Part shown: in pieces, positions 1-64,000 of the stretch | Position numbering within the stretch: position 1 is the first letter of the stretch | How the letters are laid out: each line of letters starts with the position of its first letter | The notes under the pieces: generated by a model | The model's database searches: none | What the model was told of the DNA's origin: nothing | The model's input: the letters and a program-made list of their open reading frames with translations, nothing else | Program-made: the position numbers and the translations under genes | Sequence record: NC_061440.1 | Direction: 5' to 3' (one strand) | Length of the DNA stretch: 64,000 nucleotides

Positions 1-1506
1 ATGGAAATGTTTTCGCTTGGCCTGGAAGTTCGGGCCATTCGAACTGTCACGAACCCAAAGATTAAGGAAGGTTACCGGACGGCCATGATGGGTCGTCTGG
101 GGCCATCCCACTTTAGTTCGGAAGTAACTCGCAAAGCATTCCGCCGCGTTACAAAGCTGGTGGAAGTGAAAAGCGAAATAATTGATTGGGAAGACTTGCT
201 GGAAGATCCGAACCTGAGCGAGGAGTTCAGGGACAGTCTGCGTGAAGCGGATGAGAAGCCAGCAAAGACCATGAAAGGTTTTGACAAGATATTCGACAGT
301 CTGGAGAAGTATCGCCAGCGCCGTGATATCATGAACCTCGGTAAGCAGATTGCTAAAGACTTTAGCGATGCAGACCCAGAGGAGTTCGACGAACAAACGT
401 ACATGCAAGAGCTGGCTGATAAGCTGGGTCAAGCGCAGCGTGGCACCCGTAAGACCGAGAAGGTTTGGTCATTCGGTGGCAAGAAGTCGAACGCATTAAA
501 GTTGGCGAAACAGGTAATCACTAACCCGAAAGAGGTGATGTACAAAACTGGCTTTAAAACATACGACGACAAGAACGGCGGCTGGCCGACTACTGGCGTT
601 GTGTTGTTAGCTGGTTCAACGTCTGGTGGTAAGTCTGTTATCTCGATGAACGTTGCGGATGCAATGGCGAAAGTGAACGGCATTCACTGTCTCAAGGTCA
701 CACTCGAAATGACCGCCGAGCAGGAAATGAAGCGTATGCTTTCGATGATCAGCGGTATTGACTTCTGGAAGATCAAGCAAGGCAAGTTGACCAAGCGTGA
801 ACAAGCCAAGCTGATGGATGCAGCCAAGAAGTACGATAAGATGGTACGCAAAGCTAAGGGACGTAACTCGTTTACCTCACCTGAGCGTGGAATGTCGATT
901 GATGATGTTCTGTGTATGTCTATTCCGTATGGCGTTCACGTAACCTTCATCGACTACGTTGGTCTGTTAGAGGGTATCGACAACGATAACCAATGGCGCG
1001 AACTGTCTACGATTGTCCGTAAAGCGAAAGTACACGCGAACGCAACAGGCCAGCTTGTTGTTATCCTGTGTCAGCTTGATGACCAGACAGGTCGTATTCG
1101 TTACTCTGGTGGTATGCGTGAACACGCCGACGTGGTGTGGGCATGGAACTACTCTGACCCAGAGATTCGTGAAGGTAAGCGCATCCCTGTTCAGGTAATG
1201 AAAGCGCGTGATGGTGAGTTGTTCGAAATGGCGTTGGAAGACGCATTCGAAACGATGACTGTACGCGATGCTGGCTCTGACGTTCCTGCCACAAGATCGA
1301 ATGCTATTGCTGCGGACGATATGGAAGGTAAGGGAGATTCCAAGAAGAAATTCGGAAAAGGTAATTTCAAGAAGAAAGATAAAATTGAGATTAAGAAGTC
1401 TCGTCGTGGCGCTGCTGCATTCCTTAACTCGGGAGCTGATAGCGATGATGACGATGGCGACCTACCGAAGAAAAAGAAAAAGCGCAAGTCGTATGACGTA
1501 GCTTAG
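1..1506 (+). CDS. DnaB-like replicative helicase
   Basis: Walker A GSTSGGKS, TLEM motif, Walker B FIDY, LCQL and KARDG motifs of the DnaB/SF4 family; K/D-rich C-terminal tail. It starts at base 1, so the 5' end may be incomplete. Confidence 0.88.
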   Translation: MEMFSLGLEVRAIRTVTNPKIKEGYRTAMMGRLGPSHFSSEVTRKAFRRVTKLVEVKSEIIDWEDLLEDPNLSEEFRDSLREADEKPAKTMKGFDKIFDSLEKYRQRRDIMNLGKQIAKDFSDADPEEFDEQTYMQELADKLGQAQRGTRKTEKVWSFGGKKSNALKLAKQVITNPKEVMYKTGFKTYDDKNGGWPTTGVVLLAGSTSGGKSVISMNVADAMAKVNGIHCLKVTLEMTAEQEMKRMLSMISGIDFWKIKQGKLTKREQAKLMDAAKKYDKMVRKAKGRNSFTSPERGMSIDDVLCMSIPYGVHVTFIDYVGLLEGIDNDNQWRELSTIVRKAKVHANATGQLVVILCQLDDQTGRIRYSGGMREHADVVWAWNYSDPEIREGKRIPVQVMKARDGELFEMALEDAFETMTVRDAGSDVPATRSNAIAADDMEGKGDSKKKFGKGNFKKKDKIEIKKSRRGAAAFLNSGADSDDDDGDLPKKKKKRKSYDVA

Positions 1507-1514
1507 GAGTCTTC

Positions 1515-1757
1515 ATGGACAACATCGACTGGCTTGTGTTTGACGACGCAGCCAACCTAAACATAGACAAGGATTACGTCTATCATGTTCGCACCAAGGA
1601 GGGTGCAGAGTATTCTGGTATGTACCCTAACGGGGCAGGCTTTCATTGCCAGAATCCAGGCGAACCTCGCCGTGTATCAATGTCTGACGTAACGCACTAT
1701 GCAGTGCAGATGGCGTTTGATGATCACGCCGATAAATACGTGTTCAAACGTGAGTAA
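1515..1757 (+). CDS. hypothetical protein
   Basis: ORF with AGGAG RBS directly after the helicase. Confidence 0.7.
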   Translation: MDNIDWLVFDDAANLNIDKDYVYHVRTKEGAEYSGMYPNGAGFHCQNPGEPRRVSMSDVTHYAVQMAFDDHADKYVFKRE

Positions 1758-2553
1758 GTTCGAAGGTCCGTACGGACTCACTGAGACAGAGCACATGGTC
1801 CCACGCTGGACGTACCCTGTTAAGCATGGACAGGTTCGTCGTGTTGAAGCGTGGGAACTCGATACGATGCCGAATGCCACGCAGCAAGTGCGCATGGTAA
1901 ACGATATTCATGCAATCCACAGTACACCTGTAGAGGACTACGATGACGAACTCGACCTCGATGAAGAAGCCGCAACGATCTCAAAAACTGAGTCCAGACT
2001 TCTTATCAAGCCTCGACTCAATGAAATCCGCTCCCGTCACAACAAAGACCACATTAGTCCAGAGAACGTCTTCACCGTCAGCGACGAAGTAATTGATGGT
2101 GCGCTGGACAGCATTGACAGCTACTCGGAAACATTCCGCGAGTACCTGATGCACCATGTGTTCAGCCCGATACTTGGGTTTGACATTGCGGCAGGTGAAG
2201 TGGAAGCAATCGCCAAAGACTGTCTCAAAACAGATCTTGAGATAGACAGCGAGCTTGTGCCGTATATCGAGCGCGTAGGGCTTGCTAACGTTCTTGGCGC
2301 TATGCTTACGAAGTCCCAGTCAGTGCCCGAACAAGTACGCGCAGACGTTCTGAAAGACTGGTTAATTAAAGCGTTTGATGACGTTCGCGCAGAGCACAAA
2401 GCGAAGAACACCACCAATGGTCTTCGTGCGCAAATTCGTCGTCTAATGCACGGTAACACCGACCTTGTTGCTAAAGGCACTGGCACGGGTATCGGTACGA
2501 CAAGAGGATTTTCTGAGTACAGGAAACAGATGAACGAGAATGGCCAAGCCTAA
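1750..2553 (+). CDS. hypothetical protein (position suits a terminase small subunit)
   Basis: GTG start overlapping the upstream stop; overlaps the terL start; function inferred from position only. Confidence 0.55.
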   Translation: MSKFEGPYGLTETEHMVPRWTYPVKHGQVRRVEAWELDTMPNATQQVRMVNDIHAIHSTPVEDYDDELDLDEEAATISKTESRLLIKPRLNEIRSRHNKDHISPENVFTVSDEVIDGALDSIDSYSETFREYLMHHVFSPILGFDIAAGEVEAIAKDCLKTDLEIDSELVPYIERVGLANVLGAMLTKSQSVPEQVRADVLKDWLIKAFDDVRAEHKAKNTTNGLRAQIRRLMHGNTDLVAKGTGTGIGTTRGFSEYRKQMNENGQA

Positions 2554-5368
2554 GAAGGGTCCAGCTTTCTCCCTACGTCCAAAACGCATTGCGGCCTTTG
2601 ATGCGCTGCTTGGTGATGACGTACAGGTAGAGGCTTCCGCTGACATGGACTTCTTGTCAGATAATAGTTCAAGTGCGATTAACTTCTTGGAGAAGGGTGA
2701 GGTTAATATCGTTGACTTGGTTGAGGGCGCACTGGAACAACGCACCCTCGTACCACGCGATTTGAAGTTCGACGACAGTTCAATGCCTAAGGCGAAACAC
2801 TTCCTTGAGTGGTGCACTAGTCCCGACTTCCTTAAAGCCGAACCGTATCTTGAACAGGCCTTGATTGGTCTTCGCTTATTCGGAGAGATTTGCGTTCGCT
2901 GCTCTCCTAATCTGCAATGGATGTACACTGAAAACCACGAGCCACAAGAAACAACTGCCGCAATCGAGGAACACTTGCACCTGCTACATAATGGTGTGTG
3001 CCCTCATTGCGGCGCTCGTCGTTCTGAGATGATTCGCAAGAAAGAGATGAACTTCTACAACGAACTGGCTGTGAACGCCGGACAGCGTTGTGTGATTGCT
3101 TCAACTCCTGTTGTGACTTCTCGTGGTATCATGCCGATTGGTCATATGATGGTCGGCCACGACACTCCTGGTTTCCATAAGCCTCGTCGCAACTTCAATG
3201 CGCATAACGGGCGAGAGATCAAGAACGTCAGTCAGGTGTATGTCTCCGATGAAAGCCCAACGAAAGTCGTGACGCTTGCAAACGGCATGTGGATTGAAGC
3301 AACTCATGAGCACCCTGTGCGTACTGAGCAAGGCTTCAAGAAAGTGTCTAAGCTGAAAGTAGGCGACCGTATCGAGATCAAACTCGGTACGAACTCGTGG
3401 GGTAAGATTCAACGTCCTGTATCTATCTATGATGCTGGACTCTCCGTGCGCGAAGAAGCTCTGCGGTATATCGCTGATCGCTCGCTCGCAATCGGAGACA
3501 AGATGCAGTATGTGTCCGATGATGTTGACGCGCTACAGATGGTGTGGTCGATTCTTATCAATGCTGGCCATATGCCTCAAGTGTTACATGACACGCGAAG
3601 CTGGAGCATTGTTTATGATCTCAATGAGCCGCCTGAGTGCCGCTCTCTCCATGTCGAAGTGCAGTCAGTAGATGAAGGCACACCTCAGGTAACGTATGAC
3701 CTACAGATGGAGGGCTTGCCTCAATTCGTAGCGTCAGGCCTGCTGCATCACAATAGCGGTAAGTCGGTCGTGGTAGCGATGATCTCTACCTATCTGACAC
3801 ACAGACTGCTTATGTCGCAATCGCCTACTGGTATCTTGAGCATCGACAGCACAACCGTATTGCACGGAACGTTCGTCGCGCTGACCCAGAAGCAAGCGGC
3901 AGATACACTCTGGACACCGTACTTCAACTATATCATGGGTAGTCCTTGGTTCCAAGCCTATCACGATCTGATTCGCAAACACGAACGCCGTTACGGCATC
4001 GAGGTGATGAAGATTCGTGATACGTTCGTTCTGTACGGACACAGGAACTTCGTTATCTACCCAGCAGGTCCAGATGGTCGTATTCTTCGTGGTCGAACTC
4101 GTGTACTGGCGGTGATCGATGAGGTGGCGTATTTCGACAACGACGCCCAATCCAAAAAGATCAAAGTCAGTGCTGGTGCTGTATACGGAGCACTCGACCG
4201 TTCACTTGCAACCGTGCGAGCGAAAGAGAAACGACAAGTCGAGGCAGGCTACGACGAGGCATTCACGGGCTACTTCTGCAACATCAGTAGTCCGGTACAC
4301 GCTCGTGATAAAATCAATGAGCTGTTGCGTATGTCAGTAGGCTCGGAGAAGCTGTTAGGCATTCATGCTCCTACGTGGAAGATGAACCCTGACATGCCAC
4401 GTAACTCCGAGTTCCTTGTCGAGGCATTCCGTCGTGACCCTGTTGGTGCAGCGCGAGATTATGGCGCAGAAGCACCGTTGTCTGCTAACCCGTTCATCAC
4501 GCAGCCTACGTTTATCGCAGATGCTATCCGTGAGAAAGGTCGTTCGATGTGTACCTACACGCATCATATCATTCGACACAAAGACGGTGAACGCCAGCGC
4601 TACGGTAGTCTGGTAAAAGCGGCAACGACAACCAAAGCGTCCATCCTTGCGATAGATGCTGGCTTCTCGAATAACAGCTTCGCACTCGTAACAGGCTCGC
4701 GTGGTGATGATGGTATTATCAGTGTTGACTGTCTGGTGGAGATCGTTCCAAAGCCGGGCATACCTCTGAACTATACTCTCATCTTTGACGAACTGCTTAT
4801 ACCTCTGTGTAAAGCGCGTAACGTGCGCGTCATGCTTGCTGACCAGTGGCAGTCTCTCAAACTGCTGCAAGACGCCAAGCTGAAAGTTGATTCGATTGAG
4901 GAGTCCGATCAGTACAGCCTGAAATATCAGGACATGTGGACTGTGAAGACGATGTTTGAATCCACTCCATCGAAAATCAGCTTACCGCGCATGACTCACG
5001 CCAACACGATTATGGACACGCTGAAATACGATGGCGATGAATATCCTCAGTGCTTCGAGAACAAACCAACAGAGCACTTGATCATGCAGCTCCAGACAGT
5101 GCAGGACACTGGGCGTAGCGTAATCAAGAACACAGGTGCAACCGATGACTTGTGGCGAGCGATGGCACTCATGGTCTATGGCTTCGAGTGTGGTAACTAC
5201 GACGAGTATCTGACGAAAGCGCCAGAAGTAGCAATCAACCGTGACCCGAATCGCTTGGGTCGTGTGGCGCATAGGCTTAACTCTGGCTCTGCTTCTATTG
5301 GCCGTCCACAGCTTAGTGGTGGTCGTGTTCTTGGCTCTGCGCGTACTCGGATGATCGGCCGTAAGTAA
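2540..5368 (+). CDS. terminase large subunit, intein-interrupted
   Basis: Walker A GQR/SGKS split by the intein, Walker B VIDEVAYF, RuvC-like AIDAGFSNN nuclease motif, N-terminal CxxC...CxxC. Confidence 0.9.
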   Translation: MAKPKKGPAFSLRPKRIAAFDALLGDDVQVEASADMDFLSDNSSSAINFLEKGEVNIVDLVEGALEQRTLVPRDLKFDDSSMPKAKHFLEWCTSPDFLKAEPYLEQALIGLRLFGEICVRCSPNLQWMYTENHEPQETTAAIEEHLHLLHNGVCPHCGARRSEMIRKKEMNFYNELAVNAGQRCVIASTPVVTSRGIMPIGHMMVGHDTPGFHKPRRNFNAHNGREIKNVSQVYVSDESPTKVVTLANGMWIEATHEHPVRTEQGFKKVSKLKVGDRIEIKLGTNSWGKIQRPVSIYDAGLSVREEALRYIADRSLAIGDKMQYVSDDVDALQMVWSILINAGHMPQVLHDTRSWSIVYDLNEPPECRSLHVEVQSVDEGTPQVTYDLQMEGLPQFVASGLLHHNSGKSVVVAMISTYLTHRLLMSQSPTGILSIDSTTVLHGTFVALTQKQAADTLWTPYFNYIMGSPWFQAYHDLIRKHERRYGIEVMKIRDTFVLYGHRNFVIYPAGPDGRILRGRTRVLAVIDEVAYFDNDAQSKKIKVSAGAVYGALDRSLATVRAKEKRQVEAGYDEAFTGYFCNISSPVHARDKINELLRMSVGSEKLLGIHAPTWKMNPDMPRNSEFLVEAFRRDPVGAARDYGAEAPLSANPFITQPTFIADAIREKGRSMCTYTHHIIRHKDGERQRYGSLVKAATTTKASILAIDAGFSNNSFALVTGSRGDDGIISVDCLVEIVPKPGIPLNYTLIFDELLIPLCKARNVRVMLADQWQSLKLLQDAKLKVDSIEESDQYSLKYQDMWTVKTMFESTPSKISLPRMTHANTIMDTLKYDGDEYPQCFENKPTEHLIMQLQTVQDTGRSVIKNTGATDDLWRAMALMVYGFECGNYDEYLTKAPEVAINRDPNRLGRVAHRLNSGSASIGRPQLSGGRVLGSARTRMIGRK
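3089..3754 (+). mobile_element. intein (222 aa) with only a remnant homing endonuclease, in the terminase Walker A
   Basis: Starts CVIASTPV, block B ATHEHP, ends LLHHN followed by Ser(+1); removal restores GQRSGKS. Confidence 0.92.
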
Positions 5369-5400
5369 GCTAATTTAACCGAGTCAGCAACTAGAGGAAT

Positions 5401-5622
5401 ATGATCATGAGTAAGCACTATAACCCACTGCTCAACAATAACTCTGTAAAGTCAGAGTCAAGCGGCAAGCAGGTGGAAAGCACCAGCGCCGCTTTCGTTG
5501 TTGAGAGCGCTAACGTGTGTCCCAAATGCAGCTCTGCGACTGTGCCTACACAACTTCTCTCAGGAGAGGGTGTGATGTTCTGTACAGGCTGCCGCGTGAG
5601 CCTCGCAATCCCATTGAAGTGA
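5401..5622 (+). CDS. small zinc-ribbon protein
   Basis: CPKC...CTGC. Confidence 0.7.
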   Translation: MIMSKHYNPLLNNNSVKSESSGKQVESTSAAFVVESANVCPKCSSATVPTQLLSGEGVMFCTGCRVSLAIPLK

Positions 5623-5629
5623 GGTAATT

Positions 5630-7567
5630 ATGGGCGTCCAGGTTGGTCGTCGTCAATTAGGCGGCACACACCAAGAGCCTGCAAAGAAGAAAGAAAAATC
5701 TCTCGGCGCAGCCTCTTTACCGCGCGAGATAGGCAAAGCAATCCGCAGTGAGAGTTCACGTCGTCACTCCGACTTCGTATCTCAATCTGCGGGTGGCGCA
5801 GGAATGGCTGCCGGTAATATGCAGATTGGTACCGTGCCTCTTGATATCGACTTAGAGCCGATGATGGAAGGTATGGACTATGATGCTGATGACCGACAGC
5901 TATTCAATGTCTACCGCGATATGTACCACTTTGACCCAATCTGCGGCTCCTACGTGGACCTGTTCTCAACGCTACCATTCTCCGATGTGAGTTTTAGTGG
6001 CGCTAAGGACAGTGTCCTTGAGCCGTACTACGAAGTGAACGAACGTTTGTCACTGACAACCAGTATGCCGAACATCACAACCGATATTCAGGTTACTGGC
6101 GCGTTCTGTGGCTCGATGATCTACAACAAAGACCGTAAAAAGTTTATCGACCTGATGACGCACCGTTACGACAACATCGACGTAACGCCACTGCCGTTTA
6201 TCAGTCAGGACCCGATGTTCGAACTGCGCATTCCTCAATACGTGAAGTCTGCTTTCGCTAAAGAAGGCAAACGCATTGACGCGCTGAAAAAAGAACTGGG
6301 CCCTGCGTTCGTTGATAAGCTCATGAACGACGTGACGATGGAACTCGACCCTATCGGCACAATCTACATTCCACGTAAAACGTTCAGCTTTGGCGAAGGT
6401 ATCTCGGTGTTACGCCGTGTCCTGCCGATTTGGCTGATTGAGAAGAATCTCTATCGTGGTACGCTGATTGAGTCAGGCCGTCGTCAACGTGGTATCTTAC
6501 ATGCCCAGCTGGGTGATGGTGATCAGTGGGAACCGTCGCAAGAAGAAATGGACTTTATGACCGACCTTCTTCTGTCTGCGGATAGTGACCCGATTGGATC
6601 TATCATTACAACCCGACTCGGTGTGAACATCAGTGAGTTCCGTCAAGGCGGCGACTTCTGGAAGATTACGGATATCTGGGACCAGACTGCTCAATTCAAA
6701 ATGCGAGCTATGGGTATCAGTGAAGCGTTCCTGAGTGGTGAAGCAAACTACGACTCGGGTGCGGCTGGCTTGACGATCTTCGTTGAAGCGATGCGAGCGT
6801 TCCGTGATCATCTGACGCGTAAAGTCTACTACGAGAAAGTCTTCCCACTTATCAGTATGATGAACGGCTTGGCTGTTCAGCGTAACGGTAAGATTATCAA
6901 GAAGAACAATCTCATGGAAGGCGGCCTGACCGAAGTAATGTACAAGATGAATGACGGTTCTAAGCTGTTTATTCCTAACGTGCATTGGTCTAAGCAACTG
7001 CGTCCTGATGTTGACCAGGCGATGATGGAAAACTTACGTGCGATGACTGAACTGGGTGTTCCAGTTCCGTTACGTGCTATCGCTGCGGCTGGCGGGTACA
7101 ACTTCGACCAGATTCTTATGGATCAGGATGAAGACCTCGCAATGCGTCGTAAGCTGATGGCGTACCGCAAACGTCAGGCTGAAATCGATCAGGAGTTCGC
7201 TCCGCCTGAGCCTGGTGCTGGCGGTGGTGACGGTGATAGCTTTAGTTCTGTTAGCTCAATGTCTGCTGACTTGCAGCGCCGTCGTCGTCACGTAGCTGGT
7301 ATCGGTCTGTCTTCTGCTGTACTTGGTGGTGAGCAACGCAAGCTGCTTAACCGTGACTTCGGTGAACGTTCTGAAATCTTTGAACTGTCCAAGACAGGTA
7401 AGAAGAAGCACGTCTTCCGTCAGTCCGTTGCTAACAGCAAAGCGAATGACGCTATCTGGAAAGCGGCGAAGACGTATGAGGCAAACAAAACGATGCCACT
7501 GGATAACGGCAAGGTATCATTCCAGCCGACACCTGGTGAGCTTCGTGCAATGTCGAGACTCCGTTAA
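5630..7567 (+). CDS. probable portal protein
   Basis: 645 aa, follows terL, general resemblance to myovirus portal proteins (inference). Confidence 0.65.
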   Translation: MGVQVGRRQLGGTHQEPAKKKEKSLGAASLPREIGKAIRSESSRRHSDFVSQSAGGAGMAAGNMQIGTVPLDIDLEPMMEGMDYDADDRQLFNVYRDMYHFDPICGSYVDLFSTLPFSDVSFSGAKDSVLEPYYEVNERLSLTTSMPNITTDIQVTGAFCGSMIYNKDRKKFIDLMTHRYDNIDVTPLPFISQDPMFELRIPQYVKSAFAKEGKRIDALKKELGPAFVDKLMNDVTMELDPIGTIYIPRKTFSFGEGISVLRRVLPIWLIEKNLYRGTLIESGRRQRGILHAQLGDGDQWEPSQEEMDFMTDLLLSADSDPIGSIITTRLGVNISEFRQGGDFWKITDIWDQTAQFKMRAMGISEAFLSGEANYDSGAAGLTIFVEAMRAFRDHLTRKVYYEKVFPLISMMNGLAVQRNGKIIKKNNLMEGGLTEVMYKMNDGSKLFIPNVHWSKQLRPDVDQAMMENLRAMTELGVPVPLRAIAAAGGYNFDQILMDQDEDLAMRRKLMAYRKRQAEIDQEFAPPEPGAGGGDGDSFSSVSSMSADLQRRRRHVAGIGLSSAVLGGEQRKLLNRDFGERSEIFELSKTGKKKHVFRQSVANSKANDAIWKAAKTYEANKTMPLDNGKVSFQPTPGELRAMSRLR

Positions 7568-7902
7568 TGTACAACGTAGCAACGTGTCCAATTGACGGTA
7601 CTGAGAAGGTGGTTGTGTATCGCCACCCTATCTTTACTGACTACGGTTTGGGTTTGAAGATAGACCGCAATCCTGATATGCCTATTGTCGAATGCAATAT
7701 CGTGACAGGCACTATCGACGGCGAATCTAAACTCGAAACCATCAGCGACCATACGGCACCACTCGAAGTTCAGGTGTGGTGTTTTACTGGTATGCTGACT
7801 CTGCGCGAATCTGTAAATATGCAGAGCCTATCACTCGATGCTTTATTCCCGAATAACGGGGGCATCGTATACTACAGACAAAACCAGGAGAGTACATCGT
7901 GA
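7567..7902 (+). CDS. hypothetical protein
   Basis: TAATG stop-start coupling with the portal gene. Confidence 0.65.
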   Translation: MYNVATCPIDGTEKVVVYRHPIFTDYGLGLKIDRNPDMPIVECNIVTGTIDGESKLETISDHTAPLEVQVWCFTGMLTLRESVNMQSLSLDALFPNNGGIVYYRQNQESTS

Positions 7903-8282
7903 GTGGATTATTCCCGCATCGCGTTATCGATCAGAAAGCAGGTTTCGTATTCGTTGTGCAGCCCGCCGACGAAAACGATGAAGACGCGGTTGAAGCGGCT
8001 AAGGAAGTTGAAGCCGTTCTGATCGAAGCGTGGCCGACTGCGCCGTCTGAACTGTCTGTCGAAGACGTGCGTGACCCAGAAGAAGCCGAACTGGTGTTTG
8101 CTGATATCATGCAACTGCTGGAAGAAGCAGAGCGTGAAGAAGCAAATCAGATCGTGGTTAGTGGTATTCTGATTGTCGGCGATCTGGTCATCGTCAACTG
8201 TATGTTGACTGGTGAAGACCTGTCTGACGAAGAAGACGAAGACGATGATTCCGTTGAAGCCGACGAAGAAGACTTCGCTTAA
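7899..8282 (+). CDS. highly acidic hypothetical protein
   Basis: AGGAG RBS, GTG start, strongly D/E-rich. Confidence 0.7.
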   Translation: MSGLFPHRVIDQKAGFVFVVQPADENDEDAVEAAKEVEAVLIEAWPTAPSELSVEDVRDPEEAELVFADIMQLLEEAEREEANQIVVSGILIVGDLVIVNCMLTGEDLSDEEDEDDDSVEADEEDFA

Positions 8283-8290
8283 CGTCTGTC

Positions 8291-8312
8291 GTGAGGACCT
8301 TCGGGTCCTCAT
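8291..8312 (+). promoter_or_regulatory. stable hairpin with C(UUCG)G tetraloop
   Basis: gtgaggacc-ttcg-ggtcctcat; no U-tract; overlaps the ATG of the next small ORF. Confidence 0.55.
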
Positions 8313-8445
8313 GAATCTAACCGAGACTAATCCGGTATACGCAGCAAAGTTCCTCACGAACAAAACTGACGACGAAGCACGGTCGTTACTTGCTGCCCTT
8401 AAAAACGATGAGGTAACATCACTGTACGATCTAATGGTGACGTGA
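8311..8445 (+). CDS. small hypothetical protein (44 aa, not in ORF track)
   Basis: MNLTETNPVY...; fills the gap, with TGATG coupling to the next gene. Confidence 0.5.
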   Translation: MNLTETNPVYAAKFLTNKTDDEARSLLAALKNDEVTSLYDLMVT

Positions 8446-8942
8446 TGGAAAATAGTACCGCGGACGAAAGTCCTAATAGCGCAAGGCATCGCATATTCTT
8501 CAAGCAGCCGAAACGAGTACCTCCCTTCGATACAGCTTTCGTTCGTTCATCTAATCGTGAAGGTCTGAAAGTCCTCCTATCGGCTGCCCCTGAACATTGT
8601 CAGATCATTTTGTTTTCGGACGGCCTCGGCATCGCTTCTGCCATGAAACGCCTCTTTAAGCGCAACTTCAAACTCTGTTCGCAAGCTCTACAATTCGACC
8701 TTAGGACACTTACGTTCACAGGTCAAGTCGTCTATCAATTTACTCGCGGTGGCGGTGTGTATGACCCTCTGGCCAGATACTTCTGCGCTGGCGATAGTCA
8801 CCTGCATGAACTCGCACAGACGACGAAGATTGCCGAAACCGAAACGGACACCATTGATATGTTCTGTTGCGGCTTGGCGTTCCATCGCGTGTTGCTTGAG
8901 CGTGGTCGAGGGCGTTCTATCGTTTTCGCGGAGGAACAATGA
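8445..8942 (+). CDS. hypothetical protein
   Basis: ORF in tightly coupled operon. Confidence 0.65.
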   Translation: MENSTADESPNSARHRIFFKQPKRVPPFDTAFVRSSNREGLKVLLSAAPEHCQIILFSDGLGIASAMKRLFKRNFKLCSQALQFDLRTLTFTGQVVYQFTRGGGVYDPLARYFCAGDSHLHELAQTTKIAETETDTIDMFCCGLAFHRVLLERGRGRSIVFAEEQ

Positions 8943-9967
8943 GTAGATCGTTCGCCTCTATCGGGAAGACTCCCGTTGCAGGTGCTACCCAGAAGATGAA
9001 GATCAAGTACGGCAAACAGCCGATGCTTCACATTGTTGATGCGTCAAACTGGATGTGCCGTGCTTACTTCGCTACGAATAAGAACCCGACCTATGCCAAA
9101 GACGGTACGCCTACTTATGGCTTACGCCAGTTCATGAACATGGTCAAGGACCTGATTGATATTGCCGCGAAAGACCCTAACGGTGCATATCTCGCATTCT
9201 GCTTCGACCCAGGCTCTAACGAGACTTGGCGTTATCGCGCTATCCAGCAATGGACAGCCGAGAACAAGAAGAAGTTTGTGCGTCAGGTCTTCAAAAAGAG
9301 TAGCGATTACAAAGGCAATCGTGATCGCTCTCTGACAAAAGAGCTGGGCGTCCAGATGCAGTTGGCCCGCGACATTCTGGAAATGGCTGGCTACTATGTT
9401 GGCCTGAAACGTCCGTATGAGTGTGATGATTTGGTTGGCACGTTAAGCGACCGCTTCAAGCACAAGTACCTGATCAAGCTCTATTCGCGTGACAAAGACT
9501 ACGTGCAACTTGTTGACCACAAGAACGTGGAGCTTATCATGCAAGCGCAGTCGAATGCAGCCGAGCGTCGCTTCACGCTTAAAACCGCTCAAGGATTCTT
9601 CGGTGTACCTCCAGACCGTGTTATTGATATGCTTGCCCTCTCTGGCGATAGCGTCGATAACGTACCTGGGATTCCTGGCATTGGCGAAAAGACTGCTGCC
9701 GAGTTTATCAACCGCTTCGGTGGTGCTCTCGAACTTCGAGAAGCGTTACTCAGTGGTGAACTCAAATCGAAGGCCGGTTGGGCGAAAGCTCTTATCGGGG
9801 AAATTCCTTCAATGGATATTGAATTGCAAATGGAGCTTGTAACTATCGACCGTAACGTACCGACGCTTCCACGTAAGCTCGATGCGTTCGTGCCTGGCCG
9901 CCCAGACATAAAAGCGTTGAAAGCAACTATGAAACGCCTGGGTCTGCCTCACTTATTACACGTCTAG
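8939..9967 (+). CDS. 5'-3' exonuclease / flap endonuclease (PolA N-terminal, T5 FEN-like)
   Basis: IVDASN, YKGNR, ECDDLVGT, SRDKDYVQL, GDSVDNVPGIPGIGEKTA (H3TH) motifs. Confidence 0.93.
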   Translation: MSRSFASIGKTPVAGATQKMKIKYGKQPMLHIVDASNWMCRAYFATNKNPTYAKDGTPTYGLRQFMNMVKDLIDIAAKDPNGAYLAFCFDPGSNETWRYRAIQQWTAENKKKFVRQVFKKSSDYKGNRDRSLTKELGVQMQLARDILEMAGYYVGLKRPYECDDLVGTLSDRFKHKYLIKLYSRDKDYVQLVDHKNVELIMQAQSNAAERRFTLKTAQGFFGVPPDRVIDMLALSGDSVDNVPGIPGIGEKTAAEFINRFGGALELREALLSGELKSKAGWAKALIGEIPSMDIELQMELVTIDRNVPTLPRKLDAFVPGRPDIKALKATMKRLGLPHLLHV

Positions 9968-9978
9968 TAGAGGATAGC

Positions 9979-10509
9979 ATGACGGAAAAGATTGAACAGT
10001 TGGCGAAGTGGTATGACGCGGCTAAGACCGCGTTTAAGATGGGTACTCTCAATCCTAACGCCAACATGGCGTTGCTGCTGAGTATTCTGGCTCGTCTGAA
10101 TAAGTCAGTGGACGAAGCCGCTCCTGGTCCTGTGCGTGATCAGGCCGAAAAGGAACGTGCTGAGTTTCTTGACGAGCTGGCTGGTGAGGTCGATATGTAC
10201 GCTCTCATCCGCAAGCGCTTCAACAACGATCTGTACCCAGGCATTACTGTGAGTGAAGACGTGAAGGTGTATGTTGCCCTCATGTCTGATCGCCCAGGCA
10301 GTGCTGTAATGGCGATGACCTTCCTGCACCTTGCACGTTGCTATACGCTCAAGGACATGATCATTAACTTTCTCCCGAACGGCTTCCCAGCTGAGGACGC
10401 ACTTGGCCTCACTTGGAGCATACAGAAAACAGACGCCGGAAACCTGGTGGATGATATTGATTCTGTAAATAGCCTGTACAATAAGATGTATAACTCTGGA
10501 GATAAGTAA
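9979..10509 (+). CDS. hypothetical protein
   Basis: GAGGA RBS, 176 aa. Confidence 0.7.
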   Translation: MTEKIEQLAKWYDAAKTAFKMGTLNPNANMALLLSILARLNKSVDEAAPGPVRDQAEKERAEFLDELAGEVDMYALIRKRFNNDLYPGITVSEDVKVYVALMSDRPGSAVMAMTFLHLARCYTLKDMIINFLPNGFPAEDALGLTWSIQKTDAGNLVDDIDSVNSLYNKMYNSGDK

Positions 10510-11102
10510 TGGATTTATCTGCATTAGGTTACGCACCGAAGCAGTTCCGAGTAATCCCCGTTGAGAAGGGCAACCTCGTGACTGACTTCATTCAAGGTAA
10601 GTTCCGCGTTATCGGCGTTGAGTGCAACGCTCGTGGTGCTTACGGAAGCCCGATTCAAAAGAGTATTGCCCGTCGTTTCCCTGAAGTCGTGAACCGCGTC
10701 AACGCCGTTGATTACGAACACGAATTAACAATCGGTAAGACGCATTTGGTTCGCGTTCGCACTCAAGCCCGCCGTGATTTGTTTGTTGCTAACATGCACA
10801 TTGCGCGCGGCTTTGGTCTGGGTCTGAATGGTTCGTCTGAGGGGCATCATAAGCCCGTTAACCGTTTCAGTGAAAAGTTCCTGACGCGAGCGTTTGAACA
10901 TCTGCTGGAGCAGTGCGATAAAGAAAACATCGCACCAGACCGACAGATTGCTATTCAGCGTTTCTATGGCGGACTCGGCGGAGTTTCTTGGGAAGAGGTT
11001 TGTGTTGTGCTCGATGCTATCTGTGAGAAGCACCAGTTCAACATGTATGCCTACTTGCCAAAGAACTACAATACTAACTACGTGCGGGGTTCCGCGCAAT
11101 AA
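10509..11102 (+). CDS. macrodomain protein (Poa1p/DarG-like ADP-ribose processing fold)
   Basis: GNLV...ECNARGAYG...IARRFP, VANM, and GGLGGVSWEEV motifs. Confidence 0.7.
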   Translation: MDLSALGYAPKQFRVIPVEKGNLVTDFIQGKFRVIGVECNARGAYGSPIQKSIARRFPEVVNRVNAVDYEHELTIGKTHLVRVRTQARRDLFVANMHIARGFGLGLNGSSEGHHKPVNRFSEKFLTRAFEHLLEQCDKENIAPDRQIAIQRFYGGLGGVSWEEVCVVLDAICEKHQFNMYAYLPKNYNTNYVRGSAQ

Positions 11103-11117
11103 CTCTGGGGTGTATTG

Positions 11118-11450
11118 ATGAACACAATACGCGGATTTGATTGGCTCTTTTACGGAGATGGAACCGATAGTGGCCAACACTCAATTGTAAGTCTTGTTGT
11201 CGATCAGACAGCAAAATCAATACAGGTAGAAGTAGAGCCAGGATGCGCCGTACCTGTAATTCAAGCGATTCAGGAAAATGATGTCCTGTACGCTCAGGCC
11301 GAAGCTGGCCTCTATCGTATTCGTTACAGTTGCTCGTTCCGAACGTTGGATGCTAACGTCTTCCCGCCCACCAAGACTAACTTCCAGTTGAAGTTGATCG
11401 CGTGTGACTTCCTTGCGGGTGTTACTACTCACGATAAACTTCTGGACTAA
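11118..11450 (+). CDS. hypothetical protein
   Basis: ORF in operon. Confidence 0.65.
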   Translation: MNTIRGFDWLFYGDGTDSGQHSIVSLVVDQTAKSIQVEVEPGCAVPVIQAIQENDVLYAQAEAGLYRIRYSCSFRTLDANVFPPTKTNFQLKLIACDFLAGVTTHDKLLD

Positions 11451-11455
11451 GCACT

Positions 11456-12214
11456 ATGATTACAGTAAAGAATATTGAACTGCGTTTGAAAAGAATAGAC
11501 TATACTCGGCCTTCACCGACCCGTGAACGGCTTGAGGAACTTGTGGCTGATGGACGTTCACGTATCTTGAAGTCGGCGCAGATTGATGGACTGTGTCCTG
11601 AATCTGATCGTTACTTTGAGTTCTGCCTGTCGCAAGTTGGTTCATTCTGCACTGCATCATACAACGCTGTGGAGATCGCTCTCTGCATCGGCCTGCAACC
11701 TATCCACGTTGCTGCCGCTATCAGCGTTCACGGTTTCGAATGGTCGCATAGACTCTTGGGTCTCAAGCGTTTTGCCTCCCTCGATCGTGGTGGCTTTACC
11801 GTCTGGAAATCTGCTGACTCTTGGTTCTCGTTATGCGAAGCGCAACGTCGAGCTACTGCCGTACGTGGTGATCAGGTTATCTCTACTGGTCAGTCTAAGC
11901 TGCGTCAGGCTGTACGCAACGGCGACATGGCCAAGATACTTGAGATTGCTCAATCGCATCCCCACCGCATGATGAGCATTCTCGATGTACGCAAAGAGCT
12001 TTATAGTGACCCGCGTTTGGAGAAATCTAAGCGCGAACGCGAAGCCAAGAAAAAAGAACTGGCTGCCGAAGGTAAGAAGTTAGCTGAACGCGGTTCGTAC
12101 AACGATCTTGGTACTGTATTCAACGGGCCAATTACCAAACCAGATCGCACTCGTGGTATTGATGATTCTTCTCAAACACGAAGTACGGTTAGTGGTCGTC
12201 GTTTTCGTGTCTGA
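11456..12214 (+). CDS. hypothetical protein
   Basis: 252-aa ORF in operon. Confidence 0.65.
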   Translation: MITVKNIELRLKRIDYTRPSPTRERLEELVADGRSRILKSAQIDGLCPESDRYFEFCLSQVGSFCTASYNAVEIALCIGLQPIHVAAAISVHGFEWSHRLLGLKRFASLDRGGFTVWKSADSWFSLCEAQRRATAVRGDQVISTGQSKLRQAVRNGDMAKILEIAQSHPHRMMSILDVRKELYSDPRLEKSKREREAKKKELAAEGKKLAERGSYNDLGTVFNGPITKPDRTRGIDDSSQTRSTVSGRRFRV

Positions 12215-12266
12215 AAAACAGATAACGGTAATTTCGACAGGTCAAAACAAATAACGGAACACTATC

Positions 12267-13037
12267 ATGAGCAACGTTGATAAAACAATGCCACAAGGTC
12301 GCTGGGAATTTAATGAGCCAGTTGCTGCTGTCTTCGATAACATGTTGCAAAACTCCATTCCTTCGTATGACCGTATGCGCGACCTGACCTATCGTCTTGG
12401 TCGCCAGTTCGTAACTCCAGGTACGGCCATCGTTGATTTGGGCGCATCGCTCGGTCGCGCTATCGAACCATTCTGTGCTGAGTTCGGCGAGTACCATTAT
12501 ATTCATGCTGCTGACCGTCCCGAGCCAGATCGTGAAATCGGCAATCATTACTGCTGTTATGAAGTCGCACCGGCAATGCTTGAGCGTCTTCGTCAAAACG
12601 AAGTGCTGGTCAAGGCCAAAGCGAAAATCAGTAGTGAGTCGCTGGTTGAAGTCGATACTTTCCGCTTCGACGAGCAGGTTGAGTGCTCCCTGATTCTGAG
12701 TGTGCTGACTCTCCAGTTCACTCCTATCGAACATCGCCAACACATTCTGGAGAAAGTGTACGACTCTCTGGAGAAAGGCGGTGCTTTCATTCTGGTTGAG
12801 AAAGTGTTGGGTGACGACAACTTCCTTGACCGTTTGCTGGTAGACACCTACTACGGCATGAAGGGCGACAACGGTTATTCGCAAGAATCTATTGCGACTA
12901 AGCGCAAAGCTCTCGAAGGCGTACTGGTGCCTGTGAAAGCTGCATGGAACGAAGAACTGCTGCGTAAAGCAGGCTTCAACCGTGTGGAGTGTTTCTACCG
13001 CGACCTGAACTTTGCTGGATGGATCGCAGTCAAATAA
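12267..13037 (+). CDS. cmoA: CmoA-like carboxy-S-adenosylmethionine synthase
   Basis: Colinear with E. coli CmoA as recalled: W.F.E.VA.VF..M...S.P.Y, DLGASLG, TLQF, GG..IL.EK, NGYS, and KR..LE with the catalytic Arg equivalent retained. Confidence 0.88.
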   Translation: MSNVDKTMPQGRWEFNEPVAAVFDNMLQNSIPSYDRMRDLTYRLGRQFVTPGTAIVDLGASLGRAIEPFCAEFGEYHYIHAADRPEPDREIGNHYCCYEVAPAMLERLRQNEVLVKAKAKISSESLVEVDTFRFDEQVECSLILSVLTLQFTPIEHRQHILEKVYDSLEKGGAFILVEKVLGDDNFLDRLLVDTYYGMKGDNGYSQESIATKRKALEGVLVPVKAAWNEELLRKAGFNRVECFYRDLNFAGWIAVK

Positions 13038-13048
13038 GGTAAAACGAA

Positions 13049-14104
13049 ATGAGCGTAAGTGGTGATATTTATAACATCCCTCAACCGTTCGCCATGTATT
13101 GTGGCAACTGTGAAACTCGTGCTCAGGCAAAAGTTGCCTCAGGCACAATTGAATGGGCGTCAGAGAAAGTCTGCTGCGTTGTCGCCGACGATAACGGCCT
13201 GTTCCCTGATGTGCCTCACATCAACATTGCAAGCGTCCATGCTACAGATGCGCGTACTCTGGTAATCGGCTGTGCACCGTTCGGCGGTAAGATTGACGAG
13301 CACATGGACCGCACTATTCGCAGTGCTATCTATCGTGGTCTGAACGTTGCTGCTGCAATGCACAATCGTCTGGCAGACAATCCTGAATACGTTGCGCTGG
13401 CTGAACAGTACAATGTCAAGCTGTACGACTTCCGTCACCGTCCTGACGCGTACCCACTCGGTACTGGTGAGAAGCGCAAAGGCATTCGTCTGCTGACTGT
13501 CGGCACAGATAGTTCCTGCGGTAAAAAGTTCACGACGCTGACGCTACACCGTGTTCTGAAAAAGATTCACGACGACACGGTGTTCTGCTCAACTGGCCAG
13601 ACTGGTTTCCTGATCAGCAATTGCGGCATCAACAACGATACGCTGGTAGCTGACTTCCTTGCTGGTGCCGCTGAGTCCTTATCGCCTGACGGCCCTGCTG
13701 ATCGTATCTATCTGATCGAAGGCCAGGGCGCAATCACTCACCCAGCGTACACTGGCGGCAGCATGAGTCTGATTGCTGGCTCGCAGCCTGACTACTTCAT
13801 CATGTGTCATGCGTGGGGACGTAAGAATCAGCTCGGTGTTAAACGCGCACCTGACCTTGCTTTCGAACTGAAGGCTAATCTGGATGCAGCAGCCATTCAC
13901 GGTCTTACTCCTAAGTATCTGGGCATCAGTATCAACTTCTCCGAGAGCGGCCTGACCATCGAAGAACAAGACGCTGAGATGTGCGCTCTGGAAGACCTGT
14001 ACGACATTCCAGTGTTCGACCCGTCGCGTGATAGTATCGTCATCAAAGAGATGGCCCATCATCTCAAGACGACTGTAATATTCAGGAGCGAGTCGAATGG
14101 CTAA
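13049..14104 (+). CDS. DUF1611 family P-loop protein (DgcN-like)
   Basis: GLNVAAAMH, LLTVGTDSSCGKKFT, STGQTG, DFLAGAAE, IEGQGAITHPAY, GSQPD motifs typical of DUF1611. Confidence 0.85.
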   Translation: MSVSGDIYNIPQPFAMYCGNCETRAQAKVASGTIEWASEKVCCVVADDNGLFPDVPHINIASVHATDARTLVIGCAPFGGKIDEHMDRTIRSAIYRGLNVAAAMHNRLADNPEYVALAEQYNVKLYDFRHRPDAYPLGTGEKRKGIRLLTVGTDSSCGKKFTTLTLHRVLKKIHDDTVFCSTGQTGFLISNCGINNDTLVADFLAGAAESLSPDGPADRIYLIEGQGAITHPAYTGGSMSLIAGSQPDYFIMCHAWGRKNQLGVKRAPDLAFELKANLDAAAIHGLTPKYLGISINFSESGLTIEEQDAEMCALEDLYDIPVFDPSRDSIVIKEMAHHLKTTVIFRSESNG

Positions 14105-14966
14105 ACATCCTCTTCGCAAGCTGTTTGAACAGCACGTAAAGAAAGAGGTCAAAGCCAAAGAAGTGGCCGTTCTGCTTTCGAGTGGCCTCGACGGTTTGGT
14201 TAGCGCACTCGCGGCGCATGATCTCGGCATCAAAGTTCACGCGTTCACGTTCCAGATGGGTGATGAACAGAGCTTCGATAGCAAACACGCTCGCATCGTC
14301 GCAGAGAAGATGGGATGGGAGTTCACTCTGGTTAAAGTGCCGACGTCTGACACTGCAATCGCTAAAGGGTGGAAACAACTCCATGCAAACTTCCGCTGCA
14401 TCAAAAAGCGTGATTATGAGTGTGCGTACCCTATGGTGTACTGCTACAAAGCGATCAAAGATGCTGGCCTGAAATACGTGCTTAGTGGTCTGGTGGCTGA
14501 CGGTTACTTCCTGTATAACCGTAACACGCACATCCAGAAAGTAAGCGGCCCTCACTCTATCGCTGAAAAGTATCACGCGTACCGCACCGAATACTTCCGA
14601 CCGTGGATCAAAAGCGGTAAGAAGTCGCTCGGCGTTGACGGCTATAACCCGAGCGGTATGCTGCAACACGAATTGCTGTGTGACCACTTCGGCCTTGTTC
14701 ACGTTAACCCGTGGATGCAGCCGAAAGTATTTGATTACTTCATCAAGTACACATGGCAAGAGCTAAACATGCCCAAGCAGAAAATGCCAATAACAACGGC
14801 TTGGGCAGATCACATCGCAGTTGTTGGGCATCGTCCACATCGCGGCTATCAAACAGAAGCTGGAGTGCCTGCGCACTTCGAACGCTTACTGGATAATCCT
14901 GAGATCAACTTCAACGGCCGCAAGCGCATCATGGACGTGGCCCGCGATTGGTCAACGAGGACTTAA
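14097..14966 (+). CDS. asparagine-synthetase-like ATP-dependent amide ligase (no glutaminase domain)
   Basis: PP-loop VLLSSGLDG, SGLVADGYF (cf. SG.GADE.F), C-terminal VNPW...V and K.P motifs. Confidence 0.78.
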   Translation: MAKHPLRKLFEQHVKKEVKAKEVAVLLSSGLDGLVSALAAHDLGIKVHAFTFQMGDEQSFDSKHARIVAEKMGWEFTLVKVPTSDTAIAKGWKQLHANFRCIKKRDYECAYPMVYCYKAIKDAGLKYVLSGLVADGYFLYNRNTHIQKVSGPHSIAEKYHAYRTEYFRPWIKSGKKSLGVDGYNPSGMLQHELLCDHFGLVHVNPWMQPKVFDYFIKYTWQELNMPKQKMPITTAWADHIAVVGHRPHRGYQTEAGVPAHFERLLDNPEINFNGRKRIMDVARDWSTRT

Positions 14967-14967
14967 T

Positions 14968-15582
14968 ATGTTTGTACACATCATTGACGGTGGTATTGGT
15001 GGGTCTTATGTTGCTCACCAGTTAATGGAGGCTGGGTTTAAATGTCGCGTTCACTCTCCAAACAACAATCGTGTTCGGGCAGTACATGCGCCGTACCCTT
15101 CGCTTTCTATGGGTCACACTGAACAGGAAATTGAAAAGCATATCGGTAACGTGCTCGGTACGTTTCGCGGTATCTTCCTGATCAGTAGCTACGTGGGTTC
15201 GTTGATTGCAAATCAGATGATTGACCAGTGCGGCCAAAGCGGCAACATCATCACCTGTGACGATCTCAAATGTGGTTCAATACCTGTTGTTGCTTCATCC
15301 ATTTCTGTAAACGTCTATAAGAAGCAAAGACAACTGGCACGTATCTCGCATCGCCTGAAACACTTCGACATTGACCACGAGTTCATTGTCGCGGATAAGG
15401 CTGTGCGTTTTGCTGCTGGTTCGGAGTACGATGAGCACGATGCTCGAAAGGAGTTTAACAACAACGCCAAATTCCTTTCGAGTCCGTCAATGATTGTTGC
15501 TGCACACAAACTCGGTGTGAAGAACAGTATGTACCATAACTATGCGGGACTGGTGCGCGAGTTCCTTGAGAGGCGCCAGTAG
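14968..15582 (+). CDS. hypothetical protein, weak glutamate racemase (MurI)-like N-terminus
   Basis: IIDGGIGG..V (cf. FDSGVGG), APY..S..EQEI, LISSYVGS (cf. IACNTAS); catalytic Cys appears absent. Confidence 0.4.
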   Translation: MFVHIIDGGIGGSYVAHQLMEAGFKCRVHSPNNNRVRAVHAPYPSLSMGHTEQEIEKHIGNVLGTFRGIFLISSYVGSLIANQMIDQCGQSGNIITCDDLKCGSIPVVASSISVNVYKKQRQLARISHRLKHFDIDHEFIVADKAVRFAAGSEYDEHDARKEFNNNAKFLSSPSMIVAAHKLGVKNSMYHNYAGLVREFLERRQ

Positions 15583-15600
15583 CAGTAACGCGAGGGCACG

Positions 15601-15864
15601 ATGATTAATCGCTTTCAATTGAAGAAAGTTCCGACGCTCGAAGCGTGTCAATGGAACGGGGAGAACGTTGAGGAGATGGAGAAGTTCCTCAACGGTCATG
15701 GTCATGTTGTTGGGCGTTATGTCCAGATTGGTGTGCTCGATGAATATCGCAAGCCGTCTATTGCTAACGTGTCTGTAGGCAACTACGCAGTTAAGCATGA
15801 AGACGGTCGGTTCGATGCGATGACAGCAAGCGAACTGATGGACAAATACGTTCTGGCGGATTGA
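15601..15864 (+). CDS. hypothetical protein (conserved phage type, AxQW.GEN motif)
   Basis: GAGGG RBS; EACQWNGEN. Confidence 0.7.
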   Translation: MINRFQLKKVPTLEACQWNGENVEEMEKFLNGHGHVVGRYVQIGVLDEYRKPSIANVSVGNYAVKHEDGRFDAMTASELMDKYVLAD

Positions 15865-15871
15865 GGGCATA

Positions 15872-16327
15872 ATGAATCTGTTTTCTATTTTAAAGCAACA
15901 GGTAAAGAAAGCGCTGTCCACCGAAGCGAATCACGAACCAGAGATTCGTGCGTTGTTCGACTGGCGCTACTCTGTTGAGATCAAAGGCCAGATGTACATT
16001 GTTGGTAAGACTGGAGCAAACACTTGCTTCTATGTCGAGCCTGGTACTGACGAGCCGATTGCGTGTTACCCTGATGCGCTGCTGGAGAAGATTGATCAGT
16101 GGGGCGGAAGCAAGTACGTGACGTATGCCATTTACTTCAAGCGTTTCGAAAGCCCTGTCGCTGAGAATATCAAAGACCTGGAGAAAGCGCTGAAAGGCAA
16201 ACCGAAGTCGTACAAGAAAGGCTACTTCATCTGTGGCGTGACGCCGAAAGGTAAGCGTGTGAAACTCTATCGCTTGCAGCAAGGTCTGTCTGGTATGCAG
16301 TGGGTAGCTGTCGAACCTAAATCGTAA
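15872..16327 (+). CDS. hypothetical protein
   Basis: GAGGG RBS, ORF in operon. Confidence 0.7.
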   Translation: MNLFSILKQQVKKALSTEANHEPEIRALFDWRYSVEIKGQMYIVGKTGANTCFYVEPGTDEPIACYPDALLEKIDQWGGSKYVTYAIYFKRFESPVAENIKDLEKALKGKPKSYKKGYFICGVTPKGKRVKLYRLQQGLSGMQWVAVEPKS

Positions 16328-16357
16328 CAGCACGGCCTGTCCGTGTGAGGAGCAAAT

Positions 16358-16645
16358 ATGATTGACGACATTATTATTGGTCACATCTATCAGTCATCGA
16401 ATGGTCATCCATATAAAGTGGAAGGCCGCGCCGAACACGGGCAAAACCCAGAAGACAAGTGGGTACAACTCCATAACCTGACTCAAACTCCTTTGTATGC
16501 CAAAGGCCATAAGTTCAGTATGCGAGAGTCCGTGTTCAAGGAAGTTTTCTCTGTGTATACAGAAGGAGAGTACCATGAACACAACGTTAAGGCATCATCT
16601 GAAATGCCGCCACTTCGATCCTTCATTCTACCATTGTTGGCTTAG
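16358..16645 (+). CDS. DUF1653-like hypothetical protein
   Basis: GHIYQSSNGHPYKVEGRAEH motif; GAGGAG RBS. Confidence 0.55.
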   Translation: MIDDIIIGHIYQSSNGHPYKVEGRAEHGQNPEDKWVQLHNLTQTPLYAKGHKFSMRESVFKEVFSVYTEGEYHEHNVKASSEMPPLRSFILPLLA

Positions 16646-17088
16646 CGATACGCAAATGACCGTGCCGCTGTTTGGCTTTGATCGAGCAATGCGTGGTCTA
16701 CAGGTCTACACACCAGATGCACCAAAGCACGATAAGAATCCGAAAGCGTGTCGCTACTTCACGCGAGCGTTCGGTGGCAAGCAGTTGGTGTGGGGATCGG
16801 AAATTAAACCTGAACGGGTCGACCGTCTTCTTAACTGAGTCTGTCTTCAAGGCATGTGCGCTACATCGTCTTGGACTCAATGCTTGGTCCGTTCTCGGGT
16901 CTAATGTGAGTGAGCATCTGTATCACCAGCTTCGACTTCTTGGTCTACGTTTCGTCTGTCTTGGTGATAACGATAAAGCAGGACTGGAGTTTAGTCAGAC
17001 GTTCGGACTAGGCGCTGTCAGTGCGGACCTCGATGAGATGACCGATGAGCAGTTGCTTGATTTAACTTTACCCTTCGTAAGGAAATAG
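16575..17088 (+). pseudogene. small TOPRIM (primase-like) gene interrupted by a +1 frameshift near 16800-16804
   Basis: The frame from ATG 16575 reads ...RYFTR...VWGSE. The next frame continues LNLNGSTVFLTESVFKA...LGS...CLGDNDKAG (TOPRIM E and DxD). Removing one A fuses them. Confidence 0.72.
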
Positions 17089-17090
17089 AA

Positions 17091-17519
17091 ATGTCACGCG
17101 AAGTTATCGTCCGTATCTTAGGCCCTGTTGGTGTTGGCAAGTCTGCTGTGTACGCAACTCTGGTCAAAGCGCTGACTCAAATCGGTGTTGACGTCAAACA
17201 TGCCGATGAGAAAGCGTGGAAGTCTCTGGAGAACGCAGGCGAAGTTGAGCTGTCTACCGAAACGCTGAACGAACTCACACCTGTTGTGACGTTTGAAGAA
17301 GCTGGTATTCGCACTGATGCGTCCGCAAGCCAGAACTCTATCATACAGTTCTTTGCTTATGCGCATCTTCCGCCGCACCTGCAAGCTGTGAGCAAACCGT
17401 TCGCTCTGTTGGCCCAAGAGATGGACCAGAACCTTCCACAAGGTCCTGAGAAGTCTGCTGGTCTGCGCAAGCTGCTTGAAGCGAAAGACTGCATGGTTCG
17501 CCAGCTCGTTTCCAAATGA
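17091..17519 (+). CDS. P-loop domain fused to a conserved helical-hairpin domain (Acb2/Tad1-like)
   Basis: GPVGVGKS; C-terminal FFAYAHLP...LP.GPEKSAGLRKLLEAKD..VR. Confidence 0.55.
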   Translation: MSREVIVRILGPVGVGKSAVYATLVKALTQIGVDVKHADEKAWKSLENAGEVELSTETLNELTPVVTFEEAGIRTDASASQNSIIQFFAYAHLPPHLQAVSKPFALLAQEMDQNLPQGPEKSAGLRKLLEAKDCMVRQLVSK

Positions 17520-17839
17520 GTCTCGATCTCTTAGTGCCGCCTATCGGTCTGGAGCGCATTGAGTATCGTAACTACAACTACGACAATGTTAGCCTCAACA
17601 TTTTGAACATCATTAGCGTGGTGCCGAGCGCATTCAAGTCATATCCTGATAATGAAGGCACTCCGTCTATTGCATTCGAAATGCGCGGGCGAGAGAAGCC
17701 TGTCCACTGGATTATCCCTAAAGGGAAGTACGGTGCGAACGCTACGGCGTTGCGGGACAGACTGCTCCATCGTTTGCAGACAGGTGGCTATTCACATTTG
17801 GTGACTGCTGACGAACTGATCGCTGACTTACAGAAATAA
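17516..17839 (+). CDS. hypothetical protein
   Basis: ATGA coupling, followed by a terminator. Confidence 0.65.
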   Translation: MSLDLLVPPIGLERIEYRNYNYDNVSLNILNIISVVPSAFKSYPDNEGTPSIAFEMRGREKPVHWIIPKGKYGANATALRDRLLHRLQTGGYSHLVTADELIADLQK

Positions 17840-17842
17840 CCC

Positions 17843-17870
17843 AAGGGTGGCCATTAGGCTGCCCTTTTCT
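17843..17870 (+). terminator. rho-independent terminator
   Basis: aagggtggcc-atta-ggctgccctt followed by T-run. Confidence 0.8.
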
Positions 17871-17993
17871 GATCTTAGACAACTAAAACAAGCCCATAAG
17901 GACTGAATAGAACCGTGCGTAAAGCGTATAAAACCATGTGTAGGCAGCGTAGAAACACCACCTTTTTCTTGAGCAGTGGGAAGCGCTTAAAAA

Positions 17994-18002
17994 CTGTAAA
18001 TA
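17994..18002 (+). promoter_or_regulatory. phage promoter-like motif CTGTAAATA upstream of the adenine MTase
   Basis: The same 9-mer occurs at 7811, 10463, 25446, 33921, 37894 and 42866, each upstream of a + strand gene start. Confidence 0.65.
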
Positions 18003-18020
18003 CTGATAAAGGAGAGAAAA

Positions 18021-18863
18021 ATGACAGTAATCAGCCCAATCCGATATCAGGGCAATAAGCGAAGCCTTATCCCGATTATTCTTGAGCACACGCCTTCTGT
18101 GCAGGACTGCCCTCGCATGGTGGACGTGTTTGGTGGTAGCGCTACTGTTTGTGCGAACATGCCGCAGAAGTTTCGCGTTTATAACGAACTGAGTCCTCAG
18201 GTGTACGATATCGTTAAGATGTTAGTCGAACAGGACCCGAAGAAAACTCTTGGTCAGGTCAAGCGACTGGTCAAACATTGGTGCCTGACTAACAGCAACG
18301 AAGCGAACTACGATGCGTTTCGTACCGTCGTCCAGAAGAAGCGCACTGCTATCTTGCATTATGTTGCACATCGCCACGCTCATTCGAACATGCTGCGATT
18401 CAACCAGCAAGGTGTGTACAATGTAGGCTTTGGTGATCGTGGTCTGATTGGTAAGTTCGATGAACTGGAACACGAACTCACTACATTCCACAAACATATG
18501 CAGGGCGTTCACCTGACGAACATGAAGTACGGCAAGCTGCTTGGTCGCTTAGGCCACCAGCTAGACTGCAACACGTTCTGCTACTTCGACCCTCCGTACC
18601 TGGCGAGTGGTGCGATGCAGTACGGTAAGTGGACAGAGCAGAATGAACGCAACCTGCTTACGACTCTGGAGCAGTTGAATCGTCGCGGTGTTCCCTGGAT
18701 GTTGAGCAACGTTATCGAGCACAGAGAGTTCTCAAACGATCTGCTAAAGCGTTGGTTAAAGAAACATGCGACAACCGTGCTCTATCCAAACAAAAGCTAT
18801 GCGATGAACAATGGCCAGAGCGGCTCGCATAGCACGATTGAAATTCTGGCAATGAACTATTGA
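18021..18863 (+). CDS. Dam-like (D12 class) DNA adenine methyltransferase
   Basis: RYQGNK, DVFGGS (motif I), YFDPPY (motif IV), N-terminal layout of Dam/T4Dam. Confidence 0.9.
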   Translation: MTVISPIRYQGNKRSLIPIILEHTPSVQDCPRMVDVFGGSATVCANMPQKFRVYNELSPQVYDIVKMLVEQDPKKTLGQVKRLVKHWCLTNSNEANYDAFRTVVQKKRTAILHYVAHRHAHSNMLRFNQQGVYNVGFGDRGLIGKFDELEHELTTFHKHMQGVHLTNMKYGKLLGRLGHQLDCNTFCYFDPPYLASGAMQYGKWTEQNERNLLTTLEQLNRRGVPWMLSNVIEHREFSNDLLKRWLKKHATTVLYPNKSYAMNNGQSGSHSTIEILAMNY

Positions 18864-18870
18864 GGCTGCT

Positions 18871-19176
18871 ATGACTCTGCGTACAAACCAAAAACTTATC
18901 TTCATCTTAAAGGCTCTAACGCGCAAGTTAGAGGAGGTCAACGCTCTCGCCTGGTCAATATCGAAAGATCCCAAAGACACTTGCGGAGCTATTGATATGT
19001 CGGCTATATCTGACTACTCAGATGAAGGTCTGATCAAAGAAATTGAAATGCGCGCCAATCAAATCGAAGAACGTAAGCGATACATTGCGAGTCTTCATGG
19101 TGGCGCTGATGGCCACTGCCGTGCTGCGAATAATCAAGCCGATGCAATCTATCAACGTTATTGTGGGAAAAGATAA
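18871..19176 (+). CDS. hypothetical protein
   Basis: GAGG RBS, in operon. Confidence 0.6.
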   Translation: MTLRTNQKLIFILKALTRKLEEVNALAWSISKDPKDTCGAIDMSAISDYSDEGLIKEIEMRANQIEERKRYIASLHGGADGHCRAANNQADAIYQRYCGKR

Positions 19177-19880
19177 TGGAACAAGAAATGAAAGACATGC
19201 CGCTGCATATCATCAACGGCTTCCAGCTTAACGAGCACACGGCGAAACTGTTTGCTTATGCGCTTGACCTTGTTCGTCTTGGTGCCAACATTGACGAGTC
19301 GTTTTGGATCGACCGCATCGTGGCCGATGACTACAAAGCAGAAATAACCGATCTGCTGTCTATTACAGGTCCGCGCATTTCTCGTCGTCACTTTGACCTG
19401 TTCGAAACTCTGGAGACGTGTCGCCGTAACGCTCACATCATTCTTGAAGCACTGATTGACGGCATGAGCACCATCTGCACCGAACTGGAAGATGCGTTCA
19501 TGGCAGAAGATGGCGGTACGCCACTGATTCGTCGTGCCAAACAGAACATGTTCCGTAACGAAACGATTCAGTACCTGTTGCGTCCTGCCGAAGAAAAGGA
19601 CATTCATAACTGTCCTACGTACCGTAAGATTGCTGCTGGTCTGTATGATGCAGAACCTGTGCTGTTAGCGATTCGCGGCAATTCGTCAGAAACCAAATAC
19701 GTGTGGAACGGTGAATGGCGAGCGCTGCTTGCCGTGTCCGAAGCCGACCGTCAGGTACACTATCGTCGTTGGTATTACAATCACGCGCTCACTATTCATC
19801 GTCTGCGTGATATGATCACCTGCCACCTGTACACTGTGTACGCTGACCATTTCAGTCGAGGTAAAAATGCCGGGCATTAA
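19176..19880 (+). CDS. hypothetical protein
   Basis: TAATG coupling. Confidence 0.65.
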   Translation: MEQEMKDMPLHIINGFQLNEHTAKLFAYALDLVRLGANIDESFWIDRIVADDYKAEITDLLSITGPRISRRHFDLFETLETCRRNAHIILEALIDGMSTICTELEDAFMAEDGGTPLIRRAKQNMFRNETIQYLLRPAEEKDIHNCPTYRKIAAGLYDAEPVLLAIRGNSSETKYVWNGEWRALLAVSEADRQVHYRRWYYNHALTIHRLRDMITCHLYTVYADHFSRGKNAGH

Positions 19881-20343
19881 TGAACTGCGTAGTCGTCTTG
19901 CGGCTGCGCTCGATCTGGAAGTGAAGACCGCAGCAACGGCTGATATCGAATACTACGTTGACTCGGATGGTCTGCCTATGGGCTTGGTGCAGGAGTGGCG
20001 TCCTGATGCTCCTGAGAAAATCATCCAGGTCATCGAACAGTATGGTCTGCGCGTTGAGCGTGTTGTCAAGCCGGGTCTACCTAAGCCTGTCGATGCAGAT
20101 AATGTTCAGTGGGTGTTCAATGTCTGGTCGCGTCATCCTGTGTATCGTACTCTGTCCTCTGATGAATTTATACATCAGGGTGGTCCTCGCATTGAGGGTG
20201 AGACTTTGACAATGGCAGTATTGACATGGGCAGTTCTTCGAGCAGAGCGCATTAAACGGCTGAAAGCTGATCACACTATGTCTAAGGCATATAACTTCAA
20301 TGTATTGCGGGAGCGTGTGTATGTATCTGCCGTTGGGGGATAA
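19867..20343 (+). CDS. hypothetical protein (possible phage ABA-sandwich-like)
   Basis: GAGG RBS; weak W.PD....IIQVIE..GL pattern. Confidence 0.55.
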   Translation: MPGINELRSRLAAALDLEVKTAATADIEYYVDSDGLPMGLVQEWRPDAPEKIIQVIEQYGLRVERVVKPGLPKPVDADNVQWVFNVWSRHPVYRTLSSDEFIHQGGPRIEGETLTMAVLTWAVLRAERIKRLKADHTMSKAYNFNVLRERVYVSAVGG

Positions 20344-20731
20344 CGCCAGTGATGCAGAAGCGCGGGCGTACTATCAGAAACAACATGAACGCGCCGAAGC
20401 CACCATGCGAGAAATCTGGGCGTTACGTGGCTGGACGATTCGTTGGGAGTGGCACAACGGCATCTGCGATGATTGTGAGTTCCTGTTCGACGAAACAGGC
20501 AAGCAGTTGTGTCCGTACCACGATGCCATTCCGCAAGAAAGTCAGGTGGCGTACAATCTTGAGAAGCATCGCCTCAATGTGACGTACACCAAGAAATCTG
20601 TAAAATTGATTAACAAGCAAGACCCAAATCCAGTTGAAGGTAAAGCTGACACGTTACGCCAGGCTTATATCAATTGGCTGTTGGCCCTTGAGAAACAAAA
20701 AGCTGAGGAACAAAAGTGCGCCACGACTTAA
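20321..20731 (+). CDS. hypothetical protein with Cys cluster
   Basis: CDDC...CPYH. Confidence 0.6.
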   Translation: MYLPLGDNASDAEARAYYQKQHERAEATMREIWALRGWTIRWEWHNGICDDCEFLFDETGKQLCPYHDAIPQESQVAYNLEKHRLNVTYTKKSVKLINKQDPNPVEGKADTLRQAYINWLLALEKQKAEEQKCATT

Positions 20732-21237
20732 CCGAACTCCCTATTTCCGTAGAGCAAGCAGAGCACATCATGGCCAGTGTGTTTACTCTGGCTGGTGCTT
20801 CTAAATCGAAGCGTCGTGCGACTGCTGCAATGCTCATTCACTTCCACGACGGCTTCCCTACGATTATCAGTAGCGGTGTCAACGGTACTATGCCTGGCGA
20901 AAGCAACGTCATGGAAACTCCTGACTTGACGCTCTCACTTAACACTGTTATCCATGCAGAGGTGAACTGCCTCAATCGCATGGAAGAATACAGTCTGTGG
21001 GCAAACGAACAGGACATTCTGTTCTGTACCGATTCGCCGTGTCCGAACTGTCTGGCTGATCTCGAAGCCGAAGGCGTGAAGACCGTTGTGTATGCGCGTG
21101 AGTATCGACTAACTGATCATCTGGACGCATCTTCGATTAAGATGTTCTGTCTGGATATGAAGTCCGTTGAGCACCGTATGCTTCGCGGTATCGAGCGCAT
21201 GAACGAAGTTATCGCAACAACACCAGCGTCTGAATAA
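20716..21237 (+). CDS. dCMP deaminase family protein
   Basis: SGVNG, HAEVNCL and SPCPNC zinc motifs. Confidence 0.88.
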   Translation: MRHDLTELPISVEQAEHIMASVFTLAGASKSKRRATAAMLIHFHDGFPTIISSGVNGTMPGESNVMETPDLTLSLNTVIHAEVNCLNRMEEYSLWANEQDILFCTDSPCPNCLADLEAEGVKTVVYAREYRLTDHLDASSIKMFCLDMKSVEHRMLRGIERMNEVIATTPASE

Positions 21238-21258
21238 GACCAATAAGAGGTACTAACC

Positions 21259-21942
21259 GTGCAAGAGAAAATCTACCATCATGGCCTGAACAACAAAGTG
21301 TTGACCAGAGCCGAGCAGGATGAAATGTTTCGTGAACTAAATCGTATGCAGCAAGATCGTATGCGTCACTTCGCGGAATTGCTTGAAAGCGAACCACGGT
21401 TAGTGTCTCAATACTCGGGCCATAACATGTTTGACCTGTCTAAGCTGGAAGAACGTGTGCATCTACCGCTGCATACGCTGTTCACCGAAAGAGGCCGTGA
21501 CCCTATTGAGCAACTCTCGCCTACGTTCCGTCATGGTGGTACTGTTCGTGGTGTTGTGCATCGCTATCCGCGGGCGTCAGACAATCTGCCAAAAGGTGAT
21601 ATCCGCATTGACGCTTCGCAGATGAAACGTTGTAGCGATAACGTGCGCCTCGATCTCAATAGCGATGACTTGTATCGTGCAATGGTGATGGGTCTGACTG
21701 GCGATCCTGTCGGAGCTAACCTCGTTACGATTGACAGCGTGGTATCTGATGATATCATCGCTGAGTTCAAAACAACGGGTGACCCAAGAGGTCCACAGGC
21801 TACTGGTCGAGCGCTGCGTGTTAAGCGTGACTCTGATTGGTCTGCTGAACGCCGTGACCGTGCTGCGACTTCTGCGCCTGTTCGCAAGAAGCTCCGTTCT
21901 AAAACACGCGCACAAAAGAAAGCGCGCCGTAAACAACGTTAA
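21259..21942 (+). CDS. hypothetical protein with basic C-terminal tail
   Basis: GAGG RBS; ends KTRAQKKARRKQR. Confidence 0.65.
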   Translation: MQEKIYHHGLNNKVLTRAEQDEMFRELNRMQQDRMRHFAELLESEPRLVSQYSGHNMFDLSKLEERVHLPLHTLFTERGRDPIEQLSPTFRHGGTVRGVVHRYPRASDNLPKGDIRIDASQMKRCSDNVRLDLNSDDLYRAMVMGLTGDPVGANLVTIDSVVSDDIIAEFKTTGDPRGPQATGRALRVKRDSDWSAERRDRAATSAPVRKKLRSKTRAQKKARRKQR

Positions 21943-21951
21943 GGAACTACT

Positions 21952-22434
21952 GTGGAACCTTTCCTGAAAGATATCAAAGACCGTTTCGCTTCTGCATTGG
22001 GAATCGACCCTAAAGTTCTCGATGCTCCTGTGGACGAAGAATCCGCTGAACGTTTTGGTGCGTTCCTGCGTGAGGACCAGCGCAAAATCAAAGTAGGTCT
22101 TGCGCTCTGCCATCTTCAAATCCCAGATGATGTTCGCTATGATCTGCTGCATAATCATCTGGACACTACTGACCGCGTACTACGTGAAACGTTCGACGGT
22201 CTCGCTGCCCGACTCGTTGCTGTTAACAGCGCAGGTGGTGGCGATGAAAAACAAGCGGCGTCTGGTGCGTTTCGTCTAGCTATGCTGATGAACATTCTGG
22301 GCTTCGATGACCAAACACTGAAAGGTGTGTTAACCGACCCAAGCCTCTCTCGTCAGGCTGGTCTTATTGCAATGACTGGCCTGAACGATATGGGTCAGAA
22401 AATCCAATCGCTTTACGACGAGAAAACAAAATGA
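21952..22434 (+). CDS. hypothetical protein
   Basis: AAGGA RBS, GTG start. Confidence 0.65.
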   Translation: MEPFLKDIKDRFASALGIDPKVLDAPVDEESAERFGAFLREDQRKIKVGLALCHLQIPDDVRYDLLHNHLDTTDRVLRETFDGLAARLVAVNSAGGGDEKQAASGAFRLAMLMNILGFDDQTLKGVLTDPSLSRQAGLIAMTGLNDMGQKIQSLYDEKTK

Positions 22435-22595
22435 GCAACCCGACTAATCCATTGGCAGATTACTTCAACGCTGACGCAGTTATCCCAGGTGTAGACGACG
22501 CAGAAGATCGTGTCGAAGCTATGCGTGACGGTGGCGGCGAAGTTGTTGACGATAAAGATGCTGATGGCTGTGAAAGCGGCGCCTGCAAAATCTAA
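22431..22595 (+). CDS. 54-aa acidic peptide ending in an NrdA-like redox tail DGCESGACKI (not in ORF track)
   Basis: ATGA coupling to the upstream gene, terminator directly after; translation MSNPTNPLADYFNADAVIPGVDDAEDRVEAMRDGGGEVVDDKDADGCESGACKI. Confidence 0.8.
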   Translation: MSNPTNPLADYFNADAVIPGVDDAEDRVEAMRDGGGEVVDDKDADGCESGACKI

Positions 22596-22598
22596 CTC

Positions 22599-22626
22599 AT
22601 GGGGCCTAGTGCCCCATTTCTGTTTT
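22599..22626 (+). terminator. probable rho-independent terminator
   Basis: atggggc-ctagt-gccccat then tttctgtttt. Confidence 0.7.
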
Positions 22627-22636
22627 GGGGAATTTT

Positions 22637-23176
22637 ATGCAAACAGCATACCGTTGTAAGCATTGCAAGTATGTCCACAATGACAAGGTAAGTAGCTGCG
22701 ATTGTCAGGGCAGTAAAAAGTTTGAGTACACGTTGGTGCAAATCATCGACGTGCCTGAGAACGAAGACGGTGTACCTCCGTTCAAAGATCTCAAACACTC
22801 TCGCGCACCGCGTTACGTCAACGTAAAGAACGGTACGTATGGCAATGGCATCTATGAGTTGCGTGAGGTGCGGAGTAATGTTGATGGTGATGAGCGCTAT
22901 TGGTGGACTAACATCGGTAACATGCAGAGTGGTCTGGATCGCTCTGACCTGGGCATGAAGATAGTTGAGGCTAACATGCGAGCTAACTGTGTGCTGGCTG
23001 CTGCCGGTCCTGTCATGCTCGAAGCGCTCTACATGGCCTATCAGTATTTCCATCGTAAGCGTCTGGTACAAGGCGATACTCCACAGACTGCTATGCGCAT
23101 CTCAATAATCGCCGAAGCAATTCGTCAAGGTACTGACCTGTCTGTCTTCAAAGAACCGCAAATACCAAAGGAGTGA
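22637..23176 (+). CDS. hypothetical protein with N-terminal Zn-binding motif
   Basis: CKHC...CDC. Confidence 0.65.
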   Translation: MQTAYRCKHCKYVHNDKVSSCDCQGSKKFEYTLVQIIDVPENEDGVPPFKDLKHSRAPRYVNVKNGTYGNGIYELREVRSNVDGDERYWWTNIGNMQSGLDRSDLGMKIVEANMRANCVLAAAGPVMLEALYMAYQYFHRKRLVQGDTPQTAMRISIIAEAIRQGTDLSVFKEPQIPKE

Positions 23177-23179
23177 TTG

Positions 23180-23779
23180 ATGTACTATCAGCAACTGAAA
23201 AATAAACTGGCTGCATATGGTCTGGCTATTCACAACAAGCGCCAGGAAAATCGTAAGCGCCTAGCTGCCCTTCGTGTAATGCAGGACGATGTGATTCATG
23301 GCGGTCAGGTGTGGACGTCGAAAGAAAACGGCGTAAACTACCAGATACTGTTTCTGACCAACCTGTATTCTGACGGTTCGATTCAGGTTATTTTCTCCAA
23401 GCACTGGGCGTACATCTCCTCAATGCCTGTCGAAGACTTCCTCGAACAGTTCACGCATAACGGTGAGATTGATAACTCGCTACCGCCTGCGTCTGACGAC
23501 CTCATGGCTATGGCCACCAACATGTTTGGGCGCAGCACTATACGCAAGCCACAAGAGGGTGAGTATTGGTCGCGTGTTGATCGTATGCCTAGCGGTTTCG
23601 ATGACGACCGTAAGCCTGTGTTCCGTGATCATAAAGTCACTATTCAGGTTCGTGGTATCGTTCACCAATCTCCGTCTCAGCCGTTTGTGCTGTACAAAGA
23701 GAACGGCGAAGATCTTGTACTGAACATGCACCAATTCTTAAATCGCTACAGTCCGGAGCCCGAAGAAAATGTTGATTGA
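23180..23779 (+). CDS. hypothetical protein, two DUF1653/SH3-like repeats
   Basis: GGQVWTSKENGVNYQILFLTN and EGEYWSR...VLY...F..RY. Confidence 0.6.
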   Translation: MYYQQLKNKLAAYGLAIHNKRQENRKRLAALRVMQDDVIHGGQVWTSKENGVNYQILFLTNLYSDGSIQVIFSKHWAYISSMPVEDFLEQFTHNGEIDNSLPPASDDLMAMATNMFGRSTIRKPQEGEYWSRVDRMPSGFDDDRKPVFRDHKVTIQVRGIVHQSPSQPFVLYKENGEDLVLNMHQFLNRYSPEPEENVD

Positions 23780-24416
23780 CTTCCTGAAAGCAGTGCCTGC
23801 AATAATCCTCTGCTACATCATTTGGCGCTATGTCACGAACAAAGTCGAGCGCGACCGTCATCTGCGTAAAGCGCAAGAGCATTACAATCACGGGCGTCTT
23901 GATAGCGGTAACGTCTGGATTCATTTGAAGACGGGCCGTCCATATACGGTATTGTGTTTGACTAACACGGGCGTGAATAAATCTAACTGGCGGAATGCTT
24001 GGGAGATCAACGTCGTATATACCAACGACTTCGAACAAGTCTGGAACAGGCCTTTCAGTGAGTTCTGCCATAAGTTCACGCACGTCAGCCGTGGTCCGAA
24101 TGAGGAGCACTTCACAACTACTCTGATGGGTATGCAGATGGAAGCCAACACTCGCATTCTTATTCCGCATGAAGGCGAGATGTGGTTTGAAGGCACAGTC
24201 CATGCAACACCGCCGGAGTTGGTTGCTCAAGGCCATGCGCCTCAAGTTGTGTCCCAGCGCCGCGCTCATATAGACATGGTACTTGGTGTAGGACAAGCGC
24301 ATCCTGTCGTTGTGTATACTGTAAACGATAAGCAGACAGCAATGCTGCTTTCGCAGTTCATCTTCATCTACCGCAAAGAGGCTTCTTTCGATGGGACAGT
24401 CAGCTCTAGTGTTTAA
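23769..24416 (+). CDS. membrane-anchored protein, two DUF1653-like repeats
   Basis: N-terminal TM; GNVWIHLKTGRPYTVLCLTN...VVY...VWNRPFSEF..KF. Confidence 0.65.
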   Translation: MLIDFLKAVPAIILCYIIWRYVTNKVERDRHLRKAQEHYNHGRLDSGNVWIHLKTGRPYTVLCLTNTGVNKSNWRNAWEINVVYTNDFEQVWNRPFSEFCHKFTHVSRGPNEEHFTTTLMGMQMEANTRILIPHEGEMWFEGTVHATPPELVAQGHAPQVVSQRRAHIDMVLGVGQAHPVVVYTVNDKQTAMLLSQFIFIYRKEASFDGTVSSSV

Positions 24417-24735
24417 GTACGTTATGTTCGTTCGCACTCGCACCAAAGAGCGCGACGACGGTGTTCACATGCCAGTCATCTTTCCAACTCATATCATGCA
24501 CTCAGATATGGGCGAAGCTATGATTGGCTACGCGATTCAGAACGGCATGATCGAAAACAAATACTATCAGCGTATGACTGCGGTTAGTGCTGGCTTCATC
24601 GATCTGAATGACCTGCGTTGTTTCGGCGAGTCTGAATCTCTGGAACTCAAGTCCCGTGAGCAGGACAGCGAGATCATCCGTGAGTACATGAAGACTCAAG
24701 GCAAAGGCGCTCCTGTTCCTGAGGTGGAAGAATGA
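24391..24735 (+). CDS. hypothetical protein
   Basis: Conserved-looking KYVM...PVIFP...H...SAGF pattern. Confidence 0.6.
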   Translation: MGQSALVFKYVMFVRTRTKERDDGVHMPVIFPTHIMHSDMGEAMIGYAIQNGMIENKYYQRMTAVSAGFIDLNDLRCFGESESLELKSREQDSEIIREYMKTQGKGAPVPEVEE

Positions 24736-25220
24736 GCATAGCAGGAAAAGTCGATAGCGTTAAAAACCAACGCGAGTCTGAACGTAAGGCCAAAGAAGAA
24801 ACTTTCCGTGCGGCCTGTCAGGCGCTCATTCCCAAAATCGCATCTGATATGGACGGCTTGCTTCTGCATTTCGTTAGCGCGAACGTTAATAGTGATCGCA
24901 TTGTACTAGGGACTCCTAAGTACACTATCTGCGACTACAGGTTTAAGCTGACCATCACAGTTGACTTCCATGAAAACCGTGACACGCAGTTCACTGTCGA
25001 GCTGGCTCCTGATGGTCCGTTCACGCTGATCAAAGATCGTGTGCGCCAGCGTCCGTGGTTCCTGCGTGACATTACGTTCATGCCGTACGAAGATGCTCTC
25101 TCCGAAATGATGTATCACGCTGTGGAGAGATCATTTGCAGGCAATGAGTGGCGTGACCGTTACGGTCCTAATCTCGGCTCAAGCGATGTAATATTCTCGC
25201 ACCTGTATCTGAGGTCCTGA
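24732..25220 (+). CDS. hypothetical protein
   Basis: ATGA coupling. Confidence 0.65.
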   Translation: MSIAGKVDSVKNQRESERKAKEETFRAACQALIPKIASDMDGLLLHFVSANVNSDRIVLGTPKYTICDYRFKLTITVDFHENRDTQFTVELAPDGPFTLIKDRVRQRPWFLRDITFMPYEDALSEMMYHAVERSFAGNEWRDRYGPNLGSSDVIFSHLYLRS

Positions 25221-25600
25221 TGAAAGAAGTTCTGTTAGCGATCTGGAACAGCCCATTCTGGGATAAACCTGTTAGCGCATTCGTTGTGCCTGCGTTTGTC
25301 ATTACCTGGTTTATATGGACAGAGTATCGTGAGCGCCGTGAATTGCGTTTGTCTCGTGAGGTGTTTGCAACGGGCTGGGCACCTGTGAAAGGGACAATGT
25401 ACCGTCACCGCTATCTGCCTTGGCGCACCTGTCGTTTGTGCTATACTGTAAATAGTCCTAACGACAAGTTCATCCCTTCTGTCTTCATCGAAATCATAGG
25501 CGGCTCATACAAAGAATTGACCGCTCATAGTTTCTGTACATCTTACAAAGAGATTGAAAATGCCAACTCCAGTGATTCTTCTCAAGCAGCAAACTCGTGA
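25220..25600 (+). CDS. membrane-anchored hypothetical protein
   Basis: TGATG coupling; N-terminal TM. Confidence 0.6.
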   Translation: MKEVLLAIWNSPFWDKPVSAFVVPAFVITWFIWTEYRERRELRLSREVFATGWAPVKGTMYRHRYLPWRTCRLCYTVNSPNDKFIPSVFIEIIGGSYKELTAHSFCTSYKEIENANSSDSSQAANS

Positions 25601-25904
25601 CCTGCTGGTAAAGATGTTCGGCCAGAACAAGCCATTCATCGTCGTGCGCCGTGACGCTATCGTGGAGAACGAAAAGCGTTTCGGTGATCGCGTTTACTTC
25701 TCTAATGGCGTTAACACCGTCACTGTGCCAAACATTCAAGGGCTTGACCTGGGTGATAAGCTCTACATTGCAGAAGACGGCGATGTGTATGAGTGGCATC
25801 CTCACTTCGAGCGTCCTTACGAAGCAGTATCGAACAACCAGACAGAAGCTCTGGCGTTTGGTCTGCATCCCATTGTCTTCCACACCGACACACGGAACAG
25901 CTAA
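25560..25904 (+). CDS. hypothetical protein
   Basis: ORF coupled to thymidylate synthase by TAATG. Confidence 0.6.
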   Translation: MPTPVILLKQQTRDLLVKMFGQNKPFIVVRRDAIVENEKRFGDRVYFSNGVNTVTVPNIQGLDLGDKLYIAEDGDVYEWHPHFERPYEAVSNNQTEALAFGLHPIVFHTDTRNS

Positions 25905-27001
25905 TGTCACAACCACTTGATTTACGAAACCCGAACCACTACGAACTGTACTCTCTCCATAGCGTGGACGAGCAGTATATCAACCTGTGCGATGCAATCA
26001 TTGCTACTGGTACGCAAGAGTCCGATGCTGGTCGCACCGACGATACGTGGACGACTCTGATTGGCGTTGGTTTCCAGTTGCAGAACACGCACATTGCTTT
26101 CCCTGCACTGCTGTCCGCACGTAAGAACTGGAGCGCAGCCGTCGATGAGATGTGCTGGATGGCTCGCGGTGAAACGAACATCAACACTCTCGGCTCTAAG
26201 ATCTGGGACGAGTGGGCAGATGAAAGCGGTGAGTGCGGTCCAATCTACGGCGAGATGTGGCGTCGTTGGCCTGACATTAAAGCGTTCTTCGACTACACGC
26301 AGCCTATGGCGTCTTGCCCTACTGCCGATGTTATTCGTGTGCGTGACGAAATTCTGCGTATGCGTCAGGACGGCTACATCGAAACGCAACTGACTGACGG
26401 TCGCATCCTGTTTGAAGGTGAGATTGACCAGTTCGCTAACGCTCTGTATCACATCGAAAACCGTTCGCGTTCTCGCCGCATTCGTGTGCAGGGTTTCAAC
26501 CCAAGCTATGTGAACATGCAGGGTCTTCCTCCGTGTCACACTGAGTTTGAGTTCAACGTAACGAAGTCCACCAAGTACGAACAGGCGCAGGCCGATGCTC
26601 GCGGTCAGACGGTAGCGCAGGACAGTCTGCATATCACTGTCACCATGCGCAGCAACGACTGCCTGCTGGGGCGTCCTTTCAACATCATCGGCTACAGTGC
26701 AATGCACCAACTGATTGCGAAGTGGGCTGGCTTGAACGTTGGTGGCTTTACGCTGAATACGACGAACACCCACCTGTACGATCATCACCGTGAAGCATAC
26801 GCTAAACAGCGTGAGCAATGGATGACGTTGCGTGAACGTATGCAAACAACTGGCGAGCCTGTGAAATATCCTGTGCTCGAAATCTCCGATGATGTTATCG
26901 GTCTGACAGCTAAAGAACTGCTGGACAACGTTAACATCGACTGGTTCGAGCTGGTGGACTACAGCCCGATGCCAGCAGTAAAAGGACGTGTGACCAAATG
27001 A
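25904..27001 (+). CDS. thyA: thymidylate synthase
   Basis: GPIYGEMWR, RSRR, LPPCH, MRSND..LG.PFN (dUMP-specifying Asn), HLYDHH. Confidence 0.93.
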   Translation: MSQPLDLRNPNHYELYSLHSVDEQYINLCDAIIATGTQESDAGRTDDTWTTLIGVGFQLQNTHIAFPALLSARKNWSAAVDEMCWMARGETNINTLGSKIWDEWADESGECGPIYGEMWRRWPDIKAFFDYTQPMASCPTADVIRVRDEILRMRQDGYIETQLTDGRILFEGEIDQFANALYHIENRSRSRRIRVQGFNPSYVNMQGLPPCHTEFEFNVTKSTKYEQAQADARGQTVAQDSLHITVTMRSNDCLLGRPFNIIGYSAMHQLIAKWAGLNVGGFTLNTTNTHLYDHHREAYAKQREQWMTLRERMQTTGEPVKYPVLEISDDVIGLTAKELLDNVNIDWFELVDYSPMPAVKGRVTK

Positions 27002-27651
27002 ACGTGAATAACATTTTGCTGATCGAACGTGTCAGCTCCTATATGTACGTCGGCTTTGCAGAAAACATACCTGACATTCCTCGTCGTGGTGTTGAGAAGT
27101 TCGACGTTCTGATTCCTGACGGACGTGATGGAACCAATGAACCGATTCTTCAAATGACGGCGCGTTGTATCTACCATCTGCCGCACAACTGTTTCCTGAT
27201 CAGCATTGCAGAAGGCACTGAGGGGCACGAGTACCCAGCCCAGATGAAGTCTCACTGCAAGTACAACATGGAACTGTTCAAGCGTTCCTCTCATGGCCGC
27301 GAACAGATTGCACTCAAGCAAATTCTGAATGAACTGCATGACGCCGAAGTGCAGCACCCGGACTGGCCAGAAGAATGTATTCACGCTGCATCAATCGTTA
27401 CCGAAGAAGCTGGTGAGTTGCTGCGCGACTGTGCAACCTTCGAAGAAAACGGCGACGACCGCCTGATTCTTAACATGCTGGGTGAGGCCACTCAGGTCGG
27501 TGCAATGGCCGTTCGCTTCATGAAGAACCTGCCGTTCAGCCAAAAGCGTACTATCCCCAACAAAGCGCTGCGCTCAATCCTTGACTCTGACATGACACCA
27601 GAGCAACAACTGGTTGAAGTGCGCCGACTAATGAATGACGGAGTTCGTTAA
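26998..27651 (+). CDS. two-domain protein with MazG-like NTP pyrophosphohydrolase C-terminal domain
   Basis: IVTEEAGELL...EATQVGAMAVRF. Confidence 0.7.
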   Translation: MNVNNILLIERVSSYMYVGFAENIPDIPRRGVEKFDVLIPDGRDGTNEPILQMTARCIYHLPHNCFLISIAEGTEGHEYPAQMKSHCKYNMELFKRSSHGREQIALKQILNELHDAEVQHPDWPEECIHAASIVTEEAGELLRDCATFEENGDDRLILNMLGEATQVGAMAVRFMKNLPFSQKRTIPNKALRSILDSDMTPEQQLVEVRRLMNDGVR

Positions 27652-28541
27652 TGCGTTTACTTAGTTATGGTGCCTGTGGCGGTGAACCCTTTCGCCGTCT
27701 GATTGTAGAAGACAACGGCCTGCTTGAAATCGGTGTGCATCCAGAAATCAAAGCATTCGGTTGCGTCTTCACAAACGTTAACGTTGGTCGTCGCATTGAT
27801 GGCACTGCTGAACTCGATCTGCCTGATGCGAAAGACTGGTCTATCGAAATGGCGAACTACTTCCTGTCGCCTGAATACAAGCAGTGGGTAGGCGGTCATA
27901 CGCCACGTATCGAAACGATGCTGGATGCGCACGTCATCAAAGGCAAGCTGCCGACACTGGCTCAGGACTTCGATGCGTTCTATGCTGACCTGCAACAAAA
28001 GATCAACGCACTCAATCTGCCTGACATTGTGTTTGAACACAGCACGATTAAGCAGACGAACCTGAACCAACAGTTCGACGTGTGGATGCTGTACAAGTAC
28101 AACTTGATGCTTGACGGCAAGATCTCTGTGACGCGTTCGAATCTCGGTGAGCTGGTCTTTCAAGAAGACTTCATCTCCGCGAAAGGTACGATGTGGTGGC
28201 TGCGTGAGCACAACAAGCAACTAATGGAGCTGGCCGCGAAGCACGACATGTTGGCTGCATTCATTACGTTCGGTGAATCACATCGCAGAGAGCGTGAGTT
28301 CTTCTACTCGTTTATCACGCACGAAGGCGCCACGTCACATCGGCCTGTTGATCCAGCAGAGTTCATGCACCTGTCTGTTCATGGTCAGTTCCCAGAGCTG
28401 GTCATCATTGATGAAGGTGAAGGGTATCGTCTGACTGTTAACTATGGGCAATACTTCCCTAAAGCGTATCTCGATCTCCAGGCTGCGACCAACATCACTG
28501 TCGGCAGCAACTACGCGCTTAACCTCTTGCGCTTTATCTGA
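27651..28541 (+). CDS. hypothetical protein
   Basis: TAATG coupling, 296 aa. Confidence 0.7.
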   Translation: MRLLSYGACGGEPFRRLIVEDNGLLEIGVHPEIKAFGCVFTNVNVGRRIDGTAELDLPDAKDWSIEMANYFLSPEYKQWVGGHTPRIETMLDAHVIKGKLPTLAQDFDAFYADLQQKINALNLPDIVFEHSTIKQTNLNQQFDVWMLYKYNLMLDGKISVTRSNLGELVFQEDFISAKGTMWWLREHNKQLMELAAKHDMLAAFITFGESHRREREFFYSFITHEGATSHRPVDPAEFMHLSVHGQFPELVIIDEGEGYRLTVNYGQYFPKAYLDLQAATNITVGSNYALNLLRFI

Positions 28542-28547
28542 CGGTGC

Positions 28548-28590
28548 CGAGTCTCCCTCAGTAATTTAAGTTTCTACAAAGGGAGACTCG
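28548..28590 (+). promoter_or_regulatory. 11-bp inverted repeat sequestering the downstream RBS
   Basis: cgagtctccct (28548-28558) pairs with agggagactcg (28580-28590); the loop contains TAATTT. Confidence 0.6.
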
Positions 28591-28592
28591 CC

Positions 28593-28928
28593 ATGCAATA
28601 CGATAAGACGAAAGACTATCAGCCGTTCAAATACCTGGGTGCGCCTAAGCTGCCTAACGTGGGCTTCATCGCCAGCACTGTAACACTCGTCGAAAATGAC
28701 GTGAACATCGGTGAAGACGAATGCGAGTTTGTATTTACGGTAGAGCAGATGAACTCGCTAGACCGAGGAACGATGACCTTCCGCGCGAAAGATGCAGGTG
28801 GAGGCATCAGTATTAAGAAATGCTCCGTCTCTGGATTGAAAATGGTAATTAAGCTGGAACGACGCGTAGTGCAGTTCGGCAAAGTTCAAGTCGAGTGGGC
28901 TACGACCAGCCGTAAGTATCTTTATTAA
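28593..28928 (+). CDS. hypothetical protein
   Basis: GGGAG RBS, 111 aa. Confidence 0.65.
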   Translation: MQYDKTKDYQPFKYLGAPKLPNVGFIASTVTLVENDVNIGEDECEFVFTVEQMNSLDRGTMTFRAKDAGGGISIKKCSVSGLKMVIKLERRVVQFGKVQVEWATTSRKYLY

Positions 28929-28969
28929 TCTGTAAAGACAGAGAAAGAGCAACCACAAGAGAAACGATA

Positions 28970-29668
28970 ATGGCAAAAATTGCTAAAACAAAGGAAGGGA
29001 AAAAGAAAAGCGCGATGAAGTTTGACTTGAAAACGCTCAAGACTTCACAACTGAAAGGCGCTGATTACAACCCTCGTTTCATTACAGACAGCCGCCTGAA
29101 AGCACTCGAAAGTTCTTTGGGTAGCTTTGGCGATCTGTCTGGCATCGTCTTCAACAACAGTGTCAAAAGCGGCGTATTGATCTCTGGCCACCAGCGTCTG
29201 AAATCCATCGACGGCTGGAAGACTCGCATTGAGATTCAGAAAGCCTCCGACCAACACGGTACCGTAGCTCTGGGTTACATCCACGCTACGCACCCGAAGA
29301 AAGCCGAGAAGGTTATCAGTATCCCGTTGCGTATCGTTAACTGGACTGATAAGAAAGCCGAGTACGCTGCGAACATCGCGGCGAACGCGCACGGCGGTGA
29401 GTTCGATAACAAGAAACTCGCCAAGCTGGTGGAGAAGCTGGACTTGACCACCATCAAGCCTCAGTTGCTGGGTCTTGACCCACTTGAGATTCGCGGCCTT
29501 CAACAAAAGCTGAAAGGCCAGGCTGCGGTTGTAGCTCAAGAGCGTGTCGGTAAAACTACAGGCCAGATGAACGGCAGTAGCGGTGCGTTCAAAGAGTATG
29601 GTACGGACGAAGTAGGTGAGAGTCTGAACTGCACCTGCCCGCGCTGTGGATTTAAGTTCGAGGGATAA
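28970..29668 (+). CDS. ParB/Srx-like N-terminal domain protein with C-terminal Zn ribbon
   Basis: LKGADYNPR, SL..FG, ISGHQRL, AANIAAN..GGEFD, CPRCGF. Confidence 0.82.
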   Translation: MAKIAKTKEGKKKSAMKFDLKTLKTSQLKGADYNPRFITDSRLKALESSLGSFGDLSGIVFNNSVKSGVLISGHQRLKSIDGWKTRIEIQKASDQHGTVALGYIHATHPKKAEKVISIPLRIVNWTDKKAEYAANIAANAHGGEFDNKKLAKLVEKLDLTTIKPQLLGLDPLEIRGLQQKLKGQAAVVAQERVGKTTGQMNGSSGAFKEYGTDEVGESLNCTCPRCGFKFEG

Positions 29669-29669
29669 T

Positions 29670-31799
29670 ATGATCATCAAGCCGCCTACTATGAAGGAAA
29701 TCAACAAGCTGGATAAACCCTGGCGTGGTATGAGTTTCTTCGCAGGTTGCGGTGGATCTTCTACCGGTCACAAGATGGCCGGTATCAACATCCTGTTGAG
29801 TAACGAGTTCGTGGATAGTGCCCGCGAGTCTTACGAAGCAAACCATCCGACTACTAAAGTGCTGCCGCATGATATTCGTCGTCTGGACCCGAGCAAGCTC
29901 ATGCGTTATTGTGGCTTGGCGAAAGGCGAACTGGATTTACTTGACGGCAGTCCTCCGTGCTTTACCGAAGACACCATCATTCATACAGCAGACGGCATGA
30001 AGTTCATCTCGGACATGAATGTCGGCGATCAAGCAATGACCTCTGTTGGTCGTTACTTCCCTGTGTACGATACTATGGTTCGTCCGTATGTCGGCACGAT
30101 GCACAAAATCGAAACTCTGCTGGGCGCAAACAACGCTACACCAGAGCATCCGTTCTTTGTCAGACGCAGCATTCCTACTGGCGGCTACACTGACCCGTTC
30201 TGGTGTGATGCGAAAGACGTTCAGGAAGGTGACCTGTTAGGTAGCCCGCGCACTACGCCTGACATGGGACTCGACGTGTATCAGTCTCAACTCGATCAGC
30301 TGCCGAAGCAGATTGCAGAGTGGAGCACATTCCCTGAGTTCTGGTGGATGGTTGGACACTGGTGTGATCGCGGTTCGATTGAAACAGTGAGCGGTGTTGA
30401 AGTCGTTAGCTTTGAGTCGCACTCAAGCCTCGAAAACGCAATGATTGAGCAGGCGTTTGACGCGCTGAAAATCAGCAGCCTGAACCGTATCGACACGATG
30501 ACAGCACAACGCAAAACGTTCCGTATCGTTATGGACGCAGAGCTGGTGCAGTTCTTACGCCGATTCGTCAGTCAGGGCAACAACAAGTTCTCTCGTCGTC
30601 TGCCTGCGATTGTCTTCCACCTGACAGTCGAATTGAAGCAACAGTTCATTCTCGGTTGTGCCGGTCATGACTATGTGACTGGTATGGGAACAGGCTTGGC
30701 GATCACCTCAGATAGCCGTCGCTTCCTGATTGAGCTGAACTACCTGTGCTGTTCTGCATTCAACCGACCGCTGTTCGATGGTCTGACTTGGGGCGACGTT
30801 TACTTCGGCAGCCCGATGACTCCGCGTGATCGTAACAGTGTTAAGCCTCTCATTGGCTTCCTGTTCCTGCAGGACGAACACAACTTCTTCCACGAGTTCG
30901 ATGACGCTGACCCGCATTTGTGGGTAGAAGTGATTGAGAACCTCGCGTATCAGGCGACATGTGACGTGTACAACTTCTCCGTTGAGACGGATGAAACATA
31001 CGTTGCAAACAGCATGGTCGTTCACAACTGCAAGGGCTTCTCTACTGCAGGTGTGAAAGAAGAAGGCTGGGGCAAGGAAGTTAAATACAGCGATAACAAG
31101 TATCAGCAGGTTGATGACCTGTTCGATCAGTATTGTCGTATGCTGGAAGGCATGAAGCCGAAGGTGTTCACTGCGGAAAACGTGAGTGGCCTTGTGAAGG
31201 GCGCATCGAAAGGTTACTTCCTTGAAATCATGAAGGAGTTCGACCGAATAGGTTATTACGTTCGAGCACCTATGCTTAATGCTGCGTGGCTTGGTGTGCC
31301 TCAATCGCGTGAGCGTATCATCTTTATGGGTGTACGCAAAGACGTTGCACACGCACTGGGTCACAAGACGGCTGCGGCCGCTGTGCCGAATGTTGTTCCG
31401 TGTGACAGTATGGCATTCCTTGCCGATGCTCTGCCGCATATTCTGCGATACAAGTCCACGAAGAAAGATATCATCACCTATCTTCCTGCGATGAACGGAC
31501 CTATGCCAACGATCACTGCTGCCGACGCCATTGCGTATGAGACCGCGCGATTCTCATCGGCTGGCTTCGTCGAGGACAACAAAGGTCATCGCCGTAAACT
31601 GACCATTGACGAACTCAAAGTGATATCGGGTTTGCCCTCAGACTACAAACTGAAAGGCAAATTCGAAGAACAGTGGGAACGTCTTGGTCGTATCTGTGTG
31701 CCTGCAATGACACACGCAGCGGCTAAAGCGCTCATCGAACACGTCCTGATTCCTTACGCGAAGAAACGTAAGAAGAAGCCAGGCGATATCTTTAAGTAA
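29670..31799 (+). CDS. C5-cytosine DNA methyltransferase homolog, intein-interrupted; predicted carboxymethyltransferase (CmoX-like)
   Basis: Motifs I FAGCGG, IV GSPPC, VI ENV, VIII PQSRER, IX RKLTIDE; motif X reads QWERLGRICVP instead of Q.GN.V. Confidence 0.9.
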   Translation: MIIKPPTMKEINKLDKPWRGMSFFAGCGGSSTGHKMAGINILLSNEFVDSARESYEANHPTTKVLPHDIRRLDPSKLMRYCGLAKGELDLLDGSPPCFTEDTIIHTADGMKFISDMNVGDQAMTSVGRYFPVYDTMVRPYVGTMHKIETLLGANNATPEHPFFVRRSIPTGGYTDPFWCDAKDVQEGDLLGSPRTTPDMGLDVYQSQLDQLPKQIAEWSTFPEFWWMVGHWCDRGSIETVSGVEVVSFESHSSLENAMIEQAFDALKISSLNRIDTMTAQRKTFRIVMDAELVQFLRRFVSQGNNKFSRRLPAIVFHLTVELKQQFILGCAGHDYVTGMGTGLAITSDSRRFLIELNYLCCSAFNRPLFDGLTWGDVYFGSPMTPRDRNSVKPLIGFLFLQDEHNFFHEFDDADPHLWVEVIENLAYQATCDVYNFSVETDETYVANSMVVHNCKGFSTAGVKEEGWGKEVKYSDNKYQQVDDLFDQYCRMLEGMKPKVFTAENVSGLVKGASKGYFLEIMKEFDRIGYYVRAPMLNAAWLGVPQSRERIIFMGVRKDVAHALGHKTAAAAVPNVVPCDSMAFLADALPHILRYKSTKKDIITYLPAMNGPMPTITAADAIAYETARFSSAGFVEDNKGHRRKLTIDELKVISGLPSDYKLKGKFEEQWERLGRICVPAMTHAAAKALIEHVLIPYAKKRKKKPGDIFK
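29958..31028 (+). mobile_element. intein (357 aa) with degenerate LAGLIDADG endonuclease, in the catalytic PC motif
   Basis: SPP/CFTEDT start, block B NATPEHPF, ends VVHN followed by Cys(+1), the catalytic cysteine. Confidence 0.93.
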
Positions 31800-31807
31800 G
31801 GGCATAT

Positions 31808-31906
31808 ATGTTCTGGCTTGGACTTGGCATTGGTGTCGTATTGGGTCTGATTATCGCAGCCCTAATTCTGATCTACTACTTCAAAGACTTTGCGGTCTTT
31901 CGTTAA
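31808..31906 (+). CDS. 32-aa single-TM peptide (not in ORF track)
   Basis: MFWLGLGIGVVLGLIIAALILIYYFKDFAVFR, AAGGG RBS. Confidence 0.55.
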   Translation: MFWLGLGIGVVLGLIIAALILIYYFKDFAVFR

Positions 31907-31938
31907 TCAATAGGACAAGGAAGTCCAGGAGAATTGAA

Positions 31939-32505
31939 ATGTCATACACTATCAAGCGTGACCTGATGATCGCGTTCGTACAAAACGATCAACTGCAATG
32001 TGCTTCAATTAAAGTGAAAGCAAGCGGCAACGAAGACGTGTTTATCTATAACGCGTTGGGTGGATTGCAGGCGCTGCTCAACACGAAGATCTTCACGCAG
32101 AAGCCTACGGACGTTGACCTGCTTCCTACGCTGGAGTATCGTCAGGCTGCGCACTGTCTTTATTCGGACACAGGCATTCTGAAACGTCTGGAGAACATCT
32201 TCTCCAAAGACGGCGTGACAATCAAACTGGTCGATAAGCAGAAAGACAGTGTGCTGTCCGTTGCCTCCCTGTTCTGGATTGATCGCAAAGACATGGTGGC
32301 CTGTCAGGTGCTTGAGACAGACCTGGAGAAGCATGACAAGAAAACGTTAATCGTCACCGAAGACCTCGATGTTGATTACGTTAACTCCCCTGTTGTGATT
32401 CCGTACGATGCGGACGCCCAGTGCGTTCATGACACCTATCTGTGTGAGCGTGTGTATACGCTGCATGGCTGGAACGAAACCGTCACCTGCGCTGTAGGTA
32501 AATAA
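31939..32505 (+). CDS. hypothetical protein
   Basis: AGGAG RBS. Confidence 0.7.
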   Translation: MSYTIKRDLMIAFVQNDQLQCASIKVKASGNEDVFIYNALGGLQALLNTKIFTQKPTDVDLLPTLEYRQAAHCLYSDTGILKRLENIFSKDGVTIKLVDKQKDSVLSVASLFWIDRKDMVACQVLETDLEKHDKKTLIVTEDLDVDYVNSPVVIPYDADAQCVHDTYLCERVYTLHGWNETVTCAVGK

Positions 32506-32506
32506 C

Positions 32507-32674
32507 ATGGTACGCTACCCGATAATCTTCTTCGCTACATGGATTCTGGTAGCGTACTCGTTATCGACAGTGGACGTTTCTGTGGAGTGGTGTGAAAAGG
32601 TAGGCATGGTGTGCGCTGCGTTCTTCACCCACTTTGAAATGAAATGGCAGCGCTTTATCAAGGAGCAACAATGA
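32507..32674 (+). CDS. small membrane protein (55 aa, not in ORF track)
   Basis: MVRYPIIFFATWILVAYSL...; fills the gap, ATGA coupling. Confidence 0.5.
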   Translation: MVRYPIIFFATWILVAYSLSTVDVSVEWCEKVGMVCAAFFTHFEMKWQRFIKEQQ

Positions 32675-33081
32675 GTAAGCGCCAAGAAGCAATTGCTGTA
32701 CTGAAAGAGTTCTTCTTTGACTTCCAACGAGGTTTCGTTCGCTTCGACTACGAAGAAGGTTTGTCTTCGTTTCAATTTCACGTTGATGAAATCCGTGAAG
32801 TCCAGATTCACACAGGCGAAGGTATCAATAAAGCCAATGGCGATATCATCCTGGTGTCTCGCGTAAACATTGATCTCATTGGTGGCGGCTCTGCGCATTC
32901 GTGTTCATTGCACCCTGAGAAAGGTCTGGAAAATTTAAAGCGTCTTGCATCGGCCTTGCTTCTGCTGCGAGACTCTGCCTGCGGTCTCTCATACGCTAAC
33001 TATGCGGTGAAGGCTGTAGAGACAAAGTTCTATCTCAATCCGCCTACAGTAAACTGGCAGGTTGAATCTCCCGCCGAGTAA
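32671..33081 (+). CDS. hypothetical protein
   Basis: AAGGAG RBS. Confidence 0.65.
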   Translation: MSKRQEAIAVLKEFFFDFQRGFVRFDYEEGLSSFQFHVDEIREVQIHTGEGINKANGDIILVSRVNIDLIGGGSAHSCSLHPEKGLENLKRLASALLLLRDSACGLSYANYAVKAVETKFYLNPPTVNWQVESPAE

Positions 33082-33139
33082 TCGGCATTCGGTGTGCGAC
33101 ACAAAAGTGATTGCACCCTCTACCTAAAAGGTATGTACT

Positions 33140-33877
33140 ATGACTAAGCAACACACTTCCTACAGCTCTGCATTCGCTATCGGTGAAATGGCTCTGCTGT
33201 CTCTCGATAACTTTGGGCAAAACAAAGTACCTTACGGTGTAGTCGAAGGCTGCATGGCTTACGGTGAACAGCGTCTGTACCGCGTATCGTTGTTTGTGAA
33301 CGATGGTCCTGAATCGAATCCGTCTGCGTTCCTGCATCAAGGTCGTCCTGTCGATGGCTTCATTGCATCGGATCTGAAAGCGGTCAAAGAGCAGTACGTT
33401 GATCATATTGGTCACGTTGGTCGCTTCGAACAGCCTCACCACAAACTCGGTGATTCGCTGTTTATATCCGGCCAGCTGGTGGAAGTTGATATCGACCTTG
33501 AACTGCCTGGTGAGTACGACAAGTTCAACATTCCTGTGCAGATCACTGGCGTCACCTATGTTGAAGGTAAAGTGCTGTACGAAGTGAGCATCCAACGTGC
33601 ATACTATAATGACGGTCGTGTTAACGGTGGTCGTCTGGTGCGTGATACGTTGAGCAATATCGACAGCATCTACATCAAGCCTATTGCTGGTTGGCCTAAG
33701 ACCTGCCTCGAACAAGAAGGCGATGCAACGTTAATCATCAAAGGCGACGGCACGGTGACTATTGATGGCGCGGCCGATGTGGTAATCACTGCGAACAGCA
33801 TCTCACTCGAACCTGTAGTATCAGGCAGAACGTCTGGTCTTGTAGAGAACCAGAGCAACGTCCCGCGTTCTAAGTAA
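33140..33877 (+). CDS. hypothetical protein
   Basis: 245 aa, followed by a terminator. Confidence 0.7.
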   Translation: MTKQHTSYSSAFAIGEMALLSLDNFGQNKVPYGVVEGCMAYGEQRLYRVSLFVNDGPESNPSAFLHQGRPVDGFIASDLKAVKEQYVDHIGHVGRFEQPHHKLGDSLFISGQLVEVDIDLELPGEYDKFNIPVQITGVTYVEGKVLYEVSIQRAYYNDGRVNGGRLVRDTLSNIDSIYIKPIAGWPKTCLEQEGDATLIIKGDGTVTIDGAADVVITANSISLEPVVSGRTSGLVENQSNVPRSK

Positions 33878-33883
33878 GACCTT

Positions 33884-33909
33884 ATGGGTGGCTTCGGTCA
33901 CCCATTTTT
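33884..33909 (+). terminator. rho-independent terminator
   Basis: atgggtggc-ttcg-gtcacccat-tttt. Confidence 0.85.
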
Positions 33910-33946
33910 GTATCTGGAATCTGTAAATATATGTCAGGAGGATAGC

Positions 33947-34282
33947 ATGAAAGAGAAAGTAGAAGAATTGAGGCAGTATGTGCTCAAGCGTGTCAATGAG
34001 AACGCACAGCCTGAATTGGGTGTTGGTGAAGAGGCCATTCGTAGTCACGCCCGTGACGTGGTTGAAGGTATCATGAAGTCATTGAAGGAGACTTCTTCTG
34101 GCATTCGCGTTGTATGTGACGAATCAAACAATCCTAAGTACAACATCGACAACAATATCCTTACTCTGGACTTGTTGATCTCAGACCCACATGTAATCAA
34201 AATAATCTTTGAAGGAAACGACAATGCTAAAACGTCTGTTGGCTTTATTCAGCAAGAAGCAATCGTCCCAAAAGACGTTTGA
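33947..34282 (+). CDS. hypothetical protein
   Basis: AGGAGG RBS; CTGTAAATA at 33921. Confidence 0.7.
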   Translation: MKEKVEELRQYVLKRVNENAQPELGVGEEAIRSHARDVVEGIMKSLKETSSGIRVVCDESNNPKYNIDNNILTLDLLISDPHVIKIIFEGNDNAKTSVGFIQQEAIVPKDV

Positions 34283-34706
34283 AGAAAAGCTGGAACAACT
34301 GAGTGACTACGATCGGACAGCGCGTGTTGATCGTCAAGGCAATACCCACTTCGCTAAAGATGAACGTGCTGTGCGTATGCACCGAGCGCTGCATCCTGGT
34401 CATCAACCTCGTCCTGACCGTAGGCCACCTGTGACTCAAAGCCGCCACCAGTTTGAAGCGCCTGCCCGTCGCGGCATGACTATCAACCAAGCGTCAGAAC
34501 AGCGTATGCGCAACGATGATGCGTTTCTGCATGGTATGATGGCGCAGTCTATGATTAACAACTCAACGCCATCTCGTCTGCATGATGTTGATACGTGCCA
34601 CACTCCGCACCATACCCCATATCATACGCCGAGCGGTGGGTACGACACAACTCCGTCTGATGGTGGCGGCTCCTACGACGGCGGCGGCGGAGGTTCCTGT
34701 GATTAA
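34224..34706 (+). CDS. hypothetical protein with S/D/G-rich tail
   Basis: AAGGA RBS; ends DGGGSYDGGGGGSCD. Confidence 0.65.
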   Translation: MLKRLLALFSKKQSSQKTFEEKLEQLSDYDRTARVDRQGNTHFAKDERAVRMHRALHPGHQPRPDRRPPVTQSRHQFEAPARRGMTINQASEQRMRNDDAFLHGMMAQSMINNSTPSRLHDVDTCHTPHHTPYHTPSGGYDTTPSDGGGSYDGGGGGSCD

Positions 34707-34731
34707 ACGTTTAATGAACTGGATAGGCTTG

Positions 34732-35037
34732 ATGCTTATCTCGGACAAAAACAAGCGTAAGCTCCGTCAACACGAAGCGATGCTGCGCGCCTGTACCGAC
34801 GTGTATGATTGGTGTGGTGCTGACTTCCCTCAAGCCGCCGAAGCTGTCGAGTATGTGCGTACTCGCGCACTTGGCTATGAAGGCCGCTTGAACTACAACA
34901 ACAATATCATGAGTCCCTACGACTGCCATTCAGGGATTAGTGATTGGCGAGAAGCGATGCGCCGTAAGTACAAGAACCTGCCTGAGCTTGACTTCGACGG
35001 CAAGGACTTCAAAGTTAAGAGCGTCATTGTTGATTAA
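34732..35037 (+). CDS. hypothetical protein
   Basis: ORF in operon. Confidence 0.55.
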   Translation: MLISDKNKRKLRQHEAMLRACTDVYDWCGADFPQAAEAVEYVRTRALGYEGRLNYNNNIMSPYDCHSGISDWREAMRRKYKNLPELDFDGKDFKVKSVIVD

Positions 35038-35046
35038 GGAAACAGT

Positions 35047-35232
35047 ATGAGCAAAGAGGGTGATCGCGAGAAACTCCAGGAGTTCCGCGACGAGTTAGAA
35101 CAGGATTGCGATCAGCAAGAGGAAGAAGACTTCGACTTCTCTGATAACGATCCCCTGCTGGACGCTTGCTGCGCTGCACCGCATTGGGATGAAGACGGAG
35201 TGTGTACGCACTGCGGTTCCGACCCACGTTAA
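35047..35232 (+). CDS. small acidic Cys-motif protein
   Basis: AAGGA RBS; CC...CTHC. Confidence 0.6.
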   Translation: MSKEGDREKLQEFRDELEQDCDQQEEEDFDFSDNDPLLDACCAAPHWDEDGVCTHCGSDPR

Positions 35233-35259
35233 TCCACAAACCATATACCGAGAATAAGC

Positions 35260-35727
35260 ATGGAAAAGAATACCGACGAGAAGATTGTTGTGCTAGACAA
35301 GGATGTGTTTGGCCGTCTGTTGAGTTATGCAGAGGTTGGGGAACGTGATTGCGGTGAGAACTTCTTCGGCCAGTCTATCAAGGATATTAAAAAGCATGTA
35401 GCTCGCTTCAATATCCACCAGCGCACGGCTATGGCATCTGACCTGCGTGACGCGAAGCTCTACAAAGCAGCGCGTCGTCGATTCGTGAAGAAGGCCGCGC
35501 GTTTAAGTTCGCAGCGTGATACCGTACGCTACATGGTTGACCATCAGCACAGGGTCATCTACCCCGTGAAGATCATCGGCAAGTCGGCCATAGGACCACA
35601 TCGTTTGAAGTACGAAAGCCTGTGTGATGGTTGGACGAGTGATGCAGTGGTAGACTACATCTTCGAGACACGCGAAGAACTGCCTGCTGATTACCGTGTT
35701 GTTGAAGTAGGAGAACGCATTGAATGA
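35260..35727 (+). CDS. hypothetical protein
   Basis: ORF in operon. Confidence 0.65.
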   Translation: MEKNTDEKIVVLDKDVFGRLLSYAEVGERDCGENFFGQSIKDIKKHVARFNIHQRTAMASDLRDAKLYKAARRRFVKKAARLSSQRDTVRYMVDHQHRVIYPVKIIGKSAIGPHRLKYESLCDGWTSDAVVDYIFETREELPADYRVVEVGERIE

Positions 35728-35921
35728 AACCGCACGAGATTATATTCGTCACCAGCACATTCGCCTGCATTCTGACGTGGTGTTTATATCAGAACGATCT
35801 GTGGTGTGAGCGCAACATCATGTCCCACCAGCGTTCTAACAAAATACGTTGGTCATTCATTATCAGCGCCTCTGTCTTCTTTGTCAGTCTTTGCTATAAC
35901 GCCTATCTGGAGTGGTATTGA
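35724..35921 (+). CDS. small two-TM membrane protein
   Basis: Two hydrophobic segments, coupled starts and stops. Confidence 0.55.
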   Translation: MKPHEIIFVTSTFACILTWCLYQNDLWCERNIMSHQRSNKIRWSFIISASVFFVSLCYNAYLEWY

Positions 35922-36325
35922 TGAAAGCACTCTCTATCCGCCAACCGTGGGCGTGGCTGATCGTTCAAGGCCACAAGAAGATTGAGAACCGCACGTGGGA
36001 CACGAAGAAGCGCGGACGTTTTCTCGTTCACGCCTCATCTAAGCGTCCGTCTGATCACGACATGCAGGTAGCGAGAGAAATCTGCGACGGTCTGAATATC
36101 ACGCTGCCTGAAAAGCATGAGTTCGTGCTTGGCTCTATCGTAGGCTACGCTACTGTCTGCGGTACTGTCACGCAGTCCGATGATCCATTTTTCTTCGGGC
36201 CTGTAGGCATTCAGTTGAAAGATTGTCGTGCTGTCGAACCGATTCGCTTCAAAGGTGCTCTCAGTTTCTTCAACACACCGTACTGTGTCGTAGGCGGTAA
36301 GGTAGTTCAGTCACCACGATGCTAA
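35921..36325 (+). CDS. ASCH domain protein
   Basis: MKALSIRQPWAWLIVQGHKKIENRTW...RG...VHAS signature. Confidence 0.9.
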   Translation: MKALSIRQPWAWLIVQGHKKIENRTWDTKKRGRFLVHASSKRPSDHDMQVAREICDGLNITLPEKHEFVLGSIVGYATVCGTVTQSDDPFFFGPVGIQLKDCRAVEPIRFKGALSFFNTPYCVVGGKVVQSPRC

Positions 36326-36534
36326 GACCCATACTCGTACCTCAGCAAGGCAAGCTCGTTCTAGCGCATCTCATCAATGAAGATCGCAACGAAGTTTATT
36401 TCGTGCGTCACCTTAAGGTGAGAGGTGTGGTTGTGTGTCAAGTCGGGATCGTGCCTGTGACAGTCGTAACATTCCTATATGGCTTCTCGCCCACTACGGA
36501 TGATTACGATGTGGTTAGGCAGATGCGCAAATAA
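36319..36534 (+). CDS. hypothetical protein
   Basis: Short ORF before a terminator. Confidence 0.45.
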   Translation: MLRPILVPQQGKLVLAHLINEDRNEVYFVRHLKVRGVVVCQVGIVPVTVVTFLYGFSPTTDDYDVVRQMRK

Positions 36535-36538
36535 TATT

Positions 36539-36563
36539 AGGGTGGCCTCCGGCTGCCCTTTTT
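36539..36563 (+). terminator. rho-independent terminator
   Basis: agggtggcc-tcc-ggctgccct-tttt; stem identical to the 17843 terminator. Confidence 0.8.
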
Positions 36564-36599
36564 GCGTAATTTCTCCACATTAGCAAGAGGAGAAATACC

Positions 36600-37580
36600 A
36601 TGTTGTTTGCATTAGGTTCCTGCCAAAAACGATTTAACGATCACCAGAATAGCGCGATTAACTTCGGTGCTATCTTCGATGACAACGTAACGAAAGACCA
36701 AGCGCTCTCCGATTGGGCAGGTAACGTTGCTCGCGCTGTTGCCGTATGCAACACAAAATCAGGAAACAGTCTGACGACAGGTCAGGTGCAAGGTCTAAAG
36801 GGCAATCGCCTGTATGCAGCCACAATATTCAGTCCGTCTATCAAACGCAGCTACGGCGATGCCAACTCGGCAATGTCCTTATCTGATTTGCGTCTGATAC
36901 AGCCTGCACCTGTAGCGTTAAACAATGCCGCCCCAACAACAATGGGAGAGCTTGGTTTCATACTGGCCGAACGTAGTGTCATGTATATGTTCAGGTCAGG
37001 AGGAACACCTCAACTGTACAGCACATACAACACTGCGCAAAGCTATAGCGCTCGCGCAGGCAGCGATGTAATCTACACCGTCACTACGGTCAACTCCCTG
37101 CACTACACACGTACAGCACGTATGCCCACAACACCGACAGGTAGTGTGACAACATCTGGCTCCGACATAACAGTGACGTCAGCGATAGGCTACGCGAATG
37201 TTGGTACAGCACAGGCGTCTGGTCAGTTCTTCGGAACGATTGATGGTGGATATCGCTATCAAATAAGCGGGCGTAATGCGCAAGGTCAGTTCTACACCAA
37301 CGACCCTGTTTTCTATAACGGTAATGGGCTATACGGTAACGTTGTACAAAACACTGATCGTAACCTGCGTATATCCATGGCTGTCAGTGGAGCTAACGAA
37401 ACGCCTGTGCCTAAATGGATGGGTAACGTGATTCAGATTGGCCGAGACTACTTCATGATGCGGTATGATATCGGAAGTGGTCTTGATCTGGAGAGCACCG
37501 CAACTCTTGTGCCTGGTGATAATGCTACGTTTACGCTTAACGCAACCAACTTAACATATCCTGACAGAGTATTAATGTAA
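36600..37580 (+). CDS. putative virion appendage protein (orphan paralog of the 55-61 kb array)
   Basis: T/S/G/N/Y-rich; N- and C-terminal patterns resemble the - strand structural paralogs; TAATTT at 36567. Confidence 0.6.
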   Translation: MLFALGSCQKRFNDHQNSAINFGAIFDDNVTKDQALSDWAGNVARAVAVCNTKSGNSLTTGQVQGLKGNRLYAATIFSPSIKRSYGDANSAMSLSDLRLIQPAPVALNNAAPTTMGELGFILAERSVMYMFRSGGTPQLYSTYNTAQSYSARAGSDVIYTVTTVNSLHYTRTARMPTTPTGSVTTSGSDITVTSAIGYANVGTAQASGQFFGTIDGGYRYQISGRNAQGQFYTNDPVFYNGNGLYGNVVQNTDRNLRISMAVSGANETPVPKWMGNVIQIGRDYFMMRYDIGSGLDLESTATLVPGDNATFTLNATNLTYPDRVLM

Positions 37581-37588
37581 GGACGACT

Positions 37589-38011
37589 ATGCTTCCTCTA
37601 GCACCAGCAACCAGAGTAGTCAGTATGCGCAACGGCAATAAGGACTATGATGTTCGTATTGACCGTGAAACCAAATGGGGCAACAAGTTCTATATGACCC
37701 ACGAGACTGTCGCAGAACGTAATCGTGTATGCGATGAACATGAAACTGACTTGTGGGAGAAGATAGAGAACGGTGAGATATTGTTGCGCCACCTTCTCGA
37801 ACTCTACGGAAAGAAACTTGGTTGTTGGTGCAGTCCAAAGCGTTGTCACGGTGACGCGTTGGTCAGAGCCGCAGAATGGGCATATCAGCTAAACTGTAAA
37901 TACGAGCGTATAAAACGTACTTACAGGAAAAGGCGAAATGCGAAGCGTAAACAAGCAGCGCAAAGTAAAAGCGCAAACACTCGTAACAAGAAGAAAATTC
38001 CTCGGCAGTAG
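37589..38011 (+). CDS. DUF4326 domain protein
   Basis: DVRIDRETKWGNKF...L.GKKLGCWCSPKRCHGDAL. Confidence 0.85.
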   Translation: MLPLAPATRVVSMRNGNKDYDVRIDRETKWGNKFYMTHETVAERNRVCDEHETDLWEKIENGEILLRHLLELYGKKLGCWCSPKRCHGDALVRAAEWAYQLNCKYERIKRTYRKRRNAKRKQAAQSKSANTRNKKKIPRQ

Positions 38012-38018
38012 CCCTTCA

Positions 38019-38516
38019 ATGAAAGCCCTGAGCTGGGAAGTGTTCCAGAGCACATTCAAAGATGTTGCTTACGGACAGTTTCGCCTAGCTTGGGGCGCCT
38101 CTCTGGTAACAATCCATACGCTCGATCAGACACGCCCTAATTGTGATTACGAGTACCTTGAAAAACTCGATAAGCTGATTGACGCCCTCAAGACGTTTAC
38201 TCCAATCGTAGGCACGACCAACCAAGCAGCATTCCGTGAGTGGCTTAATCCTCTGGACACGTCTGCTACTGGAAGCGTTGCATACCACTACGATGTTGAG
38301 TCAACCGAATCCATCATCTACTTTGAACTGGCCAGTTGCGACGATAAGATTCGAATCTACCCTCATCACTTCCCTGCACCTCAGTTGAAAAACATGGTCC
38401 GTTGTTTGGATAACATCCGTGTGGAACTCGTCAACCATAGGGCGACTTACGTGCGTTTGATGAAGCAAATAGAATCTGTAAAGATCGGCTATACAGAACA
38501 AAAACAGGTGGCTTAA
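38019..38516 (+). CDS. hypothetical protein
   Basis: ORF in operon. Confidence 0.65.
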   Translation: MKALSWEVFQSTFKDVAYGQFRLAWGASLVTIHTLDQTRPNCDYEYLEKLDKLIDALKTFTPIVGTTNQAAFREWLNPLDTSATGSVAYHYDVESTESIIYFELASCDDKIRIYPHHFPAPQLKNMVRCLDNIRVELVNHRATYVRLMKQIESVKIGYTEQKQVA

Positions 38517-38519
38517 AAC

Positions 38520-38855
38520 ATGGCTCTAAATCATTTGCAGTATGCCCTTGGTCTGTTGGCCAAGGCAAGCGCACAGGTATCTCAGGCAGCACTTGACTGC
38601 CAGCAGCACGGCTTCGATCACGTAGACCCTAAGAGTCTCGTGGCACTGACAGCGCGTGAGCATTTGATCAGCGGTCTGGACGATGTTGCTGCGGCTGTGC
38701 TGTTCGTCGAGCGTGAAGCTGGACCACACTTCGAGTTCGTGCCTGATACTCGTCGTGCGCTTAACAAGATGGACCAGTTGCGTTCTCAGTTAGGCTTCGC
38801 TATTGAATCAGGTCATGCAGAGGGTTACGAGGACGAGGAGGACGAGGAAGAATGA
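38520..38855 (+). CDS. degenerate MazG-like protein
   Basis: LLAKASAQVSQAALDC..HG resembles LAEECAEV.QA..K..RFG with the acidic residues lost. Confidence 0.45.
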   Translation: MALNHLQYALGLLAKASAQVSQAALDCQQHGFDHVDPKSLVALTAREHLISGLDDVAAAVLFVEREAGPHFEFVPDTRRALNKMDQLRSQLGFAIESGHAEGYEDEEDEEE

Positions 38856-39361
38856 GCTACACGATGATCGTTCAGCACAACATCAAGCTGAAAACAAATA
38901 CGCCTAAGAAAGTGATCAATAAGATTCGTGCTTGGCATCGTGAACCGTGGGCGTTCGACTATCTTAATCGTCATTTCAAAATCGACGTGTATCGTGCTCT
39001 AGGCCCAGGTTGCGGCCGCTGCTTCAATCTTCGTGCGAAGCAGATCTTCAACGTCGGTAGCGGTGTTGTGCCGCATATCCGCACTACTGCGTTGTTCAGT
39101 CGCGGTAAAGATGGCGTTGAAGCGCTTCAACAATTCTTCGACTGTCTGGCCGAGTACATTGCTAACACCGACGAGGTGATTGCAGTCATTCGCGGTGAAG
39201 ACGGCCTGTTTGACCAAAACGAAGGCATGACCAATATGTTTGAGGACGTGCCTAAAGCCTATGGCTATTATGCAGTGCGCATCGTTAACGATCACGCCAA
39301 AATCGAATGGACGGTTGACGATATCTATGAACAATTACCTTGGGTAACCTATGCTTACTAA
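38852..39361 (+). CDS. hypothetical protein
   Basis: ATGA coupling. Confidence 0.65.
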   Translation: MSYTMIVQHNIKLKTNTPKKVINKIRAWHREPWAFDYLNRHFKIDVYRALGPGCGRCFNLRAKQIFNVGSGVVPHIRTTALFSRGKDGVEALQQFFDCLAEYIANTDEVIAVIRGEDGLFDQNEGMTNMFEDVPKAYGYYAVRIVNDHAKIEWTVDDIYEQLPWVTYAY

Positions 39362-40025
39362 CATTGCTCGACTTGTCGCTACACAAGCACACGCTGGTCA
39401 GGTACGCAAGTACACTAACGAGCCGTATGTCAATCACCCTGAACGTGTATCTGCCTGGCTTTCCCAGTTTCACGTAGGCGAAGTGATTGAGGCTGCTGCC
39501 CTCTGCCATGATGTGCTGGAAGACTGCGACGTTAGTTACTCTGCGCTCGAAATGACTGTCGGTACTCAGGTTGCAGATCTGGTGCAGGAAGTCACTAACG
39601 GCGTTTATCCTGAAGGTACGCCCCGCATCGAGAAGTATTGGGGAAACATCCTCAAGTTACTGCAAGCCAGTCATCAGGCGCAAACTCTCAAGTGCGGTGA
39701 TATCTACGACAACTGCAAAGACGTGTACGACCGTGACCCGTCTTATGCTGCGCGTTACATCGCAGAGAAGTTCTTCCTCGTGCGTTCGTTCACTCGCGCT
39801 CAGGGTGACGTGCGCGATGCAACGCTAAATCTGCTGTCTGAGATCTATAACGGCATGTCTGACGGCCATAAGATTTACTGTCTGGAGTACATTCAGCACA
39901 TTGGCCGCGAGTGTCCAGACGACATGGTTGTTCGTTTCCACAACATTATGGTTGAAGCCAACACCTACAATGGCTGCACCCTTCGTATCGGGGATAACTA
40001 TGGAACTGCGCCTGCCTCCGTTTAA
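39351..40025 (+). CDS. HD-domain hydrolase, RelA/SpoT (small alarmone hydrolase/Mesh1-like)
   Basis: AHAGQVRKYTNEPYVNHP..V, AALCHDVLED, VQEVT, K.GD..DN. Confidence 0.88.
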   Translation: MLTNIARLVATQAHAGQVRKYTNEPYVNHPERVSAWLSQFHVGEVIEAAALCHDVLEDCDVSYSALEMTVGTQVADLVQEVTNGVYPEGTPRIEKYWGNILKLLQASHQAQTLKCGDIYDNCKDVYDRDPSYAARYIAEKFFLVRSFTRAQGDVRDATLNLLSEIYNGMSDGHKIYCLEYIQHIGRECPDDMVVRFHNIMVEANTYNGCTLRIGDNYGTAPASV

Positions 40026-40374
40026 AACTCGGTCTGTGCTGGTTGAGCACATGGACGTTAAGCAAAAGCAAGCTGTAGCTATTCTGACAGTCAGTGAGAC
40101 TAGCTGGTGGGGATATAAGAAACGGCATTTGCGTATAGCTATGCAATGCCGTAAGACCACACGCAAAGAACCAGAGTGGTCTGCATTAGTTCGCTGGGAT
40201 GATGGCTACATGGTCACGCCAATCTGCAAGGACAGTGACGTCCTGACAGTAGCAACCAATACACTACGCGATATGCGCAACATGAACATGACACATTATG
40301 ATCAGTTGCTTGCGCACCGCCTATCCATTCATATGAGAAAGCATCATGGCAAAACTCTCGCTGCATCTGTTTGA
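40000..40374 (+). CDS. hypothetical protein
   Basis: GGGGA RBS. Confidence 0.6.
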   Translation: MELRLPPFKTRSVLVEHMDVKQKQAVAILTVSETSWWGYKKRHLRIAMQCRKTTRKEPEWSALVRWDDGYMVTPICKDSDVLTVATNTLRDMRNMNMTHYDQLLAHRLSIHMRKHHGKTLAASV

Positions 40375-40729
40375 AAACGTGGTGAACGAACAGGAGTTCG
40401 CTGAACGTCGCTTCCACAAAAGCATTATGTTCATGCACGGTGTATCGTCCAATAGTCCTTACGCCAAAGACAGTCTTCCTGTGACGTTCGCTGTGTACGA
40501 AGTCGGTGATACCCGCACGTATGCTGCAACTGTTGGACAGAAGCTGTCTGAACGGCTACAGGAAGCGATGAACCTTGAGCCTGTGCGTGTTTGGCAGTTG
40601 GTTCGTCGCGGTAATGATGTGTTCTTTGTTGGCGAAAGCTCCGAAGCAATCGTCGCAGACAACGTGGTACCGTTAGAGATTCGTGTGGAGGGAGGGCAAG
40701 ATGCTGAACGCTGCTGGTCCCGCGCTTGA
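40346..40729 (+). CDS. hypothetical protein
   Basis: ORF in operon. Confidence 0.6.
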   Translation: MAKLSLHLFENVVNEQEFAERRFHKSIMFMHGVSSNSPYAKDSLPVTFAVYEVGDTRTYAATVGQKLSERLQEAMNLEPVRVWQLVRRGNDVFFVGESSEAIVADNVVPLEIRVEGGQDAERCWSRA

Positions 40730-41351
40730 GTTAACAACGAAAGACGTTGAAGCGTACTGGCGTGGTCGTGCGTACATTGAAGCCGCTCGTTTGGCTCATG
40801 ATGCGCACGATGACAAGACAGCCAACACCATGACGTATCAGGCGATTGAGCCTTATCTCGAACAAGGCCGTGCTGCTATTGCTGATGAACGAGCGGCGCA
40901 TACAGGTGATGACTTACCTGACGCCGTGTTTGAAGAAGGGCAGACGCTCGAAGCGCGTTTCGTTGTGCTGCTGGCTTTGATGTTGGACAGTGATCGACAG
41001 GAAGTTGGCGGGAAGACGATTCTTTCCATGGCGCATCTGTCTGCGGCGGCGCGTGATAAGAAAATCGTGTTAGTGCTTAACGGCCACAACACCGATCTCG
41101 CTCGCTCTTTGGCCCTTGAGTCTGGTTATGAGGTACGTGACTCAGGCCTGATCGCGGCTATTAGCGAAAAGATGGCCAGATGTTCACAGAGCACAGGTTT
41201 CTTTGAACTTGATACGCCTCGTATCGCCAAAGAGCCTGATGTTAATCTCAAGGCCGTTAGGCAGAAGCATAATCGTGTTGGACGCCATGCAGGTAATCAG
41301 CGCTTCAACGCGAAGCCTCAGCGTCAGAACTTCAAAGGCCGTGGCCGATGA
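40701..41351 (+). CDS. hypothetical protein
   Basis: GGAGG RBS; basic tail. Confidence 0.65.
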   Translation: MLNAAGPALELTTKDVEAYWRGRAYIEAARLAHDAHDDKTANTMTYQAIEPYLEQGRAAIADERAAHTGDDLPDAVFEEGQTLEARFVVLLALMLDSDRQEVGGKTILSMAHLSAAARDKKIVLVLNGHNTDLARSLALESGYEVRDSGLIAAISEKMARCSQSTGFFELDTPRIAKEPDVNLKAVRQKHNRVGRHAGNQRFNAKPQRQNFKGRGR

Positions 41352-41716
41352 TTCACGAAATGTATGCGATTGAGTACGCGAATAATGTTCCCACGCGTAT
41401 TCACGTATTTCGTCCAGAGAAAGACACGCAGCAATCTGATTACCGTGCGCTCGTCAGCATGGGCGCTTTCGATAAGCATATGGGTTTGATATGTGCTCGT
41501 GATCTTGCAGCGAAACGCTTCTGGTTGAAACGCAAGTTCGAATGGGAACAACTGGTGGAGAGCGACAGGCGTATGATGCGCCTACGTCATTCTCCTATTT
41601 GGATTAATCTTCCAAAGCAGATACACGATGACCTGTGGTCGTTCTATCGTGCAGTCGGCTGGGACTACAAGAGCAAGCGATTCGTTGACCAAAAATCCAC
41701 TATCTCTGCCGTGTGA
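41348..41716 (+). CDS. hypothetical protein
   Basis: ATGA coupling. Confidence 0.6.
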   Translation: MIHEMYAIEYANNVPTRIHVFRPEKDTQQSDYRALVSMGAFDKHMGLICARDLAAKRFWLKRKFEWEQLVESDRRMMRLRHSPIWINLPKQIHDDLWSFYRAVGWDYKSKRFVDQKSTISAV

Positions 41717-41847
41717 AGTAACTAGCTTACTCGCGGTATCAACGCGCAGCGGGAAATTTCTCGAAGTGCTGAATAGCAACATCATTATACCAGCCGGGCA
41801 AAGTATCAGTCATGTTGTCGATGCCGCCCTTGTTGAGGGGAACATTC

Positions 41848-42195
41848 ATGAGCCTGAAAGACTGGTTGATAACGACGGAGACAGTCATCCATAAGATGGT
41901 TGTCGATCCAAAAGAAGGTACGGCAGCAGGTCTGGTCGAGACTGTCTACTACGGACCTAAACGCACTGGCGGGCAGCGTCTGCACAGCGCAACTCTGTCC
42001 TGCGTCTGCCATGATATCTATCGTCGCCATTTGACGTGGACTGATATTAATGGCATGGCAGACTTGCTGCCTAAGTATAACACCGCGAAGTCATTGAGCC
42101 GTAGACTGCGCACCGAAATAAACAAACTCGTAGCTGAGGGTAAAATCAATGGCGAGTCCATTATCAGAGATGCGTATCGGCAGCCCACTGCCTGA
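41848..42195 (+). CDS. hypothetical protein
   Basis: GAGGGG RBS. Confidence 0.6.
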   Translation: MSLKDWLITTETVIHKMVVDPKEGTAAGLVETVYYGPKRTGGQRLHSATLSCVCHDIYRRHLTWTDINGMADLLPKYNTAKSLSRRLRTEINKLVAEGKINGESIIRDAYRQPTA

Positions 42196-42871
42196 TTCAA
42201 AAGAACTTATCGCCAAGCAGTTGCGCGACGGTACGATTGAATTCCTGTCGGGCGTGGATGCTCTGGACGCATTAAGCACCGTGACGCTGCGCTCTGCTTC
42301 TGAAATCGGTCTGGATGTATTGAACGGTACTTGGTGCTTCTCGCCTAAGTATATGTACGAAACGCGTCATCCAGTTTCGTACACGTTCGGACACACGCAA
42401 GCGAAAGAGATCGGCGGGTACAGTGACCTGCTGCACACGATGGTGCAGAAAGCCGCGCAAGAGTTCTACTACGGACCTCTTGGTCTTATCCGCAAGTTCC
42501 TCATTCAGCATGAAGCACAGACAGGGAAGACTGACCTGTTGCTGCCTCAGGAGTGGTCTGTTGTTATCGACGACAACCTGAAAATGCAGGACTTCCTGGG
42601 CGTCATCGAAGGCTATGTCCGTGGTAACGCACGACAAGCTGTTGCTGCGGCCGTGTATGAACAGTTCTACTCTGACACGCAGAACCCAACTCGGCCTGTC
42701 CGTCTGGTGTACAAGCGTTCGGGTGTTTGGATTTACCCTGCCGATGATACCAAGATTCGTGGTCGTGGTCAGTTTGATATGACGCCTATTATCCGCTTCA
42801 TTTCGAACCCGAGAGGACACGGCCTCAATCAGGAGATTTTCAAAGCGTATCGTGCGCTCGTAAATCTGTAA
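42149..42871 (+). CDS. hypothetical protein
   Basis: 240-aa ORF. Confidence 0.65.
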   Translation: MASPLSEMRIGSPLPDSKELIAKQLRDGTIEFLSGVDALDALSTVTLRSASEIGLDVLNGTWCFSPKYMYETRHPVSYTFGHTQAKEIGGYSDLLHTMVQKAAQEFYYGPLGLIRKFLIQHEAQTGKTDLLLPQEWSVVIDDNLKMQDFLGVIEGYVRGNARQAVAAAVYEQFYSDTQNPTRPVRLVYKRSGVWIYPADDTKIRGRGQFDMTPIIRFISNPRGHGLNQEIFKAYRALVNL

Positions 42872-42931
42872 ATACTGATTGCTAAAGTTATCCGTTTAAT
42901 CTGACTATCAAATCTCTATAAGGAAAGAATC

Positions 42932-43633
42932 ATGCCTTCTGTTAATGAAGCTCGCTCTCGTTCTGGTGTAGTTGACAACAGCGCCAAGTCGGTCAAAGGT
43001 GCAAACAAAGCAGGTCCTATTAAAGGTGGCGAACGTCCTATGGCGGCCGCTGGTGCTGCTCCTGCGTACCATCAGGTTCAACCGAACGTTCAGCCGGGTA
43101 GTGTTGCCGCTTCTCTGTCAGGCCGCGCTTCAAATATCAGCGTTGCCACTGCTGATCTTGCGACTGTACTGGCCCGTCTGGGCATATATGATGCAGAGCC
43201 TCGTCTGGACCAAACCTCCTGCTCTACCGAAAACGTACTGGCCGTTCTGGACAATCACGTTAACCTCGAAGTGCGTTCTCTCGAAACCTTCCTGACTGCT
43301 GCTATCTACGGCGCCGAAGACAAAGAAGTGTGTGACGAGTGCGATCAGGAAGAAGTGAAGGGCGGCGTTGCTGAAACTAACTACGGCAGCAAGTTCTTCT
43401 ATCACGCCGATGTTATTCACAGCCGTCTGCGCGACATTGATCGCAAGCTGGAGCGTATTCGTGTTTCTCTGCTGGGCGAACGTCCTGCTGTGGCCGAAGC
43501 GAAAACTGCAAACAACGACAGCACCGCCAGCCTGCATCAGTGCGTGTCAGTTCTGATCTCCCGTATTGATACTACGGTTGAGCGTGTGACTGAGCTGACC
43601 TCCGATATCCGTAACGGCCTGCTGGGCGAGTAA
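42932..43633 (+). CDS. hypothetical helical protein
   Basis: AAGGA RBS; CTGTAAATA at 42866; strongly biased codon usage. Confidence 0.75.
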   Translation: MPSVNEARSRSGVVDNSAKSVKGANKAGPIKGGERPMAAAGAAPAYHQVQPNVQPGSVAASLSGRASNISVATADLATVLARLGIYDAEPRLDQTSCSTENVLAVLDNHVNLEVRSLETFLTAAIYGAEDKEVCDECDQEEVKGGVAETNYGSKFFYHADVIHSRLRDIDRKLERIRVSLLGERPAVAEAKTANNDSTASLHQCVSVLISRIDTTVERVTELTSDIRNGLLGE

Positions 43634-43638
43634 TCGTC

Positions 43639-44598
43639 GTGCCTCGTCTTACACCTTCTTTTGGAGAAATAATCGTGATCGATTTTGACAATACTGTTAT
43701 TCGTTTCGACGAAGAACGGCGCCCGTACTACACCGCTCGCGGCGCTAAAGGTAAGTTCGAACGTGTCTATCTGAGCGATGCAGAACAGCAGTCCTACAAA
43801 GAGCACGAAGTAGAAAAACGCGATCGTCTGAACAGCCAGGCTGTAGCGCCTGCGCGTAGTTTCCATGAAAGCGGTCCTACAGGTCCCGTTGGTCCAGGTC
43901 CATGCCCTGTAGGCGAAATCGCAGAACAAGAGCCAGATGAAGTTGATATGCCTATGCCGTTAGAGCTGACCGAAGTTCCTCAGTCTCCTGCTCGTACTCT
44001 GGCCTGTCGCTCCGTTACGCTGATCAACTCCATGGCTGACTTGTCTGGCGCACTGTACGCGTTCGGTGTTATCGACACCAATCACGTCGGTAATCTGACG
44101 CACTTCATCCACCAGCAGATGAACAACGAAGAATGCGGTGAAGACTCTGACGGCGGCCTGGTATCGGCGTATGCTTTCACCAATCGCATCGCTGCAAACC
44201 TGTACCACACGTATAACGACGAGCGCTCCTACAGTCCTATGTTCGTTGTAGCGGAGCACGTAACGCCTGTTGTTACGCTGCTGCAATATCTGATGGGTAT
44301 TGCATTCCCTAACGGTGACATGGCAGTTCGCGCACAGCAACAGGGTCTGATGTATCGTAAGAACGATGACCTGCGTAGCTTGATCGAAGATCTGCAAACC
44401 GTGTACAACAACATTCAGGCTGATCTCGGCTATGCTGGCGAAACGTTTGTTGGTGAAGTCCCTGCTGAAATCGGCGGTGACTTGGTTCTGACAGAAGGCT
44501 TGTCTAAAATCGGTCTGGTTCGTGCTGCCGACGAAATGGTGCAGTACCTGATCAACCGTGTAGACACTCTGGTAAGTATGCTGAACGCAGAAATGTAA
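43639..44598 (+). CDS. hypothetical protein, probable paralog of the upstream gene
   Basis: Shared ADL...L...G..D and LI.R.DT.V patterns. Confidence 0.7.
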   Translation: MPRLTPSFGEIIVIDFDNTVIRFDEERRPYYTARGAKGKFERVYLSDAEQQSYKEHEVEKRDRLNSQAVAPARSFHESGPTGPVGPGPCPVGEIAEQEPDEVDMPMPLELTEVPQSPARTLACRSVTLINSMADLSGALYAFGVIDTNHVGNLTHFIHQQMNNEECGEDSDGGLVSAYAFTNRIAANLYHTYNDERSYSPMFVVAEHVTPVVTLLQYLMGIAFPNGDMAVRAQQQGLMYRKNDDLRSLIEDLQTVYNNIQADLGYAGETFVGEVPAEIGGDLVLTEGLSKIGLVRAADEMVQYLINRVDTLVSMLNAEM

Positions 44599-44616
44599 TT
44601 AGGCGCTGTGGAAATA

Positions 44617-44654
44617 GAAAAGGGCGGCCCTCGTGATGAGAGTCGCCCTTTTTC
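44617..44654. terminator. bidirectional terminator between convergent blocks
   Basis: gaaaagggcggc...gtcgccctttttc. Confidence 0.85.
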
Positions 44655-44655
44655 G

Positions 44656-45120
44656 TTATAACGCCAAACCAATACCAATGGCTGCTGCGATACGTGTCAT
44701 CCACAGCTGGAAGTTCGCTGCCTTTTGGTCTTCAATGCGAGCCTTACGCTCCGCCACCAAATCCTCAGACAAACCGTTAGCCCTCACTTCTTCTGCTTGG
44801 GCTAAACGCAGTAACTTGTTGCGCTCATCAATCGTAAGGTTGAGAACGTCAATCAACTTGTTGCGCTCTTCGGTACGATCTTGTCCCGCCTTGTACAGGT
44901 TGATCAAATCAACCATGCCCTTATTGTCCAGAACTGCTACCTTCCGCTCATCAATCACTTTGATTTTGACGGCAGGCTTGGCAGGAACCTTCTCTGGCGT
45001 CCACTCAACACGATTAATCTGCTGAATGTCCTGCATGGTCGTTTTCTTCTGCTCGCTAATCCCAGACAGTGAACTGCATCCAGAAACGAGCAACAACAGG
45101 AGTAACGTGATTATTCTCAT
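44656..45120 (-). CDS. outer-membrane lipoprotein spanin candidate
   Basis: Lipobox LLVSGC, coiled-coil body, hydrophobic C-terminus. Confidence 0.7.
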   Translation of the reverse strand: MRIITLLLLLLVSGCSSLSGISEQKKTTMQDIQQINRVEWTPEKVPAKPAVKIKVIDERKVAVLDNKGMVDLINLYKAGQDRTEERNKLIDVLNLTIDERNKLLRLAQAEEVRANGLSEDLVAERKARIEDQKAANFQLWMTRIAAAIGIGLAL

Positions 45121-45413
45121 AGCTTATTGTACCTGTCTACCAGCTCATCCATGCTGTCATCTTCTGACGGAGGCTTAACATCAGTCTCAGGCTTCCGCTC
45201 GTTCAGGTCCTTCACCGCATCGTTGACAGTCTGGCTGTCTTGGACTTGGTTCTTGATTGCCTGTTCGCGCGTATTCTCATCGGCTTTCTGCTCACCTGTC
45301 GTAGTCGAAGCGCTTGTCGCAGGACGGCGAAGTAGCAACGCCGACACGATAAGCACCGCAACAGATGCGAAAACCTTCCAGTATTTTCTCAACAACTCAA
45401 TAGCCTTAGACAT
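45117..45413 (-). CDS. inner-membrane spanin (i-spanin) candidate
   Basis: N-terminal TM followed by a polar helical domain; overlaps the lipoprotein gene. Confidence 0.6.
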   Translation of the reverse strand: MSKAIELLRKYWKVFASVAVLIVSALLLRRPATSASTTTGEQKADENTREQAIKNQVQDSQTVNDAVKDLNERKPETDVKPPSEDDSMDELVDRYNKL

Positions 45414-45429
45414 AATCAGCACTCCTGCA

Positions 45430-45732
45430 TTATTCTGCGTCTTCTTTCTTTGCTGCCTTAGAAGTCTGCGTGTTAATCAGGTTCTCAACGGTGAATGCCA
45501 AGCTAAAGTAAGTCAGATGGTCAGTCTGTCCTGCTGTCAGCATACCGATGAACATGCCCGTAGACACAAACACTGCGGCGATAGACGAGATTGGATTTGA
45601 CGTCCAATACTCTTTCCAGTTGAGGCCTTCTCGCTTGGTCTTGACCACATAGTTCATCAAGACTCCGCCGACATATGAAAGCAAGAAGGCTACGATTTGA
45701 ATCGGCGCGAGATTCGTTACTACATCACCCAT
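45430..45732 (-). CDS. holin candidate
   Basis: 100 aa, 2-3 TM segments, charged C-terminus, upstream of the spanins. Confidence 0.6.
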   Translation of the reverse strand: MGDVVTNLAPIQIVAFLLSYVGGVLMNYVVKTKREGLNWKEYWTSNPISSIAAVFVSTGMFIGMLTAGQTDHLTYFSLAFTVENLINTQTSKAAKKEDAE

Positions 45733-45751
45733 TTTCAATACTCCGTATCGA

Positions 45752-45781
45752 CAAAAGAAAGGGAGAGCCGAAGCCCTCCCT
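45752..45781 (-). terminator. rho-independent terminator
   Basis: On the - strand: gggagggc-ttcg-gctctccc-tttctttt. Confidence 0.8.
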
Positions 45782-45785
45782 ATGG

Positions 45786-46025
45786 TTAAAGCTGATCAGA
45801 GGTAATCTGACCTGCCTTATACAGTTCGCGCTTACGCTCTTTCCATGTGGACGTAAGTTCGGAGAAGAACTCTTTCATGCTGTCATCATCCAGCTCGAAA
45901 GGTTGATTCACTTCGTACTTACTGCACAGGTCGTTGAACGTAGTCGCATATTCCTGCTGTAGGAATGATTTTTCCGCGCTAACACTTAGATACTGCTGCG
46001 CCGAGAGTGCTACAGATACTTGCAT
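45786..46025 (-). CDS. hypothetical protein
   Basis: GAGGA RBS; own TAATTT motif upstream. Confidence 0.7.
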   Translation of the reverse strand: MQVSVALSAQQYLSVSAEKSFLQQEYATTFNDLCSKYEVNQPFELDDDSMKEFFSELTSTWKERKRELYKAGQITSDQL

Positions 46026-46059
46026 GATACCATCCTCTTTGTTTGACTCGCTTAAATTA

Positions 46060-46659
46060 TCAAGCGAATTTCAAAACAAGGTCATTGACGATAACAGCTT
46101 TCGACTGGTCTGTAGGCGTTGTGTTGTTAGCGTACACTTTGCCTCCAACCAATCTCAAGTCTGCGTTGGAGTTTTCGTTACCCACAGAGCACACAGCAAC
46201 GAACGATGCAGGCACAACGGTAACACCAGTCTGAACGTTGATTGTGGCGCTTGCTCCACCAATGACGATGCACCAAGTAGGCGTAGCGTCTTTCGTGAAG
46301 TAAGATGCACGGTAGTCAGAGTAGCTGGCACTGATACGCATGTTAAACGCTGAGGCCAACAGCACTGGAACGTTGTTAGCGTTCGTGGTCATTGCTGCTT
46401 TATTGCCCACTACGCCGCCGACATAATCAGCAAGACGAGAAGCAGTTAACAGGCCTGGGTTTATGTACGCTGCGTTCGTGCCGGTGAGCTGAGTACCGTC
46501 ACCAATCAGACTGTTAAGTTCTGCTTTGGTTGGCATGGCCCCTGTATAAAACAGAATGGCGTTCGCAACGGCAGTGAAGTTCGAAGGCGCAGCAGAGTTC
46601 ACCAGAGAACTGTACGCGTTACGCTGCATTGCGTTTGCAGTTGCAGGAAGCATTTTCAT
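46060..46659 (-). CDS. virion structural protein, short paralog
   Basis: FYTGAMP...TPTW...VGNENSNADLRLVGG scaffold motif. Confidence 0.7.
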   Translation of the reverse strand: MKMLPATANAMQRNAYSSLVNSAAPSNFTAVANAILFYTGAMPTKAELNSLIGDGTQLTGTNAAYINPGLLTASRLADYVGGVVGNKAAMTTNANNVPVLLASAFNMRISASYSDYRASYFTKDATPTWCIVIGGASATINVQTGVTVVPASFVAVCSVGNENSNADLRLVGGKVYANNTTPTDQSKAVIVNDLVLKFA

Positions 46660-47570
46660 TACACGCCCTCCAGGAAGTTATCTGCAATACGAATCGTCAG
46701 ATCTGGGATAGCCATCTGACCGTACTGACCGATCGAAGGTGTGCCTACAGTAACGTCAGTGCCAATATCCAGTACAAGACCGTAATAGTCGTCTTGTACC
46801 TGAGCGAGATATGCTTGAGTGGTTGATGGGTTTGGTAGAGTCAGCGGCACCAGTACAACATGCGTCAAGGCAGCAACAACGAAGTCACTGCCTTTCTCTG
46901 CATACGGAGTGAAGTACATATCGTTGGTGGTTGCTGTTCCATTCAGGGTGATACGCAGCTTACGCGCAACAATGTCCAGACCATCATTGATGCCAGCAAC
47001 AACGTTGATGCGAGTCCACACAAGCGTCGTAGGATCTTGATACTCCAGACGAACGTTGCCTGCGTTAATGCCAGATACAGACGGCACGAAGAACGAACGG
47101 AAACGGAGAGTACGCCCGTAGTCATACTCAACAGCATCGTTCGCACTCCAGCCGCTGCCAATATCGCTTGTGATATCAAAAGCCGCACCCACCATAGACA
47201 TAATCTGCTGTGGTGTTTTGTTTATGCCAGGAGTAAGCGTGAAGCGACTGTACTCTGGATAAACTGCGTAGGTCTGAATGCTCTGGCCGGATGCAGGGTC
47301 GAAGACCTTACGACCTTGACCATAACCGCCGATTGGTTGCAGACTACGGCCGCGAGAGTACACACGACATAAAGTGTTGTTTGCATCAGTGGTTTGTTGC
47401 TGATAGCGATACTCTACGGCACAACGACTCGTAGCTACGAGATCGAGAAATGCTTTAGGCACGCTATTGCTGTTACCGTTGCGAAAGAAGGCCATGAAGC
47501 CGTTCGTGTTCACACCAGTGCCTGCGGTTTGAGTGAGCTGATATAGCGCCACTTTTTCAGAGACTAACAT
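46659..47570 (-). CDS. virion structural protein, long paralog with discoidin-like insert
   Basis: VEYDYG...RLEY...W...RKLRI. Confidence 0.65.
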   Translation of the reverse strand: MLVSEKVALYQLTQTAGTGVNTNGFMAFFRNGNSNSVPKAFLDLVATSRCAVEYRYQQQTTDANNTLCRVYSRGRSLQPIGGYGQGRKVFDPASGQSIQTYAVYPEYSRFTLTPGINKTPQQIMSMVGAAFDITSDIGSGWSANDAVEYDYGRTLRFRSFFVPSVSGINAGNVRLEYQDPTTLVWTRINVVAGINDGLDIVARKLRITLNGTATTNDMYFTPYAEKGSDFVVAALTHVVLVPLTLPNPSTTQAYLAQVQDDYYGLVLDIGTDVTVGTPSIGQYGQMAIPDLTIRIADNFLEGV

Positions 47571-47579
47571 AATGCCTCC

Positions 47580-48113
47580 TTAGTATTTGATACGCAAGTC
47601 AGCGATGCGCAGAGGCTGGTTCAGAGCAACAGTACCACCAACAATTTTCAGGTCAGCGTTAGAGTTTTCATCGCCCACAGTACCAGTGATGATGACGTAG
47701 GCATTCGAACCAGTAGTGAAGCCTGCAAACGTATCAGCCGCAGAGGCAGTCTGAGCAAGACGCATCATGAACCACGTAGGAGTACCGGCCGCCGCAATAG
47801 TCGCTAAGTTAGCCTGAGCGCTAAGTGGAATCTGAATGAGGTTGTTGTCCATGTCCATAGCGATAGGCACCACGCCACACATTACATCGCCAAGGAAATT
47901 CGCAGCTGTGGCAAACGCACTGATAGCTGCGGCAGACCATGGCACAGTCGTAGAAGCAGCGGTGATCATCGCACTCAACTGAGCGTCTGTCGGAGGTGTG
48001 CCTGAGAACAAACCGACGTGAATCGTGTTGACCGCAGTGTTGCTGTTTGGAGGCATACGTTGGTTTAATGCAGCCATAGCCATGAATGAGTTGTATGCTT
48101 TAGATACGCGCAT
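47580..48113 (-). CDS. virion structural protein, short paralog
   Basis: GLFSGTPP...GTPTWF...TVGDENSNADLKIVGG. Confidence 0.7.
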   Translation of the reverse strand: MRVSKAYNSFMAMAALNQRMPPNSNTAVNTIHVGLFSGTPPTDAQLSAMITAASTTVPWSAAAISAFATAANFLGDVMCGVVPIAMDMDNNLIQIPLSAQANLATIAAAGTPTWFMMRLAQTASAADTFAGFTTGSNAYVIITGTVGDENSNADLKIVGGTVALNQPLRIADLRIKY

Positions 48114-48114
48114 A

Positions 48115-49179
48115 TTAGTATGTCTCCAGTGAAATAGGCGTATAGGACACGGTGAACGAACCGACAGCTTGTTCCTGCCCTGGGTACGCTGTAGCATCCG
48201 CGATCAGCAGGTCATAGCTTGAAGCCTGTTTCACATCGTCCGTAACGGTCAGACCGTAGTGAGGGAACCAACGACCATAGCTGTTCACGTTCATCGCTTG
48301 CGACATGGCGGGCACACCATAGGCAGTACCGAAACCATGTGGGAACATGACAACGTGCTGCACTTTGCCTAAGGTGCGAGGAGCCGAGCCTGCCGCATAG
48401 TCACCATAGAAGTGCAGAGCAAACGTGCCAACACCGATGAAGAACGGGTTGGTTGCTGCCGCAGACTTAGACACAATGCGGAAGCGACGACCTTGAACAG
48501 TGGCTGGGAGCTGGTAATACTTCTCAACGTTACCCGCTGTCTGGGACAGGTTAGTTACTAGGTTAGTCACATCAACCCATGAACTACCTTGCTGTACCTG
48601 CAAGAATACCATGTTAGCAGGTACGTTAGCGAACAGGTTGTTGTTCGCTGTAGTCTGTGTGATACTGGTCAGAGCGTTAATGACCACATCGGCGCCGAAG
48701 TCATACTCAGCCAAAGTCCACGAACCATCAGCGTTCTTGTTCTTAACGGTAGGAACGGAGGCACCTGACGTTGGTGCAGTACATGGCATCTGAATTGCGG
48801 AGGTTGTTGATGCACAACGATGCCACAAAATAGTAGCGAACAGCATGTCCAGTTGATACTGCGCACTTGCGATCCCGGTATCAACAAGATCTTGATACAC
48901 GGTGCTATACGAGGCGAACGTTACTTTCGGCAGAACACGTTTCCCGCGATAGCCCTGAACAGTTGTCCAAGCAGGAGCAGGAGAAGATTGCAGGCTAGTG
49001 GTGTTAGGAACCAGAGAGTGCTGCCCACCACCAATCTGAGTTTGAATAAACGCACGACCACTGAGCATGTTGTTCAGAACGGTCTGCATGTCGTAGTTCA
49101 AAGGGTTAGGAAGATTCCCTTCCATGAAAGCACCGTACATTACGGTAGGTGTATTTTGATAAATCGGTAGAATTTTCAT
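48115..49179 (-). CDS. virion structural protein, long paralog with discoidin-like insert
   Basis: AEYDFG...LQVQ.GSSWVDV...RRFRI. Confidence 0.68.
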   Translation of the reverse strand: MKILPIYQNTPTVMYGAFMEGNLPNPLNYDMQTVLNNMLSGRAFIQTQIGGGQHSLVPNTTSLQSSPAPAWTTVQGYRGKRVLPKVTFASYSTVYQDLVDTGIASAQYQLDMLFATILWHRCASTTSAIQMPCTAPTSGASVPTVKNKNADGSWTLAEYDFGADVVINALTSITQTTANNNLFANVPANMVFLQVQQGSSWVDVTNLVTNLSQTAGNVEKYYQLPATVQGRRFRIVSKSAAATNPFFIGVGTFALHFYGDYAAGSAPRTLGKVQHVVMFPHGFGTAYGVPAMSQAMNVNSYGRWFPHYGLTVTDDVKQASSYDLLIADATAYPGQEQAVGSFTVSYTPISLETY

Positions 49180-49216
49180 ATCATGCCCTTGGTTTAAAGA
49201 CAGTTCAAATTAATGA

Positions 49217-49242
49217 AGTGACGCCCACGCTAGGACGTCACT
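49217..49242 (-). terminator. possible terminator hairpin
   Basis: agtgacg...cgtcact stem followed on the - strand by an AT-rich run. Confidence 0.45.
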
Positions 49243-49248
49243 CAAGAA

Positions 49249-49776
49249 CTACAGTTGTAGCGTCAGGTCGAGGAAGCGGTATGCTTGCCCGCTCTTAATC
49301 TGTCCACCAATGAACTGGAGTTCTGCATCAGAGCCTTGATCGCCTACAGTACCCATCCACGCAGGACCTGCAAGCAACGTACCTGTAGAGGATGACAGTA
49401 CGAAGTTAGCCCACGACGCAGCAGCCGCTCCAGCAGTAGCTACGATACGCGCCACATAGTAAGTAGGCGTACCGTCAGCAACACCGGTCAGCGTAGCAGC
49501 ATTTCCGGCAAATGGCAGAGTTACTGTGCGTGGTCCAACGTTAACAACAGGAGTCATTGCAGCGAATGCAATTGAACCTAAGAAGTTAGCTTGTGTCAGA
49601 CCTAATGCAGTCACTGCCTTGAGGTTCCAGCCTGAACCGGGTACTTGCGAGAAGATCTGATTGAAATCAGGCTTGGGTCCTTTGAACAACGCGATGTGAA
49701 GCGTGTTCGCCGCAATCGCTGTAGCAGGGAACCCACCATTGATAGCGGCGAGTGATGCACCTTTGTTGCTAATCAT
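49249..49776 (-). CDS. virion structural protein, short paralog
   Basis: ALFKGPKP...GTPTYY...TVGDQGSDAELQFIGG. Confidence 0.7.
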   Translation of the reverse strand: MISNKGASLAAINGGFPATAIAANTLHIALFKGPKPDFNQIFSQVPGSGWNLKAVTALGLTQANFLGSIAFAAMTPVVNVGPRTVTLPFAGNAATLTGVADGTPTYYVARIVATAGAAAASWANFVLSSSTGTLLAGPAWMGTVGDQGSDAELQFIGGQIKSGQAYRFLDLTLQL

Positions 49777-50852
49777 ACGCCCCTCCCAATAATAGACGCG
49801 AGTTGCACACGGAACGAAGGTACAGGCACTGCACCGAATGACGTATTGTACGTCGTGTCCAGCATGTTGATATCGAAGTTCGCCGCCTGTTTGATATCGT
49901 CAGTGATAGTCAAGTGCATCATCGCACAGTAACGACTCTGTACGGTAGTGACTGCCGCCGGCCAGTTGAAATACCAAGTCGCTGTTGGAGAGTAAGCAGC
50001 AGCGGCCTGCAGGTGCAACACTGTCATGTGCTTGTACTTGCCTAACGTGCGGGGCTTCTGATCTGTGTACGTTGCATAGAACTGCAAGCCGAACGGATAG
50101 TGCCCTGTAGTCGACCAAGGCCACGCAACAGCTTTGTTCACCAGTCTAAACTTCTGCGCTTTGACTTTCGTCGGCAGTTCGTAAGTAACAGCCGTGTTGT
50201 TGGTGGTGGTACGCAGGTTGTCATAGGTGTGTATAACATCAGTCCACGCACCGTTAACGAACGCTTGCACATAGGTCTGTTGAGTACCCATAACCATCTG
50301 ACCCGCAACGGCCGCACCCATCGAGTAGCCAACCAGAGCACCCAGCTCAATCTCCGCGCCGAAGTCATACTCCGCACACAGATACCAGCCTTCATCAGTC
50401 AAGTTATACTGAGGACTCAGGTTGTTCGCTACGTTCGACAGGAAGAAGTCTGTAGATGTAGTCATGCGATGCGCAAGCAGACACGCAGCAACCGCTTCCA
50501 GATACTGGTTAAGCGTAGCGACGAATCGAGGTTCGACGGCAGGCAGCTTAATCTTAGGAATAATGCGACGCTTAATAGTGAACGCACCGCCATATCCATT
50601 CGCAACACCATCCATTTCAATCCACGCAGGAAGAAAACGGCTCGTGTTGAACGAACTGATATCATAAGGCTGATACGACCAACGTGCCGGGTTAGTGCTC
50701 ATAGTAGTTCTTGCGAACAGGCGCATTGCGATAGCGTCATTGATTGCGCTATGCAGAGACTTCTCACCATTCGCTGGAGCGTCTGTATCGTACAGAAGGC
50801 CCAGACAGATGTTTGCAGAAGCACTCAGGGACTGCGTAGGATAGAGTTCCAT
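49773..50852 (-). CDS. virion structural protein, long paralog with discoidin-like insert
   Basis: AEYDFG...VQAF.NGAWTDV...QKFRL; C-terminus similar to 48115-49179. Confidence 0.68.
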   Translation of the reverse strand: MELYPTQSLSASANICLGLLYDTDAPANGEKSLHSAINDAIAMRLFARTTMSTNPARWSYQPYDISSFNTSRFLPAWIEMDGVANGYGGAFTIKRRIIPKIKLPAVEPRFVATLNQYLEAVAACLLAHRMTTSTDFFLSNVANNLSPQYNLTDEGWYLCAEYDFGAEIELGALVGYSMGAAVAGQMVMGTQQTYVQAFVNGAWTDVIHTYDNLRTTTNNTAVTYELPTKVKAQKFRLVNKAVAWPWSTTGHYPFGLQFYATYTDQKPRTLGKYKHMTVLHLQAAAAYSPTATWYFNWPAAVTTVQSRYCAMMHLTITDDIKQAANFDINMLDTTYNTSFGAVPVPSFRVQLASIIGRGV

Positions 50853-50853
50853 A

Positions 50854-51432
50854 TTAGCTCCATGCAATGTTGTTGAGGCTGATGGTTCCGTTGAGAGTAA
50901 ACGTACCATCACCATTGTCCGTCAGCGGAGCGCCCATAGCAATCAGGTCCTGAGGCGTTAGCTCAATCACCGACGCAATAGTGACAGTAGCCGCAGCAAT
51001 GGCCGTCGCTGTAGTGCCAAGCAGAATATACATGCGGTTGAATGCTTTTGCATAGCTGAAACGACCGAGCAGATTCAGCGTATCAAACATACGCTTGCCA
51101 TTACCCAGATTGACGATACGAATATTACCTGTAGAGATTGGAGCAGCGTCCATCACACAACCAGGCAGGTTCGCAGTCAAATATGTGCGTAGCGTGTTCA
51201 GACTGAAAACAGCCAGTAGCTGGTTGTTCCAGATCGTGTCCGTGATGATATCGCCAGTGGAGAATACAACAGCAGCGGGGCGTTCGGTACTGATAGTTGT
51301 GCCCGCACCTTGAAGATTGCCAGCAGTAGCGGAAGCCATTGTGCTGGCCATCCACGGAAGCTCAACGCCCGGGTTAGTCGTAGAGCCAAGCGATTCACCA
51401 CGCATGTTGAGCATAGCTTTTGAGATATACAT
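50854..51432 (-). CDS. virion structural protein, short paralog (divergent)
   Basis: Position in the alternating array, T/A/N-rich. Confidence 0.6.
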   Translation of the reverse strand: MYISKAMLNMRGESLGSTTNPGVELPWMASTMASATAGNLQGAGTTISTERPAAVVFSTGDIITDTIWNNQLLAVFSLNTLRTYLTANLPGCVMDAAPISTGNIRIVNLGNGKRMFDTLNLLGRFSYAKAFNRMYILLGTTATAIAAATVTIASVIELTPQDLIAMGAPLTDNGDGTFTLNGTISLNNIAWS

Positions 51433-52337
51433 CAGTTGCTCCTCTGAGTGAAACGCAACTTAGGACAGTACATGATCGTCTTCTGTAGCGGGATGATATC
51501 GCCTACGATCTTGAATGGTCCCTGAGAACCCACAGCGTCCGCACAGTACATGATCTCATCAGAGTAATCAGTATCACCGTGAGTCAGCGTGTTGCAGTGA
51601 GCAAGTGCCGCCCATGTAGGAACAGTTGCCGGGCTGGACGAGGGCACATCGACAGAGGACAGCAAGATACGCATCATACTACCAACAGTAGTGCTGGTGG
51701 ACTTGAAACGATACTTCTTGGACGCTCTCGGCGAAGACAGAGCCAACACAGTTGCATCACCAGTAATAGCGGTTGCAGTGCCTAACGTAGTTTCAGTCAG
51801 GCCGTCATCAGACAACGCGACTAACTGGAATCCATCAGACACGGTGCCATTGAACTTCAAGTGTGTTACTGTCACTGGGTTGTCGAACTCAACGTCAATG
51901 CTCTGGCCGCCAAATCGTGCGGCAGGAACCAGCATACTACCAGAGCCTACAACTAACCCGATGCTACGATCAGTGAAGCCTGAACGAGTAATACGATGAG
52001 GCAGAAGCTGATAAACCACAGTATTAGCGCTGCCAACGGTCCCATAGTATGATGCCCCTTTAGGAATATACTGAGACTGTAGGGCAAGAGTGAGGACGTT
52101 CCCTGATTCAACTCCAGTGACTGGGTTGCGGATCATACCAATAGAGGTATTATACATGTCCGCGAGTGACTTGTTATTGAAGGCGGCATCAAAGCCTTCT
52201 TTCGACGTAGGCAGTTTGCCACTGAATGCGAAGATGTTCCAGCCGGCACCGACATTCGGGTCGTTTACCAGTGCTGCGGTATTCGCGTTAGTGCCCATCA
52301 TTGCCTGCGCCATGATGCGGTTATTAATAATCTTCAT
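51432..52337 (-). CDS. virion structural protein, long paralog
   Basis: AFSGKLP...VEFDNPVTV...KYRF...PTWA. Confidence 0.65.
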   Translation of the reverse strand: MKIINNRIMAQAMMGTNANTAALVNDPNVGAGWNIFAFSGKLPTSKEGFDAAFNNKSLADMYNTSIGMIRNPVTGVESGNVLTLALQSQYIPKGASYYGTVGSANTVVYQLLPHRITRSGFTDRSIGLVVGSGSMLVPAARFGGQSIDVEFDNPVTVTHLKFNGTVSDGFQLVALSDDGLTETTLGTATAITGDATVLALSSPRASKKYRFKSTSTTVGSMMRILLSSVDVPSSSPATVPTWAALAHCNTLTHGDTDYSDEIMYCADAVGSQGPFKIVGDIIPLQKTIMYCPKLRFTQRSN

Positions 52338-52792
52338 TAGCTCACCACCGGCACAGCAGATTTGTTGTTCGCTTTAGTGTCAGACAGGTCAAGCGCTCCA
52401 ACAGTTACACGGAAGACGATGTTATCAAACAGCGGGTCAATCGACTGCGTTGTAGTGAACTGACCGCTAACGAGAGGCACGTCGGTACGAGGTGCAGCCA
52501 GGCTAGACGTGAAGCTACGCGCCATAAACTTACTGACTACCTGACCAACAACGAGGCCCACCAGCGCGATTTGATCGATGCTTGAAATTTGAGTGCGTTG
52601 AATCCAGGACAAGCGGCCTTGCGAGTATGCGACTTGCGCAACGTCTGCAATCTGCTTGGCATTGATAGCCGAGACAGATTCGTTTGTCACACGCTTCTGG
52701 GGCTGCGAGTCAGAACTAACTTCAATCTGAGACATAACGAACACGAAGTCCGCAAACATGTCCGGGTCATACGTTACGACTGGTACGAACAT
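52337..52792 (-). CDS. virion structural protein, short paralog (divergent)
   Basis: Array position; C-terminal TVGALD motif. Confidence 0.55.
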   Translation of the reverse strand: MFVPVVTYDPDMFADFVFVMSQIEVSSDSQPQKRVTNESVSAINAKQIADVAQVAYSQGRLSWIQRTQISSIDQIALVGLVVGQVVSKFMARSFTSSLAAPRTDVPLVSGQFTTTQSIDPLFDNIVFRVTVGALDLSDTKANNKSAVPVVS

Positions 52793-52794
52793 GG

Positions 52795-53886
52795 TTAGGC
52801 TCCTTGGCGGATCGCGTAGTTGTTGATGATAGGAGTGTAAGCAGCATTCGCACCAGCACCGTAACCACCAGCTACCTGAGCAGATACAGCAACAGGTTTG
52901 AGAACAGCATACGTGAATGTATCTACAACGGTACCGTCAATAGACACCTTGTGCGTAGACGTCGAGGCATCGTACTCATATTTAATGTGTACGGTATTGC
53001 CTGACCACAGTGCTGCGTAAGGCGAGATAGGTCGCGTTATTTTTGCTGCGGCAGTACCGCCACCAACGTTGTTCCAGATGAGTAGACCTTTCTCGTTAGA
53101 ACGGTCAAACGCTATGGTGAAACGGTCAGTCAGAGATGCGCCAGTACGGAACAAACACCATTCCGCATAGTCCGCATTACCTGACTGGTGATAGTCACAC
53201 TCAATAGTGAATGACTTGCTAGGGTCAAACGTAGGTACAGACGCCATACTGATTAAGCCAGTAGTGCCTAAGTCAACTCCAGAACCATCCGCAGCAAACT
53301 TCAAGTTACCGCTGGTGGTAGCCGCATTTCCTACGAGGTCTGTGAATGCGCCGGTATTGAAAACACCGATACCGTATGCGATCTTCTCATTGCCTGTAAG
53401 CCACGTAGCAACTGAGTTCTCTGTCCACATTTGAGTCAGGCCGATAGTGAATGCGTTGATCGTTACCTGAGTCTTATATCCATTCGGATCATAGCGGACA
53501 ACAAGGTCAGGGTAGAGCAGCGTAACGTCTGGCCCAACTTGTAAGCACACAGGCAAGATGCCGCCGAGAATAAGGTGAGTAGGAACACCTTCGGCAGTAG
53601 CAGTCAACTGGCAATCAGAGATAGACAGCTTGGTACGATCAATAGTACGGACGCAGTTAGTGCCTTTCGCCAGCACGGTGCAGATACCGCTAGACGCAGC
53701 AAGAGCGGCATCGAACATGTAACCCGCACCAGTCTGAGGCTGATAATTAAGGCACTTGTTCAGATCAGCCTCAACGAATCCGCTATTCAGTTTCACCAGA
53801 TAGCAGGACTTATCGTCTGCCGTTGCCTGAGCGAATAGACGCGTCAACTGAGGCACGACAGAGTTTGCAAATAACTTGTAGTTCAT
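52795..53886 (-). CDS. virion structural protein with C-terminal LamG/ConA-like domain
   Basis: Scaffold N-half (GVPTHL..VGPDVTL) then FTIECDY...HIKYEY...KVSIDG. Confidence 0.6.
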   Translation of the reverse strand: MNYKLFANSVVPQLTRLFAQATADDKSCYLVKLNSGFVEADLNKCLNYQPQTGAGYMFDAALAASSGICTVLAKGTNCVRTIDRTKLSISDCQLTATAEGVPTHLILGGILPVCLQVGPDVTLLYPDLVVRYDPNGYKTQVTINAFTIGLTQMWTENSVATWLTGNEKIAYGIGVFNTGAFTDLVGNAATTSGNLKFAADGSGVDLGTTGLISMASVPTFDPSKSFTIECDYHQSGNADYAEWCLFRTGASLTDRFTIAFDRSNEKGLLIWNNVGGGTAAAKITRPISPYAALWSGNTVHIKYEYDASTSTHKVSIDGTVVDTFTYAVLKPVAVSAQVAGGYGAGANAAYTPIINNYAIRQGA

Positions 53887-53887
53887 G

Positions 53888-54844
53888 TTATACCTCGGTG
53901 GACAGACGAAGCTGGGCGACAGAAGCGAACTCACCAGGACCGAGAGCCGTAGCTAACAGTTCGATTGGCTTGCCGCTACCGATAGCCCCTACTTCACAGG
54001 CGAAGTAAGTTGGCACATAGTTGCCGTTTGCCAGAGCACCGTAGTTGGTGTCCTGAATGACAACGATTGCACTGCGCATTGTTTTGTATGCTGCGTTTCT
54101 GCCTACGTCGGATGCAGTTACAGGAAGCACTCGGCGCGTACCAGAAGTTTGAATGAAACGGAAGCGCTTAGACGACTCGGTAGGAGTGGCCAGCACGTTA
54201 CCTTCTTGGTTAGCAGCAAGAGTCCATGCGCGAGCAGTACCCACGACACCAGCACCGTCAATAGGAGCAACAGTACCTGCCGCAGCAGAAGTCATATCAC
54301 CAACGTCAGACAGCACAGCGTCGATGGTGACTTCGTAGTCAAATGTCAGGTCAGTAGTTGACAGATGAATACCCGGCATGAGCGCATCGTGAGGAATGCC
54401 TGCATAGTCCCACGGTCTGTAACCAGCAGCACCGATACCCCACAGCGCTTTGTTGCCTGCGTCATTACTGGTGTTATACGCTGTCTGAATCTGAACCGAA
54501 GCAGCACCGTTATAACCAACAGGAGTTGCCTTAGACGGATAGTGAACAGTCGCGCCGTTCTTAATCTCATACACATGACCAGAACGTGCTTTCCACCCTT
54601 CTTGACGATCCATAAGAGGCAGCAGACCTTCGGTGGTTGGCCACAAAGTCAAACGAGTAACCGCAACAGCATTGTCGAACAGTTTTCTCATGTCCAGCAG
54701 ATGCTGGGAGAAGTCGCCTTGATCAGCAATCGCTGTGTCAAAGAAGAACACGTTAACAGTCTGACCGTTTGCTACGTTCGATGCCCAACCAGAGCCTTGG
54801 CTGAGTACACTGAACGGCAGTAAGTTGTGTCCTAAGATACGCAT
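53888..54844 (-). CDS. virion structural protein, long paralog
   Basis: TFDYEVTIDAV...KRFRF; C-terminal EVGAIGSGKPIEL. Confidence 0.62.
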   Translation of the reverse strand: MRILGHNLLPFSVLSQGSGWASNVANGQTVNVFFFDTAIADQGDFSQHLLDMRKLFDNAVAVTRLTLWPTTEGLLPLMDRQEGWKARSGHVYEIKNGATVHYPSKATPVGYNGAASVQIQTAYNTSNDAGNKALWGIGAAGYRPWDYAGIPHDALMPGIHLSTTDLTFDYEVTIDAVLSDVGDMTSAAAGTVAPIDGAGVVGTARAWTLAANQEGNVLATPTESSKRFRFIQTSGTRRVLPVTASDVGRNAAYKTMRSAIVVIQDTNYGALANGNYVPTYFACEVGAIGSGKPIELLATALGPGEFASVAQLRLSTEV

Positions 54845-55341
54845 TAGAACTCCTTAGAATCTTTGACAACGGTAGCGAGGAACTTACCGTTACGCAGGTT
54901 AGCTGAGGTCAGAATCAAATCTGCACCAGAGCCAGCAGCGCCGATAGTTAGAATCAGGAAGCCGCCGTACGGAGTGCTTGCGATATCTTTGTTGAAGACA
55001 ATCACGTTGTACGTGCTCAACAGAGTTGTTATATCACCTGCAAAAGTACCCTGCAGCGTAGCAGACAGACGGAACTTGTACTTGTTATCTTGACCATGAA
55101 TCCAACGCACAGGGTTTGTGCTAACTGAGGTCAAGTCGAGGACAGCAGTTGCACCAATAGCAGTCTGAACTGTAGTACCGTCAGCAACGACGATGTTTGC
55201 AGGGTCAGGTACTTTGGCCAAACAGATTGTCTTCTGCATGTTAGACAGGCCGTACTTCAATGGCGGATCAGAAGCAGGACGTTTTCCCGCATCTGGAATC
55301 GTAATGCCATTGGCAACCAACGGGAAAGAAACTATTTCCAT
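54844..55341 (-). CDS. virion structural protein, short paralog
   Basis: C-terminal TIGAAGSGADLIL; GGAG RBS and TAATTT upstream. Confidence 0.68.
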   Translation of the reverse strand: MEIVSFPLVANGITIPDAGKRPASDPPLKYGLSNMQKTICLAKVPDPANIVVADGTTVQTAIGATAVLDLTSVSTNPVRWIHGQDNKYKFRLSATLQGTFAGDITTLLSTYNVIVFNKDIASTPYGGFLILTIGAAGSGADLILTSANLRNGKFLATVVKDSKEF

Positions 55342-55400
55342 TATGATATCTCCAGGTTGTTTCGAGAATAAATTACTGACAACAAAGGTTCACGTAGGAC

Positions 55401-56450
55401 TCAACAGCGAACGGTGCGACCTATTGTCAGAGGTGTGTAGTCTCGCAGCGTAGCGACAGGCTTCTCGTTTGGCAGGATGGCTGATGCTACATCGAAGTCA
55501 ATACCAGCTCGCGCAGTCAACACATAGACAGGTGCACCGTAAGCAAACGCTATTGGCATTGCACCCCACGTGATTGAATACGCAGGCGTATCGGCATGAG
55601 TGCCTTGACCATAATAGAAAAGACTTGAAGCAGCAACACTGGCCTGAGCACCGGCATAATACGAAGTGCTATAAGTCCATCCGCCACCAGAGAAATAGTT
55701 CGTGCCATTGACGACAGACCTATATGGCTGGAACAATCGCGGACCACGAGCGAAGTTATACGCAGTGTGATCGTACGGTTGATTGGCTGTTATGTACGGC
55801 ATACTCTGCGAAGACGAAACTAAAAGAGCAGTGTCCGCTTCTCTGTTCACGCCATTGAAACCGATGTGCTGCAAATACGAAGTGGTATTACGCGACCAGT
55901 AGCCTATGCCACTACCGCCTCCTCCGTATATGGTACCAGACTCGGATAGCGCTGGGTTTGCGCTAGATGCAGGCGTTGAGTAGAGTGAGACACTGTATGA
56001 GGTGTTGTCGAAAGAAGGCAACACCATGTCGGAGTATGCAGGGACAGTTGGCGTGCCATTACCGTAAGTGTCAAGCAAACTACCAGAACCATTAAGTGCA
56101 CCGCCACCCGTGTCATCTTTGCCTATAGCGTAGTATCGACAAAAGGCATTGAATGCAGTCAGGTTGCGCTGCTGGTTGGTGTAGTTGAAATCAGATTCCT
56201 TACGAACACCAGGCACATAGTTATAGAACAACTTGTTTCCTGACCAACCGGCGCCACGTACACACTGCATGTTGTTGTCTACATCGACGGCAGCACAAAA
56301 AGAAAGTGACGTGTTTATCTTATCCCACATATCAATGAAGGATGATTTGTCAGTGGGCCGAGAAGTATCGTCCGAAAATAAAAACATACGCTTACGTGCA
56401 AATTCTATCTTCTTCTCCAGCAGTTGTGCTCCGTTCGAAACGAATAGCAT
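55401..56450 (-). CDS. putative virion appendage/receptor-binding protein (second paralog family)
   Basis: MLF...FLFSD N-terminus; Y/G/S/T-rich core. Confidence 0.6.
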   Translation of the reverse strand: MLFVSNGAQLLEKKIEFARKRMFLFSDDTSRPTDKSSFIDMWDKINTSLSFCAAVDVDNNMQCVRGAGWSGNKLFYNYVPGVRKESDFNYTNQQRNLTAFNAFCRYYAIGKDDTGGGALNGSGSLLDTYGNGTPTVPAYSDMVLPSFDNTSYSVSLYSTPASSANPALSESGTIYGGGGSGIGYWSRNTTSYLQHIGFNGVNREADTALLVSSSQSMPYITANQPYDHTAYNFARGPRLFQPYRSVVNGTNYFSGGGWTYSTSYYAGAQASVAASSLFYYGQGTHADTPAYSITWGAMPIAFAYGAPVYVLTARAGIDFDVASAILPNEKPVATLRDYTPLTIGRTVRC

Positions 56451-56458
56451 AATCGCCT

Positions 56459-57409
56459 CTATAGCTTGATACTGTCTGTCTTATACAGAACGGGTAATTC
56501 AGGTAACGTAACAGAGAACGTATTCCCTACGTTTGTGTTACGCGAGGTGAAGTCTTCTGGGCCATACTTAACAACACGGACGCGAGTTCCTTCGTTGATG
56601 AATACGGCGAATTTGTCTAACGTGATTGTACCTTCTGCAAGCGCACTCGAACCATATGCCTGGGAACAAGGGGTATACCGTCCGCTATCATAGGCATTAC
56701 GACGAGCAGGAACCGTAGCGCGCCAGTAACCACCATCAGACACTTGAGCAGTGTACGCTCCCATAGAGAAAGCCATAGCGCCAGTCACGCTGGAATTCCA
56801 GTTGGAGTAGTTAGTGCCCGTGAATGTATACGACCAACTATGCGGATATATGCGAATCTCTTGCATACCAGAGGCAGTATATACTCGACGACGATGACTG
56901 TATGAGTCACCTGTCTGCCTAGCTGCTGTCGATACAGTTACTTGCGTGTCAGGGAACGATACCTGATTGGCGGTTGGACCTGCCTGCTGTCCTATCTTAG
57001 TAGGAATCAAACAGAAAGGCGTAGCCCACCACGTATCAGTATTTCCCGGAAAAGGCGTACTGCCCGAGAAGTTATCGTTCATTGTCATTTGACTGCTCTT
57101 GCGGCCAGACCCATCTTTCAGTCCGGTCACAAGTAACGTTCGGAAGATGCCGTCATCGGATGTAAAGTCCGGCGCCTCCGATATCATGGTCAATTTGGAG
57201 TAATAGACTCTTGCCTGAGTGCCATAAGCAGCGATGCCCATAACAGGATGGGCACCAAAGCTGTTACCGCTCTGAGAGGCAATTGAGCATCGACTATTTC
57301 GTATCAGATCTCGTAGCTCACTCACTGAACTGAAATCTATAGTCTGACCTGAGTCGAAAAAGAATCCGTACTTGCGCACATCATCCTGTTTAGGAAGTAC
57401 GAGTTGCAT
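56459..57409 (-). CDS. putative virion appendage protein (second paralog family)
   Basis: MQL...FFFDS; S/T/G-rich core. Confidence 0.6.
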   Translation of the reverse strand: MQLVLPKQDDVRKYGFFFDSGQTIDFSSVSELRDLIRNSRCSIASQSGNSFGAHPVMGIAAYGTQARVYYSKLTMISEAPDFTSDDGIFRTLLVTGLKDGSGRKSSQMTMNDNFSGSTPFPGNTDTWWATPFCLIPTKIGQQAGPTANQVSFPDTQVTVSTAARQTGDSYSHRRRVYTASGMQEIRIYPHSWSYTFTGTNYSNWNSSVTGAMAFSMGAYTAQVSDGGYWRATVPARRNAYDSGRYTPCSQAYGSSALAEGTITLDKFAVFINEGTRVRVVKYGPEDFTSRNTNVGNTFSVTLPELPVLYKTDSIKL

Positions 57410-57418
57410 AGCCTTTCC

Positions 57419-58471
57419 TTACATCTGGGTGAGAGATTTGTCGGGGAAGAATTGCGTGTTAACCAAAGACAAAGTGGCTGTTGCAGCTACAGGTATTGCA
57501 GCACTTTGCGACATATCTTTGTCTTGGCCGATAGCACAACGCATTAGGTATTTCAGGCCGTTGACTTGAAACGCCATCATACAGGCAGTCAGAACCGCAT
57601 CTGCTGTGTTCGCTTTGCCTGAGATAGGAACTCTCGGCGGGAACGCGTCAGGACTTGTGCGATCATATCCTGATACACCATTGCCGTTTTGCGGGGTACT
57701 GGTGCTACTAAACTGATTTAATCCGTTGGCCGAATATGTCATGCCCACTGTACGCACAAATGCAATGTGGTCTATTGCTGCATACGAGTTATGTAGCGGC
57801 GCAGTCTGCATAGGCGTGGTCGTCTGGCTTATGTATGAATATCCGTAAGGACCTGATTCATTCCACGAGACAAGACTTAGCGTGGCGGTGTTGAAGCCTG
57901 CATCGTACCCGCTATACGTTCCCCAGAAAGGGTCAGTGTTACGCGCATACTGGTTACCTACTTTAGAGCTATAAGTTTGCAGATGCGTATTAACGTTACG
58001 CATACCCTCAGGGAAGATGAGCATACAGTTAGACGGCCAGTAATACGATTCAGAACTATCAGCAGACCTACCAAAACGCCCATCGAACACAGGCATGCCC
58101 GCAGACCATTGATATCCAGGAGTGTCTGCATCGTACACAGTAAAGTAACGAGCAAGAATAGCATCGGGAGTTTGTGCGGCACTGTAGGCAGCATACCCTC
58201 CAGACACAGCACTATTGTTTACGAGGCGAGCACTTCGCGCAGGATAGAAGAAGTTGTCTTTGATGCCACTCATAGGGCTTAACGTGACTTCGCTTCCTAC
58301 ACCAGACGCCGAGTTGCCCCAAGCGCGAGCACCTTTAATCTTCGACAGATAACTGGACACGCTGACATGGGCATCAGAGATATCTGTCTGACTATCGAAA
58401 TAGAGCGCTCGGTGTGCAGCCAACAGCGCAACCTTGTTGGCCTTTATTGGATGAGATGTTGCAAATAACAT
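57419..58471 (-). CDS. putative virion appendage protein (second paralog family)
   Basis: MLF...LYFDS; S/T/Y/G-rich core. Confidence 0.6.
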   Translation of the reverse strand: MLFATSHPIKANKVALLAAHRALYFDSQTDISDAHVSVSSYLSKIKGARAWGNSASGVGSEVTLSPMSGIKDNFFYPARSARLVNNSAVSGGYAAYSAAQTPDAILARYFTVYDADTPGYQWSAGMPVFDGRFGRSADSSESYYWPSNCMLIFPEGMRNVNTHLQTYSSKVGNQYARNTDPFWGTYSGYDAGFNTATLSLVSWNESGPYGYSYISQTTTPMQTAPLHNSYAAIDHIAFVRTVGMTYSANGLNQFSSTSTPQNGNGVSGYDRTSPDAFPPRVPISGKANTADAVLTACMMAFQVNGLKYLMRCAIGQDKDMSQSAAIPVAATATLSLVNTQFFPDKSLTQM

Positions 58472-58482
58472 AGGGCCTCTCC

Positions 58483-59577
58483 CTATAATAAATATGTGGC
58501 CGCAGCATTTGCGTAGGCAACAACGTCAACAGAGAAATTCAAAGAGGCCATCTCTGCTATGTTGGTTCCTGTCTGTCTTGCATCGTCCGCTTCACCATCC
58601 CCAATAGAAAGAACAATCAGTCCTTTGTCTAACGGGTATTCATACGCAATCGCACCAAACGACAATACACAAGGAGGGCTATCGTTTGCTGCAACGTTTA
58701 ACGGTACATACAAGGGTTCAGCCAGACCGCAGTTTGGGAAGTCTGTCAGTGTAGGCGAGTAAGAGAAGCGGGTGTAGCCTCCACCTATAGGCCAGCTTTG
58801 CGTTTCTTCCTCAATCGCAATGAACATGATGCAAGGGGCATTCGCCGCATACATAGATGGACTCACTACAGGCAGTGTGTTGCCTTGACCGTATTGCTTC
58901 GACGTATCGGTAGTGGTCAGGTTTGTTTGCGTCTGCAACGTGTTAGTCTGCGTAAGATATGCAGCACTTGACCAATACAATGTATACTGATAGTTCCATC
59001 CTAGCCACGAGTTTGACTCGGACTTGGTGATGCTTATCGTCTGGCCTTTGAATGTCAAGTTGGCTCGAATGCCGCCGGTGGCTGCCACGCGCATCGAAGC
59101 AACTATAGTCTCAGGAACAAAGTACATTCGGTTGCTGATCAGACCTGACGCAGGATCATACGTTTTGCCTGCACCAGCACCCAAGAAGTTAGTCTTCAAG
59201 TCACTCATGCTTCCTTTGGCTGTAACGGGAGTCACAGTCACATAGCGATAGGCCTGTGTATCAACTGTCTGACCGTCAGACGTAGCTCCATAGTAGTACC
59301 AGTCCTTGTTGCCTCCATTCGAATTGAATCCCAACATGTCCGCCGTGTGTGCGACATAGTGCTTGTTGTTCTTAACGCCAGACAGTGCGGTTGTCTTTCC
59401 ATTAGAGCCTGAGATCCCCCATGAAGCACCACGGCAGTATGGAATACTCTTTAGCAGGTTAGCACGAGATTGCTTTACGGTTGCTTTGTCTACTGACGAA
59501 TCAAAGAGAAACAGTGCAGACAACGCGTCCTTGCGTATCTTATTAACCTTAACAGCTCCGACAGAATGAAACTGCAT
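58483..59577 (-). CDS. putative virion appendage protein (second paralog family)
   Basis: MQF...FLFDS; T/S/Y-rich core. Confidence 0.6.
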   Translation of the reverse strand: MQFHSVGAVKVNKIRKDALSALFLFDSSVDKATVKQSRANLLKSIPYCRGASWGISGSNGKTTALSGVKNNKHYVAHTADMLGFNSNGGNKDWYYYGATSDGQTVDTQAYRYVTVTPVTAKGSMSDLKTNFLGAGAGKTYDPASGLISNRMYFVPETIVASMRVAATGGIRANLTFKGQTISITKSESNSWLGWNYQYTLYWSSAAYLTQTNTLQTQTNLTTTDTSKQYGQGNTLPVVSPSMYAANAPCIMFIAIEEETQSWPIGGGYTRFSYSPTLTDFPNCGLAEPLYVPLNVAANDSPPCVLSFGAIAYEYPLDKGLIVLSIGDGEADDARQTGTNIAEMASLNFSVDVVAYANAAATYLL

Positions 59578-59612
59578 ACACGTACCTTTATGTCAAAATT
59601 TTCGATATAAGG

Positions 59613-59646
59613 TAAAAAGGGCCCGTACCATTACGATACAGGCCAT
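59613..59646 (-). terminator. rho-independent terminator
   Basis: On the - strand: ggcctgtatc-gtaat-ggtacgggcc-cttttt. Confidence 0.75.
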
Positions 59647-59651
59647 TTCTG

Positions 59652-60233
59652 TTACACCAGCAGACGACCTGCGATGGTAATAGCAACGCCGTTGAGCGTA
59701 GTGTCGGCAGTGTCTGGTGCAATGACACGCAACTGGTCACCAGATACAAGAATGATCTCTTGATCTTGATACGCAACCAGAGGAGCAAACACGCCTGTCT
59801 TCGACCCAGCAGCGAACGACACTGTACCAAGCTGAATAACAGTCTGGGTAGCAGAATCATACGCACTGATTTTGAAAACAGATGCAGCAGTGGCCGCAAT
59901 GTCCGCAGCAGCCATAGAGCCAGCAAAGTTTTTAACGATTGCAGTTGTGCGAACAGACAGGTAACGTGCAATCTCCTGACCACCAGCATAACGCTTGAGG
60001 ACAGACAGACCTACGTCATATGGATTTACAGACTGTAACTGATTAACCCACTTGTTACGTACCTGACTGAACACGTACAGGCCAGGCTGGTTCTGACCCG
60101 ATACAGCAGTCAGGTTCCACACACGCCCGTTAGTAGGAGATGAGGGGAAGGTAGGTCCGGAGGAATTTGGATCGCCTGGTGCACGAACGATTTGAGCCTG
60201 CTCACCTGCGAGCTGTAGACCATAAGTTAACAT
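59652..60233 (-). CDS. virion structural protein
   Basis: TFPSSP..GRVW fibre-type N-terminal module; GGAG RBS. Confidence 0.65.
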   Translation of the reverse strand: MLTYGLQLAGEQAQIVRAPGDPNSSGPTFPSSPTNGRVWNLTAVSGQNQPGLYVFSQVRNKWVNQLQSVNPYDVGLSVLKRYAGGQEIARYLSVRTTAIVKNFAGSMAAADIAATAASVFKISAYDSATQTVIQLGTVSFAAGSKTGVFAPLVAYQDQEIILVSGDQLRVIAPDTADTTLNGVAITIAGRLLV

Positions 60234-60244
60234 TGTTTCTCTCC

Positions 60245-60463
60245 TTAGGCGATTCGCACTTCACCCGTAACTGGGTACGGGAAAGTCACTTTGACTGTAT
60301 TGTTATCCACAATGATAACGTCGAGCGGCAGTACCTGATGGAGTTTACCATCGGGCTGCATCGTACACGTAGTCACTGCGACCATACGACCGAAGTTGTG
60401 CGTAATCGTCCATTCAGCAGCAGGCGTTTCTTGTTTGAAAGAGCGCCCCATCGAATAGTTCAT
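60245..60463 (-). CDS. small structural protein, single 'W.I.HN.G' beta module
   Basis: WTITHNFGR...VLP...DNNTVKVTF.YP..G; GAGGA RBS. Confidence 0.65.
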   Translation of the reverse strand: MNYSMGRSFKQETPAAEWTITHNFGRMVAVTTCTMQPDGKLHQVLPLDVIIVDNNTVKVTFPYPVTGEVRIA

Positions 60464-60470
60464 AAGTTCC

Positions 60471-61373
60471 TCACAATTCATATGTGTATTGTGGTGTAGG
60501 CAAGTTGATTTGTACCGTACCGTTTCCATTCATCACAGGAACAGCTTGCACAATTTCTGACTCGGCAAGCAGGGCAATATGCAGCGTCTTCTTCTCGTCA
60601 ACGATTGCAGCCATTCCCCATGTAGGAACAGAGACACCCGGTGTTCCACCTGTTATAGCGTGATAAAGATTTGGCACACCCCAGTACAAGGAAAAGTAGT
60701 TCCCTCCAGAGTTGTTGTAATTCACAACCCTTGCGACCGCAGAATAAGACATTGCAGCAGCAGAGATCGCGTTACCGACAACAACTTGATATCCGTTACT
60801 GTTCCATGAAAAGCCATTACCGGCAATCGTAGGAACTGCATCCAGAGTAGGAGGGTACGTGTACAGCATCATACTTGTGCCGTACATCGTATTACCCTGT
60901 TGTGCGTTCAGCAGATCCGTTGACATGATAGGCAAGGTCTTATTTATACCATGCGCGGCCAAAGCCATAGGCCCGGACGACGGACTACCACTCAACATCA
61001 TACCCAAATCATCAATCAGATTGAGAGCGAACTGACGCTCCATATATCGGTAGCTTGGGGTGGTGGGTGCATTCACAGGTGCAAGTGATCCTGTGACAAC
61101 ACCTCGGTTACTCATCCATGTATGATAGATATACCGCGTATGCAGCCACTGTTTCGTACCATCAGCGCTAATACCAGCCGCAGGGTTTAGAGATATCGTA
61201 CCGTTAACGGCGAAATCCTTTGCGCTCGTAACGGACTTCTCGGCACACAATTTTACGAAGTCTGTCCAAGTAAGAATGCTCAGGTCCGGTTTTGGCGTAG
61301 ACGCACCAAACAGGAACAGACCTCGCTCTATCATATGCTTTTTAACACTACGGTAGTTTTGTGCGAAAAGCAT
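60471..61373 (-). CDS. putative virion appendage protein (second paralog family)
   Basis: MLF...LFLFG N-terminus; PTWG C-terminal motif. Confidence 0.6.
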   Translation of the reverse strand: MLFAQNYRSVKKHMIERGLFLFGASTPKPDLSILTWTDFVKLCAEKSVTSAKDFAVNGTISLNPAAGISADGTKQWLHTRYIYHTWMSNRGVVTGSLAPVNAPTTPSYRYMERQFALNLIDDLGMMLSGSPSSGPMALAAHGINKTLPIMSTDLLNAQQGNTMYGTSMMLYTYPPTLDAVPTIAGNGFSWNSNGYQVVVGNAISAAAMSYSAVARVVNYNNSGGNYFSLYWGVPNLYHAITGGTPGVSVPTWGMAAIVDEKKTLHIALLAESEIVQAVPVMNGNGTVQINLPTPQYTYEL

Positions 61374-61384
61374 ATGATTACCCC

Positions 61385-61981
61385 TTAGTACAGAACGACT
61401 GTACCAGTTTCAGGGTTTTCGAAGGTAATCGTAAGCTGACTGGTGCTGTCATGAACGATAGACTTCGGTTGGACTTCTTTAGCGCCCTGATAGATACGCA
61501 CTGCTGGGTTATACCCCAGGTTATGAGTAACTACCCACACAGTTTCGTCAGTGAATGAGGCAGTGAACGCTACGGTAGGAGCAGGCAGACCGCTCTCAAT
61601 ACCAGACAGCAGCACAGCCGTACCAGCGACAGGCTCAGGGAACATAACGATAGTCGTGTTTGCATCCTGAGTGTGGATTGAGGAAGGCATAACAACGTCA
61701 CCGTTTGAATCGTAGCACTGAACGATAGGCGTACCCGTGTTCATGTTGTGCGCGATCTCCCAGCGGCTTGAAGCAGACGCCTGAGAATAACGGTACATCG
61801 TCATCTGTTGAGTTAACGGTACCCAGATAGGCAGGTCAGCGATCTCAACACAGAACATCAGTCGCTTATCCATGAAAATTGCCATGCCCGGCTGAGGGTT
61901 GTCTGGCCAGTCTTGCACTTCTTCGAATTTGAAGTTCTTGATCGAGCCAAACTCTAAGTCTAAAGTCCCAACGACTTTCAT
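61385..61981 (-). CDS. structural protein with two 'W.I.HN.G' modules
   Basis: WEIAHNMN... and WVVTHNLGYNP...; N-terminus shared with the 541-aa fibre. Confidence 0.68.
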   Translation of the reverse strand: MKVVGTLDLEFGSIKNFKFEEVQDWPDNPQPGMAIFMDKRLMFCVEIADLPIWVPLTQQMTMYRYSQASASSRWEIAHNMNTGTPIVQCYDSNGDVVMPSSIHTQDANTTIVMFPEPVAGTAVLLSGIESGLPAPTVAFTASFTDETVWVVTHNLGYNPAVRIYQGAKEVQPKSIVHDSTSQLTITFENPETGTVVLY

Positions 61982-62000
61982 AAATCATCTCCTGAAAGGT

Positions 62001-62030
62001 AAAAAGGGTAGGCAGATGCCCACCCCTTTA
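62001..62030 (-). terminator. rho-independent terminator
   Basis: On the - strand: aaggggtgggca-tc-tgcctaccc-ttttt. Confidence 0.75.
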
Positions 62031-62054
62031 TTATGTTACGGCTGTCGTTGTCGC

Positions 62055-63680
62055 TTAGGCTTCTGGTTCAACGTAGGTGTTGGTACCAGTTACGAATGCG
62101 ATTGCAACTTTCTTCGCGGTGGTCAGCTCTACACGCAGGCTGTTCGCGTCGATGAACACAACTTCGTCAGGGATGATCTGGTAGCCAGTATCATCAACAA
62201 CGGTGACGGTACCGAACTTGTGGCCAGCGTTGTGGGTGAAGGTGTGTGCAGTAGCTGCAACGTCACCGCTCGCAGTTTTGTCGTACTGATAAACTTTAGC
62301 AGCAGAACCGCTAGAGCCAGCAGCGATTGCATCAGTAACGAACTTCTTGCTCACCGCAGAGTTGTCGGTGTAGTCAGCGCTGTCACCAGACAGGGTGATC
62401 TGAGTAACTTCACCACCAGCAGCGTCGATGAAACCACCAGCAGTTTTAACAGCAGCAACATCGACAATGATTTTGCTGTTATCAACGTCCTGTTTCAGGC
62501 CGGTACCCAGTGCAGCAGCAGCGATCTGGCCGTAGCCAACACCGCCGTCAGCGATTGCGATACCGTCAACAGAGCGAGACAGAGTAGCGCCGTCCAGTTT
62601 AACGCGAGTGCTGCCTGCGTTATCTTCCAGACCGCCGTTGGCGTCCAGTTTAGCAGTCACGGCATTGCTGGTGATCTGAATACCAGCGCCGACTTTAACG
62701 TTGACAACGTTACCAGCTTTTTCCAGACCGTCACCAGCGTTGAACTCGGAAGCGCCGCCGAATGTAGTCCACTCAGTACCATCGAAACGACGATACTCTT
62801 TGATATCTTTAACCCAGGTAACCGCACCACCAGCTTCGCTGTCAGTTGGGTCGAACACGATAACGAACGCAGTGCCGTTATAGCGAACGATCATGTTGTC
62901 AGCCAGACCAGTGATAGAACCGAAGTTCGGGTTGATGGTGTCAGCAGACAGGATGATGTACTGCTTACCGTTCTCCAGAACAGGGTCCAGAGTGCCGTCA
63001 GCCTGAATACCGTCAGAGTCTTTCAGCCAGTCGATGCCAGCGATAGCGTTGTCGATATCGATCTTACGAGCAGCGTCGTTCGGGTTAGCAGGAGCGGCCA
63101 GGTTAGCAACGGTATTACCGTTAGCATCCAGGTCGCCAGTCAGTTGGCCGTTAGCCGCATCAACTTTACCCGCCAGCGCAGTTTCGTTCGCGTTAGCTTT
63201 GTTGCTAACAGCAGTGATCTGAGACTGGATGTTAGAGCTTGCGCCAGACAGATAGCCCAGCTCGGCAGCAGTGATGGAGGAGCTTTGCAGTTCAGAGTCG
63301 GCGCCAGCGATAACAACCGCGTTCTCGGTCAGGCCGCTGATTTTGTCTTGCTTGGTAGCAACAACGGTTTCAACGTGTTTCTTAGAAACAGCCGCGTTGT
63401 CAGCAGAAGCAGACTGGTCAGGACCAGACAGTTCGAGGTCAGCAGTCATTGCCACAGAACCGTCAGCCAGGATAGCGCCTTCTACAGAACCACCACCAGT
63501 GCCCAGCTCTTTGATTGCAGTACCGTCGAAGTATTTGTACTTCTTATCGGTGCTGTTGTACCACATGCGGGCTTCTTGTGCCGCGACCAGATCACCAACT
63601 ACAGGGTCGGCTGCAAGAACTTCTGGGCGGAAGTTCTTAATAGAAGCGCCGAGCATTAAATCAAGATTACCAGTACGCAT
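62055..63680 (-). CDS. fibre/whisker-like virion protein
   Basis: WYN..DKK.KYFDG, 'DAA.K..VD'-type fibre motifs, AGDGL...GN repeats, C-terminal HN module; highly expressed codon bias. Confidence 0.75.
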   Translation of the reverse strand: MRTGNLDLMLGASIKNFRPEVLAADPVVGDLVAAQEARMWYNSTDKKYKYFDGTAIKELGTGGGSVEGAILADGSVAMTADLELSGPDQSASADNAAVSKKHVETVVATKQDKISGLTENAVVIAGADSELQSSSITAAELGYLSGASSNIQSQITAVSNKANANETALAGKVDAANGQLTGDLDANGNTVANLAAPANPNDAARKIDIDNAIAGIDWLKDSDGIQADGTLDPVLENGKQYIILSADTINPNFGSITGLADNMIVRYNGTAFVIVFDPTDSEAGGAVTWVKDIKEYRRFDGTEWTTFGGASEFNAGDGLEKAGNVVNVKVGAGIQITSNAVTAKLDANGGLEDNAGSTRVKLDGATLSRSVDGIAIADGGVGYGQIAAAALGTGLKQDVDNSKIIVDVAAVKTAGGFIDAAGGEVTQITLSGDSADYTDNSAVSKKFVTDAIAAGSSGSAAKVYQYDKTASGDVAATAHTFTHNAGHKFGTVTVVDDTGYQIIPDEVVFIDANSLRVELTTAKKVAIAFVTGTNTYVEPEA

Positions 63681-63703
63681 TGTAAATCTCCTGTTGCGTG
63701 GGA

Positions 63704-63997
63704 TTAGAAGAACTGACTGTCACAACCATCAAGGCTACAGCGTAACGCTTGATATGCAGTGGCACGTTCTTCCGTTAGATTGATATACTTATCGTCAATA
63801 TTGTACTTCACTCTAACAGGCACGTCGTACCCATCGAGCAGGCCGTGTCGCTTATAAGCATTCAGGCGTAGCACAGGTGAACTGACCTTAGCATGTTCCA
63901 TGATGTTCAGGTCAATCTTGTCGGCGTAAATGAATGGACGCTCTCGCTTACACATGATGTAATCAATCTCATGCAAATTAAAGAGTGTGAAATTCAT
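63704..63997 (-). CDS. hypothetical protein (start near window edge)
   Basis: ORF upstream of the fibre gene; may extend or be regulated beyond the window. Confidence 0.5.
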   Translation of the reverse strand: MNFTLFNLHEIDYIMCKRERPFIYADKIDLNIMEHAKVSSPVLRLNAYKRHGLLDGYDVPVRVKYNIDDKYINLTEERATAYQALRCSLDGCDSQFF

Positions 63998-64000
63998 ATA

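Follow-up and report, generated by a model that had tools for sequence, protein, structure and literature searches.

The closest described system is that of Synechococcus phage S-B43, in which CmoA, CmoX and CmoY make 5-glycyl-carboxymethylcytosine (5gcxmC; Yang et al., Nat Commun 2025, PMC12783734). Wild-type SpCmoX uses carboxy-SAM as its sole cofactor and its R350N mutant uses neither cofactor, and a ParBc-CmoX association is reported for many contigs (PMC12783734). The same paper cites an engineered enzyme with a related activity, M.MpeI N374K/R, a laboratory-made, CpG-specific carboxymethyltransferase.

We analysed the initial 64 kb of the 265-kb genome of Erwinia phage pEa_SNUABM_22, a jumbo phage (the window; NC_061440.1, positions 1-64000, identical in every letter and with coordinates unchanged). 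An initial annotation had invoked the CmoA/CmoX/CmoY pathway and named six genes for it; that pathway is real (PMC12783734), all six genes are present (Table 1), and the window proteins are homologs that retain the diagnostic residues. They include the ParB-like gene and the C5-methyltransferase homolog with a motif-X Arg that were placed 14 kb from the other four. Those four had been called an operon, a status deduced solely from how tightly the genes are packed and from their overlapping codons; scans for promoters and terminators gave matches at chance level. A Cmo-type system in this phage of an enterobacterium is real, and the Cmo core chemistry is likely. Because a carboxymethyl/amide kit occurs here with a conserved, undescribed fourth member (a DUF1611 protein), the phage DNA probably carries a base so far uncharacterised.

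Table 1. Features of the two gene groups in the window.
Feature	Length (aa)	Position	Strand	Basis or content
gp016, CmoA-like carboxy-SAM synthase	256	12267..13037	+	PDB, TIGR00740, SpCmoA matches
gp017, DUF1611 protein, phage-type subfamily related to D-glutamate N-acetyltransferase DgcN	351	13049..14104	+	Pfam, NF041892, 7XRJ
gp018, CmoY-like ATP-dependent amide ligase	289	14097..14966	+	Pfam Asn_synthase, SpCmoY identity
gp019, orphan protein with predicted glutamate-racemase-like fold	204	14968..15582	+	AF2 and Foldseek
gp046, ParB-like protein	232	28970..29668	+	phrog_620, phrog_498; immediately upstream of CmoX (gp047)
gp047, CmoX-like DNA cytosine C5-carboxymethyltransferase precursor with intein	709	29670..31799	+	8YF3, Pfam
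gp047 N-extein	96	29670..29957	+	motifs I-III, ends just before motif-IV catalytic Cys; 8YF3 residues 22-99
Intein in gp047	357	29958..31028	+	at motif-IV catalytic cysteine; sequence ends and Pfam
gp047 C-extein	256	31029..31799	+	catalytic Cys, motifs VI and VIII, target-recognition region, motif X with Arg; 8YF3 residues 108-219, 308-369

Homologs of all three S-B43 enzymes are readily identified. The top solved relatives of gp016 are the E. coli and H. influenzae CmoA proteins (4GEK, E 5.5e-31; 4IWN; 1IM8). It is 30% identical to the assayed SpCmoA (E 7e-29) and matches TIGR00740 (E 9.6e-43) with 146.6 bits, under the curated NCBIfam equivalog cut-off of 193.3. A stand-alone asparagine-synthetase-type ligase, gp018 has by Pfam the synthetase (PP-loop) domain only (Asn_synthase, 5.5e-14) and no glutaminase domain, and the protein is 33% identical to the characterised SpCmoY over its full length (E 3e-49). 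The top PDB match of gp047 is the SpCmoX crystal structure (8YF3, E 1.4e-53, in three stretches), alongside Pfam DNA_methylase (1.8e-38). The protein retains the SPPC motif and an Arg aligned to R350, the carboxy-SAM-binding arginine of SpCmoX; the C-extein holds this motif-X Arg and an ENV motif. In M.MpeI N374K/R (cited in PMC12783734), a basic residue in place of the motif-X Asn likewise enables a C5-methyltransferase scaffold to use carboxy-SAM, but gp047 is natural and its target-recognition region differs. The ParBc-type neighbour known from many contigs (PMC12783734) is represented by gp046, which matches phrog_620 ('ParB-like partition protein', 1e-32) and phrog_498 (DNA methyltransferase N-terminal part, 8.6e-21) and no Pfam family at E <= 0.01. 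The same ParB-CmoX order occurs in L021 and PaBG.

Unlike its S-B43 counterpart, this CmoX carries an intein at the catalytic Cys, to which the word 'spliced' in the initial annotation corresponds. The intein ends are canonical (first Cys, last His-Asn, then Cys), and it matches Hint_2 and Intein_splicing, both under the gathering score. CmoX orthologs lacking an intein (L021, L022, L024, L029, SpCmoX and PaBG) are colinear over the junction. An intein sits at the same site in L028 and in the Erwinia, Dickeya and Yersinia clade (48, 2 and 1 matching records, respectively). Its ends are intact and its frame open in all matches listed (40 of 55 matching records), which argues for active splicing.

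The genes also differ from those of S-B43 in lying in two groups 14 kb apart, yet these groups are present or absent together across related phages, the co-occurrence that the initial annotation had proposed to look for. Searches with CmoA, the ligase and CmoX each returned 48 Erwinia, 2 Dickeya and 1 Yersinia phage records, and six syntenic Dickeya records (JA11/JA29 type) lack all three (record search and PMC6143709 Table 5). The two clusters are contiguous in L021, PaBG and S-B43; L021 has ParB, CmoX, DUF1611, ligase and CmoA in a row.

Two genes have no counterpart in the S-B43 pathway, and neither the DUF1611 family nor a MurI-fold protein is mentioned in the text or available supplements of PMC12783734. 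Our literature search for studies of DNA modification in Alexandravirus yielded none. The first of these genes, gp017, has both DUF1611 domains (DUF1611_N, 4.3e-18; DUF1611 (DUF1611_C), 4.1e-45) and aligns end to end with the DgcN family NF041892 (E 2.2e-83) and with PDB 7XRJ (E 5.4e-51). Proteins of the gp017 type share 56 invariant columns with homologs from bacterial DgcN contexts, including the P-loop, but the gp017 score of 279.9 bits is far under the equivalog cut-off of 480. Phage and bacterial members separate in a rough NJ tree. Their partners differ as well. The bacterial homologs (35-38% identity) adjoin an enolase-type racemase, forming the canonical DgcN-DgcA pair, whereas the phage-type genes accompany the ligase, CmoX and CmoA and, in sibling cassettes, a PLP-type racemase.

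Phage-type DUF1611 adjoins an Asn_synthase-type ligase in 10/10 non-cellular contexts examined (L002, L007/8, L009/10, L011, L021, L022/23, L024, L028, L029 and the Erwinia clade), and the order CmoX, DUF1611, ligase, CmoA is seen in L021, L022, L028 and L029. The end of gp017 and the start of gp018 share 8 nt, and the corresponding L021 genes overlap by 14 nt. In the 51 clade records, DUF1611 tracks the ligase subtype of gp018 without exception (34/34 vs 0/17); the subtype, at identities of at least 82%, and DUF1611 are found in one and the same set of 34 phage records. More broadly, two ligase subfamilies match two phage DUF1611 clades. Judged by its conserved gene order with the ligase, CmoX and CmoA, gp017 is a member of the Cmo pathway. 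This relative of a D-amino-acid-type acyltransferase is a conserved, previously undescribed fourth member of Cmo kits.

The second extra gene, gp019, had been called MurI-like, a description that holds only for its predicted fold; no sequence or profile method relates the protein to racemases. It matches no sequence family, and a set of 1.84 billion proteins clustered at 50% identity contains just 5 clusters of it. An AF2 model reached pLDDT 89.7 (alignment A3; confident models only 2/5). Each of the best 10 Foldseek matches in the PDB is a glutamate racemase (E 1.7e-5 to 2.4e-3; prob 1.0, query-normalised TM 0.52-0.65, ~10% identity), ahead of everything else. However, gp019 is 50-60 residues shorter than MurI. 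MurI catalysis depends on two cysteines, and the invariant columns of the gp019 family contain none (alignment A3), so the predicted protein is probably not a two-thiol racemase. The gene immediately follows the ligase; only Y3-type phages have two genes in between. The initial annotation had taken both extra genes as signs of a more elaborate base; this fits DUF1611 well, given its conserved synteny in 10/10 phage-like contexts, and gp019 only tentatively, as it is clade-restricted with a racemase fold and no conserved cysteine. Sibling phages exchange further accessory genes at the locus: an alanine-racemase-like gene, a gene weakly resembling glycosyltransferases and one for a 2OG oxygenase. 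In L003, L007, L009 and L011 an alanine-racemase-like gene adjoins DUF1611. The alanine-racemase-like neighbours and the predicted fold of gp019 give such loci a D-amino-acid theme.

We consider it probable that the two gene groups in the window together code for a complete Cmo-type pathway of DNA cytosine hypermodification, with gp017 as an integral fourth enzyme and an adduct beyond 5gcxmC. By homology, gp016 would convert SAM and prephenate to carboxy-SAM. In keeping with this step, some related clusters include genes for prephenate supply, namely DAHP synthase (L009) and chorismate mutase (L024). Excision of the intein would restore the motif-IV catalytic cysteine of gp047, which, with its diagnostic residues in place and probably assisted by gp046, would move the carboxymethyl group onto C5 of phage DNA cytosines to give 5cxmC. 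As its identity to SpCmoY suggests, gp018 would adenylate the 5cxmC carboxylate and couple it through an amide bond to an amine, which is most likely an alpha-amino acid. DgcN transfers an acetyl group from acetyl-CoA to the alpha-amine of D-glutamate. In our preferred reading, gp017, a phage-specific offshoot of that family, would acylate a free D-configured amine on the appended group; our second choice is that gp017 and the ligase together make the amide step specific for a D-amino acid. A simple alpha-amino-acid amide has no free amine, so acylation by gp017 would need a di-amino substrate or a non-canonical role. As a clade-specific accessory, gp019 would probably bind or process the amino-acid moiety. 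The end product would be a cytosine adduct unlike, and larger than, that of S-B43, with a D-amino acid as our leading guess for its content, and would presumably shield the DNA from host nucleases.

It is very improbable that these genes leave DNA without hypermodification, with gp016 serving tRNA cmo5U as in bacteria and gp047 being an ordinary 5-methylcytosine methyltransferase or inactivated by its intein. The RefSeq label of gp016, 'tRNA methyltransferase', its score under the CmoA equivalog cut-off and the interrupted catalytic motif of gp047 would fit such roles. Against them, Arg replaces the motif-X Asn of methyl-transferring enzymes in gp047, SpCmoX is its top structural relative, CmoA, ligase and CmoX share one presence/absence pattern, no tRNA genes were found in the 64-kb window, and the state of the intein in the clade records listed argues for splicing. 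We also regard it as unlikely that, with the same core pathway, gp017 and gp019 act on free amino acids rather than DNA, whether to manage pools such as those of D-Glu or D-Ala or to provide or shield the amine substrate of the ligase, and that the base is a plain 5cxmC amino-acid amide comparable to 5gcxmC. Free amino acids are the substrates of alanine racemases and MurI, and related clusters contain clearly metabolic, prephenate-supply genes (DAHP synthase in L009, chorismate mutase in L024). The characterised DgcN acts on free D-glutamate, according to its NCBIfam name and to EC 2.3.1.312 as cited in PMC11747546, and SpCmoY alone is enough for amide formation (PMC12783734). Yet a free amino acid that had been N-acetylated would no longer offer the ligase its amine. 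DUF1611 also lies between CmoX and the ligase, its codons overlap, and it co-diverges with the ligase subfamilies, all of which is more in keeping with a partner enzyme than with one that adjusts pools.

Partnership could also take the form of a two-protein amide synthase, in which gp018 would adenylate 5cxmC and gp017, through an acyl-acceptor site inherited from DgcN, would bring a D-amino acid of the D-Glu or D-Ala type to the activated carboxymethyl group. The product, an N-(cytosin-5-yl-acetyl)-D-amino acid, is formally an N-acetyl-D-amino acid with a substituent on its methyl group, and the CmoY product, an N-substituted-acetyl amino acid, belongs to the product class of N-acetyl-D-glutamate. 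The gene overlaps, the perfect co-variation and co-divergence of DUF1611 and ligase, and the adjoining racemase-type genes are all consistent with such an arrangement. We nonetheless find it distinctly unlikely: SpCmoY works without a partner (PMC12783734), and the P-loop common to the gp017 type and its CoA-dependent bacterial homologs argues that CoA-thioester chemistry is retained in gp017. We know of no precedent for a DUF1611 protein with an acyl-adenylate donor.

The proposed route also resembles thymidine hypermodification from 5-hydroxymethyl-dU, for which amino-acid-bearing and N-acetylated thymines were reportedly described by Lee et al. in 2018 and 2022 and in older work on SP10 and phiW-14. 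Both would place a handle on pyrimidine C5 before tailoring enzymes act, and terminal N-acetylation and amino-acid appendages have precedent in the thymidine systems. The enzyme families differ. So do the handles: in the thymidine systems it is a hydroxymethyl on uracil activated by phosphorylation, whereas in pEa_SNUABM_22 it would be a carboxylate that cytosine receives from carboxy-SAM after replication.

The bacteriophage pEa_SNUABM_22 (NC_061440.1/MZ443785.1) has a genome of 265,146 bp, belongs to the genus Alexandravirus and infects Erwinia amylovora; in a megablast comparison the window is 100% identical to it, with unchanged numbering. All six genes named in the initial annotation are present as described, judged by coordinates and by profile and structure matches. 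That annotation invoked a cyanophage CmoA/CmoX/CmoY pathway for DNA cytosine modification, which matches the work of Yang et al. (Nat Commun 2025, December; PMC12783734). In Synechococcus phage S-B43, SpCmoA makes carboxy-SAM, SpCmoX produces 5-carboxymethylcytosine (5cxmC) at GC sites, and SpCmoY uses ATP to ligate glycine; the glycine amide is the single product described and is present in virion DNA (PMC12783734). The [M+H]+ values given there are 286.1 for 5cxmdC and 343.1 for the glycine amide. SpCmoX residue R350 touches the carboxymethyl group, with the wild-type enzyme using carboxy-SAM only and R350N using neither cofactor (PMC12783734). The same study lists 5,615 candidate CmoX proteins, which in many cases are encoded beside CmoA, a ligase and ParBc, and predicts other amine substrates or further amide modifications without identifying them (PMC12783734). 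The core system is thus already published. Its main text and the supplements searched make no mention of Erwinia, Dickeya, PaBG, DUF1611 or racemases. Literature searches on DgcN, on Alexandravirus, and on how Erwinia jumbo phages modify their DNA or resist restriction returned nothing on DNA chemistry. New here are DUF1611 as a conserved fourth component, racemase-type accessories, cassette polymorphism and an intein on the catalytic cysteine.

Coordinates of the Cmo-related features in the window
Feature	Position	Strand	Description
gp016	12267-13037	+	CmoA-like
gp017	13049-14104	+	both DUF1611 domains
gp018	14097-14966	+	Asn_synthase, synthetase part only
gp046	28970-29668	+	ParB-like (PHROGs)
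gp047	29670-31799	+	C5-methyltransferase homolog, CmoX-like
intein	29958-31028	+	357-aa insert between two prolines and cysteine of motif IV

The best solved relatives of gp016 are CmoA structures (4GEK, E 5.5e-31; 4IWN, 3e-28; 1IM8, 1.9e-26), well ahead of other methyltransferases, and it shares 30% identity with SpCmoA (E 7e-29). CmoA models are its top NCBIfam matches by a wide margin, with scores below the curated cut-offs for both TIGR00740, the carboxy-SAM synthase model (E 9.6e-43; 146.6 bits, cut-off 193.3), and NF011995 (112.5 bits, cut-off 285). The 289-aa gp018 aligns to Asn_synthase over residues 6-138 only and lacks the glutaminase domain in Pfam; it returned no match in a PDB search and is 33% identical to SpCmoY over its full length (276 aligned columns, E 3e-49). 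Members of its ligase subfamily share 56-76% identity with each other and ~33% with SpCmoY. Among ParB-type profiles, gp046 matches phrog_620 (E 1e-32) and phrog_723 (5e-4), with no Pfam match at E <= 0.01 and no PDB match at E <= 1. For gp047, the best solved relative is the SpCmoX structure itself (8YF3, E 1.4e-53). Counting chain residues in the HMMER alignment to 8YF3 places an Arg of gp047 opposite SpCmoX R350, the motif-X Asn site of methyltransferases, and Arg also occupies this position in phage PaBG and in four related viral loci (L021, L024, L028 and L029). The homologies, diagnostic residues, intein position and conserved gene order are established by sequence comparison; the interpretation in the initial annotation, that this phage carboxymethylates its DNA cytosines and amidates them, is supported in silico.

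The length of gp047 (709 aa) is due to its 357-aa insert, whose termini are canonical: Cys is its first residue, His-Asn its last two, and another Cys comes directly after it. Both Pfam matches to the insert fall below gathering score (Intein_splicing, 27.6 bits, cut-off 35.8; Hint_2, 22.2 bits, cut-off 28.4). We read the junction from insert-less relatives rather than by joining the flanking host-protein parts (exteins). On L021, a 216-kb viral contig, the stretch matching the N-extein meets the one matching the C-extein at 9288/9289, and in six intein-less homologs (L021, L022, L024, L029, SpCmoX and PaBG) the SPPC catalytic motif runs directly into the start of the gp047 C-extein. In the precursor, the cysteine of SPPC is intein residue 1, and the cysteine after the intein would restore SPPC post-splicing. 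Since the intein-less homologs are continuous across the site, the residue following the intein is the catalytic cysteine, so that gp047 would be inactive until spliced. Searching with the intein matched 48 Erwinia records, 2 Dickeya and 1 Yersinia, at the same site among the matches listed (40 of 55). Intein identity spans 64-100% among the best 40 of 55 matches, and the intein diverges faster than the exteins. An intein also sits at this site, before the catalytic Cys, in a 766-aa CmoX-like gene of a metagenomic phage (L028:2688-4988) in which DUF1611 shares just 43% identity with gp017. The shared position suggests a recurrent homing site or an old insertion. Placed on the catalytic Cys of an enzyme that modifies DNA, and recurring in this unrelated phage, the intein is an unusual regulatory or selfish-element feature.

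The initial annotation treated the two gene clusters, 14 kb apart, as a single split system and proposed a co-occurrence check. We queried 50,697 phage records with CmoA, the ligase and the CmoX C-extein (tblastn). Clade counts were identical for all three queries, at 48 Erwinia, 2 Dickeya (AD1) and 1 Yersinia. With the portal protein as query, six further Dickeya records match at ~70% identity, JA11 and JA29 among them, and the gene has the same place on the map; CmoA, ligase and CmoX are all absent from those six. In agreement, a published genome comparison shows that AD1 and Y3 share a methyltransferase, an asparagine synthase, a cytosine methyltransferase and a 'repressor', all missing in JA11 (PMC6143709, Table 5). 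The Cmo genes are contiguous in L021, PaBG and S-B43. Together, co-distribution and contiguity elsewhere indicate that the two clusters are one system and that the split is a local rearrangement.

We found that the DUF1611 gene is tied to this pathway. Both domains of gp017, DUF1611_N and the DUF1611 P-loop domain, exceed Pfam gathering scores. Over its entire length the protein aligns with the 'N-acetyltransferase DgcN' model NF041892 (E 2.2e-83; 279.9 bits, below the cut-off of 480) and with PDB 7XRJ (E 5.4e-51). The phage database contains DUF1611 in just 34 records, which all belong to this clade and are exactly those with a ligase sharing at least 82% identity with gp018. In the remaining 17 clade records, the ligase shares 22-31% identity with gp018 and DUF1611 is missing. 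A 5.8-billion-protein collection yielded gp017 homologs along an identity gradient from 98% to 28%. We examined the gene neighbourhoods of ten of these homologs and added L021 from an IMG/VR scan. In a rough NJ tree, phage DUF1611 proteins fall into two clades that coincide with two ligase subfamilies (identity 56-76% in subfamily I, 55-70% in subfamily II and 23-31% between them). The DUF1611 gene overlaps its downstream neighbour by 8 nt in gp017/gp018 and by 14 nt in L021. By these genomic criteria, DUF1611 is a conserved fourth component, tied to the Cmo pathway across many phage lineages.

Gene orders in related Cmo loci (L numbers) and in cassette types of sibling phages
Locus or type	Phage	Gene order
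L002		four-gene array identical in order to that of the window
L007/8		DUF1611, alanine-racemase-like, ligase
L011		glycosyltransferase-like, DUF1611, alanine-racemase-like, ligase
L009/10		CmoA, 84 aa, 398 aa, DUF1611, racemase-like, ligase, DAHP synthase
L021		ParB, CmoX, DUF1611, ligase, CmoA
L022/23		CmoX, DUF1611, ligase, 167 aa, CmoA-like
L024		CmoX, 78 aa, chorismate mutase, CmoA-like, DUF1611, weak ligase
L028		intein-bearing CmoX, DUF1611, ligase, CmoA-like
L029		CmoX, DUF1611, ligase, CmoA
type A	pEa_SNUABM_22 (window)	CmoA, DUF1611, ligase, gp019
type B	pEa_SNUABM_3	CmoA, 420 aa, DUF1611, alanine-racemase-like, ligase, gp019
type C	pEa_SNUABM_7	CmoA, 420 aa, DUF1611, ligase, 84 aa
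type D	pEa_SNUABM_2	CmoA, other ligase, gp019
type E	Y3	CmoA, third ligase type, 49 aa, 2OG-Fe(II) oxygenase, gp019

In the interval from cmoA to the conserved genes downstream of it, sibling Erwinia jumbo phages carry at least five different sets of genes (L003:1501-7001, L004:1048-5262, L005:1142-4433 and L006:746-3050). The variable genes encode an alanine-racemase-like protein, a 420-aa protein, a 2OG-Fe(II) oxygenase and three ligase subtypes. The 420-aa protein has no Pfam or NCBIfam match; a weak GT-B hint (PDB E 0.31) and a 'faint' Glycos_transf_1 match in its L011 homolog make it tentatively glycosyltransferase-like. The pattern is as expected for a locus diversifying its chemical product. 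With at least five types in isolated, sequenced Erwinia and Dickeya phages, these cassettes form a natural comparison panel for relating gene to mass shift.

The protein encoded downstream of the ligase, gp019, is an orphan at the level of sequence. Even with E values up to 10 admitted, searching Pfam, NCBIfam, PHROGs and the PDB (by phmmer or hmmsearch) with gp019 or its alignments yielded chance matches only. At 90% identity the family forms 17 clusters. Among 1.84 billion representative proteins, an exhaustive profile search recovered just 5 clusters and no bridge to a known family, and hhalign found the gp019 family unrelated to the 203-aa protein that follows the PaBG ligase. An AF2 prediction from 18 close homologs was discarded (pLDDT 42). 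Adding four divergent members (alignment A3) raised pLDDT to 89.7 and pTM to 0.87, with models 3-5 reaching only 57-65. When this model was compared with the PDB by Foldseek, the ten best matches were all glutamate racemases (E 1.7e-5 to 2.4e-3, prob 1.0), with TM scores of 0.52-0.65 and ~10% identity. MurI uses two catalytic cysteines. The invariant columns of A3 are D7, L19, L63, R67, S74, S78, D86, G89, S91, D143, S172 and Y192, with no Cys among them. The MurI-like assignment made at first reading therefore holds for the predicted fold and fails for sequence profiles and the catalytic Cys pair, and we rejected gp019 as a canonical racemase because its family has no conserved cysteine. Going by their location after strands 69-72 and 168-170 of the model, S74 and S172 may stand at the MurI cysteine positions. 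Homologs of gp019 occur in 40 records, mostly directly 3' of ligases of several subtypes; in Y3-type phages two genes lie between ligase and gp019. Since gp019 is also found in phages without DUF1611, and is missing from the Snuvirus group and all metagenomic clusters, its distribution marks it as a clade-specific accessory independent of DUF1611.

Two alternative assignments of the core enzymes were rejected: a tRNA-modifying CmoA for gp016, which is co-distributed with CmoX, and an ordinary 5mC methyltransferase for gp047, which carries Arg at motif X. The main rival explanation concerns gp017, whose role could be purely metabolic. Two bacterial homologs on cellular contigs (P0072 and P0067, 35-38% identity) adjoin an enolase-superfamily MR_MLE gene, the known DgcN-DgcA arrangement, and lie outside the two phage clades in a rough NJ tree. 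The neighbours of gp017 are CmoA and the ligase, with no enolase-superfamily racemase (DgcA) adjacent. An alignment of DUF1611 proteins that includes those from DgcN contexts (A2) retains 56 invariant columns, among them the P-loop, which suggests that the phage members have kept the type of chemistry. Going by the NCBIfam name and the EC numbers quoted in PMC11747546, the only characterised activity of the family is transfer of acetyl from acetyl-CoA to the alpha-amine of D-glutamate. Because this activity is combined with racemase-type genes alongside the phage enzyme, we favour, by analogy, a D-configured amine as the acceptor of gp017.

In a pathway that includes gp017, carboxy-SAM would give 5cxmC, followed by an acyl-adenylate, an amide and a DUF1611-dependent step. 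A plain alpha-amino-acid amide has no free amine, which leaves two options for gp017. The appended group might bear a second amine as the target of acylation by gp017; among hypermodified thymidines, N-acetylation at the terminus has a precedent. Alternatively, gp017 might help the ligase to deliver a D-amino acid; cytosine would then be the substituent on the methyl group of what is formally an N-acetyl-D-amino acid. On a tentative reading, which we regard as less likely than not, DUF1611 would act with co-evolving ligases and phage-encoded racemase-type proteins to equip 5cxmC with either a D-amino acid or a D-configured amine that is N-acylated. We know of no D-amino-acid-bearing DNA base described so far. 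If the D-amine reading is true, near-identical Erwinia jumbo phages would each carry a chemically different cytosine adduct, set by swapped alanine-racemase-like, weakly glycosyltransferase-like, 2OG oxygenase and MurI-fold genes. The adjacent racemase-type genes link the Cmo pathway to D-amino-acid chemistry. In practical terms, new DNA bases matter for how phages evade restriction and CRISPR, for artefacts in sequencing and for enzymatic tools that label DNA.

Two related phage Cmo clusters, distinct from the window, contain shikimate-pathway genes: a DAHP synthase (L009:10943-11806; TIGR00034, 180 bits against a cut-off of 173) and a chorismate mutase (L024:3622-4089; NF004925, E 2.5e-19). 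They fit the need of CmoA for its co-substrate prephenate, whose supply they plausibly boost.

Across 1-40 kb of the window every gene lies on the + strand and GC is flat at ~0.50. Promoter-like (sigma-70-type) and terminator-like sites in window:11000-18200 and 27500-33200 are no commoner than in shuffled sequence, with promoter-like sites fewer than in shuffled sequence over 27.5-33.2 kb. The whole window has no tRNA genes, and Pfam matches none of ten uncharacterised ORFs that lie between the two clusters or beyond them. Only PHROG families of unknown function, specific to such phages, match the Cmo-gene neighbours gp043 (26998-27651), gp020/gp021 (15601-16327) and gp015 (11456-12214); homologs of gp020 and gp021 lie downstream of the cassette in every sibling examined. 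A thymidylate synthase homolog (window:25904-27001) and an annotated dCMP deaminase (20716-21237), both ordinary pyrimidine-supply genes, are situated between the two Cmo clusters. The former passes TIGR03284, with its match split around an extra segment of ~50 residues. A Dam-family N6-adenine DNA methyltransferase is encoded by gp026 (window:18021-18863; TIGR00571, E 6.7e-30; 104.7 bits, just below the cut-off of 114.85), and Dam-type genes also occur near the clusters in L002, L011 and L022. Because gp026 is a Dam-family homolog, the phage DNA may bear a second, independent modification. Finally, Alcaligenes phage Afa-NA1 (PV550095.1:62473-65686) encodes a CmoA 60% identical to gp016 beside a portal 66% identical to that of the window. 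For a 78-kb record, so close a relation to these jumbo phages is unexpected; the record may be partial or represent a smaller relative.

What the first reader, a model, noticed from the sequence alone, without database searches (positions are those of the whole stretch)
13049..14104. DUF1611/DgcN-like P-loop enzyme embedded in a DNA-modification operon
Seen: intact DUF1611 motifs between cmoA and the amide ligase, with overlapping or adjacent starts. Known: a characterised DUF1611 protein (DgcN) is a D-glutamate N-acetyltransferase, normally paired with the enolase-family DgcA, which is absent here. Inference: it is repurposed to make or activate the amine or amino-acid substrate of the ligase, or to acylate the modified base.
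Basis: partly seen in the sequence, partly recalled or inferred. Interest (0 to 1): 0.72.

Follow-up and report, generated by a model that had tools for sequence, protein, structure and literature searches.

The report
DgcN-like enzyme partnered with phage DNA-modification ligase
An enzyme family that bacteria use to acetylate D-glutamate has been captured by phages and is always inherited together with a dedicated amide ligase inside cytosine-carboxymethylation gene clusters, which predicts a more elaborate, still unidentified DNA base than the one known product of this pathway.

Summary
Window 13049-14104 (+) is an intact 351-aa DUF1611/DgcN-family gene in Erwinia jumbo phage pEa_SNUABM_22. 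It lies 11 nt after a CmoA-like gene and overlaps a CmoY-like PP-loop amide ligase by 8 nt. The same window carries a CmoX-type cytosine C5-carboxymethyltransferase that is split by an intein.

All 17 phage-context DUF1611 proteins examined form one clade that excludes 71 cellular relatives. In all 17 cassettes with readable flanks, the gene sits directly upstream of a ligase, separated at most by an Alr-type racemase. Two DUF1611 sub-clades pair with two different ligase clades. Among isolates, 34 of 34 carry both genes or neither. In sister phage pEa_SNUABM_2 exactly this two-gene block is replaced by a different ligase alone.

The catalytic and cofactor core is conserved. A cluster of residues invariant in cellular DgcN-type enzymes is replaced in the window's sub-clade, and the DgcA enolase partner is absent, so I do not file it as DgcN.

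Best reading (about 0.45): it N-acylates a free amino-acid building block that the ligase then joins to 5-carboxymethylcytosine. The chemistry is inferred, not shown. This is a new variant of the published CmoA/X/Y system.

The parts
12267..13037 (+). CmoA-like carboxy-SAM synthase (256 aa)
   Evidence: TIGR00740 CmoA E 1e-42, below the equivalog cut-off. PHROG 4752 E 4e-82. Best PDB matches are CmoA 4GEK, 4IWN and 1IM8. 30% identical to SpCmoA and 97.7% identical to the CmoA of the DUF1611-less phage SNUABM_2.
13049..14104 (+). DUF1611/DgcN-family enzyme, phage sub-clade A (351 aa): the finding
   Evidence: Pfam PF07755 and PF17396. NF041892 DgcN scores 279.9 bits against a cut-off of 480. 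7XRJ E 5e-51 and TM about 0.8. Member of a phage-only clade with UFBoot 100 / SH-aLRT 99. dN/dS 0.13-0.22.
14084..14104 (+). Coupling junction: AGGAG ribosome-binding site inside the DUF1611 3' end, and an 8-nt overlap of the DUF1611 stop with the ligase start (ATGGCTAA)
   Evidence: Read directly from the sequence. The DUF1611 stop overlaps the next gene's start in 11 of 14 single-copy cassettes listed, by 4-32 nt.
14097..14966 (+). CmoY-like PP-loop (Asn-synthase family) amide ligase, window-type clade (289 aa, no glutaminase domain)
   Evidence: PF00733 E 5e-14. 32% identical to the characterised SpCmoY, E 1e-32. The PP-loop SSGLDG is intact, and the clade has its own insertion and a GHRPHRGYQTEA motif. 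54-96% identical among all sub-clade A cassettes but only 24% to the SNUABM_2 ligase.
28970..29668 (+). ParB-like ORF immediately upstream of CmoX (232 aa); the assignment is weak
   Evidence: 84% identical to AD1 gp047, which RefSeq annotates as 'ParB-like partition protein'. No Pfam hit, even at E 0.5. The CmoX paper reports frequent ParBc neighbours (PMC12783734).
29646..31799 (+). CmoX-type DNA cytosine C5-carboxymethyltransferase interrupted by an intein (the likely real start is the ATG at 29691)
   Evidence: PF00145 E 2e-38 plus Intein_splicing and Hint_2. The alignment to SpCmoX shows GSPP followed by the intein and then the catalytic Cys, and the 'GR' arginine equivalent to R350. N-extein 53% and C-extein 31% identical to SpCmoX.
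29958..31028 (+). Intein (about 357 aa) inserted between SPP and the catalytic Cys of CmoX
   Evidence: Boundaries CFTEDT...VVHN|C taken from the alignment. The same insertion site occurs in the methylases of L016 and L017.

Best explanation
The gene encodes an active enzyme of the DUF1611/DgcN family that belongs to a phage-only branch of that family. It is one half of a two-gene module, DUF1611 plus a dedicated CmoY-type ligase. That module is inherited, swapped and diversified as a unit inside CmoA/CmoX cytosine-carboxymethylation cassettes.

Proposed pathway:
1. CmoA makes carboxy-SAM.
2. The intein-containing CmoX places a carboxymethyl group on C5 of cytosines in DNA, giving 5cxmC.
3. 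In parallel and off the DNA, DUF1611 uses an acyl-CoA (acetyl-CoA by analogy with DgcN) to N-acylate the alpha-amino group of a free amino-acid-type building block that carries a second amine. In relatives with the Alr-type racemase this would be the D-isomer.
4. The ligase, made by coupled translation and possibly bound to DUF1611, adenylates 5cxmC and joins it to the remaining amine.

The final base is therefore predicted to be an N-acyl-amino-acid amide of 5cxmC rather than the glycine amide of phage S-B43. In relatives, a basic GT-B glycosyltransferase would decorate it further on the DNA.

Shown: gene anatomy, family membership, conservation, linkage, co-diversification and block exchange. 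Inferred: every chemical step, the acyl donor, the acceptor and the order of steps.
For: 1. Functional coupling to the ligase.
- DUF1611 is directly 5' of an Asn-synthase-family ligase, or separated only by a racemase, in every cassette with readable flanks: the window, AD1, SN1/3/7, L007, L008, L010, L011, L013, L015, L017 and L103, L104.
- The same holds in loci found through the ligase: L106, L107, L115 and L119.
- Among isolates, 34 records have DUF1611 and the same 34 have the window-type ligase; the other related jumbo phages have other ligase clades and no DUF1611.
- Homology with SNUABM_2 stops at 13037 and resumes at 14977, so exactly DUF1611 plus ligase is exchanged for another ligase, while CmoA stays 97.7% identical.
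- DUF1611 sub-clades A and B pair with two ligase clades that are 23-31% identical to each other.

2. An active enzyme with the family's chemistry. Forty-seven positions are identical in the phage and cellular groups, including the P-loop GTDxxxGK..T, TGQTG, EGQG, HP and C253. The fold matches DgcN. dN/dS is 0.13-0.22. The family's known activity is acetyl-CoA:D-Glu N-acetyltransferase (PDB title of 7XRJ; NCBIfam name; PMC13759103).

3. Changed specificity. Sub-clade A replaces R180 with C (17/17) and D221 with Y (16/17), and also replaces H219, W220, H243, W86 and T284. These positions are near-invariant in 71 cellular proteins and are kept in sub-clade B.

4. Action on free molecules. The phage DUF1611 is acidic (pI 5.6, net charge -10), like its cellular relatives, CmoA and the racemase. 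In the same phage the CmoX exteins (+13) and the ligase (+12) are basic, as is the GT-B add-on of relatives (+12). The racemase add-on keeps the Alr catalytic Lys, Tyr and Arg residues, so it should act on a free alpha-amino acid.

5. The surrounding system is a real CmoA/X/Y system. Relatives even add DAHP synthase or chorismate mutase, which would supply prephenate.
Against: - No biochemical datum exists for any phage member.
- N-acylating the alpha-amine of an ordinary mono-amino acid would destroy the only nucleophile the ligase could use. The model therefore needs a second amine, for which there is no direct evidence.
- Sub-clade B keeps all the DgcN-type residues, which suggests a D-Glu-like mono-amine acceptor. 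That fits the relay model better.
- The racemase add-on is Alr/VanT-like, so Ala or Ser, both mono-amines, are its most likely substrates.
- The GT-B add-on implies a hydroxyl on the adduct that this model does not provide.
- The charge argument is weak, because the experimentally DNA-acting SpCmoY is itself acidic (pI 5.8).
- SpCmoY needs no partner (PMC12783734).
- I could not place the changed residues in 3D because no model coordinates were exposed, and I could not read the primary DgcN paper.
Confidence: 0.45

Rival explanations
1. Relay, or two-enzyme conjugation. The ligase only activates the DNA-borne carboxymethyl group, as an acyl-adenylate or a CoA thioester. DUF1611, doing what its family does, transfers that substituted acetyl group onto the alpha-amine of a free (D-)amino acid. 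The product is 5cxmC-(D)-aminoacyl amide, for example D-Ala or D-Ser in sub-clade A and D-Glu in sub-clade B. This follows the logic of acid:CoA ligase plus acyl-CoA:amino-acid N-acyltransferase pairs.
For: - The expected pathway product, an N-acyl amino acid, is exactly the compound class DgcN makes.
- It needs no second amine.
- It explains the obligate two-way co-occurrence and the co-diversification with the ligase.
- It explains why sub-clade B retains all DgcN-type residues.
- It fits an Alr/VanT-like racemase with an intact catalytic dyad that supplies a free D-amino acid.
- A Ser adduct would give the GT-B add-on a hydroxyl to glycosylate.
- The window-type ligase has a unique, strongly basic motif where stand-alone ligases have NHxNLQLGD.
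Against: - It requires unprecedented behaviour from both enzymes: a PP-loop ligase that releases or hands over an activated DNA-borne acyl group, and a DUF1611 that accepts a DNA-tethered acyl donor.
- The phage DUF1611 shows no gain of basic, DNA-binding character relative to cellular homologs.
- SpCmoY completes amide formation alone (PMC12783734).
- B-type ligases share the C-terminal motif of stand-alone ligases.
Confidence: 0.15
2. Post-ligation capping on DNA. The ligase attaches a diamine or diamino acid to 5cxmC, and DUF1611 then N-acetylates the remaining free amine of the DNA-bound adduct.
For: - It uses the family's known acetyl-CoA N-acetyltransferase chemistry.
- There is a precedent for acetylated amine adducts in phage thymidine hypermodification (my own knowledge of the field covered by PMC8989533; I did not read that paper here).
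- The pocket is remodelled in sub-clade A.
Against: - The protein is acidic (net charge -10) with no shift relative to cellular homologs, whereas the DNA-acting partners in the same phage are +12 to +13.
- Optional tailoring steps are usually lost and gained, as the racemase and GT-B are, yet the window-type ligase was never found without DUF1611.
- Gene order always places DUF1611 before the ligase.
Confidence: 0.12
3. Different chemistry: an ATP-dependent amidoligase. The C-terminal domain is a BioD/CobB/CTP-synthase-like SIMIBI P-loop. The phage enzyme could use ATP to activate a carboxylate, for instance that of the amino acid already attached to 5cxmC, or of a free precursor, and add a second amine.
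For: - Beyond the DUF1611 family, Foldseek hits are dethiobiotin synthetases, cobyrinic acid a,c-diamide synthase, CTP synthase and ParA/MinD.
- The P-loop is BioD-like, GTDxxxGK.
- The tandem DUF1611 paralogs in L119 could add successive residues.
Against: The only characterised member is an acetyl-CoA-dependent N-acetyltransferase. The phage clade keeps all 47 core positions shared with that group, which gives no sign of a cofactor switch.
Confidence: 0.08
4. An auxiliary metabolic gene unrelated to DNA. It would acetylate host D-glutamate or another D-amino acid to perturb peptidoglycan synthesis or scavenge nitrogen, and would sit next to the ligase by chance.
For: Cellular homologs lie in D-amino-acid catabolic neighbourhoods, with a DgcA-type enolase, class-IV aminotransferase and amino-acid permease. 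The protein looks like a small-molecule enzyme.
Against: - Adjacency to a ligase is invariant across unrelated backbones and three ligase clades, and mostly involves overlapping reading frames.
- The block swaps together with the ligase.
- Among the 50,697 phage records searched, no phage outside this Erwinia/Dickeya jumbo-phage group carries the gene, and every one of the 34 records that does also carries the cognate ligase.
Confidence: 0.04

Closest known systems
DgcN, acetyl-CoA:D-glutamate N-acetyltransferase (PDB 7XRJ; NCBIfam NF041892; Yu et al. 2023 ISME J, cited in PMC12363236 and PMC13759103)
   Same: - Same two-domain architecture, DUF1611_N Rossmann-like plus DUF1611_C P-loop.
- Same fold, TM about 0.8; sequence match at E 5e-51 over residues 10-328, and 33% identity in the structural alignment.
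- 47 conserved core positions, including the P-loop, TGQTG, EGQG, HP and C253.
- Same acidic, small-molecule-enzyme character.

   Different: - It scores 280 bits against the 480-bit equivalog cut-off.
- It lies in a phage-only clade that excludes all 71 cellular sequences.
- The window's sub-clade has replaced R180, H219, W220, D221, H243, W86 and T284.
- The DgcA enolase partner is absent and is replaced by a DNA-modification ligase.
CmoA/CmoX/CmoY 5-carboxymethylcytosine hypermodification system of Synechococcus phage S-B43 (PMC12783734)
   Same: - A CmoA homolog.
- A CmoX with the SPPC motif and the R350-equivalent arginine.
- A glutaminase-less Asn-synthase-family ligase, 32% identical to SpCmoY, with an intact PP-loop.
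- A ParB-like neighbour.

   Different: - S-B43 has no DUF1611, and its ligase works alone with glycine.
- Here the ligase belongs to a distinct clade with an insertion and a basic motif, and it never occurs without DUF1611.
- Relatives add an Alr-type racemase and a GT-B glycosyltransferase.
- CmoX is split by an intein and lies 15 kb from CmoA.
- The paper and its supplements do not mention DUF1611, racemases, acetyltransferases or glycosyltransferases.
Asparagine synthetase B and the glutaminase-fused CmoY cluster (A0A7T0Q3R0 type, PMC12783734)
   Same: The logic is similar. A PP-loop synthetase adenylates a carboxylate, and a second catalytic unit provides the nitrogen nucleophile. DUF1611 occupies the position directly 5' of the synthetase gene and is translationally coupled to it.
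   Different: The partner is a separate DgcN-family protein, not a fused Ntn glutaminase domain. The nucleophile would be an amino-acid derivative, not ammonia. No physical complex has been shown.
Multi-enzyme thymidine hypermodification pathways of phages M6, ViI and PaMx11 (PMC8989533; details from my own knowledge, not read here)
   Same: A base-borne handle is installed on DNA and then elaborated with amino-acid-derived groups. This involves PLP enzymes, acetyltransferases and glycosyltransferases encoded in modular cassettes that vary between related phages.
   Different: Those systems start from 5-hydroxymethyl-dU and use kinases, aGPT-Pplases and GNAT-type acetyltransferases. Here the handle is a carboxyl group on cytosine, and the acyltransferase is of the unrelated DUF1611/BioD-like fold.

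Membership tests
Pfam DUF1611 (PF17396 + PF07755) | Both domains present above the gathering threshold | tested here: met
   PF07755 scores 154.1 bits (cut-off 25) and PF17396 scores 65.9 bits (cut-off 22.6).
DgcN (NCBIfam NF041892 equivalog, D-glutamate N-acetyltransferase) | Whole-protein score at or above the curated equivalog cut-off (480 bits) | tested here: not met
   279.9 bits.
DgcN (NCBIfam NF041892 equivalog, D-glutamate N-acetyltransferase) | Same fold and conserved core motifs as the crystal structure 7XRJ | tested here: met
   Foldseek E 2.5e-31 and TM 0.79/0.83. 47 positions are identical in at least 90% of both phage and cellular sequences.
DgcN (NCBIfam NF041892 equivalog, D-glutamate N-acetyltransferase) | Residues near-invariant in cellular DgcN-type proteins next to the core motifs (W86, R180, H219, W220, D221, H243, T284, N285) | tested here: not met
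   The window has M, C, R, I, Y, A, H and G at these positions. Sub-clade A as a whole differs, while sub-clade B keeps most of them. That these residues form the acceptor pocket is my inference; no coordinates were available.
DgcN (NCBIfam NF041892 equivalog, D-glutamate N-acetyltransferase) | Genomic pairing with the enolase-superfamily racemase DgcA | tested here: not met
   An MR_MLE gene follows DUF1611 in Brenneria, Vibrio, Pelagibacteraceae and Steroidobacteraceae. None is in the window by tblastn at E<=1, nor in any of the 17 phage cassettes.
DgcN (NCBIfam NF041892 equivalog, D-glutamate N-acetyltransferase) | Acetyl-CoA-dependent N-acetylation of D-glutamate | not testable with these tools
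   Requires an enzyme assay.
CmoA/CmoX/CmoY 5cxmC hypermodification system | CmoA-type carboxy-SAM synthase present | tested here: met
   TIGR00740 E 1e-42, below the equivalog cut-off. The best PDB relatives are CmoA 4GEK, 4IWN and 1IM8. Related cassettes add chorismate mutase or DAHP synthase. The activity itself was not tested.
CmoA/CmoX/CmoY 5cxmC hypermodification system | C5-methylase homolog with the SPPC motif and the Arg equivalent to SpCmoX R350 (the criteria of PMC12783734) | tested here: met
   The alignment shows GSPP, then the intein, then C, and ERLGR. An intein-free cassette homolog matches 8YF3 at E 1.8e-60, against 1e-26 for HaeIII methylase.
CmoA/CmoX/CmoY 5cxmC hypermodification system | AMP-forming Asn-synthase-family ligase (CmoY) adjacent to CmoA or CmoX | tested here: met
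   PF00733 E 5e-14. 32% identical to SpCmoY, E 1e-32. The PP-loop and the ELNxPKQK motif are conserved.
CmoA/CmoX/CmoY 5cxmC hypermodification system | ParBc-domain neighbour (frequent, not obligatory) | tested here: inconclusive
   ORF 28970-29668 is 84% identical to AD1 gp047, annotated 'ParB-like', but has no Pfam ParBc hit.
CmoA/CmoX/CmoY 5cxmC hypermodification system | 5cxmC or an amide of it present in virion DNA | not testable with these tools
   Requires nucleoside LC-MS.
BioD/CobB-type ATP-dependent amidoligases (SIMIBI P-loop) | Shared P-loop domain fold and GTDxxxGK motif | tested here: met
   Foldseek hits to BioD, CobB and CTPS at E 2e-4 to 2e-3, with TM 0.3-0.5 over the C-terminal domain only. 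The motif is in the sequence. This shows relatedness of the fold, not membership; ATP dependence was not tested.

The most novel reading that the evidence does not exclude
The phage DUF1611 is the nucleophile-supplying subunit of a two-component amide synthetase, taking the place of the glutaminase domain of asparagine synthetase. Together with its cognate ligase, and with an Alr-type racemase in relatives, it installs a D-amino-acid-containing side chain on cytosine. The side chain would be either N-acylated or directly N-linked to the 5-carboxymethyl group. That would be the first D-amino acid found in a natural DNA base, and a new catalytic role for the DgcN fold.
Probability: 0.25. Interest if true: 0.85.

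Novelty: new variant of a known kind. Interest (0 to 1): 0.7.

Why it matters
The CmoA/X/Y paper (PMC12783734) established 5-carboxymethylcytosine as a natural handle. It noted that several ligase clusters must use unknown amines. This finding identifies a concrete, widespread sub-type in which the ligase has an obligatory DgcN-family partner, with optional racemase and glycosyltransferase add-ons.

That gives specific, testable predictions about new DNA bases, possibly ones containing a D-amino acid. It assigns a second biological role to a barely studied enzyme family. It also offers a natural experimental series of closely related Erwinia phages whose cassettes differ by one module each:
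- pEa_SNUABM_2: another ligase only.
- pEa_SNUABM_22: DUF1611 plus ligase.
- pEa_SNUABM_7: the above plus GT-B.
- pEa_SNUABM_3: the above plus racemase.

Because these phages are used as fire-blight biocontrol agents, knowing their DNA chemistry also matters for their resistance to host restriction and for sequencing and detection.

Tried and rejected
- **DgcN primary paper.** The paper (PMC10030869 / 10.1038/s41396-023-01364-6) is not held. The catalytic and D-Glu-binding residues of 7XRJ could therefore not be taken from the literature and were replaced by a conservation contrast.
- **3D placement.** Model coordinates are not exposed to scripts, so the clade-specific residues could not be placed in the structure.
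- **PHROGs.** There is no family for this protein.
- **Viral contig scan by DUF1611.** IMG/VR returned only the known jumbo phages. Scans starting from the racemase and the GT-B also returned only that lineage. Whether those add-ons ever occur without DUF1611 remains untested outside it.
- **Metagenome scan by ligase.** Only 3 loci were found, and one (L108) was too short upstream to be informative.
- **Fusion proteins.** DUF1611 proteins with N-terminal extensions (P0063, P0121, P0131, P0183) have no recognisable extra domain.
- **BFVD.** It holds no true DUF1611 fold.
- **GT-B model.** It is of low confidence (pLDDT 63), so only the fold class is used.
- **Charge test.** It separates DUF1611, CmoA and the racemase from CmoX, the ligase and GT-B in these phages. 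It is undermined by the acidic SpCmoY, so I give it only modest weight.
- **Filing as DgcN proper.** I considered this and rejected it: the cut-off, the near-invariant residue set and the DgcA pairing are all not met.
- **Literature.** Searches for DUF1611, COG3367, PF07755, TM0796, Alexandravirus and 5cxmC found no prior link between this family and DNA modification.
Full report
**Identity of the window.** The window is nucleotides 1-64000 of Erwinia amylovora jumbo phage pEa_SNUABM_22 (MZ443785 / NC_061440, genus Alexandravirus), at 100% identity. Almost all genes in the region are on the + strand with very short intergenic gaps.

**Observation check.**
- ORF 13049-14104 (+) encodes 351 aa with both DUF1611 domains: PF07755 at E 4e-45 and PF17396 at E 4e-18.
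- Its best solved relative is 7XRJ (E 5e-51, residues 10-328), deposited as 'N-acetyltransferase DgcN'.
- An AlphaFold2 model built on 38 homologs has mean pLDDT 93 and superposes on 7XRJ with TM 0.79-0.83. Beyond the family, only the C-terminal domain matches BioD, CobB, CTP synthase and ParA-type P-loop proteins.
- The upstream ORF 12267-13037 is CmoA-like. The downstream ORF 14097-14966 is an Asn-synthase/PP-loop ligase without a glutaminase domain.
- The cmoA stop is 11 nt before the DUF1611 ATG. An AGGAG lies 8 nt before the ligase ATG, which overlaps the DUF1611 stop by 8 nt.
- Promoter- and terminator-like sites are no more frequent than in shuffles.
- The gene is under purifying selection, dN/dS 0.13-0.22, somewhat more relaxed than the ligase (0.05-0.09) and CmoA (0.06-0.09).

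**The surrounding system is the published CmoA/CmoX/CmoY system.**
- Yang et al. (PMC12783734) showed that in Synechococcus phage S-B43 CmoA makes carboxy-SAM and CmoX carboxymethylates cytosine C5 in DNA. CmoY, an Asn-synthase homolog, then ligates glycine to the new carboxyl group. They noted that other ligase clusters probably use unknown amines, and that a ParBc protein is often nearby.
- The window encodes a C5-methylase homolog at 29646-31799 that meets both of the paper's CmoX criteria. It has the SPPC motif and the 'GR' arginine equivalent to R350.
- That gene is interrupted by an intein of about 357 aa (nt 29958-31028), inserted exactly between SPP and the catalytic Cys.
- An intein-free cassette homolog (L013) matches the SpCmoX structure 8YF3 at E 1.8e-60, against 1e-26 for ordinary methylases.
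- The window ligase is 32% identical to SpCmoY and keeps the PP-loop.
- The paper and its supplements do not mention DUF1611, racemases, acetyltransferases, glycosyltransferases or inteins. No other paper in the library links this family to DNA modification.

**Linkage of DUF1611 to the ligase.**
- Searches starting from DUF1611 found a graded series of relatives (66% to 42% identity) on metagenomic phage contigs with unrelated backbones. In every one with readable flanks, DUF1611 lies immediately 5' of an Asn-synthase-family ligase:
  - L007: DUF1611 then ligase.
  - L008, L010 and L013: DUF1611, an Ala-racemase-fold gene, then ligase.
  - L011: the same order, together with a CmoA-like gene and a DAHP synthase.
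  - L015/L016 and L017: an intein-split C5-methylase, an optional GT-like gene, DUF1611, ligase, then a CmoA-like gene.
  - L103: C5-methylase, chorismate mutase, CmoA-like gene, DUF1611, ligase.
  - L104: C5-methylase, DUF1611, ligase, CmoA-like gene.
- Searches starting from the ligase instead gave L106, L107 and L115, all with DUF1611 directly upstream. They also gave L118/L119, where a more distant ligase is preceded by two tandem DUF1611 paralogs.
- In the isolate collection, 34 records contain DUF1611, and the same 34 contain a ligase at least 80% identical to the window's. The other related Erwinia jumbo phages carry other ligase clades (under 31% identity) and no DUF1611. These are the SNUABM_2, 39, 35, 36, 30 and 5 group, phB78, Y3, Yoloswag and SNUABM_52.
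- The DUF1611 stop overlaps the next gene's start in 11 of 14 single-copy cassettes listed.

**Block exchange and co-diversification.**
- Nucleotide homology between the window and the DUF1611-less phage pEa_SNUABM_2 runs to 13037, the last base of cmoA, and resumes at 14977, near the start of the next gene.
- The two CmoA proteins are 97.7% identical, but the ligases are only 24% identical. So exactly [DUF1611 + ligase] has been exchanged for [another ligase].
- Ligases that accompany sub-clade A DUF1611 proteins are 54-96% identical to each other, across contigs whose DUF1611 proteins are only 45-80% identical.
- Ligases that accompany sub-clade B (L017, L103, L104) are 58-70% identical to each other and 23-31% identical to the A-associated ones.
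- The A-associated ligases, and that of L119, share an insertion of about 10 residues and an invariant basic motif, GHRPHRGYQTEA. SpCmoY, the SNUABM_2-type ligase and the B-associated ligases have xNHxNLQLGD at that place.

**Phylogeny and the cellular baseline.**
- No reference bacterial or archaeal genome has a homolog above about 44% identity.
- In four of the five cellular loci whose neighbours I scanned, DUF1611 is followed by an enolase-superfamily (MR_MLE) gene, the DgcN-DgcA arrangement. These are Brenneria, Vibrio, Pelagibacteraceae and Steroidobacteraceae. Class-IV aminotransferases and amino-acid transporters lie nearby.
- A maximum-likelihood tree of 111 sequences places all 17 phage-context proteins plus 20 metagenomic ones in one clade, with UFBoot 100 / SH-aLRT 99. 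None of the 71 cellular sequences falls inside it (the quick tree agrees).
- BFVD holds no true match to the fold. The family is small, with 1274 representatives at E<=0.001 among 1.84 billion proteins.

**What is conserved and what has changed.**
- Forty-seven positions are identical in at least 90% of both the phage-clade and the cellular sequences. They include the BioD-like P-loop (G152, T153, D154, G158, K159, T162), T182-GQTG, D197, D202, E209, E224-GQG, H231-P232, C253, and R129, R143, R147 and H105. This argues for an active enzyme with the family's cofactor and basic chemistry.
- Sub-clade A, which includes the window, has uniformly replaced residues that are near-invariant in cellular proteins:
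  - R180 to C (17/17)
  - D221 to Y (16/17)
  - H219 to A/T/R
  - W220 to I/V/L
  - H243 to A
  - W86 to I/M/L
  - T284 to H
- Sub-clade B keeps R180, H219, W220, D221 and N285.
- In L119, one paralog is DgcN-like at these positions. The other has lost R180 and has Y221.
- These positions flank the invariant motifs at the C-terminal ends of strands β2 and β3. In P-loop folds that face forms the active site. This placement is my inference, because no coordinates were available.
- The protein scores 280 bits against the 480-bit DgcN equivalog cut-off. I therefore do not file it as DgcN.

**Add-on modules in relatives.**
- Among the 34 isolate records, 21 also carry a protein of about 420 aa between CmoA and DUF1611. 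Of those 21, 12 also carry a protein of about 311 aa between DUF1611 and the ligase. The window phage has neither anywhere in its genome.
- The 311-aa protein belongs to the alanine/serine-racemase family. It keeps the PLP lysine, the second catalytic tyrosine, and R209 and R129 of Salmonella Alr.
- The 420-aa protein gives weak GT1/GT4 Pfam hits. A moderate-confidence model (pLDDT 63) matches only GT-B glycosyltransferases, and the top hit is a phage glycosyltransferase.
- DUF1611 plus ligase is therefore the core. The racemase and the glycosyltransferase are optional.

**Where does DUF1611 act?**
- In these phages the enzymes that must touch DNA are strongly basic: CmoX pI about 9.4 (window exteins net +13), the window-type ligase pI 9.4 (+12), and the GT-B add-on pI 9.1 (+12).
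- The enzymes that handle small molecules are acidic: CmoA pI 5.2-5.6 and the racemase pI 6.2.
- Phage DUF1611 proteins are acidic (median pI 5.7; the window's is 5.6, net -10) and do not differ from cellular homologs.
- This favours action on free metabolites. However, the experimentally DNA-acting SpCmoY is itself acidic (pI 5.8), so the argument carries only modest weight.

**Mechanism.**
- I commit, at about 0.45, to substrate preparation. DUF1611 N-acylates the alpha-amine of a free amino-acid-type building block that has a second amine, using acetyl-CoA by analogy with DgcN. Where a racemase is present this would be the D-form. The cognate ligase then couples the remaining amine to adenylated 5cxmC. 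In relatives, a glycosyltransferase decorates the DNA-borne adduct.
- In this scheme every enzyme keeps the substrate class of its characterised relatives, and only the ligase, CmoX and the GT touch DNA. It also explains the obligate pairing.
- Its weaknesses are these:
  - It needs a two-amine substrate, for which there is no evidence.
  - Sub-clade B looks D-Glu-like.
  - The racemase looks Ala/Ser-like.
  - The GT implies a hydroxyl on the adduct.
- Those weaknesses are the strengths of the relay model (about 0.15). There the ligase only activates the DNA-borne carboxymethyl group, and DUF1611 transfers it to a (D-)amino acid.
- Capping of a DNA-bound amine (about 0.12), BioD-like ATP-dependent amidoligase chemistry (about 0.08) and an unrelated metabolic role (about 0.04) are less likely.
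- That the gene is a functional component of the 5cxmC hypermodification pathway and is coupled to its ligase I hold at about 0.85.

**Novelty and verdict.**
- The system is a new variant of a known kind. It is a CmoA/X/Y cassette extended by a phage-specific DgcN-family enzyme that is an obligatory partner of particular ligase clades, with optional racemase and glycosyltransferase modules.
Its interpretation is supported at the level of comparative genomics, and the chemistry remains to be shown.
- The natural series pEa_SNUABM_2 / _22 / _7 / _3 makes the question directly testable by nucleoside mass spectrometry.

Noticed in passing
window 29958-31028 (within ORF 29646-31799): An intein of about 357 aa splits the CmoX-type methylase exactly between SPP and the catalytic Cys of the SPPC motif, so the catalytic cysteine is the intein's +1 residue. 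The same insertion site occurs in the cassette methylases of unrelated contigs (L016:4611-6842, L017:5123-7423). CmoX activity would therefore depend on protein splicing.
   Followed up: partly
window 2540-5368: The 942-aa ORF at the position that RefSeq annotates as 'terminase large subunit' in the syntenic phage AD1 has a weak Intein_splicing hit (E 5e-5, residues 226-405). It may be a second intein-containing gene in this window.
   Followed up: no
L011:10943-11806 and L103:5622-6089: Some related cassettes encode a DAHP synthase (E 2e-42) or a type-II chorismate mutase next to the CmoA-like gene. These phages appear to boost the supply of prephenate, the co-substrate of carboxy-SAM synthesis.
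   Followed up: partly
L119:2695-4947 (also L118): Two tandem DUF1611 paralogs, 38% identical to each other, precede a third ligase clade. One keeps the DgcN-type residues and the other has lost R180 and has Y221. No CmoA or CmoX lies within the 10.8 kb fetched, but dCTP-deaminase-like and thymidylate-synthase-like genes follow.
   Followed up: partly
L019:2034-3296 and L019:4324-5259 (pEa_SNUABM_3; also L020, L021, L115): Closely related phages insert a basic GT-B glycosyltransferase-like gene and an Alr-type PLP racemase, with an intact catalytic Lys/Tyr pair, around DUF1611. This gives four cassette architectures in one phage group and a natural one-module-at-a-time series.
   Followed up: yes
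window 18021-18863, 20716-21237, 25793-27001: The window holds further DNA and nucleotide modification genes: a Dam-like N6-adenine methyltransferase, a dCMP deaminase, and a 402-aa thymidylate-synthase homolog whose Pfam match begins at about residue 60. That last protein could in principle be a pyrimidine hydroxymethylase rather than a ThyA.
   Followed up: no
window 28970-29668: The ORF just upstream of CmoX is 84% identical to AD1 gp047, annotated 'ParB-like partition protein', but has no Pfam ParBc hit even at E 0.5. The ParB label may be unreliable, or the domain may be very divergent.
   Followed up: partly
L010:10896-11372: A 158-aa protein with a GmrSD_N-like domain (E 1e-6) directly follows the ligase in one cassette. 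GmrSD-type enzymes cut modified DNA, so a fragment at this position is curious.
   Followed up: no
window 14968-15582: A conserved 204-aa basic protein (pI 8.9) with no family hit follows the ligase in both DUF1611-plus and DUF1611-minus phages (74% identical in SNUABM_2). It lies just outside the swapped block. Whether it belongs to the modification system is unknown.
   Followed up: partly

Follow-up and report, generated by a model that had tools for sequence, protein, structure and literature searches.

The product of gp018 (MPK63_gp018) in the jumbo phage Erwinia phage pEa_SNUABM_22 (NC_061440.1), an annotated CDS described as "hypothetical protein", is probably a CmoY-family amide ligase that would consume ATP, forming AMP and PPi, and act on the phage's own DNA. 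The carboxymethylcytosine "handle" system to which this family belongs was described in December 2025, and ligase clusters for which the amine was unknown were noted in the same paper (PMC12783734). Comparison of the protein sequences gives good support for gp018 being a member of a sister clade to the SpCmoY clade and not an SpCmoY orthologue. New here is that this clade (clade A) is well-supported, has its own residues and an insertion, is paired with DUF1611 genes and in relatives has racemase-like and/or GT-B additions. The analysis below establishes the fold and homology of gp018, the genes that accompany it, the structure of its clade and its co-occurrence with partner genes, starting from a 64,000-nucleotide stretch of the genome (the window).

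The open reading frame of gp018 begins with ATG, 9 nt downstream of a Shine-Dalgarno sequence (AGGAG), shares 8 nt with the end of gp017 and encodes 289 amino acids (Table 1). Against pEa_SNUABM_3 the gene shows 99 synonymous and 46 non-synonymous codon differences, and is under purifying selection. The sequence-only reading of this DNA had described a protein consisting of a PP-loop synthetase domain alone, with the motifs SSGLDG and SGLVADG and without an N-terminal Ntn glutaminase. All of this was borne out: both motifs are found where they were claimed, and the reading frame, the Pfam match and structural superposition agree on a single synthetase domain. An Ntn glutaminase has no place here: the protein starts with MAKHPL instead of Met-Cys and the upstream DNA belongs to a different gene in a different frame; no GATase Pfam domain was matched in gp018. 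Counting against the ligase reading, the PP-loop deviates from the SGGxDS consensus, yet its form is kept throughout the clade. A promoter and terminator scan of the region from 11 to 17 kb gave a result no better than shuffled sequence.

Table 1 Features of the gp018 region and of the CmoX locus, with positions in the window.
Feature	Position	Residues	Strand	Description
gp016	12267..13037		+	CmoA homologue (carboxy-SAM synthase); TIGR00740 E 9.6e-43
gp017	13049..14104		+	DUF1611/DgcN-like; Rossmann-like N-domain and P-loop C-domain; obligate neighbour of the gp018 ligase clade
gp018 (MPK63_gp018)	14097..14966		+	Clade A CmoY-family ligase, glutaminase-less, predicted to be AMP-forming, Asn-synthetase fold, DUF1611-coupled
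PP-loop SSGLDG	14178..14195	28-33	+	gp018; clade form S-S-G-x-D-[GS]
SGLVADG	14484..14504	130-136	+	gp018; second motif of the nucleotide site in the Asn-synthetase fold; invariant G131 and D135
Clade-specific insertion of ~13 residues	14595..14639	around 167-181	+	gp018; in no SpCmoY-type protein
Conserved block GHRPHRGYQTEA	14826..14861	244-255	+	gp018; clade-specific; SpCmoY clade has K-x-H-x-N-L-Q-L
gp021	15872..16327		+	Conserved 151-aa protein; homologues adjoin the module in unrelated metagenome operons
gp046	28970..29668		+	ParB-like, immediately 5' of CmoX (gp047); homologues precede CmoX in L012 and L016
gp047	29670..31799		+	CmoX-type DNA cytosine C5-carboxymethyltransferase homologue, interrupted by an intein
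Intein in gp047	29958..31028	about 97-453	+	Hint_2 96-140; Intein_splicing 140-453

Pfam Asn_synthase (PF00733) matches residues 6-138 of gp018 along profile positions 2-132 (E 5.5e-14; 53 bits, where the cut-off is 21), and gp018 is the only protein in the 265-kb genome to match this profile. The match to NCBIfam asn_synth_AEB is confined to profile positions 235-388, the synthetase half. A sequence search of PDB chains with gp018 returned nothing at E <= 1, so its link to solved proteins is by structure comparison. Structure prediction had been proposed as a check in the sequence-only reading, and AlphaFold2 yielded a confident model (pLDDT 96.2, pTM 0.92) with the fold of an Asn-synthetase-type synthetase domain. 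Over its whole length the model superposes only on the synthetase domains of beta-lactam synthetase, human ASNS, carbapenam synthetase (CarA) and E. coli AsnB, which lie C-terminally at chain residues of about 207-524, with Z of 20-22.6; Foldseek gave E 4e-10, and other PP-loop enzymes form a second structural tier with Z of about 11-12. With AsnB and the beta-lactam and carbapenam synthetases gp018 shares the fold, over about 255 aligned residues, and the PP-loop, and by analogy it presumably also shares their acyl-adenylate chemistry. On the other hand, identity to these enzymes is only 17-19%, gp018 has neither their N-terminal Ntn glutaminase nor a glutaminase-like domain, and the substrate presumed for it is a DNA base.

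Several family assignments were tried and rejected. A glutamine-hydrolysing asparagine synthetase B does not fit a protein that lacks the Met-Cys start and aligns only to AsnB residues of about 207-504. The corresponding equivalog models score far under their cut-offs (TIGR01536 56.4 bits against 267.1, PRK09431 32 against 499), and QueC (20.3 bits, cut-off 22) and NAD_synthase (16.2 bits, cut-off 21) also stay below theirs.

The best match of gp018 in the phage database beyond the Erwinia and Dickeya phages is SpCmoY from Synechococcus phage S-B43, a ligase biochemically proven to couple glycine to 5cxmC as an amide on dsDNA (Yang et al., Nat Commun 2025, PMC12783734). By BLASTP the two glutaminase-less proteins are 33% identical over 276 aa (E 3e-49), a full-length match, and they are similar in length (289 and 271 aa) and share CmoA and CmoX as companions. 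Twenty positions are invariant in both clades, including S28, G30 and D32 of the PP-loop, K104, E108, G131, D135, R163, K229, H248, R275 and R277 (gp018 numbering). Together with the presence of CmoA and CmoX in the genome and the same-operon linkage found in relatives, this full-length homology supports the earlier proposal that gp018 is a candidate CmoY-type ligase. That proposal had not recognised the separate clade of the ligase and its coupling to the adjoining DgcN-like gene.

The CmoA homologue gp016 lies two genes 5' of gp018 and is 30% identical to SpCmoA (E 7e-29). The best PDB match of gp047 is the SpCmoX structure 8YF3 (E 1.4e-53). Its two extein halves were compared as separate pieces by local alignment. 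Both CmoX signatures are present, SPPC and the motif-X arginine, the latter in "ERLGRICVP" and equivalent to R350. The +1 Cys of the intein site, following ...VVHN, becomes the catalytic Cys of SPPC. In pEa_SNUABM_22, 15 kb separate the ligase from CmoX, which counts against a joint system.

In three unrelated metagenome contigs (L012, L016 and L018) the ligase shares one operon with CmoX and CmoA. The gene order is ParB, CmoX, DUF1611, ligase, CmoA and a gp021-like gene in L016, and ParB, CmoX, CmoA, GT, DUF1611, racemase, ligase and a gp021-like gene in L012; L018 is arranged similarly. The methyltransferases of all three operons contain SPPC and ER[LVI]GR. ParBc proteins have been reported on many CmoX contigs (PMC12783734). 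It is possible that gp021 is a further component of the module. Searches for its fold gave no usable match in the ESM Atlas, nothing below E 0.1 with Foldseek and a best Z of 6.9 in a wide VIA search, which is inside the noise range.

In the tree, the 18 members of clade A are monophyletic (18/18, support 0.986). Thirteen positions are conserved differently between clade A and the SpCmoY clade, the PP-loop reads SSGxD[GS] in the former and S-G-G-x-D-S in the latter, and the insertion and the block GHRPHRGYQTEA, a candidate amine-pocket region by inference, are additional differences. DUF1611 adjoins the ligase in all seven independent clade A contexts examined, but is absent from all 81 loci of SpCmoY type. 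The phage database has 34 records with a clade A ligase and 34 with DUF1611, and these come from the same phage groups (32 Erwinia, 2 Dickeya). Some relatives have an added alanine-racemase-like gene, a GT-B glycosyltransferase-like gene or both, lying either inside the DUF1611-ligase pair or next to it, and the racemase-like (PLP) neighbours retain the PLP-lysine motif and the GYG tyrosine. These observations bear on the alternative that gp018 has exactly the SpCmoY function, adding glycine to 5cxmC, and that gp017 is functionally unrelated or active elsewhere. The sister relationship and identical architecture speak for it, and the positive charge at conserved SpCmoY-clade positions is preserved: in the alignment two conserved lysines of SpCmoY-type proteins are arginines in clade A (K133 to R142 and K222 to R246), and therefore a carboxylate-bearing amine, glycine included, may still serve the clade. 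Nevertheless, the differently conserved positions, the insertion and block, the exclusive association with DUF1611 and the racemase-like and glycosyltransferase-like genes around the DUF1611-ligase pair make plain glycine transfer unlikely. They argue instead that the amine of gp018 is probably another amino-acid-type molecule and that gp018 probably contributes to an undescribed DNA decoration.

The partner gp017 is about 40% identical to PDB 7XRJ over its full length (E 5e-51) and matches NCBIfam DgcN with E 2e-83 and 280 bits, short of the equivalog cut-off of 480. The DgcN motifs GTDxSxGK (P-loop), IEGQG, QPD and CH are preserved. The chemistry of DgcN is taken here from the NCBIfam name, from the line of a preprint that cites 7XRJ as a D-glutamate acetyltransferase and from one review-type sentence. 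Unlike DgcN, a D-glutamate N-acetyltransferase according to these sources, gp017 is phage-encoded within a DNA-modification module and has no DgcA-type racemase alongside. N-acetylation of the alpha-amino group would remove the nucleophile that the ligase needs, therefore a role for gp017 requires either a second amino group or acylation after ligation.

In the proposed pathway, gp016 would produce carboxy-SAM, and the spliced gp047 would carboxymethylate cytosine at C5 to yield 5cxmC. The PP-loop site of gp018 would then adenylate the carboxylate of 5cxmC, and attack of an amine on the acyl-adenylate would form the amide, the chemistry demonstrated for SpCmoY with glycine, while gp017 would either prepare the amine small molecule or cap a leftover amino group through acyl transfer. 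By analogy with SpCmoY, we infer that 5cxmC in DNA is the acyl substrate and that the reaction is AMP-forming; which amine is used, and in which order gp017 and gp018 act, is speculative. The leading guess, prompted by the neighbouring genes, is an amine derived from a D-amino acid; it may be a D-amino acid or a diamino acid. A two-step relay, with a ligase thioester followed by DgcN-like acyl transfer to a D-amino acid, was dropped as the main model because SpCmoY alone, with no second enzyme, forms the amide (PMC12783734). Its glycine product, 5gcxmdC, has m/z 343.1 (PMC12783734).

The lack of a glutaminase domain in gp018 fits the use of an amine in place of glutamine-derived ammonia. Free ammonia can, however, be used by Asn-synthetase-fold enzymes such as AsnB, which favours the alternative that gp018 makes 5-carbamoylmethylcytosine as an ammonia-dependent version of a glutaminase-containing ligase. 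One cluster of ligases does have a glutaminase domain and is presumed to amidate (PMC12783734). Still, glycine is the amine of SpCmoY, the closest characterised relative, and a simple primary amide explains poorly the racemase, acyltransferase-like and glycosyltransferase-like partners, which renders the ammonia route very unlikely.

The charge of the proteins is in line with action on DNA. Clade A ligases are strongly basic (pI 9.4-9.7; gp018 9.4), in contrast to the acidic SpCmoY (pI 5.8), and gp017 is acidic (pI 5.6); judged from composition, the basicity of gp018 fits DNA binding and the acidity of gp017 a small-molecule enzyme. No relative of gp018 turned up when 185,579 bacterial and archaeal species genomes were scanned by motif pattern, which suggests that the family is phage-restricted as far as sequence motifs can tell. 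That gp018 works off DNA and amidates a nucleotide or small molecule, for instance an N-acyl-D-acidic amino acid made by gp017, much as AsnB amidates an aspartate side chain, is highly improbable: most of the fold family has small-molecule substrates and the overlapping gp017 and gp018 could form a two-step small-molecule pathway, but this leaves the operon linkage to CmoX and CmoA in three unrelated contigs unexplained and sits badly with the dsDNA substrate of SpCmoY, the basicity of the clade and its apparent restriction to phages.

Returning to ligation on 5cxmC in DNA, we tentatively propose that the DUF1611-coupled clade makes an undescribed cytosine hypermodification, in which a D- or diamino acid would be coupled to 5cxmC, N-acylated by the DgcN-like enzyme and, in sister phages, glycosylated by the GT-B enzyme. 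In phages with the racemase-like gene the amine could, for example, be D-Ala or D-Ser; in phages like pEa_SNUABM_22 it could be a diamino acid with a D-centre, drawn from the host pool of cell-wall precursors. The DgcN-like enzyme would act on the remaining or the precursor amino group, and the GT-B enzyme would add its sugar to the resulting adduct. For Alexandravirus, AD1 and PaBG phages, the searchable literature gave gene lists only and no report of DNA modification.

A different ligase occupies the same genome position in Rivsvirus pEa_SNUABM_5 and related Erwinia jumbo phages (Y3, Yoloswag). It is likewise a glutaminase-less Asn_synthase protein and in pEa_SNUABM_5 follows a CmoA with 76% identity to gp016, but its own identity to gp018 is only 25% and it has no DUF1611 neighbour. 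By sequence and gene order, the ligase cassette has been exchanged between phages that are otherwise syntenic, which bears on how DNA modifications diversify by cassette exchange under host restriction pressure. If the hypermodification proposal is true, Erwinia and Dickeya jumbo phages would have graded D-amino-acid DNA bases, with the cassettes swapped between syntenic genomes.

These results place cultivable Erwinia and Dickeya jumbo phages, with 34 sequenced isolates that carry the gp018 type of ligase, in a ligase cluster of unassigned amine. This cluster combines a fixed extra enzyme (DgcN-like) with optional racemase-like and glycosyltransferase-like genes and offers a testable way into new chemistry on DNA bases and perhaps to the first DNA modification that contains a D-amino acid. 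Ligases of this kind could be of practical interest for coupling chosen amines to DNA. Some relatives of these Erwinia and Dickeya phages are used in phage cocktails against fire blight.

Positions 11400-16400 of the window match Erwinia phage pEa_SNUABM_22 (NC_061440) with 100% identity; this phage is a jumbo myovirus of the genus Alexandravirus with a 265-kb genome, whose coordinates are those of the window. The ligase candidate gp018 is preceded by an AGGAG ribosome-binding site, and its reading frame shares 8 nt with that of the upstream gp017. Residues 6-138 match Pfam Asn_synthase (E 5.5e-14, exceeding the cut-off), the only such gene in the genome. The NCBIfam AsnB model aligns through its synthetase half alone, with a score far under the cut-off, and no glutaminase domain was found in gp018. 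QueC and NAD synthase were rejected as the family, both scoring under their respective Pfam cut-offs. An AlphaFold2 model built from 52 homologues (pLDDT 96.2, pTM 0.92) fits over its full length the synthetase domains of beta-lactam synthetase, human ASNS, carbapenam synthetase and E. coli AsnB with Z 20-22.6, covering their C-terminal domains only (chain residues ~207-524). Other PP-loop enzymes, among them LarE, argininosuccinate synthase and NAD synthetase, rank next (Z ~11-12). Reading frame, Pfam, NCBIfam and the superposition of the predicted structure confirm the sequence-only reading of a PP-loop synthetase domain lacking an Ntn glutaminase, and both motifs it had picked out are present.

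Features of the pEa_SNUABM_22 window and of related loci
Feature	Position	Strand	Description
gp016	12267-13037	+	CmoA homologue; CmoA equivalog model E 9.6e-43
gp017	13049-14104	+	DUF1611/DgcN-like partner
gp018	14097-14966	+	ATG start, 289 aa; annotated 'hypothetical protein'
SSGLDG motif	gp018 residues 28-33
SGLVADG motif	gp018 residues 130-136
gp019	14968-15582	+	204 aa; starts 1 nt past the gp018 stop
gp021	15872-16327	+	151 aa, basic; conserved GK(T/G)GANT motif
gp026	18021-18863		D12-class N6-adenine methyltransferase
gp031	20716-21237		annotated dCMP deaminase
gp042	25904-27001		thymidylate-synthase family, unusually long (365 aa)
gp047	29670-31799	+	CmoX homologue, C5-methyltransferase
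gp047 intein	29958-31028	+	~357 aa; Hint_2 and Intein_splicing matches
Operon L016			ParB-like / CmoX / DUF1611 / ligase / CmoA / gp021 homologue
Operon L012			ParB-like / CmoX / CmoA / GT-B-like / DUF1611 / alanine-racemase-like / ligase / gp021 homologue
Operon L018			CmoX (cut by contig end) / GT / DUF1611 / racemase-like / ligase / CmoA / gp021 homologue
Cassette form 1			DUF1611 + ligase; pEa_SNUABM_22, AD1, Alexandra
Cassette form 2			GT + DUF1611 + ligase
Cassette form 3			GT + DUF1611 + racemase + ligase
Extra cassette genes	L007:2034-5259		pEa_SNUABM_3; also in sister loci L023, L024, L025
Rivsvirus pEa_SNUABM_5	L008:3044-5387		syntenic locus
Partial DUF1611 match	L013:6193-6771		192 aa, beside ligase; C-terminal P-loop domain only
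Acetyltransferase	L014:8192-9100		302 aa, GNAT family; two genes downstream of ligase, besides DUF1611
Overlapping ORFs	L020:3728-5032; L021:3895-5004		369-434 aa, overlapping ligase start in SpCmoY-type contigs

The enzyme family and its pathway are already known. In Synechococcus phage S-B43, CmoA produces carboxy-SAM, CmoX (a C5-methyltransferase homologue with SPPC and Arg350) yields 5-carboxymethylcytosine (5cxmC) in DNA, and CmoY, an Asn-synthetase homologue lacking the glutaminase domain, catalyses ATP-dependent ligation of glycine to the 5cxmC carboxylate, demonstrated in vitro as well as in vivo (Yang et al., Nat Commun 2025, PMC12783734). SpCmoY (271 aa) and gp018, both single-domain proteins, share 33% identity across 276 positions (E 3e-49), and SpCmoY is the top match in the phage database once Erwinia and Dickeya jumbo phages are set aside. 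A motif scan of bacterial and archaeal genomes gave no relatives.

The partner enzymes are encoded in the same genome. The CmoA homologue gp016 is 30% identical to characterised SpCmoA, and gp047 is the only C5-methyltransferase; among PDB entries it is closest to the SpCmoX crystal structure 8YF3 (E 1.4e-53; M.HaeIII 1.7e-17). It contains SPPC, and its motif X 'ERLGRICVP' aligns with SpCmoX 'ERVGRMVPP', whose Arg is R350, so that both CmoX-recognition features of PMC12783734 are present. A CmoY-type ligase would thus find the genes for making its substrate in this genome. The +1 cysteine of the gp047 intein is the catalytic cysteine of SPPC; activity is therefore possible only after protein splicing. 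The CmoX relatives on metagenome contigs L012 and L016 lack an intein. A ParB-like gene directly precedes gp047, and many CmoX contigs carry ParBc-domain proteins (PMC12783734).

In pEa_SNUABM_22, 15 kb separate the ligase from CmoX. A word-index protein search gave 21 gp018-related clusters (34-100% identity), whose contigs were compared gene by gene as independent contexts. Ligase and CmoX share one operon in L012, L016 and L018, whose methyltransferases all contain SPPC and ER[LVI]GR. Sharing an operon ties the two functionally far more firmly than proximity to CmoA would by itself. Together with the homology to SpCmoY and the CmoA and CmoX genes in the window, this linkage supports the earlier proposal, and gp018 is probably a CmoY-type DNA amide ligase.

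What is new is a defined ligase clade, in cultivable phages, that is invariably paired with a DgcN-like partner and in some members joined by racemase-like or GT-like genes. With the Rivsvirus-type ligase as outgroup, the gp018 group is monophyletic in the tree (18/18 members, support 0.986) and sister to the SpCmoY group, into which the borderline search match P0027 falls. Aligning 19 gp018-type with 120 SpCmoY-type proteins gave 38 shared positions conserved at ≥90% within each group, among them the PP-loop, K104, E108, G131, D135, R163, K229, H248, R275 and R277; 20 positions are invariant in the 52-sequence alignment. Thirteen positions are conserved in each group yet differ between them, for instance S29/G, R105/T, R142/K, R246/K and Y251/L (gp018-type/SpCmoY-type). 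The gp018 group alone has a ~13-residue insertion, and it conserves a GHRPHRGYQTEA block.

The presence of a DUF1611 gene follows this split exactly. It adjoins the ligase in 7/7 independent gp018-clade contexts and is absent from all 81 SpCmoY-type loci examined (S-B43, L017, L020, L021, a single ENA contig and 76 from IMG/VR, 59 of the latter with CmoX beside the ligase). In the phage database, 34 records have a gp018-type ligase (identity at least 82%) and 34 have DUF1611, each set comprising 32 Erwinia phages and 2 from Dickeya. Neither the CmoY paper nor its supplements mention DUF1611, racemase, glycosyltransferase, acetyltransferase or intein (PMC12783734). Both DUF1611 domains are present in gp017, and PDB 7XRJ aligns with it along its whole length (E 5e-51); a preprint passage cites 7XRJ as the structure of a D-glutamate acetyltransferase. 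The NCBIfam DgcN model matches gp017 at E 2e-83, under the equivalog cut-off; the phage DUF1611 proteins retain the conserved P-loop and other motifs. The L013 ligase is the most distant clade member (38% identity), and a ThiF-family gene lies ~3 kb upstream of it. The overlapping ORFs of L020 and L021 have no Pfam match and no detectable similarity to each other or to gp018-clade GT-like genes.

Three cassette forms occur within Alexandravirus. In sister genomes DUF1611 is preceded by a GT-B glycosyltransferase-like gene and separated from the ligase by an alanine-racemase-like gene. The racemase-like proteins retain the PLP-lysine motif and the GYG tyrosine; the GT-like proteins (405-420 aa) give weak GT4/GT1-type matches. 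Between gp018 and its pEa_SNUABM_3 counterpart, 99 codon differences are synonymous and 46 non-synonymous. In Rivsvirus pEa_SNUABM_5, CmoA is 76% identical to gp016, whereas the ligase shares only 25% identity with gp018 and DUF1611 is absent. Otherwise syntenic jumbo phages have swapped the ligase cassette.

If it works like SpCmoY, gp018 would adenylate the carboxylate of 5cxmC in DNA, after which an amine would attack the activated group; both steps are inferred from homology and gene context. Glycine, the SpCmoY substrate, is an unlikely choice: residues specific to the clade, its insertion and its exclusive partner genes all speak against it. The CmoY paper anticipates 'alternative amine substrates' in other ligase clusters (PMC12783734). 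Ammonia-dependent amidation by this relative of a glycine ligase is very improbable, and so, given CmoX in the ligase operons, is a substrate other than DNA. An amine other than simply glycine is a speculative choice; positive charge kept at two SpCmoY-conserved lysine positions suggests that the amine may still bear a carboxylate. Homologues of a D-amino-acid acyltransferase and a racemase hint, speculatively, at D-amino-acid chemistry. Since an alpha-N-acylated amino acid cannot serve as nucleophile, the simplest schemes would be a diamino acid with one amine acylated and the other ligated, or ligation followed by acylation of another group. The calculated pI values (gp018 9.4, basic; gp017 5.6, acidic) would suit a ligase that binds DNA and an enzyme acting on small molecules, a speculative division.

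Alexandravirus genomes conserve the downstream gp019, Rivsvirus has a weakly similar protein (24%), and the metagenome operons lack a counterpart. Possibly gp021 is a sixth component of the modification system. Its AF2 model is confident (pLDDT 89), yet neither Foldseek nor VIA gave a convincing match. Homologues directly adjoin CmoA or ligase genes in three unrelated metagenome operons, and Rivsvirus, Yoloswag and Yersinia phage fHe-Yen9-02 encode one as well.
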